Source of the DNA: a virus
Lineage: Duplodnaviria > Heunggongvirae > Uroviricota > Caudoviricetes
Length of the DNA: 39,053 bases
IMG/VR virus record: IMGVR_UViG_3300033150_000619
Reading direction: 5' to 3' (one strand)
In this document: positions 1 to 39,053 of the stretch, in pieces
How the letters are laid out: the number at the start of each line of letters is the position of its first letter
How positions within the stretch are numbered: the first letter of the stretch is position 1
The notes under the pieces: model-generated
The model's input: only the letters and a program-made list of their open reading frames with translations
Database searches by the model: none
Told to the model about the DNA's origin: nothing
Translations under genes and position numbers: made by a program

Positions 1-644
1 CTTGACACTATGTTTTCTAAGAGAGAAGCCACAGTTCTAGACTGACCGGTAGATTGATGTATTAGCTCTGGGTTATGACAGTTATGAACAACTATTCCAT
101 CAGCAATGTAGTTATGTGTATCTGTCTCTATGTTGAAGACTATATCATTATGTACTGATTCTTTTACTGAATATACCATCGGTTCGCTTAGGCATCTTAT
201 GCTAAAGGGTACATTCCTAAACCTATCAGATACTGGTTGTAGATCAAATGGAGGATTGACACCAACAACAGTCTTACCTAGAATATTCTTAGCCAAATGC
301 CAGTGTTGTCGATTTATCGTTCCTAGAATGGGATGTTCTGGTGTAATACGTAATCTATGATTACCGGTGGTTCTAATCTGTAGTAGTGTGTCTGCTACCC
401 TACTCATTGTTCTATTAACTCTAGATGGCACCAGCCTAGAATGTTCGGTTAAACCAAGAGTCCAATCTCCTATCTTGATATCCTCTATGTTCTTCCACGA
501 ATAGTTCGACATTAAGATAGAAGTGCCACTCGGTATACAATATTGACAGCGCAGGTTGCATCCGGCAAAGAATATTACGTAAGAAACATATCCTTCCCAG
601 TCAACAAGAGAGGTAGTTGTACCACCTATATATAACTCTCCCAT
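1..644 (-). CDS. nrdG: Radical-SAM anaerobic ribonucleotide reductase activating protein with mini-intein (3' end runs off the window; not in ORF track)
   Basis: Manual translation from ATG at 644: MGELYIGGTTTSLVDWEGYVSYVIFFAGCNLRCQY-[intein]-CHNPELIHQ. The spliced product has the CxxxCxxC-HNP signature and the SLVDW..IFFAGC lead-in typical of NrdG/PflA-type activases. Confidence 0.85.
   Translation of the reverse strand, partial: MGELYIGGTTTSLVDWEGYVSYVIFFAGCNLRCQYCIPSGTSILMSNYSWKNIEDIKIGDWTLGLTEHSRLVPSRVNRTMSRVADTLLQIRTTGNHRLRITPEHPILGTINRQHWHLAKNILGKTVVGVNPPFDLQPVSDRFRNVPFSIRCLSEPMVYSVKESVHNDIVFNIETDTHNYIADGIVVHNCHNPELIHQSTGQSRTVASLLENIVS
81..539 (-). mobile_element. Mini-intein (153 aa, no endonuclease) in the radical-SAM motif
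   Basis: Starts CIPSGTSILM, has block B ITPEHPIL and ends VFNIETDTHNYIADGIVVHN, with +1 Cys. Confidence 0.92.
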
Positions 645-1327
645 TATTCTAACTCCACATCCGTTAGTGCTACTCGAATCCATTTAGTGGTTTTAGGTCC
701 AACACCCTTGATCTTACGCAACTGACTATCAGTTGCTTCGTTAACTGCTTTGATAGTGGGGTACTTCTTCAGTATCTCTTTAGCAGTTTTCCTACCCAGA
801 CCAGGTATTGTACAGAGTATGTCTTCTCTAATTTCTTGTGCTGTGTAGTGTTTCTTCTTAACCGGCTTAAGGTACTCAACCTTTCCTCTGTCTGCTCTCC
901 TAAACGCAGCATCTATAATCTTAGCTGTCTGGTCTAGATGATTAGATGGCACTATGGGAATTCCCCAACCCATAGCTATCCCCAGCAATCCACCTATAAC
1001 CTTCATTTCATCTACAGCTGTTTTCTTGTTGTATGAATATGGTAATGCTCCTTCCAGTATTATCATAGGTCTTGGATAGTTCTCTTTAGCACCTTTGAGT
1101 TGATTCCATATTCGTCCGTCACGGAGGGACTTTAACAAATCCCCCACTGTTTTCCTTTCGATACAAACGTCAGAGAATAGATAGTCGCCGATTGTTAGAG
1201 TTTCATATGAAACGGTGTGACCAAACTTAGATCTAAGTGCTTCACAGAGTTCTTTAGGTTCACGGTTATCCATTCGGATATATGCAAACGACTGTGGGTT
1301 TTCCTTAGCTAAGTCATTGAGTGTCAA
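644..1327 (-). CDS. xpf: ERCC4/XPF structure-specific nuclease with C-terminal HhH (short form, no helicase)
   Basis: D.RE, GDY..ERKT..D nuclease motif, IPGLGRKTA and IKGVGPKT HhH motifs. Confidence 0.9.
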   Translation of the reverse strand: MTLNDLAKENPQSFAYIRMDNREPKELCEALRSKFGHTVSYETLTIGDYLFSDVCIERKTVGDLLKSLRDGRIWNQLKGAKENYPRPMIILEGALPYSYNKKTAVDEMKVIGGLLGIAMGWGIPIVPSNHLDQTAKIIDAAFRRADRGKVEYLKPVKKKHYTAQEIREDILCTIPGLGRKTAKEILKKYPTIKAVNEATDSQLRKIKGVGPKTTKWIRVALTDVELE

Positions 1328-1548
1328 CGTAAATCCTTCACCAACATAGGTAATAGCTCGATGTTCATATATACGGGGTGTCCTGCTATTGCGCTGATCA
1401 TTACGCTATGCACTCCTCTAACTTCATGTCCCTTAAAATAAACTCTGCACCTTTCTGCGGTACTCCCAAAGGTGAACTTCCATTCCCCAGCTATAACCTC
1501 ACTCTCTGAGATTAGTTCAGACCTTCTCACAGGCTTGGGTCTACTCAA
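1324..1548 (-). CDS. hypothetical protein
   Basis: Fills the gap, overlapping both neighbours. Confidence 0.6.
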   Translation of the reverse strand: MSRPKPVRRSELISESEVIAGEWKFTFGSTAERCRVYFKGHEVRGVHSVMISAIAGHPVYMNIELLPMLVKDLR

Positions 1549-2422
1549 GAGTTACACTACCTGCGTCAGACTTACCTATGTCTATATATCCTGTGTCTTT
1601 AGCTAGGATAGCATGACTCATTGTTTCCATAAGACCCGGCCATCTGAATCTGTATATCCTCCTGACCTGTTCTCCATACCTCTCCCTATCTGCCTTAAGC
1701 CCGCTAAGTAAGCCAACCCATCTCTTGACGTAATATATCATGTTAGCACCGCCCCACGGCTGTATTCCATACATCATTGGATTCTTAGTCCCGTGATTAG
1801 TTATTATGAATCCTATATTGAACTCATTAGCAATTACTAGGGCTGTATCTAACATGGTCTGGATTAAAGAAGCTCTTGCTGGGAAATTCTGTGTAGTAGA
1901 TGCAATCTTAGACTTAATGGGTACGGTTATGCTATCTATGATTATGAGACCTGGCTTCTTAAAGCTCCTCAACTCCTTGTAGGCTTCGGAGTATGTTATC
2001 CAGTCTTGAGATTGGTGTGTGGTCTTTGTATCTTTAGATGTCCATTTCTTAGGGAACTTAGCCATAGCAGATACCCTTGCCTGCTCCTGCGTTATCTGGA
2101 ATTCTATACCGAAGTATCTGCCCAACGCAAACAGATCTCTCATCTGCTTTAGATGAATTCTATCCCTAACACTCTCGTCTAGTCCCCAACGCTTAATGAA
2201 CCAACCGGTTATTCTATTCCAGTCATTCTCTAACTGATAGAATGCCTCAGTATCAATGTAAACAACATCATAGCCTAGGGATGCAAACCTAACAGCAACC
2301 TGTGTAGATAGTATTGACTTACCTATATTTTGAATACCATAGAATCCAACTGGACTTCCTAGAGGAATACCACCATTCATTACCTTATCTATACTGTCGC
2401 AACCTGTACTGATTATACTCAT
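1541..2422 (-). CDS. RecA-superfamily ATPase, RadB-like (lacks the RadA N-terminal domain)
   Basis: ISTGCDSIDKVMNGGIP start, Walker A GIQNIGKS, YIDTE, Walker B LIIIDS, ITNH, PWGG. Confidence 0.85.
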   Translation of the reverse strand: MSIISTGCDSIDKVMNGGIPLGSPVGFYGIQNIGKSILSTQVAVRFASLGYDVVYIDTEAFYQLENDWNRITGWFIKRWGLDESVRDRIHLKQMRDLFALGRYFGIEFQITQEQARVSAMAKFPKKWTSKDTKTTHQSQDWITYSEAYKELRSFKKPGLIIIDSITVPIKSKIASTTQNFPARASLIQTMLDTALVIANEFNIGFIITNHGTKNPMMYGIQPWGGANMIYYVKRWVGLLSGLKADRERYGEQVRRIYRFRWPGLMETMSHAILAKDTGYIDIGKSDAGSVTLE

Positions 2423-2467
2423 TATTGTTCAACAATTAGAGTACCCTCAGTGTTTAAAAAGATATAG

Positions 2468-3217
2468 TTATGATGCTCTAAATCCCCTAAATCTACCGTA
2501 TCGGCTTGAACCATAGAGCTTTCTGCTCTCCCACTGGTCTACAGCCTTTCTAGCGAACTTTAGCTCCTTCCATGTATTTACTGTTATCCACTTACCGTCT
2601 AGGTCTAGGAATGTCAGCTCGTTATCTTTGACAGATTGAGGAAAGACTAGATCCTCATAGTTGCCATAGTCTGGGAACTTACGTATATATGACTTGGAGA
2701 ATGCATAGTGCCCTGAATTGACTTTGTAGTCCATCATTGGTTTCTGGTCAAACTTAGTTATTCTCCAACCTCTGGATTTGATGATACCATAGGGAAACTT
2801 ACCTCTGGAAGTCAGTATACTACCTAGGTAGCCACGGTCTAAGGTATCTACCAGATCCTGAGGAGTATAGACATCTGATAAAACCAGGTCATCTACATTC
2901 ATTACGTAGACCGATGGTGTAGTAACCATTTCAGAAGCTAGCTTAACTGCCCCAGCCGTTCCTAACTTCTCCTTCTCATTTGAGATATGAGCCAGCTTCA
3001 ATGTCTCAGGTGAATGTTCTACTAGATGTTCAAATGTAATGTCGTTAATGGCTATGATAATATTCTTAGCACCATGCTTCCTTAACCAGTTAGCTTGGTA
3101 GTGTAGGAGATTCTGGTTCTTGTAGATTATCTGTACCTGTTTTGGTAACTGACTCTCCAGCTTCATCCGAGACGACGTACCCCCACCTAATATGATAGCG
3201 TCGAATTCCCTATCCAT
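2468..3217 (-). CDS. Sugar-1-phosphate nucleotidyltransferase
   Basis: AIILGGGTSSR..LPK, E.EKLGTAGAV, YG(I), VNSGHY, W.TVNT. Confidence 0.88.
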   Translation of the reverse strand: MDREFDAIILGGGTSSRMKLESQLPKQVQIIYKNQNLLHYQANWLRKHGAKNIIIAINDITFEHLVEHSPETLKLAHISNEKEKLGTAGAVKLASEMVTTPSVYVMNVDDLVLSDVYTPQDLVDTLDRGYLGSILTSRGKFPYGIIKSRGWRITKFDQKPMMDYKVNSGHYAFSKSYIRKFPDYGNYEDLVFPQSVKDNELTFLDLDGKWITVNTWKELKFARKAVDQWESRKLYGSSRYGRFRGFRAS

Positions 3218-3220
3218 AAG

Positions 3221-3523
3221 TTACTCACCGTTCGAATATATGATAGCAGATCTTTCTATCTTAAGTAATGCATCCTCAAGGTAACGAGTCCACTCACTAA
3301 GTCCGCACTGTCTAGTATGATACAGTAGGTGGAGTATTACTTCTCTGTGCTGTCTTAAGCTATTGAAATCATCATTCATTAGACGACGCCCGACATAGAA
3401 TATTGCAGATCCTAGATGAGGTATATCTAACTTCCCAGTAGCGTCATGATGAGGGAATAGCCTCTTCTCTTTATCCCTACTAACAAACGCAAAACAGGAA
3501 TCTGGTAGCTGTCTATCTATCAT
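3221..3523 (-). CDS. hypothetical protein with LPDS.FA...R.FPHHD motif (DUF6582-like, seen in viral proteins)
   Basis: Motif recognised from memory only. Confidence 0.5.
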   Translation of the reverse strand: MIDRQLPDSCFAFVSRDKEKRLFPHHDATGKLDIPHLGSAIFYVGRRLMNDDFNSLRQHREVILHLLYHTRQCGLSEWTRYLEDALLKIERSAIIYSNGE

Positions 3524-5526
3524 ACTAACACTCCTTCATATAGATAGTCATCCCATCTTCCTTTGTAGTATTTGGACATCTCATCAAAGGCTACGCTAAG
3601 CGGAGTCTCATTCTTGATTCCAAACCTATAGGAAAGCTTAGTTCCATCTAACTTAGAGTGTTCATTCTCTAGCTTAGATCTAAGTGGCGGATATGGTTCA
3701 AACTGAATTCTCGGTGATTTATTAAGAGTCTTACCGCAGGTTTGTATTGCCTTAAGCCATGTCGAATACTCTCCCCCTGGTAGGTTGAAATAGTCACCTG
3801 TCTTACAGTTCTCCCATCCTCTATCTGAGAGTCCTATTGTCTTGTAGGCGTTAACAGCATCACCAACATATAGGAAATCTCTGGTCTGCAGTCCATCTCC
3901 CCAGAAGCCTATGGTTTCATCTCTAGATACGCATCTAAATATCCATGATATCATTTGATAGGCTCTTGTATGCAACCCCTGTCTAGGTCCAACTAAGTTA
4001 GCCATACGTAGAGAAACTGATGGTATCTCATCGTGATGACTGTACTTTAGTATATATTTCTCAGCAGCCAGCTTAGATATCCCATAAGAATCTAATGGAT
4101 TAGGAACATGATCTTCCGTTACAGGTAATGTACTCAGTGGAGTATACCCATATACCGATCTAGAATTGCCAGTATACATGAATTTGCCATCTAACTCTGA
4201 TAGGAAGTTCTCATTGTCCTGCACTTCTAAACACCAGACAATCCCATTATACTTTTCCATGGTAATAGACGATGGAGTTATCATTGGTGTAGTAGCTGAC
4301 ATATTGATTACATACGTCTCACTTCCGTAAATCAATGAATCTCTTGGAGATATAGTAGATATCGTAGCCCATTTACCCAGCTTTATCATTACTTCAGCAA
4401 CATCATTGGAGAGTTCTCTTGATATAGTATATATTCTATTCTTAGAGCCACTAGAATCCATTAGTCCATCCATAAGATGACTTAGTAATGATGGAGTTGC
4501 GCTTTTGTACTTAAGAGGTATATGTTTGTCATGCACAGAATTACCACACTCAGACAGTAATGATTGTAGCTCTGGATGAGTAAACATAATTCTATCTTTA
4601 TATGAATGAACTGTTATTCCATACTTCTCTAATATTAGAGTAACCCTGTCTATTGATCCACGCGGTAAATGTAAATACATACTATCGTTGGTTTTACGAC
4701 TCTGTGAGCCGTGATCTACTGTAATAAATCGTCCTCTGTTAAGCCCAGAATCTGAAGTGTAATAGTGTAGCTGCCTAGACCCATCTCCAATGTAAATCCC
4801 CAGTAAGTACATAAAGTCTGATTTATCCATGTCAATATCAATAGGAATATCAGAACCCCTCCATATTGATTTAAGGAACCTAGTATTAGACTTTCTATCT
4901 AATATCTGCATTGAAGTACGTTCTATTAAATTACCCCCGTCAGTCTCTATTAGCATTCTGTGATTAGGAGTACTTTTACTTCTAATATGCTCCCCATCCA
5001 TGTTTACTAATGAACCTCTGAACGGAAACGTCAGTACTTTAACTATTGGTTTTAGTTCCATTACCTTAGTAACTGGATTTATAGAGTAGACCAATTCACC
5101 CTCAGATAGCTCATGCCATTGTTTAAGTCCAGATTGGGTAAACACTCTTGAATCTTCACTTAAGCAACACGCGTAAACCAATCTAGGTTTATGCTCAAGT
5201 TTCCTAATACCCTCTAGTAGATTGATGGTCCCTATTATATTGCTATTAACATCTAAGTATGGATCCTTCTCTGCAAGAATGTGGCTGACATTAGCAGCTA
5301 AGTGAAAGACTGCATCCTTGTCTTTACAGTAATCTCTCCAGAATGTATCCCTAGCAATACACGCCTGTATTAACTCATACTGACCTTCCATATCCCACAC
5401 ATTACGTAGGTTAGTAGAACAGTCTACCACCGTTACTTCATGACCGTCTTCAATACAAGACTTAGTTAGGTTAGAACCTAAGAAACCGAGACCACCTGTA
5501 ATCAGGACCTTCTTACTTTCGCCCAT
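3520..5526 (-). CDS. NAD-dependent NDP-sugar epimerase/dehydratase (extended SDR) with intein
   Basis: TGGLGFLG, FHLAA, N..GT.NLLE, YGISK (YxxxK), GDGLQTRDFLYVGD. The spliced protein is 334 aa. Confidence 0.92.
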   Translation of the reverse strand: MGESKKVLITGGLGFLGSNLTKSCIEDGHEVTVVDCSTNLRNVWDMEGQYELIQACIARDTFWRDYCKDKDAVFHLAANVSHILAEKDPYLDVNSNIIGTINLLEGIRKLEHKPRLVYACCLSEDSRVFTQSGLKQWHELSEGELVYSINPVTKVMELKPIVKVLTFPFRGSLVNMDGEHIRSKSTPNHRMLIETDGGNLIERTSMQILDRKSNTRFLKSIWRGSDIPIDIDMDKSDFMYLLGIYIGDGSRQLHYYTSDSGLNRGRFITVDHGSQSRKTNDSMYLHLPRGSIDRVTLILEKYGITVHSYKDRIMFTHPELQSLLSECGNSVHDKHIPLKYKSATPSLLSHLMDGLMDSSGSKNRIYTISRELSNDVAEVMIKLGKWATISTISPRDSLIYGSETYVINMSATTPMITPSSITMEKYNGIVWCLEVQDNENFLSELDGKFMYTGNSRSVYGYTPLSTLPVTEDHVPNPLDSYGISKLAAEKYILKYSHHDEIPSVSLRMANLVGPRQGLHTRAYQMISWIFRCVSRDETIGFWGDGLQTRDFLYVGDAVNAYKTIGLSDRGWENCKTGDYFNLPGGEYSTWLKAIQTCGKTLNKSPRIQFEPYPPLRSKLENEHSKLDGTKLSYRFGIKNETPLSVAFDEMSKYYKGRWDDYLYEGVLV
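4165..5166 (-). mobile_element. Intein (334 aa) with LAGLIDADG domain, possibly degenerate
   Basis: CLSEDSRV ... STPNHRML ... LLGIYIGDGS ... LMDGLMDSSGS ... VWCLEVQDNENF..YTGN, with +1 Ser. Confidence 0.9.
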
Positions 5527-5604
5527 TTCTATCCCGAATATAATATCTTAACCGTTAATATTAAGCCTCTGTCTTATGTAGGGCTTCAGCCGCTTAAGTC
5601 ACAG

Positions 5605-6213
5605 TCAACAACCTTGAGCTTCCCACTTCTTATATAACTCAAGTGTTCTCTTTACCTCCTCTACGTTCTCATAGGTCTTATCATGAATGATAATACCATA
5701 TCCGTCATAGAGTGATGTATCTGTTAAACCTAGAGGAACGTCTACTGTAGAGAGACTCAGCTGGTCTTCGTATATTACTCCACTATAACGAGCATTATGT
5801 TTGAATACCCTTAGATTCCAGTCTGGAAAGTCTTTTCCTACCTGTAAATTAAAGTTAGCATCATATATGATATTGAATCTCGGGAGGTACCAGCCACCAA
5901 CATTTCCTTCACGACATAGATCAACTAAGTCTGCACCAAGCCTTGGATCTAAGAATTCGTCTGGGTCCAATACCAGAATCCAATCTCCGCTACTAGCTTC
6001 TATAAGCTTATTCCTATGGTGCTCTACTATAGAACCCTCCAGATTATCTACTACGAACTTGTCTGTATATGGTAGTAGTCTATCTATGAATCTGCAACTT
6101 CTATCAACCATTAAGACTACTTCGTCTACATACGGTCTAGCAGACTTAAGGCATCTATCTATGACATTGGTCTCGTCCCATATCACAACATTTAAGCTAA
6201 TCAAATCTATCAC
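5605..6213 (-). CDS. Glycosyltransferase family 2
   Basis: ISLNVVIWDE..IDRCLKS, RN.LIEASSGDWILVLDPDE, PDWNLRVFK. Confidence 0.88.
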   Translation of the reverse strand: MIDLISLNVVIWDETNVIDRCLKSARPYVDEVVLMVDRSCRFIDRLLPYTDKFVVDNLEGSIVEHHRNKLIEASSGDWILVLDPDEFLDPRLGADLVDLCREGNVGGWYLPRFNIIYDANFNLQVGKDFPDWNLRVFKHNARYSGVIYEDQLSLSTVDVPLGLTDTSLYDGYGIIIHDKTYENVEEVKRTLELYKKWEAQGC

Positions 6214-6248
6214 TCAGAGATTGTTTCTGTACAGATATCTCATGCTCT

Positions 6249-6920
6249 TTAGTCGAGTAACGATTGAGCAATGGCAACAGCCAACTTCCAATCTTCTTCG
6301 GTATCTATATCGACATTCTGCGGGAACGGAACTTCGATCATATATGGGTTGGAGGATACTCTACCATCCAGCATAAAACCTGTATAGTCGAATGCGTAGA
6401 AACAGGAGTTATCTTCGTATACAGGACATAGGTCCTGAGTCTGCTTAATCTCTCCTCTTCTAAAGTTGACTGGTAATCCTTTGTACCACATACGACACTG
6501 ATGCCTAGTAACTCCCATAACCGACCTATGAGAACTTTGACTGTAATGATCTATATTGCCTATAGCCTGTTGCAGTAAGTCTTTAGATACAAAGGGATTG
6601 GTTATATGGACCTGCAAATAATACGGGTAGTTTACATTACATCCTATCATCCAGTCATCTATAATAGTATTCATAGAAACATCATGCCCACGGACATCGT
6701 CTGGTCTCAGGTAGTAGTTTAGGTTATATCCACCTTCTTCGTACAACTCTATGACTTTAGTAGAATCTGTATTGATCCAAATGTCTAAGTCATAGAGGTT
6801 TATCTCTTGAAGAGTATCGACAATCCAATAAGCTAAGGGCTTATCTCCCAATATCCTAAATGTCTTGTTTGGTACTCTCTGACTCTTCTCCTTGATTGGA
6901 ATCATTACTCCAACTGTCAT
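6249..6920 (-). CDS. Acylneuraminate/nonulosonate cytidylyltransferase (NeuA/KdsB family)
   Basis: IPIKEKSQRVPNK..GDKPL, NTDS, RP, T.PF, TQDL..VYEDNS..Y, DIDTEEDW. Confidence 0.88.
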   Translation of the reverse strand: MTVGVMIPIKEKSQRVPNKTFRILGDKPLAYWIVDTLQEINLYDLDIWINTDSTKVIELYEEGGYNLNYYLRPDDVRGHDVSMNTIIDDWMIGCNVNYPYYLQVHITNPFVSKDLLQQAIGNIDHYSQSSHRSVMGVTRHQCRMWYKGLPVNFRRGEIKQTQDLCPVYEDNSCFYAFDYTGFMLDGRVSSNPYMIEVPFPQNVDIDTEEDWKLAVAIAQSLLD

Positions 6921-7488
6921 TCTGTATATTTCTCCTTAAGAAGTATAGGTCACAGAACCTGCCCCTAGAAGTCCAACCGGGGATGTTCCGTATTCTCTTT
7001 TCTGGTATGACAACATTATCAAATATCAGATATCCACCATCACTTAGATCTAAGTCATAATATTCCCAGTTGAACATATGATCATGGGAGTATACGTAGA
7101 TAGAAGCTAGTCTACTACCCTTTAGCCTATCTACCTCATCCCTACGAATTACTTCAGTTGCCCCCTGCCTAACTAAGAAACTATTGAGGAACTCTGGTAC
7201 AACAGTAACTACTCTTTGCTGTTTATACCCGATATTCCTTATCAGTTTCTCTATGAACTCAGAGGTCCAATTATCATAGGATCCAATAACCAGATGAATC
7301 ACATCATCTGAGTCGGGTCTGGTCTTTGCAGATTCGATAATGGCGTATCCGATAGCAGTCTTAATAGTAATAGGCGTCTTCTCAAGAGCTACAGATTCTA
7401 CTTCCTCTATTGTTGTCTCTATCAATCTATTCGTTTCGGATGGGTTAAACCAGAACTTCTTAAGATCCTTCCACGCCATCTCCTTCAC
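6856..7488 (-). CDS. hypothetical protein, possible divergent class I SAM methyltransferase fold
   Basis: C-terminal LSDGGYLIFDNV resembles the L..GG.iifD strand of class I MTases; no clear motif I. Confidence 0.4.
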   Translation of the reverse strand: MKEMAWKDLKKFWFNPSETNRLIETTIEEVESVALEKTPITIKTAIGYAIIESAKTRPDSDDVIHLVIGSYDNWTSEFIEKLIRNIGYKQQRVVTVVPEFLNSFLVRQGATEVIRRDEVDRLKGSRLASIYVYSHDHMFNWEYYDLDLSDGGYLIFDNVVIPEKRIRNIPGWTSRGRFCDLYFLRRNIQNDSWSNDSNQGEESESTKQDI

Positions 7489-7526
7489 TCATTACACTTT
7501 ATGCTAACACAGTATCAAATAAAAGA

Positions 7527-8318
7527 TTATAGTCTACCAAGCCATTTATCCCTCTCAATAGTAGACCTACGTATTTTATCGTCTATGTCTGGTATCATCT
7601 CACGATTTCGGGTAGCGTGTCCATAATGGAATAGGAATACAGAGGGCACCACCCATGTCTCCAACTCCTTATCGTGTAGTCCCTTCATAAGGTAGGCACC
7701 TGTATGAGATATCCTATAGTCCTGTGGGTACTTTATGTCTAGGAATGTATCTCTCCTCATAGTTGTTCCTCCTCCCTCTAATACTAAGTCTCCACGGAAA
7801 GGCTTAGATCTAAGTCTTGCCAGATAGTATTTGATGTAAGGGGAGACGTCATCTGCATGATGAAAGACTGACCCATCCTTTCTGTCATACTGAAGTATTC
7901 TAGCATATGCACTATCAATAGGTTCAGTAAATGACCTTAGCCTCGTGTCGTCATGAACTAGATTACATGCTGGTGCTACTGCACCTATTTGCTCCCTCGA
8001 CTTCAGCACACGCAGCAATCTCTTAGTCCACCCAACCTGAGTAACACGTATGTCGTTATCTAAGAAACATATAGTTTCGGATTGGGTCTCTTGTGCAGCA
8101 ACATTACGTGCATTACAAGCACCTAAGTTCCTACGTAATAAGATTAAGTGATCTATATCTACTGATGACAACCACTCCTGCGTTCCGTCCTCAGAGCCAT
8201 TATCTATCCATACCAATTCTGCATTGGGATTACTTGTGTACCTCTTGTATGCCTTATAGCATATCTTGCTGTAGGGAAGAGCATTCCACGACGTTACTAT
8301 TACAGAGATGGAGTCCAT
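7527..8318 (-). CDS. Glycosyltransferase family 2
   Basis: SVIVTSWN, IDNGSEDGT, NLGACNARN, FLDND. Confidence 0.9.
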   Translation of the reverse strand: MDSISVIVTSWNALPYSKICYKAYKRYTSNPNAELVWIDNGSEDGTQEWLSSVDIDHLILLRRNLGACNARNVAAQETQSETICFLDNDIRVTQVGWTKRLLRVLKSREQIGAVAPACNLVHDDTRLRSFTEPIDSAYARILQYDRKDGSVFHHADDVSPYIKYYLARLRSKPFRGDLVLEGGGTTMRRDTFLDIKYPQDYRISHTGAYLMKGLHDKELETWVVPSVFLFHYGHATRNREMIPDIDDKIRRSTIERDKWLGRL

Positions 8319-9265
8319 ATCCTCACCGCTCTATCATCGTTAAAGCCAGGCGGGTTCTGCATAGGTCTTACTGTCTCCCATATTGCCTTAATAGTGTCTA
8401 CGTCCCACTTCTCGTAGAACCTTTGTCTGGGATGGACGTAAGTAACACCATACTCCTCCTTCAGCTCTTTGGTTCTCTTTCCTTCTTTGCCACCGTGTTG
8501 AGATATAGTCTTGCTCACGTAATGGACTATTTTAGTATGGGAGGTAGACACCACCTTCCATCCATTTAACCATAGTCTCATACAGTAATCCACCTCATCA
8601 TTACCGAAGAAGAATGATTCATCGAAGAACCCTACATCTTCTACTGCTTCACGACGCAGTAAGATGCAGGCGCCAGGCATCCACATTACCGGAACTTCAT
8701 GCGCTCCACTCCAATGCAGTGTTATATCAAAATATCCTAGTCTATTCTTCCCCATGTCCCTTATAGTACCTCCCTTAGTTGTTTGGATAGGCGACGCATA
8801 TCCCACATTAGGATCATCGAAGCAATGTAAGACATATGACAGCCACTTCTTAGAGAAGAGTATATCGTTGTTTAATATACCAATGTAATCATAGCCATTA
8901 TCTAGTGCATGTTCCAGGGCTCTATTCCACGCATAGGATATCCAGTAAGGTCTGTCCAGTTCTATTAGCTTAACGTATGGAAACTCAGATCTAAGTCTAT
9001 CTGGCGTTCCATCTGTAGAAGCTCCGTCCAGGACTATAGTGTCAATAGGATACTCTGTATTTGCACGCAGTGACTGCAAACAATCTCTAGTGTAACTCCA
9101 CTGATTCAGTGTTGTAATAATGATACCTACTCTCTTATCAAGTGATATAGGTGTCATCGGTAGCTCCTGTGAAGCGACCTGCAATCCATTCTTAATGCAG
9201 ACTCTGCAATAGTTACCTTCCCCAATAAAAATAGATCCACATCCCCAACACTTATGCTGAGTCAT
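8300..9265 (-). CDS. Glycosyltransferase family 2 with N-terminal CxxC-x9-CxxC module
   Basis: DGASTDGT, LNNDI, GACILLRREAVEDVGFFDE..DYCMR, VHY; N-terminal CWGC...CRVC. Confidence 0.9.
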   Translation of the reverse strand: MTQHKCWGCGSIFIGEGNYCRVCIKNGLQVASQELPMTPISLDKRVGIIITTLNQWSYTRDCLQSLRANTEYPIDTIVLDGASTDGTPDRLRSEFPYVKLIELDRPYWISYAWNRALEHALDNGYDYIGILNNDILFSKKWLSYVLHCFDDPNVGYASPIQTTKGGTIRDMGKNRLGYFDITLHWSGAHEVPVMWMPGACILLRREAVEDVGFFDESFFFGNDEVDYCMRLWLNGWKVVSTSHTKIVHYVSKTISQHGGKEGKRTKELKEEYGVTYVHPRQRFYEKWDVDTIKAIWETVRPMQNPPGFNDDRAVRIWTPSL

Positions 9266-9743
9266 TCCCTCTACTAACCATCCATTGATTTTGTAGAACT
9301 ACCAGTTCAGATATCTCTTCATGAGATACCCCTCCCTCTTTATTCTTATAGTAGATGTCGGTTAAGCCTGCATTGATTATCATCCTTTGACATATATGAC
9401 AGGGTCTGTCACAATCTCCATCCTCTGCACTATTCAGGAATAGTATACCTCCCTTAATCATAATTCCATTTCTTGCCGCGTTGATAATAGCATTCTGCTC
9501 AGCATGAACAGCAGCACAGTATTGATAACTGGTATAGTGAGGTTCATTCATTATGTCCTTACCACAGGGAACGTCTTCTCCACAGTTCAGTGTTCCCCTG
9601 GCTGAGCCGTTATATCCATCGGAAAGGTGTACTCCGTCCTGAGATGTTATAATAGCCCCAAACTTCCTTCTCTGACATTTAGATCTCTTGGCTATTACCC
9701 TACACTCATCAAGGAAGCTATTAATCCTATCTCTATTCATCAT
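9252..9743 (-). CDS. dCMP deaminase family protein
   Basis: RSKC.RRKFGA, GYNG, HAEQNA, PCHIC, INAG. Confidence 0.93.
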   Translation of the reverse strand: MMNRDRINSFLDECRVIAKRSKCQRRKFGAIITSQDGVHLSDGYNGSARGTLNCGEDVPCGKDIMNEPHYTSYQYCAAVHAEQNAIINAARNGIMIKGGILFLNSAEDGDCDRPCHICQRMIINAGLTDIYYKNKEGGVSHEEISELVVLQNQWMVSRGNDSA

Positions 9744-9749
9744 ATCTAC

Positions 9750-10007
9750 CTATTCCCTTCCCTCTAATAATATCTTTAGTACCTCTCTGCTTAATGGAGC
9801 TACAGTCTCATGTCCGCAGTCGAAGCAATGAAACCAGCTCTCGTATTTAGCATCTACATCCTCTACTCTGTATCTATTGGTCTATCCAGGGTTGTAACAT
9901 GCCCTATTAGATTTTATCCATATAGTTAAAGGTCGCTCCTCAAAGCTGTACCACGCATAACATCTGTGTCTACTAGAGCAATTTAGACAGTGTTTCTCTA
10001 AGTCCAT
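9750..10007 (-). pseudogene. 85-codon Cys-rich ORF interrupted by an in-frame TAG at 9882-9884
   Basis: MDLEKHCLNC...CYNPG*TNRY...HCFDCGHE...LLEGRE*; fills the gap between its neighbours. Confidence 0.5.
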
Positions 10008-10039
10008 TACCCTGATATTCTGCACCTTTAAGTTATCAC

Positions 10040-10810
10040 TCATTTGAATAAGCTTCCATAGTCTACTCTATCAAATACATCCAGTTTGGTTTTAGCACTA
10101 GCGTTGTATATTTCTATATTATTCTCTATAGCAGTTAGCTGAGCTACCCTGTATGAGTTAGTAGTTAAGTCTGTCCTAGGTTTATGATACTTCCTCCCCT
10201 CTCCAAAGTAGTCAGGTGTAAAATGGTCTGGATCATCACCTGATGATATAAGTCTCCCCTCAGACATACCAACCTCCCTAACATCATCTGTTCTGGAATA
10301 GTAGTGATCTATACCTATCAAATATATTGGATTGTATCCCATCATGCACGCTACCTGCAACATAAAGTATGTGACAGTCATTCCATGATATACTCTATCC
10401 GGAGATAGAGAAAAGTCTGGCCAGTACAGCAACCTATTCCCTATCCTTTTCCACCCACCCCTGATCTGGTTAACTAAGCAAACATTACTCCAGTTGGTTA
10501 TAGACTCAGCTAACTCGTAGGGTAGGAACTTGATGTCTGCTTCTAATGCATTCCATTCGTATACTGTATCTCTGGCTACCCTAACATCTTCTATACACCA
10601 ATAAGGAAAGTTAAAGTCAAGGTTCCACTTGTCATAGCCTAAATAAATCCTGTTACAGCTGAAGCAATCCTCGTCCTTGAGAAGACTTAGATCTAAGTCA
10701 TTTAGAGATGGTCCATTACCAATTACGAAGCACCTACCAGACTTAGTGTTGTGTAGGTCATGCAACGTCAGGTACTTCTTATTCCTTAGAAACTCTATAT
10801 CCTGATTCAT
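10040..10810 (-). CDS. DUF115/Maf-like (sialyltransferase-like) glycosyltransferase
   Basis: RCFVIGNGPSL, NRIY, G.TVT...LQVA..MGY.PIYLIGIDH, DHF..DYF, IYNAS. Confidence 0.8.
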   Translation of the reverse strand: MNQDIEFLRNKKYLTLHDLHNTKSGRCFVIGNGPSLNDLDLSLLKDEDCFSCNRIYLGYDKWNLDFNFPYWCIEDVRVARDTVYEWNALEADIKFLPYELAESITNWSNVCLVNQIRGGWKRIGNRLLYWPDFSLSPDRVYHGMTVTYFMLQVACMMGYNPIYLIGIDHYYSRTDDVREVGMSEGRLISSGDDPDHFTPDYFGEGRKYHKPRTDLTTNSYRVAQLTAIENNIEIYNASAKTKLDVFDRVDYGSLFK

Positions 10811-10853
10811 TCATATACTCCTCTCCACTTTCATCTACCTACCGTTTGCTTAA

Positions 10854-11222
10854 TCATGGTAGTTCAAACCAGCTCATCCAGTCATCATGAATAATTGTCG
10901 GTGGGTGTAGCCTTTTCACTTCTTGGTAGGACTCGTAACCACATCTTCTCTCCTCAACAGCGAGATAACAGGCTATGATGAAGGGGCTTCGATCAATACC
11001 TCCATGGCAGTGAACTAGGGTTGGATATCCCTTTCTAACCGACCTCCTGATTACACTAAGAATATCATTAATTTCGCCTCGGTCTCTCTCATAGAATTTA
11101 TCTAAGTCGAATCTCCAGTGCGATATGTCTATTATAATTACGGGAGTATCTTTATCTGATTCAAAGTAGACACCCGCTGAATCATCGCCTACATACAGGT
11201 TCTCTCTAATCTTCGTCAGCAT
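10854..11222 (-). CDS. Dual-specificity protein phosphatase
   Basis: I.ENLYVGD and the P-loop VHCHGGIDRSP (HCxxGxxR). Confidence 0.9.
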   Translation of the reverse strand: MLTKIRENLYVGDDSAGVYFESDKDTPVIIIDISHWRFDLDKFYERDRGEINDILSVIRRSVRKGYPTLVHCHGGIDRSPFIIACYLAVEERRCGYESYQEVKRLHPPTIIHDDWMSWFELP

Positions 11223-11224
11223 TT

Positions 11225-11575
11225 CTAAGTCCTCTTTTTGGTTTCTACTTGAGATAATACATCATTGAGAAGCCACTTCCCATAATCACTACCATTATTT
11301 GTTATTTCTCTAATCCATCCCTCTATTACATCAACGACTTGCGATTCTTGAAGGTGCAAATATAGTTGTTCCTCTTTTCCTGTCTCTTCATCCCCATCTA
11401 CTTTTAGATAAAAACCCTCATAATCAAATCCCGCTTCCCTAAGCATCGCATTTTCCCATCTAATAAAGTTAGGGTAATGCTTCACAAGAAGCCCAGAGTT
11501 TTTATATGGATCTTCTATGGTGTCCGTCTCCTGTGTTTGATAATGGATTGTCTTAATACGTACCCACAAGGACAA
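11225..11575 (-). CDS. hypothetical protein
   Basis: Co-oriented ORF abutting the next gene. Confidence 0.6.
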   Translation of the reverse strand: MSLWVRIKTIHYQTQETDTIEDPYKNSGLLVKHYPNFIRWENAMLREAGFDYEGFYLKVDGDEETGKEEQLYLHLQESQVVDVIEGWIREITNNGSDYGKWLLNDVLSQVETKKRT

Positions 11576-11629
11576 TATCTGGGTGTATCAATCGGACAAA
11601 CCGAGCAAAGGTTTTTGTTCTCAGTCTCT

Positions 11630-12646
11630 TCAAGAAGTCGATCTATCGTTCTGCTCATTATTATCATCTACCATCTGTTGTACCTTATCAGCATCTGGTT
11701 TGGGTAGAACCTTCATTAAATGTTTAGTTGCTTCAAAGACATATGATGGAACTTCTGTAGTGCCCCTAATCCTAGTTACATTCTCTCTATGGACAGCAAC
11801 TACTTCTGGACAATAGACTACCTTAAATCCATTAAGCCACGCCCTAAAGTTGTACTCAACATCATCACAATGTGCAATAAGCTTCTCGTCCATAAGTCCA
11901 CATTTATCTATACATTCTTTGGTAACGAGAAGCAGGGCTCCGGTATTCCACGTTACGTACTTCTGTCTATATATCTTATCTTTAACTAACCTAATGGGTT
12001 TACCGGCAAAGTTGTGCCACACAGGCATCTGTCCGTAAGATGCCCAACTATCTATTTCTGTATTATAGGTTCCACCTGCGTGTTGCACTATTGTCTTACC
12101 TGGATAGAGAAGTAGACATCCAACTATCCCAATCTTAGAGTCCTGTTTAGCACAGTCTACTAACTTATCTAACCATCTTTCTTCTACGAAGACATCATCA
12201 TTAAGCATAACTAAGTAATCAGAGTCCTTTACTCCTCTAAATCCTATGTTAATGTCACGGGCATAGTTGTATGGTTTCTCATTGAAATGTGTCTCTACTA
12301 TAACTAGCCTGTGCTCCCCAGGAGTATACTTATCAATCCTATACTTACAGAACTGGAAGTTCTCTCCCCCAACATCAGGGGTTGTGATTACAATCGTAGC
12401 TCTATAGTCTCTATCTTCCTTTCTAGGAATGTGAACGGAGCCGGTCGGAAACGGTAATCGTTCAACAGTCAGTCTTCCTGACTTAACCTTACTCTTAGGC
12501 ACCATTGCCATTCTATCAGGAGGAGCAGATATCACCTCAGGCTCAGGGTCTGGTTCCCATCCTGGGTTATTACTCCTACAGATTCTACATATCCTATCAG
12601 TTCCTAGGAATATACCACCACATATCAGGCATCTCTTCTGTTCCAT
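11630..12646 (-). CDS. Glycosyltransferase family 2 with N-terminal CxxC-x9-CxxC module
   Basis: MLNDD, IGIVG.LLLYP..VQHAG, TGALLL, DDVEYNFR, H.E..TR; N-terminal CLIC...CRIC. Confidence 0.9.
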   Translation of the reverse strand: MEQKRCLICGGIFLGTDRICRICRSNNPGWEPDPEPEVISAPPDRMAMVPKSKVKSGRLTVERLPFPTGSVHIPRKEDRDYRATIVITTPDVGGENFQFCKYRIDKYTPGEHRLVIVETHFNEKPYNYARDINIGFRGVKDSDYLVMLNDDVFVEERWLDKLVDCAKQDSKIGIVGCLLLYPGKTIVQHAGGTYNTEIDSWASYGQMPVWHNFAGKPIRLVKDKIYRQKYVTWNTGALLLVTKECIDKCGLMDEKLIAHCDDVEYNFRAWLNGFKVVYCPEVVAVHRENVTRIRGTTEVPSYVFEATKHLMKVLPKPDADKVQQMVDDNNEQNDRSTS

Positions 12647-12810
12647 TCTTCCTCAAACCACTTATCTACATCTTGTAAGTACAACCACCGTATAAACGAA
12701 GTTTCTGAGTCTCCATCTGGGTAAATGGTCAGATTCCAATACTTTTCATCAGACGGATCCGGAAAGTCATCCGGTATGTGTTTAGCCGCTCCTATCAACG
12801 TATCCTTCAT
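12625..12810 (-). CDS. hypothetical protein
   Basis: Small co-oriented ORF. Confidence 0.5.
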   Translation of the reverse strand: MKDTLIGAAKHIPDDFPDPSDEKYWNLTIYPDGDSETSFIRWLYLQDVDKWFEEEWNRRDA

Positions 12811-12873
12811 TTACTATATCCACCCATCATATACATTTCCACATTCTATATGACTTTAATATTTCTACATTGA

Positions 12874-15135
12874 CTAGCCTTCAATGTTCCATAGCTCCAT
12901 TATCTTATCCAGGGTATGTGTCCATGTGTAGGTTGAGCGGCATCGCTGTGCACCACGTATAGCAATCTTTCTGGCATATTCCCAGTTATCATACACATAT
13001 CTCATCTGTTCCATACAGGACTTTAGAGATGGCTCTAAATACTCTATTGTATGATATTCTCCTTCGTGTGCAGGTCTAAACGCTGGACCTTCTACTTCAA
13101 TTGGGAAGTAATCCTTCTGTAGGAATTCTACATGTCCACTACCATCTGTTATTATTACCGGCAAACCAGACGCCAGTGCTTCTAAGGCAGGTAGACAGTT
13201 ATGTACACAAAACCCACCGGTAACATAGGTATTATCCTCTTCAACCTCTAAGTTGTAAACTTTACCACTATAGTATGTTCTCTTAACGTCCTTTACTAGG
13301 TGAACGTTGAATCCTCCATTATTAACAACTTTATTGGAGTGTCTCCTTCCTCTTTTAGTGCTATAGCTCAATGTGTATTGATATCTATCTTTTCTCTCGC
13401 TACATTGAATAGTAGATGGATATCCGTTATTGGATAGACATATCCTAAGACCATGAATCAAATCAACAGACACACTCGAGTATCGCCACGTATTACCGGA
13501 TAAAGAACCATCCCCCAGAAACGCTGCTTCTATAAATTGCATACCTAAATCTTTATTCTGTATTATTTCATTTGGAACTCTCTTATGATATGCTCCTTCT
13601 CCACATAGATGAGAAAACAACTTGGCATAAACTCTACCGGATAAAGTTACCTGTGTTTTTGTATCATAATCACTTACACAAACAGATTTACCAAATATAG
13701 AACCAACTAGGTTCTTCACATCTTCTACAAGCTCCGGTTCCTTCCCAAATGTAAATTGTGTAGCGTTACCATTAGACACTATACTCCCTTCAGATGCGTA
13801 ATATCCAAGAAGCCTAGACATATTTTCATCTATTAGATAGAATCTTTTGTATCTAATGGGTTTACTTTGTTGGTGATTTATAGACTTAAGGTACTCGTAA
13901 ACTACCTCTTGTCTAGTCGTAGACGGGGGAACACCACTATGATATTTATGAATGGTAGTCTCTACAACTTTCTTAGTTTCTCCAGTGATACTCATTATAT
14001 TAGATATACTACTCATCACACGAGGAGAATATCCATTCTTGAACCAAACCTGGGAGTCGTCATATAATACACTGTCATCTATGCTTACATAATCTATCCT
14101 ATATTCTTTATTTTCTAGTTCATAAGAGGGAAATAGTACACAGTCCCCCTTCTCTAAGTGTCTACACTTTATCCAAGTAGCATCATCTACATCCCAATTT
14201 GGTCTAGCTCCATTTCTCTTTATTACTAAGACTGGATGTTCTCCGGTCATAGATATGTCAAAAGGATATCCCCAAATATCTACAGAGTAAATAGGTTCTT
14301 CAAACACATACCTCGACAAAACTGAGGTAACAGGTCTAAATCTCCCTTTGTGAGTGTAGACCCCAGTTCCTCTTTGAATATCTATCATCGGTGTTATTCC
14401 ATCTTCAGTTACAACTGGAGTTTCTGGAAGTAAACAGAATCCCTCGCCGCGCGTTGGTAACACAAATGCATGAACTCCAGCATACATATCACCCATGCGA
14501 GAGAACGGTATCTTAGTAGTATCCTTAATGATATTCTTAGCTTTAGTAAAGTCTCTGGATGACCTAACCAGTAGATTAGCTTCTGATACCTTAAACTCCT
14601 GCCTAAATGCCTTCTCTAATACATCAAGTCCCTTACGCCAATCATCTGCTGCTATAGTGAGAAATGTGAACTTTCCAGTAGGCTCTGGTTGAATATGGAA
14701 TATGTCTGGATCAATACCATGTGGCACTACTCTTATCGGTGTGTTACTCTTACCAAGCTCGAATGCCTTCTTAGCAAACTCACTCGGGACCAATATAATA
14801 TCTACATCATCTGTAGACTTCCGATAAAATGAAGGTATCTTAGTGGCTTCCCAGTCTGTATAGAGTAGTTGATAGGATGGCTTAGGTCTAACATACGGAA
14901 TTGTAGTTATAGAGAGCATAGTCCTGTCTCTCGCTACACCCTTGACATACTCTTCTGTTACCTGTTTGCCCAACAGGTATTCATACTCACTCCTGTCGAA
15001 GGGACCAGAATCCTTACTGATTAGTAGCAGGTCGTGGTCTATGTTCTTCTTATAGAGTTCTCTTACTATGAAATGACCAATGATAGCAAAGGAACTTGGA
15101 AACTGTATATGGGCTCTGATTATGGGTACAAACAT
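12874..15135 (-). CDS. Glycosyltransferase family 4 (GT-B) with intein
   Basis: VPSEF, VVPHGID, RKGLD; the spliced motif is LPTRGEGFCLPALEALASGLPVI (E-x7-E). Extein 340 aa. Confidence 0.92.
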   Translation of the reverse strand: MFVPIIRAHIQFPSSFAIIGHFIVRELYKKNIDHDLLLISKDSGPFDRSEYEYLLGKQVTEEYVKGVARDRTMLSITTIPYVRPKPSYQLLYTDWEATKIPSFYRKSTDDVDIILVPSEFAKKAFELGKSNTPIRVVPHGIDPDIFHIQPEPTGKFTFLTIAADDWRKGLDVLEKAFRQEFKVSEANLLVRSSRDFTKAKNIIKDTTKIPFSRMGDMYAGVHAFVLPTRGEGFCLLPETPVVTEDGITPMIDIQRGTGVYTHKGRFRPVTSVLSRYVFEEPIYSVDIWGYPFDISMTGEHPVLVIKRNGARPNWDVDDATWIKCRHLEKGDCVLFPSYELENKEYRIDYVSIDDSVLYDDSQVWFKNGYSPRVMSSISNIMSITGETKKVVETTIHKYHSGVPPSTTRQEVVYEYLKSINHQQSKPIRYKRFYLIDENMSRLLGYYASEGSIVSNGNATQFTFGKEPELVEDVKNLVGSIFGKSVCVSDYDTKTQVTLSGRVYAKLFSHLCGEGAYHKRVPNEIIQNKDLGMQFIEAAFLGDGSLSGNTWRYSSVSVDLIHGLRICLSNNGYPSTIQCSERKDRYQYTLSYSTKRGRRHSNKVVNNGGFNVHLVKDVKRTYYSGKVYNLEVEEDNTYVTGGFCVHNCLPALEALASGLPVIITDGSGHVEFLQKDYFPIEVEGPAFRPAHEGEYHTIEYLEPSLKSCMEQMRYVYDNWEYARKIAIRGAQRCRSTYTWTHTLDKIMELWNIEG
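13198..14436 (-). mobile_element. Intein (413 aa) with LAGLIDADG endonuclease
   Basis: CLLPETPV ... TGEHPVL ... LLGYYASEGS ... FIEAAFLGDGS ... VYNLEVEEDNTYV..CVHN, with +1 Cys. Confidence 0.93.
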
Positions 15136-15136
15136 G

Positions 15137-15391
15137 TTATTCCAACATTACAGGCAATCTACCTACTCTCTGACATTTGACTTGAATTCCCAGGAAGTAC
15201 GGTATTTCATCTACTATATGTATAAAGTCCTCTCTTACCACTTCGTCATACAACATAGGATGTAAATAGATAGTATGGATATCATCTAGGTCTGAGTCTT
15301 CTATATATCTTAGCATTGTCCGATAGATTATGGTACCCATCGATAGCTTCTCTGTCGGGTCTAATCTTAGCTCGATAGACATTACCCGCAT
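15137..15391 (-). CDS. hypothetical protein
   Basis: Coupled to both neighbours. Confidence 0.6.
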   Translation of the reverse strand: MRVMSIELRLDPTEKLSMGTIIYRTMLRYIEDSDLDDIHTIYLHPMLYDEVVREDFIHIVDEIPYFLGIQVKCQRVGRLPVMLE

Positions 15392-15873
15392 TACTGATCA
15401 ACGTATGGAATTATAACCAGATATGTCTCTTTATGGAGATGGTTCTGTGCATGCCGCATGGTCCACGTTCCACCAGATCTACGATAATATTTACCGGTAT
15501 TCCAATCGTATTCTACCTTATCACCGAACTTCGTGACATCGTGATCAACAAACTCTGGTTCGATATCGTAGAGAACATCACTTTGTTCAGCTATCTCAAT
15601 ATTCCTTGTCTTATATCCTCTTAGTACCCTACCATCGAATGTGGCTACACTGTTCCATCTCTGTACTTCAGGATAATGGATAACCCTCTCTATCTTCAGG
15701 TCTGACGCCACCTCTTCCGCCCATATATCTACTCCACCACTCGGACATCCACCGGATATTAGTATTGGGTAATCGTAAGAACCTAGTATCTCCAGTATCT
15801 TCTCATAGACCAATCCCTTCTGCGATTCAGTCCAGTATTTCTCTTCACTGCCTACTATACCTACGTTTATCAT
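15391..15873 (-). CDS. SLOG-superfamily (YspA/DUF2493-like) protein
   Basis: VGIVGS, ISGGC..GVDIWAE, RN.EIAE.SD, SGGT.T. Confidence 0.75.
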   Translation of the reverse strand: MINVGIVGSEEKYWTESQKGLVYEKILEILGSYDYPILISGGCPSGGVDIWAEEVASDLKIERVIHYPEVQRWNSVATFDGRVLRGYKTRNIEIAEQSDVLYDIEPEFVDHDVTKFGDKVEYDWNTGKYYRRSGGTWTMRHAQNHLHKETYLVIIPYVDQ

Positions 15874-15917
15874 CTAATACACCGAACCTGCGTAAACTAT
15901 GCCAGGAGTTGGTGGTA

Positions 15918-16268
15918 TCATAATATTCTCTTTCCTACATTCTCATCTATGAACTTAGACCAGTGGTGCCTCTTAGTTTCTATGATGAAGATAGGCTTGC
16001 TTAGAGCGTACGCACTCCCCATATCAAATATGGTACCTAAGCTCGATAGGTCCCATATCACATGTACCTCATCACACCACTCTATACCCTCGAGATTCTT
16101 AGAGAGTATAACATTCTCCCATGCTCCTTCAAAGTTAGGACCTGGTTCCTGCGCCGTATCTCTGCAAGGTACATATGTATCGTGCCCTTCATATTCTAGT
16201 TTCTCAGCCCATCTAAGAGCATTATCACACATCCCCATCGAGTGAGCTATAAATATCTTCTTAGACAT
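15918..16268 (-). CDS. Nucleoside 2-deoxyribosyltransferase/Rcl-like protein
   Basis: KIFIAHS, YVP.RD, I..CD.V, SLGTIFDMGSAYALSKPI. Confidence 0.75.
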   Translation of the reverse strand: MSKKIFIAHSMGMCDNALRWAEKLEYEGHDTYVPCRDTAQEPGPNFEGAWENVILSKNLEGIEWCDEVHVIWDLSSLGTIFDMGSAYALSKPIFIIETKRHHWSKFIDENVGKRIL

Positions 16269-16290
16269 AACTTTCCTCCTCTATCTAATT

Positions 16291-16626
16291 TCATAGATTC
16301 AACATCTTCTCTTCTATCAAGCACTCTTCCATCAGGTCTATATAATTCAATAGATCATCTACCGTATCTTGCAATGGCTCGTTCTTAGGTTGTTTGCCGG
16401 AGAATAACAGATTGCTTAACCTCTGCAATTTGAGTATAACATACATAAGGGCAACACCATACGGGACTGTTACGTCTACATTAAGTATTCGTAATATCTC
16501 AGACACCTGCTTAAAGTTAGCAAGTACATCTTGCTCCTTAGCGTAATCGTGTCCTTTGGATTTACGGAGAGCCCACCTTCTCTTAAAGGATGAATCTCTT
16601 ATCTTCTTAGACTCTTCTATCTTCAT
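16291..16626 (-). CDS. DUF1599/nucleotide-modification-associated all-alpha (MazG-like) protein
   Basis: K.HDYA...D.LANF, KLQRL.NL, NEPLQDTVDDLLNY. Confidence 0.75.
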   Translation of the reverse strand: MKIEESKKIRDSSFKRRWALRKSKGHDYAKEQDVLANFKQVSEILRILNVDVTVPYGVALMYVILKLQRLSNLLFSGKQPKNEPLQDTVDDLLNYIDLMEECLIEEKMLNL

Positions 16627-16643
16627 TTGATAATAGGAAGTAA

Positions 16644-16940
16644 CTACACAATAAAAGAATTACTGGGTAGGTCATCCTCTTCTCTTCTTATAGGTACAGC
16701 AATATCTTCCATCTCAGCTAATGTAAGCTCCTGTATCTTCTGGGAAAGAAGGACTACGGCATTAAGTGGGATATCATCTATTGTCTCGAACTTTGGATCG
16801 ATGGTAGCTGCCATTACCATATAAGGAATAACCATAATTGAGTTACTATACATATTAGCTATCGCCAGTACTTCTGATACATTGAGAGGTCGTACTGTAT
16901 ACATCTCTCCATCTATCTCTATATCCTCCGTCTTTCTCAT
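16644..16940 (-). CDS. hypothetical protein
   Basis: SD GGAG upstream; co-oriented. Confidence 0.6.
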   Translation of the reverse strand: MRKTEDIEIDGEMYTVRPLNVSEVLAIANMYSNSIMVIPYMVMAATIDPKFETIDDIPLNAVVLLSQKIQELTLAEMEDIAVPIRREEDDLPSNSFIV

Positions 16941-17028
16941 CCCAAATCTCCACTAAGTATTATGGCTATGACCATTTATAGATATGCTTCCATTGAAGTG
17001 GTCCATCTTTAACGTACTGTTTGTCTAT

Positions 17029-17289
17029 CTACCAAGCGTGAGAACCTAATGATATTGCTAAGCTATTGCATCGTCCTATTCTTAACTCCTCTAACAGACA
17101 TATCTGTAGCCCAGAATCTATAATCTCCCTTCTGACTCTACGATAGAAGACTCTAACACTAGGCGGATGTATCACCTTAATGCTATTGTTGATTAAATCG
17201 AATCTCGCAACAGAGGTCATATTTATACGTCTATGGCTAACCCTATCTAGTAAACTGTTTACTACTCTATCTATTAACCTGTACATCAT
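17029..17289 (-). CDS. hypothetical protein
   Basis: Co-oriented ORF overlapping the MTase stop. Confidence 0.45.
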   Translation of the reverse strand: MMYRLIDRVVNSLLDRVSHRRINMTSVARFDLINNSIKVIHPPSVRVFYRRVRREIIDSGLQICLLEELRIGRCNSLAISLGSHAW

Positions 17290-18610
17290 AGTTTAGTTCC
17301 TTAAGTCTATTGATGGATATATCTATGTACCTGGGTTCTATCTCTACTCCAATACAATTTCTATTTAGAGTAGCAGCTGCAACCATAGTAGTTCCAGACC
17401 CAATAAATGGATCAAGTACTGTGTCACCCTCAGAAGTTGCAGCCTTTATGAACCACTCAGCCAACTTGACTGGGAAGACTGCAGGATGTACCTTATTCCC
17501 ATATTCGCTTCCTATATCAATGATATTCTTCGGTAGAGCTCCCTTGGGATTTGGCTCCCATTCCTTATATTCCCTGACAGGATTATTAGGGTCACGAGCC
17601 CATCTCTTCTTTATAGGGTACTCCATTCTCTTGACCGATATCGGATTATATGGTCTGCGGACATCATCTCTATTGAACCTAAAGTTAAGGGACTTTGAAA
17701 ACCACAGACAATTATGTACAATTCCACCAAGTGTAACATAACTATGATCATCTTCCACTTCTAAATTATGAACAGTAACCTCCTTCTTAAGAGGAATAAT
17801 ACTACGTATCTTATGATAACTAAACCTGTTATTTAAATGAATAAATGGTTGTCTAAGAGATGAATTTACTACCTCATGATGAATTACTGGAATAGTTAAA
17901 TAGTCTCCAACACTGAGTTCCCCAATAGGTACCCACCGTAGACTTTGCGTATCTACTATATCATTACAATTAAAAGTACAAGACGGTCTACATGTATGAG
18001 ATTTATACTTTGAACAGTGATGATTGATAACCGCTAATACTGGATGGTTATGAGTTATTTCTAATGGATTAGGAAATCCAGTTACAGAAACTGACAGTAA
18101 ATTACTAGTTCGTCTTGTCATAGTATTTGTTACTCTTCTATAATTTCCAGTATGAGATAAGACATAATCTCCTACTGAGATATATTTAATCCTCTTTAAA
18201 CCTTGTGAAGTATATATCAAGGTATCTGGTGCTACACACGGTTCATAGACATTTGTAGCACGATAGTTGCTTCTAATGGGTAGCATCTTACCCTTATTCC
18301 ATATATACATCTCAATGTAATGAAGACCTAATTCATCTACGGCGTAGAGCCACAGCTGTGGTATTCTGGTAGAACGCTCGACCTTAGTTACTTTATCATC
18401 TATATTTAGAACAAATATCCCGCTCTCCTTTAGAAGAGGAGGTATTAGCTTCATCCAGTCTTTGGACCACTGGATGTATTCGTCCTCTGATAAATTGAGG
18501 TCATACTCCTTGCCAACGTTGTACGGTGGTGAAGTAAAGACTAGGTCTATAGATTCCTTTTCTAATTGAGGTAGAATATCAAACGTATCCCCTTCATACA
18601 AATGGAGCAT
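17267..18610 (-). CDS. Beta-class amino (N4-C/N6-A) DNA methyltransferase with mini-intein
   Basis: Motif IV TSPPY precedes HPAVFP and motif I VLDPFIGSGTT. Extein 271 aa. Confidence 0.93.
   Translation of the reverse strand: MLHLYEGDTFDILPQLEKESIDLVFTSPPYNVGKEYDLNLSEDEYIQWSKDWMKLIPPLLKESGIFVLNIDDKVTKVERSTRIPQLWLYAVDELGLHYIEMYIWNKGKMLPIRSNYRATNVYEPCVAPDTLIYTSQGLKRIKYISVGDYVLSHTGNYRRVTNTMTRRTSNLLSVSVTGFPNPLEITHNHPVLAVINHHCSKYKSHTCRPSCTFNCNDIVDTQSLRWVPIGELSVGDYLTIPVIHHEVVNSSLRQPFIHLNNRFSYHKIRSIIPLKKEVTVHNLEVEDDHSYVTLGGIVHNCLWFSKSLNFRFNRDDVRRPYNPISVKRMEYPIKKRWARDPNNPVREYKEWEPNPKGALPKNIIDIGSEYGNKVHPAVFPVKLAEWFIKAATSEGDTVLDPFIGSGTTMVAAATLNRNCIGVEIEPRYIDISINRLKELNYDVQVNR
17711..18238 (-). mobile_element. 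Mini-intein (176 aa) with a Cys/His-rich insert
   Basis: CVAPDTLI ... ITHNHPVL ... VHNLEVEDDHSYV..IVHN, with +1 Cys; no LAGLIDADG motif. Confidence 0.92.
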
Positions 18611-18658
18611 AATATAAATCCAGGGATGATCACTTATTAGCGTACCTTTTGACTGCTA

Positions 18659-20276
18659 TCAATATGGCAATCTCTTCTTAAGCCTCTCCTCAGTGTTGCC
18701 TAAGTGGGTTTTATCTATGACCTCAGCCCTTCCCGATGACCAGTACCACGTTCCACACTTAGGACATCTGAATACTGGAAAATTAGTATGTATCAGCTTT
18801 TCCAGTACATCACATTTACACTCTTCATCGTCTTTATACGCTCTAATAGCCATCTAGGCTCAACTCCACATAGCTGTCCAATCTGTCACATATATCCAAG
18901 AAAGGTAGAGTTCCATATGATGTACTCATTATCGTCTTCCCCTAAGAAGTAGTCACTGACTATTTCCGTAGAGCTTACATTGGATTTATCAACCAGCATA
19001 TAGCTAACAATAGATTGACCTGCAGATGGATATACAGACCCTGTGGAATAACTTGCCTCAGAGAGAGTATATATTTCCTTTACTAGGTTACTATTGTTAT
19101 CTACATAGAAACTCTTGATTCTATTAGGGGGTGAGTCACTTCCTGTCCATATACCATGTATCTCAGACTGAATCCCAGGGGATACCGACATCGATACACT
19201 GCTAATATATAGTATTCCGTCCATAGACTAACACATAACTGTTATATCACTGAGTATATTTGTTTAACTCTCCTCTTCCCAGAAGTCTACCTTCTCTTCG
19301 AATTTCCTGCGTATCTCAGCATTCTTATCGTGTATGTTTACAGGACTGAGTGTCAGGTCTATGTTCCACTTACTCCCATCGTCATACATCTCTAATATTA
19401 GGTCTAGGTCTATCAGTTTAGATATATTATTGCTGGGCTCTATCCATATAGCCCTATGCCTAATGTCTTGTTTCAGTATATCTTGAGCCATACCACTATG
19501 AAGATGTTTAAGCTCATATAGAATATCATTGAGGTATTCTTCCAGAGGACTGGTATTAACCCTTATTTTAATGTCCAATAGTCTCTCCCATAAGATATGG
19601 AGATGTACTACTACTTATCGCTTTCAGTAGGATGTAATTACTTTTGGGAGATCGCCCATTCCATTGCCGCTTCGGGTTCTACTTCTTCTATAACCTTTAC
19701 CAGTATTGGTATATACATTATTCACTATCCCTGCGTAGGACCATGTAACGAGTATTTATAATCATATCAGCTGTTTGTGATTCATCACCATATCTTCTGT
19801 TTGCCTCTTGAATGTCGTCTAACCAACCAGTACCCATTCTAGCTAAGAGTTCCTTAACCTCACTCGATCTTGGTGCTACATACTCAAAGTATCGATACCG
19901 AAGTCGAACGAGTGTCCCTTCCATAGCCCCAGCTCTTGTATTAAGAAACCAATATGTACTAATTGCATATCCTCTATTTCGGCGTCATGCTGTTCCTTCT
20001 CGGTTCTCATTCAGAAGACTCTTCCCCTCTGTCAATATACTTCTTTCTCATATGATCTTTTATCTTGGTGAGAGACTCTATCATTTTGTGAACAGTGTCT
20101 GCTACCTTAGCTTCTTCGATTATCCTAAGATCATTCTCTATAAATTCCAGTCTCTCAACGGCACAATAACAACTATTGTGTATAGCGGTGGCTATACGGA
20201 CATCTCTCCTCGTGTCGTCGTACTTTAGGAACTTCTTATGGTACTTGGGAGATGGTACATCTGAGTCATAAGACAT
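18659..20276 (-). other. Run of small hypothetical genes (18659-18853 Zn-ribbon, 18886-19224, 19264-19578, 19718-19924, 20007-20276)
   Basis: Co-oriented and tightly packed; only a CPKC motif is recognisable. Confidence 0.6.
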
Positions 20277-20719
20277 TATACCAACTCTGATCTAACTAAC
20301 ATCAGTAACCTACCTAGGTGGTTTTGACCTTTACCATTGAACTCTCCCCAATACTTATCGTGGGGAGACTCTTCAAAGAGATAGGCATCACCAGTATCAA
20401 TTAGCTTCTGTTTTAGATCTGGATCACTAAACTTAGCTCTCAGTCCCTTTAACATTATATCCTGCTTTACGGCATTCCAGTCTAGCCTCAGCTCACCCCT
20501 ATACTTCCTAAGAGCCCTTCCAGCCTTCATAGCATGAAACGGAGCAGGAGCATTTCTAATCCAATCATGAAGCTCTTTAGTAGTTGCTTTTTGAGATTGG
20601 TAATAGTGTTCATTGCTGGGATATATGATACCGTCAACGACCTGTGTACTTCTATGGAAGTTGCTTAGCCATCCATACTCTTCTTTTCTACTGTAGAATC
20701 CTATCTTCTTCATCAGCAC
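20276..20719 (-). CDS. NADAR (YbiA) family protein
   Basis: FY....YGWLSNF, EHYYQSQK, K.GR, W..VK..IM..GLRAKF, L.DTGD..L.E.SP.D.YWG..G.N.LG.LLM.VR. Confidence 0.95.
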   Translation of the reverse strand: MLMKKIGFYSRKEEYGWLSNFHRSTQVVDGIIYPSNEHYYQSQKATTKELHDWIRNAPAPFHAMKAGRALRKYRGELRLDWNAVKQDIMLKGLRAKFSDPDLKQKLIDTGDAYLFEESPHDKYWGEFNGKGQNHLGRLLMLVRSELV

Positions 20720-21047
20720 CTAACCTCTGATTGTGTAGCCCAATTATATCTAACTCTATTATATTTCTTTGTCTAGGTTCTGGAGCACAACACAGACTGT
20801 CATTAACAATCAAATACCTAGGCTTCAGTATTATCTCATAACCATATGATATCCTATCTACGTTAACTGCACTATCAGCAACAAACACACCTAAGTCTAA
20901 GGCAACATTCTGTACTGGTAACTTATTGTTGTCATCACTAATTTCAATATTAGTTATTATATGTAACTTATCTAACCTAGACATCTGTAAAGTCTTAATT
21001 GATCTGTTTATGGACGACCTATAGCATTTCTTGAAGGTGGTTGTCAA
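20688..21047 (-). CDS. hypothetical protein
   Basis: Overlaps both neighbours. Confidence 0.5.
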   Translation of the reverse strand: MTTTFKKCYRSSINRSIKTLQMSRLDKLHIITNIEISDDNNKLPVQNVALDLGVFVADSAVNVDRISYGYEIILKPRYLIVNDSLCCAPEPRQRNIIELDIIGLHNQRLGADEEDRILQ

Positions 21048-22497
21048 TCTCTGTCCATCTCTCCTTAATCTCTTCTAGACTATTGTTATTTTGTAGGTAG
21101 AAGCACTCTAACATTCTTTCATATAGAACTGCCATTGCTCTATTATCTAATGTCTCAGTTTCTATCATTTCCTTCATGACCGGGTGGCTGTTGTTGAATA
21201 CCAGTACGAAGGGTTCCTTATCAAAGAACATCATAGGGTATTCTGTCCCTAAGTCTACTGCCCTAGCTCCTCTTAGTGGTCTAGGCTTTGGCTTATTCTT
21301 TTCTACTTCTGCCACGCCATCAGATATTTCGGAACCAATCATTGATTCGATTCCTGGAATATCTGGAGCCTCCTCTGTTATTTCGAGCTGTCCATGATTC
21401 GTTTCTACCCATTGGTCGCCTATCAGAGTACTGATAGAAGGCTCCTCAACTGCGAAGTATAGTTCGTCTCTCTGGCCTGCAATTGATTGTAAGTCTTCTG
21501 TCAACTCTGGCTTAGTTCCGAAGTCTAAATACTCTGGTAAGTCAGGAAAGTCCACCGGTTCATCTTTACCTATTACCTTAACTTCTTCAGGTATGTATGC
21601 TGGTAAATCCTTCTTTACTGTCTTAAGGAATACTCTAAACTTAGCCATTACTCTTTCCATAAACTCTATCTCTAATTTCTTAAGTGTAGAGGACGGTCTT
21701 AACTTCCTAAGAGTGTTGCGTACATTACGCAGATATCTGTGATAATGTACGTTATTGATATATCCCTCCCTGTCCGTCTTGATATCGAGGTCTTCTTCAT
21801 CTACCCACGCATCAAGGCCGGTGAATGCTTCAGACTTTATCTCTATTCCACGGTGGCAGTAATGAATTCTACCGTCCTGTTTATCCCTGTAGTAGATAGT
21901 ATAGGGGTATCTCTTCTTCTTCTTTCTGTAAGTCTCATCAAGCTTAGATCTAAGTCCTATATCATTAATTGTGATTGTACAAAGCCCTTCGTACAGGGGT
22001 ATACTGAATATCCTCTCTATATCTTCTCTTATCTTATCTGCGTCTATTTCTAAGTCCAATTCCCTAAACCAGAGGTAGAAGCCACTGGACTTGAACGGTG
22101 GATCAAATGGAGTCTCTACTAGTGACCACCCATTCCTATCTACCTCCCACGTAAGAATGCTGTCTCCTTTTCGCTGGCTTTGAACTATTCCCTTAGACTT
22201 GAGTCTTGATATCAGTGCTAGTCTTCCTATACCAAACATTCCAATTGAATAGGATTCCTCCTTAGCACCAGAGCCTATGATACCATAGGTATTAGCAAAG
22301 TCATCTATTCCTAGACCATCGTCCGCATAACATATACTGTGGTCACCCAGCTTCATAGTAATGTTAACTACACCGTCTCTTGCATCTAATGAGTTGGCTA
22401 TTAACTCTCTTATGCCCGCTAAGGATTGATCTGTGTACATTCTATCGGCTAATAGGGTAATGAGCCTGTCAATGTCTACGCCCCATTGTTCAGCCAA
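21019..22497 (-). CDS. GHKL ATPase, Hsp90/HtpG- or MORC-like
   Basis: RELIANSLDA, DDGLGI, GSGAK, IGMFGIG; later DIKTDRE and FNNSHPV. Confidence 0.82.
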   Translation of the reverse strand: MAEQWGVDIDRLITLLADRMYTDQSLAGIRELIANSLDARDGVVNITMKLGDHSICYADDGLGIDDFANTYGIIGSGAKEESYSIGMFGIGRLALISRLKSKGIVQSQRKGDSILTWEVDRNGWSLVETPFDPPFKSSGFYLWFRELDLEIDADKIREDIERIFSIPLYEGLCTITINDIGLRSKLDETYRKKKKRYPYTIYYRDKQDGRIHYCHRGIEIKSEAFTGLDAWVDEEDLDIKTDREGYINNVHYHRYLRNVRNTLRKLRPSSTLKKLEIEFMERVMAKFRVFLKTVKKDLPAYIPEEVKVIGKDEPVDFPDLPEYLDFGTKPELTEDLQSIAGQRDELYFAVEEPSISTLIGDQWVETNHGQLEITEEAPDIPGIESMIGSEISDGVAEVEKNKPKPRPLRGARAVDLGTEYPMMFFDKEPFVLVFNNSHPVMKEMIETETLDNRAMAVLYERMLECFYLQNNNSLEEIKERWTEIDNHLQEML

Positions 22498-22700
22498 TTG
22501 AGTTTATTCTCCTGCTGCTTAATTGCTTTCTCCTCATTTATAATATCCAACCATTCTCTAGGTTTCTTATCTGGTTCGATACGCCGTCTGTAAATAGGAC
22601 ACTTCCTATAGTCACCTATGCAGTACCTACTAACCCACTGCCTATCAATCTTAGTATCACAAACATCTATGTATATGCATATAACTCCCATATCAATCAC
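22476..22700 (-). CDS. small Cys-rich hypothetical protein
   Basis: C.Y...C ... YC.GDY.KCPIY. Confidence 0.55.
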   Translation of the reverse strand: MIDMGVICIYIDVCDTKIDRQWVSRYCIGDYRKCPIYRRRIEPDKKPREWLDIINEEKAIKQQENKLNWLNNGA

Positions 22701-22712
22701 TATAAATAAAAC

Positions 22713-22750
22713 AGAGGTATTATAGGTGGCTTGGGAACCACCAATACTCT
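22713..22750 (-). terminator. Hairpin followed by a T-rich tract, downstream of an unlisted ~41-codon ORF (MAIKMKFPDG...)
   Basis: Arms GTATT-GGTGG and CCACC-(TAT)-AATAC, then GTTTTATTT on the minus strand. Confidence 0.45.
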
Positions 22751-22892
22751 TACTTCATATCTTTACTAAGTCCGAAGTCTCCGATGATCTCCTGCAACTC
22801 TCTGATCAGTTGTGATATCTCTTCGACTTCTCCCTCGATTTCCGTTCCATCAGGGAATTTCATCTTTATTGCCATAAAGTTCATCATCACCT

Positions 22893-23084
22893 CTAGCTAT
22901 TGCTTCCTATCATCATCCCACCACATTTGGGGCATCTCATACTAGTGCATGTGCTGCCTCTACGATGGGAGACTTTGTATCCACAACTTACGCATTTACA
23001 GAATACAGGACCGCCGTAGCCTTGACGAGGTCCACCACGACCTCTGCCTTCACCTACGCCTAGATTCCTAACTCCTCTACTCAT
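22893..23084 (-). CDS. Small Gly/Arg-rich double-CxxC Zn-ribbon protein
   Basis: GRGRGG...CKCVSCGYKVSH.RG..C....CPKCG..M. Confidence 0.75.
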   Translation of the reverse strand: MSRGVRNLGVGEGRGRGGPRQGYGGPVFCKCVSCGYKVSHRRGSTCTSMRCPKCGGMMIGSNS

Positions 23085-24079
23085 ATTTTCATTGCCTCAC
23101 GTAAATCATCTATAAAGTCTCGTACTTGAGCCTTTTGTAGTGACTCTAGTTCTCCTCCTTCTGACTCTATTACCGGAAAACTAAATCCGGCGAACCCAGC
23201 ATGTCCGCCTATCCCCCACTTAGAGGGCATCTTATCCTTTAGATAGTCTACTAGAACTCCTCTGATACTGCCATGTCTGGTCTTAGTATTAATGACTAAC
23301 GCAGTCTTCCTGCTGTTGTTATTAAGTTCCCAAGCTAAGGTTCCATTAACAGAGTAGTTGCTATCTACTATCCATACCTCTAGTGCACCTAGATCTATAG
23401 CCCTATAATCTCCTCGTACTCTATTAACCTCACTATTGAAGTTCTCCTTACATTCTAAAAGCTTCTCATCGAATATGAGGTCATAGGGAGACCGAGCTAC
23501 CGCAAGCTGTGTAAATGCTAGATTCTTCTTTCCTACTCTACACGCACTGTTCAGCGGACTTGATAGAAGGAACCATACTGGATTCTTATACACATTAGTA
23601 TTCCCTCTGTACTTAGTAACGGTAGATACCTGCTCCAATAGCTCCGGACAGGATTCCCAGACATATACAGGTATCTTTTCAGCTTGTCCATCACCCATTA
23701 TACCAGGTGCCGCTTTCCACCAAAACCTATCTGGTAAGTCATCCTTAAACAAGTCAATAGACAATCTAGACGCCGGTTCACGCCCATACCATAATGCGTA
23801 ATCGCAATCTACTTTATGATCAGGATGATGATCTATGACTATACCCTTAAAATCCCTGCGTGGAACTTTATCCAAGACTAAGTCGGCATCTTCTCCTCTT
23901 AGATTCTTAGTATCTGAAAAGTCTGTAGGGAAGTATACCTCTGGTTTGTTCTTCCGGAATCTTAATGCACATATATATGCAGAACTGACACCATCAGCAT
24001 CACCATGCGAAGCTATGTTCTTAATATGTCTGTTTTCCATTAAGGTCCGGAATGTCTCTTCATCTTCTATTATTGGCAC
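23081..24079 (-). CDS. DHH-family phosphoesterase (RecJ/NrnA-like)
   Basis: HGDADGVSS, VLD, IDHH, GD, SIRG, GGH. Confidence 0.88.
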   Translation of the reverse strand: MPIIEDEETFRTLMENRHIKNIASHGDADGVSSAYICALRFRKNKPEVYFPTDFSDTKNLRGEDADLVLDKVPRRDFKGIVIDHHPDHKVDCDYALWYGREPASRLSIDLFKDDLPDRFWWKAAPGIMGDGQAEKIPVYVWESCPELLEQVSTVTKYRGNTNVYKNPVWFLLSSPLNSACRVGKKNLAFTQLAVARSPYDLIFDEKLLECKENFNSEVNRVRGDYRAIDLGALEVWIVDSNYSVNGTLAWELNNNSRKTALVINTKTRHGSIRGVLVDYLKDKMPSKWGIGGHAGFAGFSFPVIESEGGELESLQKAQVRDFIDDLREAMKI

Positions 24080-24111
24080 TTATGATCGCTTAAGATAAGA
24101 CAGTAGATTAT

Positions 24112-25611
24112 TTAAATCTCTTTATCCTCATCTAAGCCACAGTCCGTACATAGAGTTTCTCCAGTCTTAATAGAGAACAGCTTAGGAGCAAATCTCTCTA
24201 TCGGTTTACCACACCTATCACATATGACTATATCTTCTATAAACTCCCATCCCTTAGACTCTAAGTCTGACTTCATCTCAGATTCGAGCCTATCGTAGAG
24301 TCCAGGTTCAATAGCTTCCAATATCATCTTACGGAAGGTAGAAGACATATAGTAATCTAGGTAATCTCCCTCTCCTACTGCCTCTGCTATACGAGCTCCC
24401 CACCACCTAAATGATCCAGATACTATCTGTCCAGAGGGTAGCTTAACGTCTCTATTGACTACTAATCCCCACAGAATCTCACCGTCATCAGATCCAATGT
24501 TTGGCAGGGACTTCTTTATCTCATCAACTACATTGTATTCCTCTCTTCCCATCTATCACCACTCCTTGATATGCCGTGTCATTCTTCCATCTCCGGTTTA
24601 AACTATGATAGCATCCTCTTTATGAATAACGGGGATTCCATAAAGGGTCTTTATTACCCCTGCCTCTACTATGTCTGGATAATCATACATAATCTTTATT
24701 GCCTGTCTATGTTCCATTGAGAGAACTAAATACTTTGGCATCTTTGCGTTCTCTGATCTAAACTTCATTATCTGATCATCGATCTCTTCTAGAAGCCTTT
24801 CAACGACGCTCATGGTGCTTCCTCTGGTTGTCTAGTAGAAGCCAAGATAAGGCATCTTTGGCAGTAAGGACCGTCTAGTACATCCATATAGATGTCCATA
24901 TCTGAATCATACTTAACGTGACGTGAATAATAATACCAAATATTCGGTAGTTCAACACCACACTCCTTGCATCTCTTGACTACGGTAGCAGCCTTCATTT
25001 CATATCATCTTTTATCTCTTTTGTAGTATCCATACCAAAAGACTACACAATTCTTGCAATCAAAGTTCTTAGTACACTCGAGTTCATCGACGAATCTACA
25101 TTTCTGATTGTCTGTCAACTAATATAACTCCTTGTAAGGTCTTTTTCTCCACGAATGTTGAAGATTGATATGTCTCATTAACTCCACGTAAGTCTTAAAC
25201 ATACCTTCACAGTAAGGACATTTAATGTATCTGAATCATAAATGATCGCTTATGATCGCTTATACCCAACTATTGTAACCTCTCTTGATCTATTTTTAGA
25301 ATCTCCTTTAGAGGAACGAGTCCGTCTTTAGAGGATTTATGTTCTCCATCAGAGGGAAAGAAGAATATGGTAATATTTCCAGTTCCATCTTGGTTTTTGT
25401 ATGCGCCAACCTGCCAGTTTATATACCCTCTTTCCGTTAACAGATTCCATAGACGCGTTATATCTGAATCTTGATAAAACTCTATCTGGATGTGGGGGCT
25501 AGGATAATGTCCACATGAACAAAATGTATTAAATCCGCTGTTACGGAGAATGTAGATAAGTTCTTTTAATGGGTCTTCTATGCAGTCGTACCATACTGGA
25601 AGTTTTCTCAT
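24112..25611 (-). other. Run of small hypothetical genes (24112-24552 with Zn finger, 24598-24813, 24810-24998 Zn finger, 25270-25611)
   Basis: Co-oriented; CxxC motifs. Confidence 0.6.
25119..25235 (-). pseudogene. C2H2 zinc-finger reading frame with no in-frame start codon
   Basis: FRYIKCPYCEGMFKTYVELMRHINLQHSWRK...*; preceded in frame by TGA; the nearest ATG (25239) is out of frame. Confidence 0.5.
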
Positions 25612-25724
25612 GTTATCCCCTCTTCCTATTATTTTCTTCAGCAGTCATAGGTTTAGTGACCTCGGTATTTAACTTATTGATCGAGGTAGTTTAATCCACA
25701 GTTTACTCCTTGTTCGGTATGCAG

Positions 25725-26369
25725 TCAATAATCAGTCAACCTCCGAGGAATCTTTATGTCATCCCAGTTGGATTCAAGCTTCTCATCTTTAGAAAGGACT
25801 TCAAGGTACTCTTCCAAACGTCTTCTAATCTTCAAGAGCTCACTATGCTCTTCTTGAAGACGTTTAGAGTTCTCCAACCGTTTCTGTATTTGTTTATCAG
25901 TACGTCTCAGTTCCCTTTTTACTGCTTCCTGCCGCAATTGATGAATCCACTTGGTGGTGGGTTTATCATTACAATCCTGGCAGATTATAATTCCATAAGC
26001 CATCCCTTCTGGGAATTTGAATGTTCTCTCCTCGAAGGGGTATTTGTTGACGCTTTTAACTGTATGCCATCCTTTGTGATAGTCCATTTCCATGTATCGA
26101 TCTTGAACTATCTTACCGCAGAAATGACATTGTTCATGTACTATATCACTCATTTTAACCTCGCCTATAGTCACATCTTCCTGTTTGAAGTGTGGTAGAT
26201 ATTCTAAGTCCCTTATTTTAAGTGTATTCGTTGGAGCCATTATTGCAATTGTAGCTTCGACTACAAGCTTCCTCCATTTATGGAATACTGACATATGGAA
26301 TAGAGCTTCTTCCAGATCTGGAAATACAATGCAACACGCCCTACAGATATACCTGATACCTCTGTCCAT
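25725..26369 (-). CDS. hypothetical protein with N-terminal C2H2 finger, CxxC pair and coiled coil
   Basis: CRAC..F......HMSVFH; CHFC...CQDC; heptad-rich C-terminus. Confidence 0.65.
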   Translation of the reverse strand: MDRGIRYICRACCIVFPDLEEALFHMSVFHKWRKLVVEATIAIMAPTNTLKIRDLEYLPHFKQEDVTIGEVKMSDIVHEQCHFCGKIVQDRYMEMDYHKGWHTVKSVNKYPFEERTFKFPEGMAYGIIICQDCNDKPTTKWIHQLRQEAVKRELRRTDKQIQKRLENSKRLQEEHSELLKIRRRLEEYLEVLSKDEKLESNWDDIKIPRRLTDY

Positions 26370-27108
26370 TTACTATCCTCGATATCATTGATGGAGATAC
26401 ATCGTACAACTCTCCTATCTCCCTAAGTTTATGACCTTTCTCTCTAAGGTACTTAATACGCCCTACGTCTTCCTCAGATAACTTAGATCTAAGTCTTGGG
26501 TGTCTCCTATTGTATTCTTTCAGCTTTAGAAAGAGATTGTATTTACGATTAAGTACAACGGTGGGTTCGTACCATAGATGGTTCCCAAGTTCCTCTGCTT
26601 TCCATCTACCATTAAAGCTCAGTGAGTATGATTCCCTATCCTTTACAACGTTGGGTAGCATACTGAATATCTGTCTTATCTCTATTATATCACGTATTCC
26701 CTGTACGATAGATTTAGTACCATTCCATCTTATGATTGTAGTTGGTGGATTAATGTAGATGGTACCGTCTGCATCAAACAGACCTCTTAGGAAGTCAAAG
26801 GTATAGGTTGATGGTATGTCTTCCCAATAAATAGTTCTAGATTTACAGGGTCTTAGTCCTATACGACGCAATGCTTCAGTTTGTTCTTTGATCTCTATAG
26901 TGAATTGATAGTATTCTGGATATGCTCTGCTGAATCTTCTGATGTATCCACCACCAAAGAACTTCTTACATTTATGCAAATGGTACAGGTCTCTCTCCTG
27001 CAATACAACTGTAATCCTGTTCCTATGTCTTGAGAGATTACCATCCCCAATTAAGAACCCGTACCAATATGACTCTTCGCGAGTGGTTATACCATCGGCG
27101 TATCTCAT
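26341..27108 (-). CDS. Free-standing two-motif LAGLIDADG homing endonuclease with C-terminal HTH
   Basis: WYGFLIGDGN, FLRGLFDADGT, L.RK; KLSEEDV..I....G..LREIGELYDVSPSMISRIVNG. Confidence 0.9.
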   Translation of the reverse strand: MRYADGITTREESYWYGFLIGDGNLSRHRNRITVVLQERDLYHLHKCKKFFGGGYIRRFSRAYPEYYQFTIEIKEQTEALRRIGLRPCKSRTIYWEDIPSTYTFDFLRGLFDADGTIYINPPTTIIRWNGTKSIVQGIRDIIEIRQIFSMLPNVVKDRESYSLSFNGRWKAEELGNHLWYEPTVVLNRKYNLFLKLKEYNRRHPRLRSKLSEEDVGRIKYLREKGHKLREIGELYDVSPSMISRIVNGQRYQVYL

Positions 27109-27704
27109 GCGGTGTTAATATCTATCCTCTGCCCTATAAGCCATTCCACCAAGGTCTTCTGCGCTTCATCCTCTTCTTCTTTATTGCGGATATCCTTCAA
27201 TTTGATCAATCTATTAGTGATTGCTTTTCTCAGTCTGCTCCTCGCAGTAGCTGCATCCCATCCCTTAACAGCACTGAGCTTAGCAGTGATACCGAACTTA
27301 ATATCCGGTGTACTTACTTCTTGAACCACAATAACTATTTCGTCAGCACCACGATCAATATCTATGTCTATTATCTCAAACGTGCAAGTCATATTAATCA
27401 CCTAGACATAATTCTACTTATATCTTTAGGGCTTCATGCCATCTTTCATACATTATCCTGCGACATTATCCTGCAACCATTCTTGTGTACCTGAGCACCA
27501 AAGGTATTGTAGATAATAACTAGTATCTGTCTTTAATTCATAGATGTGTTCATTATAGATTACCCTCGAGTTCACGGATCTAAAGAAGGGTATAAGGTAT
27601 AGAGCCTCTAACTCCCATACTCTAATACCTGTCTCTATTACTTTAGAGAAGGGTAAATCTATGTACGTGATCTTACCCTGAGTCCTCAGAGGTAGGCGTA
27701 TCAT
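27105..27704 (-). other. Two hypothetical genes (27105-27401, 27453-27704)
   Basis: Co-oriented ORFs. Confidence 0.55.
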
Positions 27705-28740
27705 TTCTATTTCCCTGCATAAACTCGGAGAACCTAGGGTCTATTTCGTCTAAACCAACCAGTGCTTCCTTTAGACCCTTATACCTGTTCCTAATAGTGA
27801 CTTCTGTAACACCAGCAGCACCAGCTATAATCTTCTGCGTCTTACTTACCTCATTGAGTTGACACGCAATGTACAAAGCTGCGGCAGCTAATCCCATCGG
27901 ATCCTTGCCAGCTGTTAGCTTCAATTCCTTAGCTCTGTCAAGAATAGAAGCAGCTAGTCTCTGAGTATCTTCATCTATACCTATCTGTAATGCTATTGCT
28001 GATATCTTATTGGTAGAGTCTGGCACTGGTACCTCCAATTCCATCTCTCTCAACATCAGTCTATAACAACGAGCTATATCTTTCTTAGAGACTGTGGATA
28101 CCGCTGCTACATCAGATAAGGTCCTAGATAATGCAAACATCCTACAGGCAGCGTATACACTAGCTGCAACAATCGCCGCTATACTCCTACCCCTAACCAG
28201 GTCAGCTTCTAATGCTTGTCTATATATCTGAGCAGACTTCTCTTTGATAGAGAAGGGTAAGTTCATCATATCTGCTATCCTTGCTAACTCAGACATTGCT
28301 TGAATTAAGTTCCTATCTGTTGAAGAGTGCACACGTGACCTGACCTGCCACTTCTTAATACGGTATATCAGCTCTCTTTGTTCCTTACTAGTCCCAGCGG
28401 CTGGAGAACCTATAACAGTAGATAGTCCCTTATCATGGACAGATTGAGATAGAGGCGCACCCGTTCGTTCCCTCCTCTCCCTCTCTTCTTTAGAGAAGGC
28501 TCTCCATTCAGGAGATGTAGAGGCTTGTGTGTATCCTAATACCAGACCACACTCCTTACAGATTACCTCAGTCTTCTCTGTGACTATTCCCCTTGATCCA
28601 CAGGAAGGACATATCTGTGGAATAGCATCATCTATATCTTCTATTGGGTCTATATTATCAGTTGACATAATCTTATATACTCCGGAGTTACCAGTAGGTG
28701 GTATTGTACCCTTATAAGAATATCTCTTAGGAGTAGACAC
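27673..28740 (-). CDS. tfb: Archaeal transcription initiation factor TFB (TFIIB)
   Basis: Zn ribbon CPSCG..CKECGLV, PEWRAF, HDKGLST, cyclin repeats LVRGRS..AASVYAACR and GKDPMGLAAAALYIAC, VTEVTIRNRYK. Confidence 0.97.
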   Translation of the reverse strand: MSTPKRYSYKGTIPPTGNSGVYKIMSTDNIDPIEDIDDAIPQICPSCGSRGIVTEKTEVICKECGLVLGYTQASTSPEWRAFSKEERERRERTGAPLSQSVHDKGLSTVIGSPAAGTSKEQRELIYRIKKWQVRSRVHSSTDRNLIQAMSELARIADMMNLPFSIKEKSAQIYRQALEADLVRGRSIAAIVAASVYAACRMFALSRTLSDVAAVSTVSKKDIARCYRLMLREMELEVPVPDSTNKISAIALQIGIDEDTQRLAASILDRAKELKLTAGKDPMGLAAAALYIACQLNEVSKTQKIIAGAAGVTEVTIRNRYKGLKEALVGLDEIDPRFSEFMQGNRNDTPTSEDSG

Positions 28741-28960
28741 TCATTATAGCTTCTGTCATAGATGGATATCTCTCTAATCTATAGTGGACATCACCAATAT
28801 CCCATATCATTTGGATGAAGCCATCTGATCCTATTTCAATATCACCTATAACATTGCCTTGTTCATCTCTGATAGATAGCAGCGTATTGATTATACCCGC
28901 CGGTATCCACGACTCAGAGGGTCCTATCTTCTTCTTATCTGTTCTATGATCTATTATCAT
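28727..28960 (-). CDS. hypothetical protein upstream of tfb
   Basis: Overlaps the tfb start. Confidence 0.55.
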   Translation of the reverse strand: MIIDHRTDKKKIGPSESWIPAGIINTLLSIRDEQGNVIGDIEIGSDGFIQMIWDIGDVHYRLERYPSMTEAIMSVYS

Positions 28961-28989
28961 TTCAATCTTCTCACAAGGTATTCATATAT

Positions 28990-29053
28990 CTCGAAGAGGA
29001 TGGTAGAAGAAGTTTAGGAGGGAGAGACAACTCTACCATTCCTCTCTATCGAG
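28990..29053 (-). other. Long imperfect stem-loop (structured leader or small RNA)
   Basis: Arms 28990-29007 and 29032-29053 pair over ~18 bp with two bulges. Confidence 0.55.
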
Positions 29054-29066
29054 TATGATTTTGTAC

Positions 29067-29081
29067 TATTTATACGCTTTT
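29067..29081 (-). promoter_or_regulatory. Archaeal BRE-TATA promoter
   Basis: AAAAGCG-TATAAATA in the intergenic gap upstream of the hairpin and tfb unit. Confidence 0.6.
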
Positions 29082-29092
29082 GATCAAAGACA

Positions 29093-29613
29093 TTAGATGC
29101 CCTTAACAGTAATACCTCGATCATCGATAAATACTGAAGTTTCAAATATACCACCCGCCCTAATTCTTATCATAACTTCTCTATCGACAACACCGACGTT
29201 ATACCCGGTTGCTGCGATAAGTTTGGTGGCATTCCTATCACACTCTAGGTACATTACCGGCTTAGATTGTATGTTCTCTCTGAATACGCTACCCTTCCCC
29301 ATAAATATGATGTCCTTGATAGAACCATCACAGTAAGTTGTAGATATTAGCACTGTTGCATTGTCTGGTACCATTAAGTCTACACTCATTCTACTATCTC
29401 CTCGGCTACATCTTTACCAAGGGCAATATAATCCATATCCTTAAAGGCTGTTGCTATGATGTACAGAGGACATATGTCAGGTTGACACTTAAGCATAGAA
29501 CCGTAATCATCCTTAGTTAGTCTGCAACCATAAATAGATCCTGAATAGTCCTCATAGTCCTGAAATGCACAGGTCCTATCTTCTTCTCTTCTAACCGAAC
29601 TAGGTAGTTTCAT
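29093..29613 (-). other. Two hypothetical genes (29093-29389, 29386-29613)
   Basis: ATGA-coupled ORFs. Confidence 0.55.
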
Positions 29614-29868
29614 TCATTCTCACGGAGTTAAAGTATGTATAGAGATGCCTTAAGAGAAACTCACTCAGTGTCAGTCTCTACACTTAGATCTAAGTCTAAA
29701 GCTCAAGGATATCTTCTCTCCACAATATAGTTGTGCACTCTACATCTCTTTACACGGTCTATTCTATTCGGGTAGATACACTCCACTTCGTATACTTTGC
29801 TACACAGGTTGTACATATTACCTAAGAAGATGTATCCACCATTTCTCTTTACTTTAGAGGTTCCCCAG

Positions 29869-30216
29869 TCACGTCCACACATACGAATACAACCATATAC
29901 ATATCAGAACCCAATAGTGGATAATTTGGTCTGTGTGAGGACTAGTAACATTCTCACACTTCATAAAATCAAATATCCAGTGAGACACTGTCTGTATCAG
30001 TGCCATCATTAGACTCTGTGTTATAAGAAATACCATAAGACCATGTATGAAAGCATGAGCTGTAAGAGCATAGAACCATACCGATGTTGGCTTCTGTCCT
30101 TCTGGAAGATATTCAGGAACATAGTGCCTATTCTTCATCTTAGCTATATACTCCCCCTGCAATGGGAAGTCAGCTAGGAAGTGTCCTGCAAACAGTAAGA
30201 ATAGTTTATCAAACAT
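29869..30216 (-). CDS. DUF3307-family membrane protein
   Basis: GHFLADFPLQ, HAFIHG, SHWIFD..K, DQIIH. Confidence 0.85.
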   Translation of the reverse strand: MFDKLFLLFAGHFLADFPLQGEYIAKMKNRHYVPEYLPEGQKPTSVWFYALTAHAFIHGLMVFLITQSLMMALIQTVSHWIFDFMKCENVTSPHTDQIIHYWVLICIWLYSYVWT

Positions 30217-30228
30217 ATTTACTCTCCT

Positions 30229-30830
30229 CTATTTCTCCTTGATCACAGTTTCCCAACCCATAAATGAATCAGACCCTACATGCCATACAAATATGTCCTG
30301 TTTGAAGTCTCTACCCTGTATTTTCATTAATAATTCAATCTTACTGTCAGCAGATTCTAAAATGCACCCGTTAAAACCAATAGCTACGTACTTTCCTTGT
30401 TTTAGTTTGTAGAAATCTATAGCTGCTTTAGCTATCCCTTCTATTAGATGAGTCATCTCATCGGGGTTTAGCGTATTTGCTTTATTAAGCAGCTTTTGGA
30501 GGTCTGGGGGTATATATGATTTTAAACTGTCGGGGAATAATTCAGTTGGCTCTTTCTTCATTGTATTAACTCCCTACTCTCAGTAACTTCGATATAATCA
30601 CTGTTAGACAACACTTTAAAATTAAGATTTAACATCTCTCCAATTCTTCGAATATCTTCACTAAAGTCTTTGAATAAATTGTTATGTAATATTATTGTCC
30701 ATCCCTCTTTCTTCTTCGTTCTTGGAGAGTATAAAAATGCATTCCTTCCTAATCTAATAGGGATCTTTTCACATCGCATCTTTCTTAATATTCTAAGAGT
30801 TAATATTCGGTTCATGTTTAAAACTCTCAT
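30229..30830 (-). other. Two hypothetical genes (30229-30561 with DUF5678-like GKYVAI motif; 30558-30830)
   Basis: ATGA-coupled and more AT-rich than their neighbours. Confidence 0.55.
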
Positions 30831-30874
30831 ATCTGTCTGTCTCAGTACCTGTCGTAATCTATAGTATGTAGAGA

Positions 30875-31521
30875 TTACGGAGCTTCATATCTCCTTACCG
30901 TGGTCTTCTCCCCAACTACTTCCCATGTTGGATTTATAGATAAACACTCGTCTTGTACTCTCCTAAAGAAAGCATCTATAGCTTCTTCTCTTTCCTGTGG
31001 AATCTCCCCTGTGATTGCCCACCTTTCCCGTGGTTTGACGGGATTCCAGACGTTAATGTAATAATCATCTCTTCAGCTCCATTGCTAAATACCTTACAGA
31101 GCCTAGCTTCCTCGATGCTGAGGTATAGTTTGTAAGAAACCTCATTGTGACGTATAACCCAATCTCTCCTGAACCCGTGTCCACAGTAATAGTCATCTAG
31201 ATTGTTCCTATAAGGTGGTTCAACTATTCATAATCTATCCCTAGATGAAAAGATGTATAGTCCATTACCAGACTTGTTCACACTACTAAGCCTACGATAT
31301 ATCTGAGATAGTGCCTTCAATACATTCTTCCGTGTCTTCTTGTCCTTTATGTTCCGTGCTGTACCTATCTCCTTCCGAATCATAGAAAGTACAGAGCTTA
31401 TGCTGGTTGTTCAACTCACGCTGAGACTCACAAGGTCTGTCCTTCTGGACCTCTTCGTGAGGATATAGTCCATACCGGGCAATGAGTTCCTGGTATGTAT
31501 ATCTGTGTTTAAGTCATCCAA
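30875..31521 (-). pseudogene. prf1: Cryptic peptide chain release factor aRF1/eRF1 (N domain plus most of M domain), interrupted by two UGA codons and a -1 frameshift; recoded gene or pseudogene
   Basis: TDLVSL, EIGTARNIKDKKTRKNV, NGLYIF, VEPP, YYCGHGF, SGIPSNHGKGGQSQGRF, then REEAIDAFFRRV in the -1 frame. Confidence 0.9.
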
Positions 31522-31523
31522 CC

Positions 31524-31559
31524 TAATCACCGTGATTACTATGGTGTCGATTTATATAA
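31524..31559 (-). promoter_or_regulatory. TATA box, SD and overlapping palindrome upstream of the aRF1 gene
   Basis: TTATATAAA (31551-31559), GGTGA (31527-31531) and the inverted repeat TAATCAC-N-GTGATTA (31524-31538). Confidence 0.5.
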
Positions 31560-31655
31560 CTCCATAGGTTAGTTCTCCTTTAATCAACGTTAGATGCGGA
31601 GTACTGATTGATCAATAAACATTTATTCCAGGATGTACAGATGGAGCAGTTCTCT

Positions 31656-33932
31656 TCACATATCTTCACGGTTACTTACCCATTCTGTAATTTTATCATA
31701 GAACATCATAGGCATCTTACTTCGTGCCAGTGCTAATGATTGATATATAGGATCATATTTCCTATGAGAGAGCATCGTCTCACATTCTGCCTTAGATAGA
31801 TAAGCTATCTCAATATCTGCAGTAACTGGGATTATATTATCCGTAGCAAGAATATATCTAATCCTAGACTTAACTAACTGTTCAATTCGTTTAGCCATTC
31901 TAATTCCATCGCTGTGAGATTATGCTGTTTCTTATATATTACATAGTTGTCTACTATCTCGACCTTGGTCATAGAGAAGGACATCCATCCTCCCCTATGA
32001 TAAAATGCACATTCGATCCAATAAACCGGGTATCTTCTCAATCTTTTAATCTCAATGTCCGAATATGGTAAACCTAGTTTCTTAGAGATCGTTGGTACCT
32101 CCTTTTGTTCGGTGGTACACCGTTGGTACACCTTCAGATCGTTGGTACCTCTATAGTATTGTTGGAGTCAGTTGTAGATACGGTGGTAGTCAGGTAGGTG
32201 TATATTGTGTGCTGTACCTATCTCCGATTTCTGAGCCAATCGATGATGCAGTATCCTCGATAACAGTTTATGGGAATGAATGGATCATCTGAACTAGTTT
32301 GATATCTAGAGTCTATTAGCTTCCTAAGATAGGACATCTCACTTGATATCGGTCTACATGAAGTTAGATCACAGTTCCTATCATCACAGGATACCTCTAA
32401 GTCACATACCCTGAGATACGGTACCTGTCTAGATGGAAACCGATTATATGTGGCAGACCAACTATAGGTGGATGGCATATCTCTCTTCTCCCTCCTTCCT
32501 ATACTTATCATATACTTATTAATCCCACCAAGCATAAACGCAGTATCCAGTATCAGTCTTATCGACCTCTATACTATCTGCATGATGATAAGTTGTTACT
32601 AGACTTAGTCCCTCGTCTGCCGTTAGTCGAGTAGCCTCGAATCCTTCGATAGAGACTCGATAGTCAAACCTAGGAGGTAATATCACGTATCCGTGTAGTG
32701 TTATCCTGTCCTTATACACGTCACACAGTTGTAAGAACTCCCCTATTCGGGGTGAATAGTTCTGCGTAGACTCTAACCAGTTACTGTCATCATAGCAGTA
32801 CCTGTCGTCATAGTGACCTATTATATCGTGTAGTGTCATGACCTGGTCTTTAGTTAGACCTCTGAATCTATGATAAACATCAGACGTATTGCTGTATCTT
32901 ACTCTCTGTCCATTAATTACTCGTAGAATCTCAGCGTAATCTTCGTTCATCGGTAGCACTTAGATCTAAGTCGTTGCTTTATGTTTGGCTAATGACTCTG
33001 CTATCTTATTCTTCATTTTAGTCCTAGCCGACTTCATACCTCTGCTGAGTTCATCTATGTGTGGATCTGTGTCAGACCATAGTCTATATTTGTCCATAGC
33101 CTGTTTGTACTTCTTAGGACAACAGAATCCATACTTAGTAGCCCAGTTCTCTTTTCTCTCTTCCTCTGGGATTGCGTCACAACCACAGTCATAACTAATT
33201 TGGTTCATCTAATCCTCTCTTAGAGAGCGTAATGCCTGTACAAGGAATTCTTCTACCTCTTCTATTGATAGAATATCGAATTTATCTGGCACTATAAAGA
33301 ACCCGTAGTCCGTTCCTTTGAAGGCTGTTTCTAAGACACTCTGTAGATGTACTAGTTGGTCCTGATGTAAGTCAGAAGGTACCTTTATCCATAAGATATG
33401 TTTAGTTGTCATTCTTACCACTCCAATCTTTTGTTCTCGGAAATACTATTCCGTCGAATGCATCATATGAGAATATATCATGTCTCCTTAACCAACGGCA
33501 TTCCTCTATCCACAGGACTAAATGTGGTTCGTGTGGGTGTCTGCATTCCAGCTCCCATACGAATTTATAAAAGTCCTCTAACCAGCAGGAGGGTCTCATT
33601 GCAAGGTATATCGTCTATCACCCTTCATTCCTTCCATAGTAAAGGAATAGAGACATCCCCATCAACCATATACCCGTATACAGGAACTTTGTCTCCTCAG
33701 TCCATATAGATACGAATATTAGGAATGCTCCGAATAGGAAGGCGGAATCTATCTTATCTGGAATCTGCATATATCTAAACCTCTCACTTAGATCTAAGTA
33801 TTTATTGAAGAGCCAGTCCCATACAGTAAATCCATATTTGGTTAACCCCATGATAAGTATCCCTGCTATCGAACCTATCAGTATTGCTTCGATAGTGAAT
33901 AAGTAGAATTCAATAGATGATAGCTCTATCAT
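31656..33932 (-). other. Run of small hypothetical genes (31656, 31874, 32218, 32519, 32966, 33209, 33402, and the 33618 membrane protein)
   Basis: Co-oriented and tightly packed; no family that I can name. Confidence 0.55.
32086..32151. repeat. Cluster of four CG(T/G)TGGTAC repeats
   Basis: AGATCGTTGGTACCTC at 32086-32101 and 32136-32151, flanking the tandem CGGTGGTACAC/CGTTGGTACAC. Confidence 0.8.
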
Positions 33933-35230
33933 TGATACCAGTTCTCCGGTGGTTTAGTCCCAAACTCTTCTTCCTTTAACTCTGATATACTATCCGATAT
34001 AGCTTTATCTAGTGATAGAGAGTTATCCCTGAGTTTAGAGATTGTTCCTCTAACACAGGTTTCTTTGATGTGTGCACCAGTCATTTTATCTGAAAGACTA
34101 GCTAATACTTTGTAGTCTATGTCAGGGTTATCTAGGAATCTACGGTACATCATTTCCCTTTCTGTAGTGTCTGGTAGGGGGAATTGTACCTTAACATCAA
34201 ACCTAGATGGTCTACTTCCTATTGCCGTATCAAGTGCTAAAGGTTTGTTAGTAGTGCCGATGACAAATACACCATCGTTGGGACTGAGTCCGTCTAGCTG
34301 AGTTAGTAGCTCACCTAAGACATAGGTGTAACCATACTCCTCTCTATCAGCAGCAAAGAAGTCTATGTCCTCAAAGAAGATTACGCTGGGGGATAGCATC
34401 CTAGCCATAGTAAATAGCTTACTTACATCATCATCATCTTCTATACATCTGGGAGTTACCCAGAGTAGAGTCATATCAGGGGTCTCATTACATAACAACT
34501 TACCGAATAAAGTCTTACCAGTACCAGGTGGTCCCCATATGAGTATGCCTCTCTTCCAGTCCAACTTATGGCTTAGTATCAGTTCCTTATTGTTGATTAA
34601 GAAGAAGAAGTTCTTGTCTATAAGTTCCCATATATCTTCCTTTAGGATAATATCTTCTCTGGTTACTTTCTCATAATTAAGGAACTTGAAGGTATTGTGA
34701 GACGTGACCAACATCTTCTCTCCCTTTAGATGATCTAAAGAACTAACCTCGGACTTGAAGGTATCAAAGAAGCTTCTTACTATATCTTCATGCTCTGCAT
34801 TGCCGTGAACAGTTATGTACGCTCTATTTGAGGTAGCTATGTAAATAATGATAGGTACATCATTGTAATGGATGAACTGATATCCATCAACTAGTCCAGT
34901 TACCTGACTGCCTCTTTTGTATTCAAAGGTATTGAAGCTCGGAGATACCCGTTTACCAGAAACGAAGTCAACTGTCTCTGTATTATCATCAATCAGGGAC
35001 TTCATATAGCAAGCAATAGAAGGCATCTGCCATAGAGGGAAATCCTGCTCGAACTTTACTCTATGTTTACCAATCTTCTGGGTGAACCACTCTTCTCTAC
35101 CATCACCGCCTAGTGCCCACTGTATAGCAGTAACCAAGTCTCTAAGGATATGGCGGGGTATGGAGTATCTACCCTCACCTGTTTCTGGAGGAAGTAAGGG
35201 GGCATGCGGACTCATATCTCTATCATTCAT
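33929..35230 (-). CDS. Classic-clade AAA+ ATPase (single module, unknown N-terminal domain)
   Basis: RGILIWGPPGTGKT, Walker B IFFEDID, LLTQLDG, GTTN, SRH RPSRFD, TGAHIKE. Confidence 0.92.
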   Translation of the reverse strand: MNDRDMSPHAPLLPPETGEGRYSIPRHILRDLVTAIQWALGGDGREEWFTQKIGKHRVKFEQDFPLWQMPSIACYMKSLIDDNTETVDFVSGKRVSPSFNTFEYKRGSQVTGLVDGYQFIHYNDVPIIIYIATSNRAYITVHGNAEHEDIVRSFFDTFKSEVSSLDHLKGEKMLVTSHNTFKFLNYEKVTREDIILKEDIWELIDKNFFFLINNKELILSHKLDWKRGILIWGPPGTGKTLFGKLLCNETPDMTLLWVTPRCIEDDDDVSKLFTMARMLSPSVIFFEDIDFFAADREEYGYTYVLGELLTQLDGLSPNDGVFVIGTTNKPLALDTAIGSRPSRFDVKVQFPLPDTTEREMMYRRFLDNPDIDYKVLASLSDKMTGAHIKETCVRGTISKLRDNSLSLDKAISDSISELKEEEFGTKPPENWYQ

Positions 35231-35468
35231 TTTGTTTCCACTGTTCGGTTTTATAATAGTTGATGGCGATTTCTTCTTGTTGCCTAATGTAGTATGATTG
35301 GCAGCTATAGCACATATCTAAGTAATAGGGGTACGATGGAATAATATCACAACCACATTCAACACATACCCTTCCTAAGTCACAGACTTGGGCATTACCT
35401 ATATAATCTTCTCTTATTAAACCTGAACTTCTAATAAGTTCATCAGCATCGGTACTGTAATCAACCAT
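35223..35468 (-). CDS. small Zn-finger hypothetical protein
   Basis: CVECG...CYSC. Confidence 0.55.
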   Translation of the reverse strand: MVDYSTDADELIRSSGLIREDYIGNAQVCDLGRVCVECGCDIIPSYPYYLDMCYSCQSYYIRQQEEIAINYYKTEQWKQNE

Positions 35469-35494
35469 AGAGGTACTCCACTTTAATAATAAAT

Positions 35495-35977
35495 CTATAC
35501 AGCGTTTTCTGGTGATAGTTCAGCATATAGCCTTTCTGCATATCTCCTCATAGGCTTAAGAGCTTTATCTTCTAGATCAATCTCTTTATTTAGACCATTC
35601 TCTAAATCCTTGAACCTATCCAGTAAAACACCCGCTGGGTTGTGTTCTCGTCTAACCCACTTAAAGGTGACATCCGCCGGGAAGTTATCTAACTTCTCTA
35701 GGAGACTGTCTAAGTAAGGGAATAGATTATTGGCTCTACATCTCCAAAGTCCCTGTACTTGCATGACAACCAACTTAGAGTCCATGTAGATGATCCAGTC
35801 TCTGTCGGAGCTTATGAAATCAAACGCACTGATAGCTGCCATGTATTCAGCTTCGTTATTGGTTAGACCTTTAGGAATAGATATTACGTTACTCTCCGGT
35901 TTGTTATCTCTCTCGTAGACTAATCCTACTCTTCCCTTCGGTGAACCGTCTACGTATATACGGCTTAGGTTTCCCAT
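35495..35977 (-). CDS. rnhA: Ribonuclease HI
   Basis: IYVDGS, TNNEAEY.A, DSKLVV.QV.G.W, WVRREHN.A. Confidence 0.92.
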   Translation of the reverse strand: MGNLSRIYVDGSPKGRVGLVYERDNKPESNVISIPKGLTNNEAEYMAAISAFDFISSDRDWIIYMDSKLVVMQVQGLWRCRANNLFPYLDSLLEKLDNFPADVTFKWVRREHNPAGVLLDRFKDLENGLNKEIDLEDKALKPMRRYAERLYAELSPENAV

Positions 35978-35995
35978 TATGCATGGCTCTCCTTA

Positions 35996-37804
35996 TCAGT
36001 GTACCTCGTAGAGTTTAGCAAACGGGAGATCAATTGCAGTCGTTCCTGGCCTGACATCTGTATCACCTATTATTCTTTCCAAGGCTAACTGAACGTATCC
36101 TTCGTCCAGCTCTATTCCTATTGAGTTTCTATCTAGTCTACGTGCAACTAATGATGTAGTACCAGATCCCACAAACGGGTCCATAATTGTATCATGGGGA
36201 AAGGAGTAGAACTTGATTAGTCTATATGGTAGCTCTTCTGGGAATGGGGCTGGGTGCTTACCTGATAGCCTATTCTCAGCCTGTATCTGCCACCAGCTGT
36301 TAGTCCACTCCTTAAACTCGTCTTCAGTAATGTCAGGGTCTACTTTATAATCTGATTGTCTATGCTTCTGTCGTATCTTATGGTATATCAGGATACACTC
36401 ATATGGATTAACCATCCACGGGTCTGATGGACTCCCATATGAACCCCAGGCTGTATTATGGTATGTTATGTCCCCTAAGAAGGATCCATCTTCTTCTACT
36501 TCTAGATTATATACGGTTCCGAAGTAAGATTCATTACTTGACCTAACCGGGTATAAAACATTGTTGCCAACTATATCTATCAATGGACGACTGTTAGATA
36601 CATCTACTAGTGGCTTCCCCGTAATTGATCTAAGTCTATTCCTGTAGATAGGATGATATATCCTAATCCTGTAAGCAGTTGAACTTCTAATAGAGTAATC
36701 TCTCTGTATGGAAGATACTATTCCAAATCTAAGAAGTAAATCTCTAATACCAAGGGCTAGAGGTAGTGATACTGTAGTATAGTGATCATCTTTATCGGAG
36801 AAGCACCCGTCTGATGCCCATAAGCCCCTTATTAATTCCTCTTGTAAGTTTAAAGGAGAGTACATAGCCCAGTCGACAATATGCTTTTCATGGGCACTTG
36901 TACCAAACTGCTTTAGAATATTACTTGTGTAATTATCTCTAAGTTCTAATCTACGAAGGTCTCCACTTTCTGTGACACTAAGAGTTCCGTGCCATGTATC
37001 TTCTAGGTAATCTATGTCTTCTCCATTTCTCTTATTTAGATCTAATCTAATATCCGATCTACGGATAGAACCATCTCCTATATAATATCCAATTAGCCTG
37101 TACATCAAAGATTGGTCAATGTCATAGGATGGAATGCTTCCAACGTGGCTATCTATGCCATAGAGTAGCATATCTCCAAATCTTAGATCTTCTGCATTTA
37201 TCCACTCTGGTTGGGGTGGATACTTACGGTGCTTTCCTTTAATTGCAAGAACAGGATGATTCCCACTTAGATAGATATCCGGTAATCCATAGACGGATAG
37301 TGACCATATCATATCTTTATTTGAACCAGTATTTACTACCCTCCTATACCTATGCATATGAGTCTTAACTAGATCTCCTTTAACCAGCGATTGTATCTCT
37401 GAGTATCCATTCGGAACTCTAACTTGAGACCCGAAAGGAAGGCACCGTCTCGGTACGTTCTGTTTATACCAGATTACTGTATCCCTGTACTTCCATCCTA
37501 CTTCCTGTAGGATATGTCCTATGTCAACCATTATGTTAGCTCTACGAGGTAGTTGCTTAGTTATTGGAATATTGACACATATTCTACCACCTACCTTAGT
37601 AGCATCATAACATGCTTGCCATACATCTCTCATCCATTCGAGATACTTGTAATAGGGAATCGTATCATCGTAAGACGCGTAGTCGATACCAACATTGTAC
37701 GGGGGTGACGTAATTATAAGATCTACCAGCTCTCTGCCTCTTTCACTTCTAATATGAGGCAGCACCTCTAATGAATCTCCTACATATAATTTTGTATATA
37801 CCAT
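35996..37804 (-). CDS. Beta-class amino DNA methyltransferase with intein
   Basis: TSPPYN, IW.K, TAWGS, HPAPFPEEL, MDPFVGSGTT. Extein 272 aa. Confidence 0.93.
   Translation of the reverse strand: MVYTKLYVGDSLEVLPHIRSERGRELVDLIITSPPYNVGIDYASYDDTIPYYKYLEWMRDVWQACYDATKVGGRICVNIPITKQLPRRANIMVDIGHILQEVGWKYRDTVIWYKQNVPRRCLPFGSQVRVPNGYSEIQSLVKGDLVKTHMHRYRRVVNTGSNKDMIWSLSVYGLPDIYLSGNHPVLAIKGKHRKYPPQPEWINAEDLRFGDMLLYGIDSHVGSIPSYDIDQSLMYRLIGYYIGDGSIRRSDIRLDLNKRNGEDIDYLEDTWHGTLSVTESGDLRRLELRDNYTSNILKQFGTSAHEKHIVDWAMYSPLNLQEELIRGLWASDGCFSDKDDHYTTVSLPLALGIRDLLLRFGIVSSIQRDYSIRSSTAYRIRIYHPIYRNRLRSITGKPLVDVSNSRPLIDIVGNNVLYPVRSSNESYFGTVYNLEVEEDGSFLGDITYHNTAWGSYGSPSDPWMVNPYECILIYHKIRQKHRQSDYKVDPDITEDEFKEWTNSWWQIQAENRLSGKHPAPFPEELPYRLIKFYSFPHDTIMDPFVGSGTTSLVARRLDRNSIGIELDEGYVQLALERIIGDTDVRPGTTAIDLPFAKLYEVH
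36455..37444 (-). mobile_element. Intein (330 aa) with LAGLIDADG endonuclease
   Basis: CLPFGSQV ... SGNHPVL ... LIGYYIGDGS ... LIRGLWASDGC ... VYNLEVEEDGSF..TYHN, with +1 Thr. Confidence 0.93.
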
Positions 37805-37827
37805 GGGTATGATTGATACGGACCGAG

Positions 37828-37840
37828 TTATAAATGCTTA
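37828..37840 (-). promoter_or_regulatory. TATA box for a probably leaderless MTase transcript
   Basis: TAAGCA-TTTATAA, with the TATA 24-30 nt upstream of the ATG at 37804; no SD. Confidence 0.55.
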
Positions 37841-37870
37841 CTGTTAGTCCGGTTATGGTTAATCCTTTAA

Positions 37871-38816
37871 TCAGGTGGAATAAACTCGTGACTGCAGGAG
37901 TGGCTGAAGTCTCAGTCTTTCCTCCTCATCTTCCTGCTTGATTCTCTCGATATCTTTCTCAAACAGGGGATCGAGAATAATGGTTTCAGCGTTCTCCATT
38001 GCTTTCCTAAGAAGTATCAAACGGTTCTGTTCTTCGATATTGAGTTCCTTCGCACTCATTTATTAACAACTCTGGGTAACTGCATTTTCACTAGCCTCTT
38101 CCTTAAGTTTCTCTATATAGTCGAATGTCTTGAAGACAGCGAGGTTTTCCTGATCTTGTCTTACCTCAAGCACCGTTGAACCTCCGACAAATGCAATCTT
38201 GAAGCTGCTACATGTGTATTCCTTAGATCTTTTGTCGTCAATTACCACCAGTATTTTCATCCCTCTGTCTCCATAGATGAATCGCCTGTCCGTTTACTTT
38301 GCTTTCTTCTGGATTCAATTATCTTGGCGTGTTGTTTACAATATAAACCACCGGGACCATACCCTCTCTTCCGTTTACACTGATAGAAATGCCAACCCGT
38401 TTCATCTGCTACCTCAGCAATACATCGGGTAGGATCTTCAGGAATACCATGAGGTCTTAAAGTCGATTTACCATAATACCGAGTCATGTTTCCACCTTCC
38501 TATTTATCTTATGGAAATGGTTAATTAAGAAGATACTCATTTAGAATCCAACCAGGTCACTAAATGTGATCAATGCTTCAACAGCCTCTGGTTCTGTTAG
38601 GAAGCACTGCTTATGCATGTACAGGACCTCTATCTCATCATCCTTGTAAATATCAATAGATATCATATCGTCTGAGTCAACTTCCTCTCCGCAAATATCA
38701 CATATGAGCTTCCGTTTCTGTCTTTCATATGATGACCACCACGTTGGTGTAAACGTTGAGGCACTGGCATTACTGGTAGTACTGTATATAACTCCGCTAC
38801 GGCACCATTGATTCAT
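37871..38816 (-). other. Run of small hypothetical genes (37871, 38063, 38257 Cys/His-rich, 38541 CxxC..HxxC finger)
   Basis: Co-oriented ORFs. Confidence 0.6.
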
Positions 38817-39053
38817 ACTAGCTCTAAGTCCTCATTAATGAGCAATGACCTAATAAATGCTGAGTTCTCCTTATCAGCAAAGCACCTGCGGTGGAACCAT
38901 ATCCTCTTACCTCCTATTTCTAGGAAGCACCCATCGTCTTCTGTCGCTATCAATTCTTCACAGCAGGCACATATCTGGGGTGTATAGTAGTCTATCTGCT
39001 TCCTTATAGTATCCCAGTCGACAATAGGTATAGGCGTACTCGGCTTCGGTGGT
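38813..39053 (-). CDS. 5'-partial Zn-finger protein (CxxC..HxxC)
   Basis: ...ICACCEELI...WFHRRCF...LELV*; ATGA overlap with the next gene. Confidence 0.6.
   Translation of the reverse strand, partial: PPKPSTPIPIVDWDTIRKQIDYYTPQICACCEELIATEDDGCFLEIGGKRIWFHRRCFADKENSAFIRSLLINEDLELV

What the first reader, a model, noticed from the sequence alone, without database searches (positions are those of the whole stretch)
1225..33799. Highly iterated 14-bp palindrome RCTTAGATCTAAGT written through coding sequence in all frames
SEEN: there are ten exact CTTAGATCTAAG copies (1226, 3673, 7043, 7803, 10686, 21943, 26482, 29683, 32959, 33787). All are followed by T and preceded by a purine; seven are the perfect 14-mer ACTTAGATCTAAGT. 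Near copies occur at 5942, 8984 and ~24253 (one inserted base). A rough base-composition estimate gives on the order of 0.01 expected copies in 39 kb. The motif encodes LRSK in five unrelated proteins and LDLS in three, is intergenic once, and at 32959 supplies the TAG stop of one gene plus the GTG of the next ORF. No exact copy falls in any of the five inteins. The signal therefore acts at DNA level, not protein level. KNOWN analogies: cyanobacterial HIP1 (GATC-cored, associated with methyltransferases) and dispersed binding sites such as parS, matS and SlmA/Noc sites. INFERENCE: this may be an undescribed genome-wide marking system (segregation, compaction, packaging, self-recognition or repair-generated sites). 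It could be linked to the two beta-class MTases, since the core AGATCT is a known m4C target of M.BglII, or to a small DNA-binding protein of the element.
Basis: partly seen in the sequence, partly recalled or inferred. Interest (0 to 1): 0.85.

Follow-up and report, generated by a model that had tools for sequence, protein, structure and literature searches.

The report
Iterated 14-bp palindrome in archaeal virus
A large virus-like element, probably of sediment archaea (Bathyarchaeia), writes one exact 14-letter DNA palindrome about every 4-6 kb through its genes, changing its own proteins to do so, which points to an unidentified DNA-reading protein that acts along the whole genome.

Summary
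The window holds 10 exact CTTAGATCTAAG, against 0 in 100 shuffles. It overlaps a 136-kb IMG/VR contig of the same virus, and together they carry 25 exact sites in about 155 kb.

The signal is in the DNA, not the protein:
- A synonymous-codon shuffle gives 0.26 sites against 20 seen in coding sequence.
- Every LRSK and LDLS tetrapeptide in the proteome is encoded by the motif.

Sites arise by substitution, not insertion. They are spaced roughly at random and include gene ends, where the motif's TAG serves as the stop codon.

A syntenic relative (median 57% amino-acid identity) has 9 exact copies in 49.5 kb. None sits at an orthologous codon, so the word is conserved while its positions turn over. 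More distant relatives lack the excess. So do 401 genomes of the candidate host class.

My best reading (about 0.5) is that these are dispersed binding sites of a dimeric, probably virus-encoded, DNA-binding protein, and that site density rather than position matters. The only weak candidate reader is a conserved WhiA-like double-LAGLIDADG-plus-HTH protein. The link to the methyltransferases is untested, and AGATCT outside the motif is not enriched.

This exact word was not seen before in the scan. Analogous dispersed words were noted in other archaeal viruses and elements.

The parts
1225..1238 (.). Perfect 14-mer ACTTAGATCTAAGT inside the XPF/ERCC4 nuclease gene (644-1327, minus strand), read as LRSK.
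   Evidence: It aligns without a gap to A. pernix XPF, where the residues are ILES.
3672..3685 (.). GCTTAGATCTAAGT in the C-terminal part of the NDP-sugar epimerase gene (3520-5526, minus strand), read as LRSK.
   Evidence: The relative's orthologue reads IRIK at this place, without a gap.
7042..7055 (.). Perfect 14-mer in ORF 6856-7488 (minus strand), read as LDLS.
7802..7815 (.). GCTTAGATCTAAGT in the GT2 glycosyltransferase gene (7527-8318, minus strand), read as LRSK.
   Evidence: The relative reads LKKH here.
10685..10698 (.). Perfect 14-mer in the MptE/CST-I-like gene (10040-10810, minus strand), read as LDLS.
   Evidence: The relative reads DTDVA here.
21942..21955 (.). GCTTAGATCTAAGT in the GHKL (HATPase_c_3) gene (21019-22497, minus strand), read as LRSK.
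   Evidence: The 16-sequence alignment A1 has no gap here, and the homologues read LSS/LST.
26481..26494 (.). Perfect 14-mer in the linker just before the HTH of the LAGLIDADG-HTH gene, read as LRSK.
   Evidence: The HTH_38 match on G001 overlaps the site.
29682..29695 (.). Perfect 14-mer in an intergenic gap, 9 nt after the stop codon of the upstream small ORF.
32958..32971 (.). Perfect 14-mer at a gene junction. Its TAG is the stop of ORF 32966-33208, and the GTG of ORF 32519-32959 abuts it.
33786..33799 (.). Perfect 14-mer in ORF 33618-33932 (minus strand), read as LDLS.
5942..5953 (.). One-mismatch copy, CTTGGATCTAAG.
8983..8996 (.). One-mismatch copy, ACTCAGATCTAAGT.
20431..20444 (.). Two-mismatch copy, ACTTAGCTCTCAGT, in the NADAR-like gene. 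The relative has a perfect site (LRSK) at the orthologous codons.
24253..24265 (.). Variant with one base inserted between the half-sites, CTTAGA-C-TCTAAG.
26341..27108 (-). Weak candidate reader: a free-standing double-LAGLIDADG protein with a C-terminal HTH (255 aa), the same architecture as WhiA.
   Evidence: Pfam LAGLIDADG_1/_3 plus HTH_38/HTH_3. Of the nine DNA-binding families searched over G001, only its HTH gave matches over the curated cut-off. D22 and D114 are invariant in 9 orthologues. The fold matches I-AniI, the bI3 maturase and WhiA 3hyi.
17267..18610 (-). Beta-class N6_N4 DNA methyltransferase interrupted by a mini-intein. Its link to the motif is untested.
   Evidence: Its intein-less orthologue in the relative carries TSPPY.
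35996..37804 (-). Beta-class N6_N4 DNA methyltransferase with a LAGLIDADG intein and motif IV TSPPY (N4-cytosine type). Its link to the motif is untested.

Best explanation
The 14-bp palindrome RCTTAGATCTAAGY is a dispersed recognition site for a sequence-specific DNA-binding protein that binds as a symmetric dimer. The protein is most likely encoded by the virus itself. Selection keeps about one perfect site per 4-6 kb along the whole genome. What matters is the number or density of sites, not their exact position. New sites are made by point substitutions wherever a protein tolerates LRSK, LDLS or a stop codon, and old sites are lost. The function is therefore genome-wide: organisation or compaction, marking of own DNA, global silencing, or road-blocking of the long one-directional transcription. 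It is not control of individual promoters. Shown here: the excess, its DNA-level nature, origin by substitution, conservation of the word with turnover of positions, and absence from distant relatives and from genomes of the candidate host class. Inferred: that a protein reads it, that the protein is viral, and what binding achieves. The only named candidate reader is the conserved LAGLIDADG-HTH protein at 26341-27108, and I give it only about 0.2.
For: - Excess: 10 sites in the window and 25 in the merged 154.6 kb. Shuffles, base composition and a Markov-3 model give 0 to 0.08.
- DNA level: a synonymous shuffle gives 0.26 sites against 20 in coding sequence. All 7 LRSK and all 13 LDLS peptides are encoded by the motif, although codon usage gives each about a 1% chance. 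The relative shows the same pattern.
- Sharp specificity: 25 perfect copies, 7 with one mismatch and 10 with two (15 expected). Spaced half-site variants are not enriched. A 12-14 bp perfect dyad without a spacer is the usual format of dimeric operators.
- The word is conserved in a syntenic relative with median 57% amino-acid identity, which has 9 exact copies in 49.5 kb. None of the 9 sites that lie in alignable orthologues (5 in this genome, 3 in the relative, plus the relative's epimerase site checked by hand) is at the same codon, and all these alignments are gap-free.
- Spacing is about random (CV 0.88, P=0.34), with no cluster.
- No excess in 401 genomes of the class of a Bathyarchaeota MAG whose TFB is 57% identical to the viral one. 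Twenty-two genomes have 1-2 hits, about the same as for the reversed control word.
- The candidate reader exists and is conserved.
Against: - No reader is identified. G001 has no ParB_N, HTH_24 or RHH_1 match. The only other hints are a sub-threshold AbrB-like ORF and a very weak MarR-like match.
- The LAGLIDADG-HTH protein also occurs in motif-negative lineages, and three of its orthologues have no site in their own gene.
- As a pseudo-symmetric monomer with unlike halves, that protein is not an obvious reader of a perfect dyad.
- About 80% of sites are intragenic and are not tied to promoters, unlike classical operators.
- A mutational or repair drive would also give conservation of the word with turnover of positions.
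- The host is only inferred, and the true host genome may not be among those searched.
Confidence: 0.5

Rival explanations
1. The palindromes are cleavage or nicking sites of an element-encoded rare-cutting endonuclease, most plausibly the LAGLIDADG-HTH enzyme. It would cut across the central GATC and leave self-complementary 4-nt ends. Programmed breaks would seed recombination-dependent replication or genome shuffling. RadA-like recombinase, XPF and two ATP-dependent ligases would repair the breaks.
For: Both LAGLIDADG catalytic-type aspartates are invariant in 9 orthologues. The fold matches active monomeric homing endonucleases. LAGLIDADG enzymes cut across a central 4 bp (established knowledge of the family), and here the centre is GATC. 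The element encodes RadA-like, XPF/ERCC4 and ligase genes. The enzyme's own gene carries a site in two lineages, and a spaced version of the same half-sites in a third.
Against: Twenty-five self-cleavage sites would be hazardous. Monomeric two-domain LAGLIDADG enzymes normally read about 20 bp asymmetric targets, not a 14-bp perfect dyad. The enzyme is also present in lineages without the dispersed word. There is no evidence of ends or rearrangements at the sites: the window, G001 and L136 are collinear.
Confidence: 0.12
2. This is a HIP1-like process. The word is created and kept by a methyltransferase-linked repair or conversion bias, or it functions through methylation of its AGATCT/GATC core by the element's N4-cytosine-type methyltransferases. 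A dedicated binding protein would not be needed.
For: There are two beta-class N6_N4 methyltransferases in the window and one or more in the relative, with SPPY motif IV. Elhai 2015 (PMC4390886) links HIPs to cognate methyltransferases and proposes a repair drive. Conservation of the word with turnover of positions fits a drive.
Against: AGATCT outside the motif is at chance level, 11 against about 12 expected, and GATC is not enriched. Three of the six one-mismatch 12-mers that I traced break AGATCT, so deviations do not spare the putative methyltransferase core, unlike in HIP1. A 12-14 bp specificity is far beyond ordinary Type II methyltransferases. Motif-negative relatives (L133) also carry two such methyltransferases. 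The density of 1 per 6 kb is much lower than that of HIP1.
Confidence: 0.12
3. The word is read by a host protein that the virus recruits or titrates. Examples would be a host regulator, a chromatin or segregation factor, or a Chi-like signal that tames a host nuclease. The virus accumulates sites to exploit that factor.
For: No convincing viral reader was found. The density of 1 per 5-6 kb, and placement in coding sequence at an amino-acid cost, resemble Chi and DNA-uptake sequences (PMC1939737, listed, title and abstract only). Two viral lineages that probably share a host group keep the same word.
Against: No excess appears in any of 401 genomes of the candidate host class, where counts equal those of the reversed control. 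Chi and uptake signals are over-represented in the cell's own genome. More distant relatives of the virus, whose TFBs are at least as close to this virus's TFB as the Bathyarchaeota-type cellular TFBs are, lack the word.
Confidence: 0.12
4. There is no DNA-level function. The copies would be a by-product of a favoured peptide, of inserted mini-elements, of an RNA hairpin, or of a sequencing or assembly artefact.
For: The motif is built from fairly common codons (AGA, TCT, AAG).
Against: The peptides exist only where the word is written, and permuted peptides are at background. Alignments show no insertions. The possible hairpin is only 5 A/U-rich pairs (inspection of the sequence). The sites recur in independent assemblies and in a relative at 57% identity.
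Confidence: 0.02

Closest known systems
HIP1 (GCGATCGC) and alternate highly iterated palindromes of cyanobacteria (Elhai 2015, PMC4390886)
   Same: Both are exact palindromes with a GATC centre, written into coding sequence in the permissive frames. Both are gained by substitution. In both, methyltransferases are encoded nearby or in the same genome.
   Different: HIPs are 8 bp, occur about once per kb, and fill the cellular chromosome. This word is 12-14 bp, occurs about once per 4-6 kb, and is confined to a viral lineage, with no excess in 401 genomes of the candidate host class. Its inner core AGATCT is not enriched on its own, and deviations do not spare it.
Operator and stoperator network of Cluster A mycobacteriophages (L5, Bxb1; PMC9283540, PMC6550527)
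   Same: Both have more than twenty copies of one 13-14 bp word spread over a whole viral genome, read (there) by one virus-encoded protein. The genes run largely in one direction.
   Different: Stoperators are asymmetric and co-oriented with transcription. They lie in promoters and short intergenic gaps and are bound by a monomer. Here the word is a perfect dyad, about 80% of copies are inside genes, their positions are not conserved, and no repressor is identified.
Dispersed palindromic sites of nucleoid or plasmid organisers: KorB operators of RK2, Noc NBS, SlmA SBS, MatP matS, ParB parS (own knowledge; papers listed were not read)
   Same: These are 12-16 bp palindromes present at about 10-70 copies and scattered over a replicon, some inside genes. 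They are read by one dimeric protein with a global role.
   Different: No ParB-family domain is encoded in the 136-kb contig. Those systems belong to bacterial chromosomes and plasmids. Their sites are positionally conserved and mostly non-coding.
WhiA (bacterial domesticated LAGLIDADG plus HTH regulator; PMC3240954, PMC3781837; PDB 3hyi)
   Same: The candidate reader has the same architecture, a two-domain LAGLIDADG scaffold followed by a C-terminal HTH. 3hyi is among its structural matches (E 2e-7). WhiA binds many chromosomal sites.
   Different: The protein has no match to the WhiA-specific Pfam families. The LAGLIDADG acidic residues, which WhiA has lost (own knowledge), are retained here. 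The resemblance to WhiA is structural only (17% identity), so whether the shared architecture is convergent or inherited is undecided. Binding to the palindrome is not shown.
DNA uptake sequences and Chi sites (PMC1939737)
   Same: These are short exact words kept at kb-scale density inside genes at some coding cost, with turnover of positions.
   Different: They are asymmetric or orientation-biased, and they are over-represented in the cell's own chromosome and read by cellular machinery. This word is symmetric and confined to the virus.

Membership tests
Highly iterated palindromes (HIP1 type) | Palindrome over-represented throughout the cellular genome. | tested here: not met
   The excess is in the virus and one related viral lineage only. 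In 401 genomes of the candidate host class, 22 have 1-2 hits, about the same as the reversed control word.
Highly iterated palindromes (HIP1 type) | A cognate methyltransferase that recognises the word or its core. | not testable with these tools
   N6_N4 methyltransferases with SPPY motif IV are present, but their specificity cannot be derived here. Motif-negative relatives have them too.
Highly iterated palindromes (HIP1 type) | One-base deviations concentrate on the outermost bases and spare the methyltransferase core. | tested here: inconclusive
   The outer pair of the 14-mer is the most variable: 3 of 10 sites in the window and 5 of 20 in G001. Among six one-mismatch 12-mers, three hit the A or T of AGATCT and none hits GATC. 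The number of variants is too small to decide.
Stoperator network (Cluster A mycobacteriophages) | Asymmetric site co-oriented with transcription. | tested here: not met
   The site is a perfect palindrome.
Stoperator network (Cluster A mycobacteriophages) | Sites lie in promoters or short intergenic gaps. | tested here: not met
   Twenty of 25 sites are inside coding sequence. Five are at gene ends or in gaps, against a 7% non-coding fraction.
Stoperator network (Cluster A mycobacteriophages) | Cognate immunity repressor encoded by the phage. | tested here: inconclusive
   None is recognised. The only candidates are the LAGLIDADG-HTH protein, a sub-threshold AbrB-like 86-aa ORF and a very weak MarR-like match.
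ParB/KorB/Noc-type site networks | A ParB-family (ParB_N) protein is encoded. | tested here: not met
   PF02195 has no match in G001 or G002 at E<=0.01, while the control genomes match. None was found among the window ORFs scanned.
ParB/KorB/Noc-type site networks | A 12-16 bp palindromic site in tens of copies over the replicon. | tested here: met
   Twenty-five copies of a 12-14 bp dyad lie in 154.6 kb.
Inserted palindromic mini-elements (MITE/RPE-like) | Copies appear as insertions relative to homologues. | tested here: not met
   Alignments are gap-free at the sites in XPF, the GHKL ATPase, the epimerase (two sites), GT2, the MptE-like protein and the LAGLIDADG-HTH protein.
WhiA-like domesticated LAGLIDADG-HTH regulators (for the candidate reader) | Two LAGLIDADG domains followed by a C-terminal HTH. 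| tested here: met
   Pfam hits, AlphaFold2 model with pLDDT 82, and Foldseek matches to I-AniI, the bI3 maturase and WhiA 3hyi.
WhiA-like domesticated LAGLIDADG-HTH regulators (for the candidate reader) | Loss of the catalytic acidic residues, and WhiA-specific sequence families. | tested here: not met
   D22 and D114 are invariant in 9 orthologues. There are no PF02650, PF10298 or PF14527 hits.

The most novel reading that the evidence does not exclude
An archaeal virus lineage maintains a genome-wide 'self' word: a 14-bp dyad kept at constant density by continual gain and loss inside its own genes. The word is read by a domesticated, or still active, LAGLIDADG-HTH protein. This would be a viral counterpart of WhiA/Noc-type chromosome readers, used to organise, mark or process the viral DNA. 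Together with the analogous words the scan noted in other archaeal viruses, it would point to a widespread and undescribed layer of genome-wide DNA signalling in archaeal viruses.
Probability: 0.15. Interest if true: 0.85.

Novelty: new variant of a known kind. Interest (0 to 1): 0.66.

Why it matters
Exact words kept at kb-scale density inside genes, such as HIP1, Chi, uptake sequences and stoperators, have each revealed a dedicated DNA-reading machine. Here the word is long (12-14 bp) and perfectly symmetric. It is specific to the virus, old enough to be shared by lineages at 57% protein identity, and costly enough to rewrite conserved enzymes such as the epimerase, XPF and NrdD. That makes a concrete and testable prediction: one protein binds ACTTAGATCTAAGT. 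The system in question, large viruses of uncultured sediment archaea, has no experimentally known regulation. The word is also a practical marker for recognising contigs of this viral lineage in metagenomes.

Tried and rejected
- Scan of viral contigs for the 14-mer: at least 118 stretches matched, but outside G001 they are single chance hits with no protein kinship to this virus.
- GenBank phage collection: no DNA match. Only distant TFB matches to Sulfolobales and Halorubrum viruses.
- Genome-contig scan with the GHKL alignment: only two spurious bacterial hits, so no host or provirus was found.
- G002 (133 kb, 37% identity): no exact copy. Its excess of GAAACTTAG, which shares ACTTAG with the half-site, is mostly in frame as E-K-L-R and looks like a codon or peptide effect, not a related site.
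- Spaced half-site variants TTAGA-N(1-8)-TCTAA: not enriched.
- Regular spacing or clustering: not found.
- Promoter association: I saw no TATA-like context on reading the five non-coding sites. The promoter scan tool was not run.
- Insertion origin: rejected.
- Phyletic search for a reader: the LAGLIDADG-HTH protein is present in both motif-positive and motif-negative lineages. The AbrB-like ORF has no homologue in any fetched relative, and the relative's contig does not reach that region.
- DNA for orthologues P0140 and P0141 could not be fetched. P0139's gene has no site.
- Repeated 12-mer ACTTCCTAAGAG: five copies on both strands, no pattern found.
- Complex prediction was not used, because no protein-protein claim is made.

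Full report
OBSERVATION. The window holds exactly ten CTTAGATCTAAG at the stated coordinates, and none appeared in 100 dinucleotide-preserving shuffles. Seven copies are ACTTAGATCTAAGT and three are GCTTAGATCTAAGT. Base composition predicts 0.004 copies. I add 20431, which has two mismatches. Nested counts show where the information lies: AGATCT 23, TAGATCTA 12, TTAGATCTAA 11, and the 12-mer 10. About 11 AGATCT therefore lie outside the word, which is what composition predicts, and GATC is not enriched. The unit is the 12-mer plus a weaker outer R/Y pair.

WHAT THE ELEMENT IS. Nearly all genes lie on the minus strand. They include:
- an archaeal TFB, a short XPF/ERCC4 nuclease and a RadA-like ATPase;
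- a glycosylation island;
- two beta-class N6_N4 methyltransferases and many inteins.

Window positions from about 18159 to 39053 overlap, at about 98-99% identity, the start of IMG/VR contig IMGVR_UViG_3300033149_001352 (G001). G001 is 136,445 bp, linear, and CheckV rates it 89% complete. It adds NrdD with inteins, two ATP-dependent ligases, UDG and a second TFB. GenBank phage and virus records hold no relative. The TFB is 57-59% identical to cellular TFBs that NCBI labels Candidatus Bathyarchaeota. The host is therefore probably Bathyarchaeia, but this is an inference.

GENOME-WIDE EXCESS AT THE DNA LEVEL. G001 carries 20 exact 12-mers. Merged with the non-overlapping left 18 kb of the window, that makes 25 sites in 154.6 kb. 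I ran these tests on the merged sequence, using a simple longest-ORF gene set of 242 ORFs that is 93% coding:
- A synonymous-codon shuffle within genes gives 0.26 sites (maximum 4) against 20 observed in coding sequence.
- A codon-order shuffle gives 0.02.
- The proteome holds 7 LRSK and 13 LDLS tetrapeptides, against 0.9 and 1.8 expected. Every one is encoded by the word, although codon usage gives each encoding a chance of only about 1%.
- Permuted peptides are at background.

The peptides therefore exist because the DNA word is there, not the reverse.

The mismatch spectrum is sharp. There are 25 perfect copies, 7 with one mismatch (1.1 expected), 10 with two (15 expected) and 107 with three (118 expected). 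Half-sites separated by 1-8 bp are not enriched.

ANATOMY. The word has two open frames, CTT-AGA-TCT-AAG = LRSK and TTA-GAT-CTA-AGT = LDLS. The third frame holds TAG and TAA. Eight sites read LRSK and twelve read LDLS, two of these in plus-strand genes. Five sites are non-coding or at gene ends. At two of them the motif's own TAG is the stop codon. One follows a TGA directly. One lies 4 nt before a start codon. This is the pattern expected if sites can sit anywhere that does not truncate a protein. Spacing does not differ from random (mean 6.2 kb, CV 0.88, P=0.34), and there is no origin-like cluster. On reading the five non-coding sites I saw no TATA-like context. The promoter and terminator scan tool was not run.

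EVOLUTION. Homologues of the GHKL ATPase (21019-22497) led to syntenic relatives.

The first relative is a 106.8-kb contig of NCBI metagenome GCA_044343285.1, of which I read 49.5 kb.
- It has the same GC content (40%) and a median 57% amino-acid identity over 24 shared genes.
- It carries 9 exact 12-mers, against 0.004 expected for the first 41 kb.
- Its LRSK and LDLS peptides are again encoded by the word.
- None of the 9 sites that fall in alignable orthologues is at the same codon in both lineages, and every alignment is gap-free. The epimerase reads LRSK against IRIK at one place and LEHK against LRSK at another. Other pairs are GT2 LRSK/LKKH, the MptE-like protein DLDLS/DTDVA, the GHKL protein LRSK/LSSL and XPF LRSK against ILES in A. 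pernix.
- One perfect site in the relative (NADAR gene) faces a two-mismatch copy in the window, at 20431.

Sites are therefore made by substitution, at an amino-acid cost and even in well-conserved enzymes. They turn over, while the word and its density persist.

More distant relatives show no excess of this or any other palindrome. These are the GC-33% lineage L133/L134/L138 (42% identity) and the 133-kb G002 (37% identity).

A census of 401 genomes of the class of a Bathyarchaeota-type MAG found 22 genomes with one or two copies. That is about the same as for the reversed control word. The word is thus not a host-wide HIP-like feature in the genomes searched.

WHO READS IT. I searched G001 in six frames with nine DNA-binding families.
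- ParB_N, HTH_24 and RHH_1 gave no match.
- An 86-aa ORF gave a sub-threshold AbrB-type match, and there was a very weak MarR-type match.
- The only matches over the cut-off (HTH_3, HTH_38) lie in the C-terminus of a free-standing protein with two LAGLIDADG domains (window 26341-27108).

That protein is syntenic and 44-55% identical in all related lineages, and both LAGLIDADG aspartates are invariant. Its model (pLDDT 82) matches monomeric homing endonucleases, the bI3 maturase and WhiA 3hyi. It therefore has the WhiA architecture but keeps catalytic-type residues.

Its own gene carries a site in the linker before the HTH in the window lineage (LRSK). The relative has one 12-15 codons further on (LDLS, also seen as a peptide in P0140). 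The motif-negative lineage L133/L134 has TTAGA-TATA-TCTAA, the same half-sites with a 4-bp spacer, in the same 17-codon stretch. I estimate the chance of this three-lineage coincidence at roughly 1e-3, but the estimate is post hoc. Against this candidate, three orthologues (P0139, P0141, P0143) show no site, and the protein is not confined to motif-positive genomes. It is a lead, not a finding.

As for the methyltransferases, the enzyme at 35996-37804 and the relative's orthologue of the other one carry TSPPY, which is typical of N4-cytosine enzymes. Their specificity cannot be read from sequence here.

MECHANISM AND RIVALS. My preferred reading (0.5) has three parts:
- A dimeric sequence-specific protein, probably viral, binds the dyad.
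- Selection acts on site density along the genome.
- The role is global: organisation or compaction, self-marking, silencing or road-blocking.

The rivals are:
- programmed cleavage at the central GATC by the LAGLIDADG enzyme, feeding recombination-dependent replication (0.12);
- a HIP1-like drive or function linked to methylation or repair (0.12);
- recruitment of a host factor, Chi-like or uptake-like (0.12);
- no DNA-level function, or an artefact (0.02).

About 0.12 remains for something not considered.

COMPARISON AND NOVELTY. The phenomenon works like HIP1, stoperators, KorB/Noc/SlmA site networks, Chi or uptake sequences, but it fails a defining feature of each:
- It is not host-wide.
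- It is not asymmetric or intergenic.
- No ParB protein is encoded.
- It is not an insertion.

I found no description of such a word in archaeal viruses in the paper library. Earlier notes of this scan report analogous dispersed words in other archaeal viruses and elements. I did not check those notes. They suggest a wider class but do not count as support.

Noticed in passing
G001 9582-10133 and 26250-26777 (window 27673-28740 is the first): The element encodes two TFB paralogues (355 and 297 aa). The first is 57-59% identical to Bathyarchaeota-labelled cellular TFBs, which is the basis of my host inference.
   Followed up: partly
In the relative, a motif copy sits in the gap just upstream (L132 447).
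   Followed up: no
L209 5869-7401 (relative contig JAZHCI011948489.1): The relative encodes a 510-aa Ro60/TROVE plus vWA protein, an RNA-quality-control type gene that is unusual in an archaeal virus. The greedy ORF comparison found no homologue in the window genome.
   Followed up: no
G001 77858-82447 (L130 359-4948, minus strand): The NrdD gene (1529 aa) carries inteins. One motif copy (NLDLS) lies only 4 codons after an intein's C-terminal HN/C junction. In the relative's intein-less epimerase, an LRSK site lies 8 codons before the point where the window's epimerase holds its intein.
   Followed up: partly
window and G001, many genes: Intein load is very high. Hint, Intein_splicing or LAGLIDADG hits occur in the epimerase, a GT4 glycosyltransferase, both methyltransferases, two radical-SAM proteins, NrdD, a second GT4 and at least two unknown proteins. 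The relative's epimerase, methyltransferase and GT4 lack them.
   Followed up: no
G002 (IMGVR_UViG_3300009499_000295), whole contig: GAAACTTAG occurs 32 times, against about 1.5 expected from composition. It shares ACTTAG with the palindrome's half-site, but most copies are in frame as E-K-L-R in co-oriented genes, so it is probably a codon or peptide effect.
   Followed up: partly
merged coordinates 20503, 21702, 26758, 101067, 145698 (window about 20503, 21702, 26784): The 12-mer ACTTCCTAAGAG has five exact copies on both strands inside unrelated genes. One copy encodes the DFLRGL of the LAGLIDADG motif. The repeat is unexplained.
   Followed up: partly
G001 112523-112783 (+): An 86-aa ORF with a SpoVT/AbrB-type motif (sub-threshold, E 7.6e-5) has no homologue in any fetched relative. 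It is a second possible DNA binder.
   Followed up: partly
window 21019-22497 and alignment A1: A 490-aa GHKL (HATPase_c_3) protein with invariant IKTDREG and ELxxNSxDA motifs is a good hallmark gene for this whole group of uncultured archaeal viruses. It has 17 homologues, all in metagenomes.
   Followed up: partly

Follow-up and report, generated by a model that had tools for sequence, protein, structure and literature searches.

Conserved in-frame UGA codons in a short aRF1-like release-factor gene suggest readthrough-gated expression in archaeal tailed viruses

Introduction

Can a release-factor gene that is itself interrupted by stop codons be a working gene? The question is raised by the minus strand of a 39,053-nucleotide stretch of viral DNA (IMG/VR record IMGVR_UViG_3300033150_000619; hereafter the window), in which a frame starting at TTG 31521 contains two in-frame TGA codons (31411-31413 and 31228-31230), is broken at 30991/30992 ahead of a 0-frame TAG (30976-30978), and continues in the shifted frame up to a TAA at 30875-30877. 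Translation of the window reproduced all of these elements of the original prediction, which had read the locus as a class-1 release-factor gene expressed through two readthrough events and a programmed -1 frameshift.

Release-factor genes gated in a comparable manner are known from bacteria and giant viruses. The bacterial prfB gene for RF2 is controlled by an autoregulatory +1 frameshift at CUU UGA C with an internal Shine-Dalgarno (SD) sequence. In Mimivirus (R726) and Megavirus (mg280), a class-I release factor is recoded, its early UGA being proposed to be read as Trp, and Jeudy et al. described release-factor autoregulation as absent from the archaeal homologues (PMC3521657). According to a 2021 review, the stop-codon readthrough demonstrated in archaea is that for selenocysteine (Sec) and pyrrolysine (Pyl) only (PMC8211752). 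A literature search for a release factor of an archaeal virus found no paper.

Results and Discussion

A short aRF1-like factor lacking the C domain

The gene (30875..31521; this and the other gene features below are on the minus strand) encodes a short aRF1-like protein of 199-215 aa with the N domain and most of the M domain, and without the C domain. By consensus match only, a TATA-like box, TTATATAAA (31551..31559), lies about 30 nt 5' of the TTG codon, and a GGTGA SD-like element (31527..31531) lies 5 nt ahead of it; a promoter and terminator scan, with models of bacterial type, stayed at chance level. Since an alternative ATG start (31471..31473) aligns with the start codons of 13 relatives, the first 16 codons, from TTG 31521 to this ATG, may be untranslated or dispensable.

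With TGA taken as Trp, the readthrough product matches solved eRF1 and aRF1 chains (best E 2.4e-10). Of the class-1 a/eRF1 motifs proposed at the outset, the following are kept in the viral relatives: the TARNIKD decoding motif (31342..31362), of which NIK is invariant and mostly followed by D, the YxCxxxF decoding motif (31171..31191), with invariant Y and G and with C and F each conserved in 90% or more, and the GGQ catalytic motif (31015..31023), GGQ in 13 of the 14 lineages and GGS in one. An AlphaFold2 model based on 13 sequences (pLDDT 88; pTM 0.57, so that the domain orientation is uncertain) found aRF1 and eRF1 as its best matches, with a TM score of 0.81 to ribosome-accommodated eRF1. 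The C-terminal truncation was also predicted correctly. The eRF1_2 profile was matched in 13 of 13 members, and eRF1_3, representing the C domain, was matched in no viral member. In all 14 members the protein is 177-215 aa long and stops one strand and one helix beyond the post-GGQ helix, and the absence of the C domain is thus a family trait.

The viral factor shares the N- and M-domain fold and motifs with cellular archaeal aRF1, at 30-38% identity. In contrast, the cellular genes are mostly of 360-440 codons and include helix 1, the GT-E loop and the C domain. The viral factor lacks helix 1 relative to Bathyarchaeia aRF1, and, compared with the host-type aRF1, it is without the C domain, the last part of the M domain and, in most members, the Gly of the GTS loop (Gly in 2/14; the Thr of this loop persists in 13/14). 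It is also strongly basic: its pI is about 10, and that of host aRF1 is 6-9. Human eRF1 without the C domain still releases in a simple assay (PMC2909394), and UGA specificity has been described for human eRF1 isoform 2, which is devoid of the GTS loop and helix 1 (PMC11277123). For the viral factor, these two cases serve as analogies only.

Conservation of the in-frame UGA codons

By sequence searches and DNA look-ups, 14 lineages with DNA were collected, at 32-75% identity. On a quick tree these viral lineages form one clade (SH-aLRT 99), separate from cellular aRF1. One or two in-frame TGA codons were detected in each of the 14 lineages, 21 in total, one of which (in L042, close to the C terminus) could be a true stop; neither TAA nor TAG was present. 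Only 25% of the single-base routes to a stop in the viral release-factor genes lead to TGA.

Site 1 (AGU UGA A; 31411..31413) is located in the loop following the first beta strand and is common to 11 of the 14 lineages. The other three hold Gly, Lys and Tyr at this position; site 2 is present in all three, along with another TGA in two; TGG was never found at site 1 across the 14 DNA loci. At site 2 (UUA UGA A; 31228..31230) the column is TGA in seven lineages and TGG in five, the two codons having been swapped at least three times by a hand count on the quick tree. This composition points to Trp as the residue inserted at site 2.

The base following the stop (+4) is A after all 21 internal TGAs, which represent only about five independent columns, as compared with 8 of 23 TGG codons in the same genes and 13 of 47 terminal TGAs in the related 136-kb contig G001. 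For site 2 alone, A follows 7/7 TGA versus 2/5 TGG (p about 0.045, kinship not being corrected). At site 1, A is also found in two of the three members without the stop, and part of the +4 A signal may therefore be an amino-acid constraint. As a terminal stop, UGA-A is not avoided in these viruses (13/47 and 14/33).

Purifying selection was apparent on all sides of the stops: before, between and after them, pS was 0.80-0.82 and pN 0.36-0.44, pN being about half of pS everywhere, and the ratio is conservative since pS is near saturation. For the closest pair, L002 and L003, pS was 0.54-0.66 and pN 0.16-0.17.

Stop-free full-length members would have topped the search ranking. For three apparently stop-free proteins (P0008, P0009 and P0051), the DNA showed in each case a gene with TGA that had been called under code 4. 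The proteins P0195 and P0212, represented by protein sequence only, carry W at the sites and are either code-4 calls or true TGG alleles, that is, possible exceptions. The family is hidden in the databases because gene callers split its genes or switch to code 4. Taken together, the comparison supports the proposal that the UGAs within the gene are recoding sites under conservation rather than the result of decay.

A frame break private to the window

The recurrence in relatives holds for the stops and fails for the frameshift, which was found in none of the 13 other lineages. The one-base deletion (30991..30992) is present in the window only, and breaks the frame eight codons past GGQ. In the viral contig L001, 99% identical to the window, an extra G at 30991 leaves the frame unbroken, and it is likewise unbroken in P0054, a database protein derived from that contig. 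Three Logan contigs from three separate studies (X1, X2 and X3) are one base longer than the window across the break, known indels being counted, so that their intact frame is deduced from length arithmetic. The missing base is a G within a purine-rich AG run, not an A lost from an A-run as had been suggested.

The model of two readthroughs plus a programmed -1 frameshift is what the window sequence itself would need, and Mimivirus R726 does pair readthrough with a frameshift (PMC3521657). With the frame intact in near-identical strains, no shift in other lineages, no slippery heptamer at the break, and a break situated past GGQ rather than early, we regard this model as extremely unlikely. 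By comparison of strains, the window frameshift is a private lesion or an assembly error that stands outside the recoding device, and the window allele is probably inactive or mis-assembled. Single-base indels between the window and G001 are few, and the deletion could therefore equally well be a genuine null allele or an assembly error.

Among the matches listed, the site 1 TGA is present in L001 and in Logan contigs X1, X2 and X4, and the site 2 TGA in L001, X1 and X3, with no other letter at either site. The X4 strain lacks a 477-nt stretch (30898..31374; seen in one contig at depth 7, with 28 nt on the short side), a deletion that takes out most of the release-factor gene. With the window frameshift and the X4 deletion, two out of six strains known for the window virus are without a functional gene, which indicates that it is dispensable.

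These inactivating lesions are what could be expected if the whole viral family consisted of pseudogenes descending from one nonsense allele. Such a family would hardly maintain the pN/pS pattern described above, nor catalytic and decoding motifs at 32% identity, nor be free of TAA, TAG and frameshifts in the 13 other lineages and L001. The pseudogene reading of the family is largely refuted, and we consider it very improbable.

Strain variation was also observed around the gene. Small indels (23, 1, 2, 3 and 18 nt) are clustered on both flanks (window 30840-30871 and 31562-31660), more densely than elsewhere in the 20 kb common to the window and G001. A 30-bp segment at window 31933-31962 is inverted in G001/L001, where the inversion breaks the 85-aa ORF 31874-32131; for its orientation, four Logan contigs side with the window.

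Gene specificity and the genetic code

No internal stop was detected in 80 diverse archaeal aRF1 matches or among the 150 Bathyarchaeia aRF1 matches listed, cellular archaeal aRF1 being uninterrupted in all 230 matches inspected, and none was seen in any other gene common to these viruses. TGA ends 26 of the 67 window genes and 70 of the 199 ORFs of G001, and the virion genes of G001 are open under code 11. As far as these gene comparisons go, the recoding is specific to the release-factor gene.

TGA being an ordinary stop in both the window and G001, a general reassignment of UGA is rejected. Selenocysteine insertion or a general reassignment, in the virus or its host, would agree with the exclusive use of UGA among the internal stops, and a genuine tRNA-Sec(UCA) is encoded by at least one Bathyarchaeia metagenome-assembled genome (MAG). 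Nevertheless, tRNA-Sec scored above the cut-off in only three of 151 Bathyarchaeia, one of the three being a tRNA-Ser, and the stop columns are Trp or variable and not Cys as in selenoproteins. No tRNA with a UCA anticodon was found in G001 or in G047, a second virus with the gene. Together with the ordinary use of TGA and code 11, these results leave this explanation scarcely credible. The tRNA-Sec(UCA) is located at L184:1497-1588 of MAG G083, and G145 contains a second candidate.

An intron at the UGA is excluded, because no insertion exists relative to the members without the stop. Re-initiation yielding separate peptides is unlikely, since the strand preceding the UGA is conserved and lies within the fold; the codons past site 2 are mostly ATA, ATC, ATT or ACA, which is also against re-initiation.

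If the UGA were edited in the mRNA (A-to-I, to be read as UGG), no ribosomal readthrough would be needed. An editing motif would be in keeping with the interchange of TGA and TGG at site 2, with the fixed UGA-A context and with the weak hairpins that finish just 5' of site 1 in four lineages (z -2.1 to -3.0). When the RNA surrounding the 21 UGAs was folded, however, no shared downstream structure emerged, nor any structure common to the lineages. We know of no A-to-I editing of archaeal mRNA, and consider editing a very unlikely explanation.

Virus, host and tRNA genes

Over its right half, the window shares about 99% identity with the 136-kb IMG/VR contig G001 (locus L001). Because G001 encodes major head, tape-measure and tail proteins, the virus is a tailed virus, and the early assignment to an archaeal virus-like element gains support as an archaeal tailed virus. 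The DNA was contained in runs from hydrothermal-vent and marine-sediment samples. Among 44 diverse archaea, the transcription factor TFB of the window is closest to that of four Bathyarchaeota genomes (53-60% identity), and this single gene makes Bathyarchaeia the likely host. No member of the viral family was present among the matches listed from the top GTDB matches or from 301 Bathyarchaeia genomes, and no match was found in INPHARED phages or PHROGs.

Several other features of the viral genome were observed. The virus carries two TFB paralogues (window 27673-28740 and G001:26220-27107). The left half of the window (1-18558), including genes for an XPF/ERCC4 nuclease, a RadA-like protein and sugar modification, has no DNA match in G001, which starts at window position 18559. 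Intein-like inserts were recognized by eye in four window genes (3520-5526, 12874-15135, 17267-18610 and 35996-37804), one epimerase-like, one glycosyltransferase-like and two methyltransferase-like.

G001 contains tRNA-Thr as its only tRNA gene, and no tRNA-Trp was found for the window virus within this 89% complete contig. In contrast, G047, an 84-kb virus whose release-factor gene has both UGAs, carries about 17-20 tRNA genes, including a tRNA-Trp(CCA) about 6 kb from the release-factor gene (G047:28416-28491, L136:1501-1576). A C27-A43 mismatch leaves this tRNA with a 4-bp anticodon stem. Fifteen of 16 other credible tRNAs of this virus have five pairs, and in its tRNA-His the top pair is unpaired too. 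A normal stem of 5 bp was seen in the only host tRNA-Trp examined; two sequence patterns for host tRNA-Trp gave no match, probably owing to introns. A tRNA-Trp with a four-pair stem has been tied to UGA readthrough in protists, and raised readthrough about 2.5-fold in E. coli (PMC13092985).

Proposed mode of regulation

Based on the sequence comparison, we propose, with a probability of about two in three, that programmed UGA readthrough gates a viral release factor acting independently of a GTPase, and that it does so, in all likelihood, by feedback. The virus-specific clade of very basic aRF1 derivatives of ~200 aa retains the N domain, which decodes stops, together with the GGQ arm, and the gene of each member has one or two in-frame UGA-A codons in its N-domain half. 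The majority of ribosomes would terminate at the UGA, and a fraction would insert an amino acid, most likely Trp by near-cognate tRNA-Trp(CCA), to yield the full protein. Readthrough would rise whenever host aRF1 is in short supply or acts slowly at UGA, so that the factor would be made when termination is limiting; once made, it would damp its own synthesis, as prfB and Mimivirus R726 suggest by analogy. The gate would be tighter with two UGAs, and the factor without the C domain would act without delivery by aEF1-alpha. In the window, the additional one-base deletion would truncate the protein past GGQ. Since the leaky stops are confined to a release-factor gene, the simplest reason for their presence is that they sense termination efficiency. 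The autoregulation and an altered stop-codon preference of the factor, both put forward in the original prediction, remain inferences. Several results weigh against the proposal: no conserved stimulatory RNA structure was found downstream of the stops, UGA-A is not avoided at gene ends, part of the +4 A signal may have another cause, the gene is dispensable, tRNA-Trp is missing from G001, and the host tRNA-Trp examined has an ordinary stem.

Alternatively, the readthrough may be real, and the stops a fixed attenuator or timing switch instead of a feedback sensor: a potentially harmful GTPase-independent factor, with ribosome rescue as its possible role, would be kept low, or be turned on by a viral UGA-reading tRNA-Trp. 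The variable number (one or two) and movable positions of the UGAs, the high pI of the factor, the 4-bp-stem tRNA-Trp near the gene in G047, and a PTH2 gene close to the release factor in the related contig L037 are in agreement with such a role. The stops are, however, found only in a release-factor gene, as a self-sensing circuit predicts, and the NIK and YxC decoding motifs are retained; furthermore, G001 is without the tRNA-Trp, and the viral tRNA-His likewise has an unpaired top pair. The attenuator or switch is the main rival, but on balance rather unlikely.

Feedback through readthrough is thus our preferred reading. In its widest form it would imply that archaeal ribosomes perform programmed UGA-to-Trp readthrough of neither Sec nor Pyl type at UGA-A, and that tailed viruses of Bathyarchaeia gate a minimal, GTPase-independent and UGA-preferring release factor as a feedback sensor, aided in some of them by a viral tRNA-Trp with a 4-bp stem. 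We advance this extended proposal tentatively, giving it slightly less than even odds.

Comparison with known recoded genes

The gene is closest in its features to Mimivirus R726: both are viral genes of eRF1/aRF1 type with a conserved early UGA (in 14/14 lineages here) and a predicted in-frame bypass, the recoding is in one gene only, NIK, YxCxxxF and GGQ are kept, and autoregulation has been proposed. It differs from R726 in the archaeal host, the lack of the C domain and the UGA-A context (21/21) as against UGA-C, and the second programmed event of R726, a +1 frameshift (CUU-stop-C), is absent here. In the giant-virus eRF1 genes L127 and L128 the TGA-C is located five codons downstream of the viral-archaeal site 1, and the single giant-virus sequence in the tree falls, on a long branch, outside the viral-archaeal clade. 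These Mimivirus-type in-frame TGA-C codons are at L127:302-304 and L128:3412-3414; L128 changes frame further on.

Like prfB, the viral gene is gated by an internal UGA close to the start of a release-factor gene. Unlike prfB, it encodes an unrelated fold, its frame is kept across the UGA, and it has no CUU UGA C or internal SD signal. In the coat/A1 readthrough of phage Q-beta (context UGAACU; PMC13517186), again in a prokaryotic virus, the UGA also precedes an A, but the product is a C-terminally extended capsid protein, neither a release factor nor a sensor. Stop-recoded phages, with in-frame stops in many late genes (bioRxiv 10.1101/2021.08.26.457843), resemble the present viruses in combining in-frame stops and translation genes in a virus of a standard-code host; here, in contrast, a single gene is affected and no cognate suppressor tRNA was found.

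If the proposal is true, stop-gated control of release factors has independently reached the viruses of archaea as well, and the smallest working a/eRF1 is defined. The clade presents a candidate case of archaeal readthrough by a standard amino acid that is conserved, restricted to one gene and set in a short, testable context. It also supplies a natural minimal a/eRF1 of about 200 aa for identifying which parts are required for decoding and GTPase-free release.

Other genes were noticed near the release factor. In the related virus L026, genes for ribosomal protein S30 (eS30; 1211-1423) and SUI1/eIF1 (2287-2583) are located just upstream of the UGA-gated gene. The related 107-kb contig L037 contains genes for PTH2 (a peptidyl-tRNA hydrolase), TFB, NADAR and TROVE/Ro60 close to its release-factor gene (7505-7852, 8203-9189 and 372-1904). 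An intein-like insertion right at GGQ was observed in the aRF1 genes L016, L017 and L018 and in P0125, P0173, P0179 and P0182. Other shortened aRF1-like clades of about 165-330 aa (P0029/36/39/40/44, P0041/126/146/174/121/193, P0027-35 and P0018/21/70) are located outside cellular aRF1 in the tree, and are possibly further viral families.
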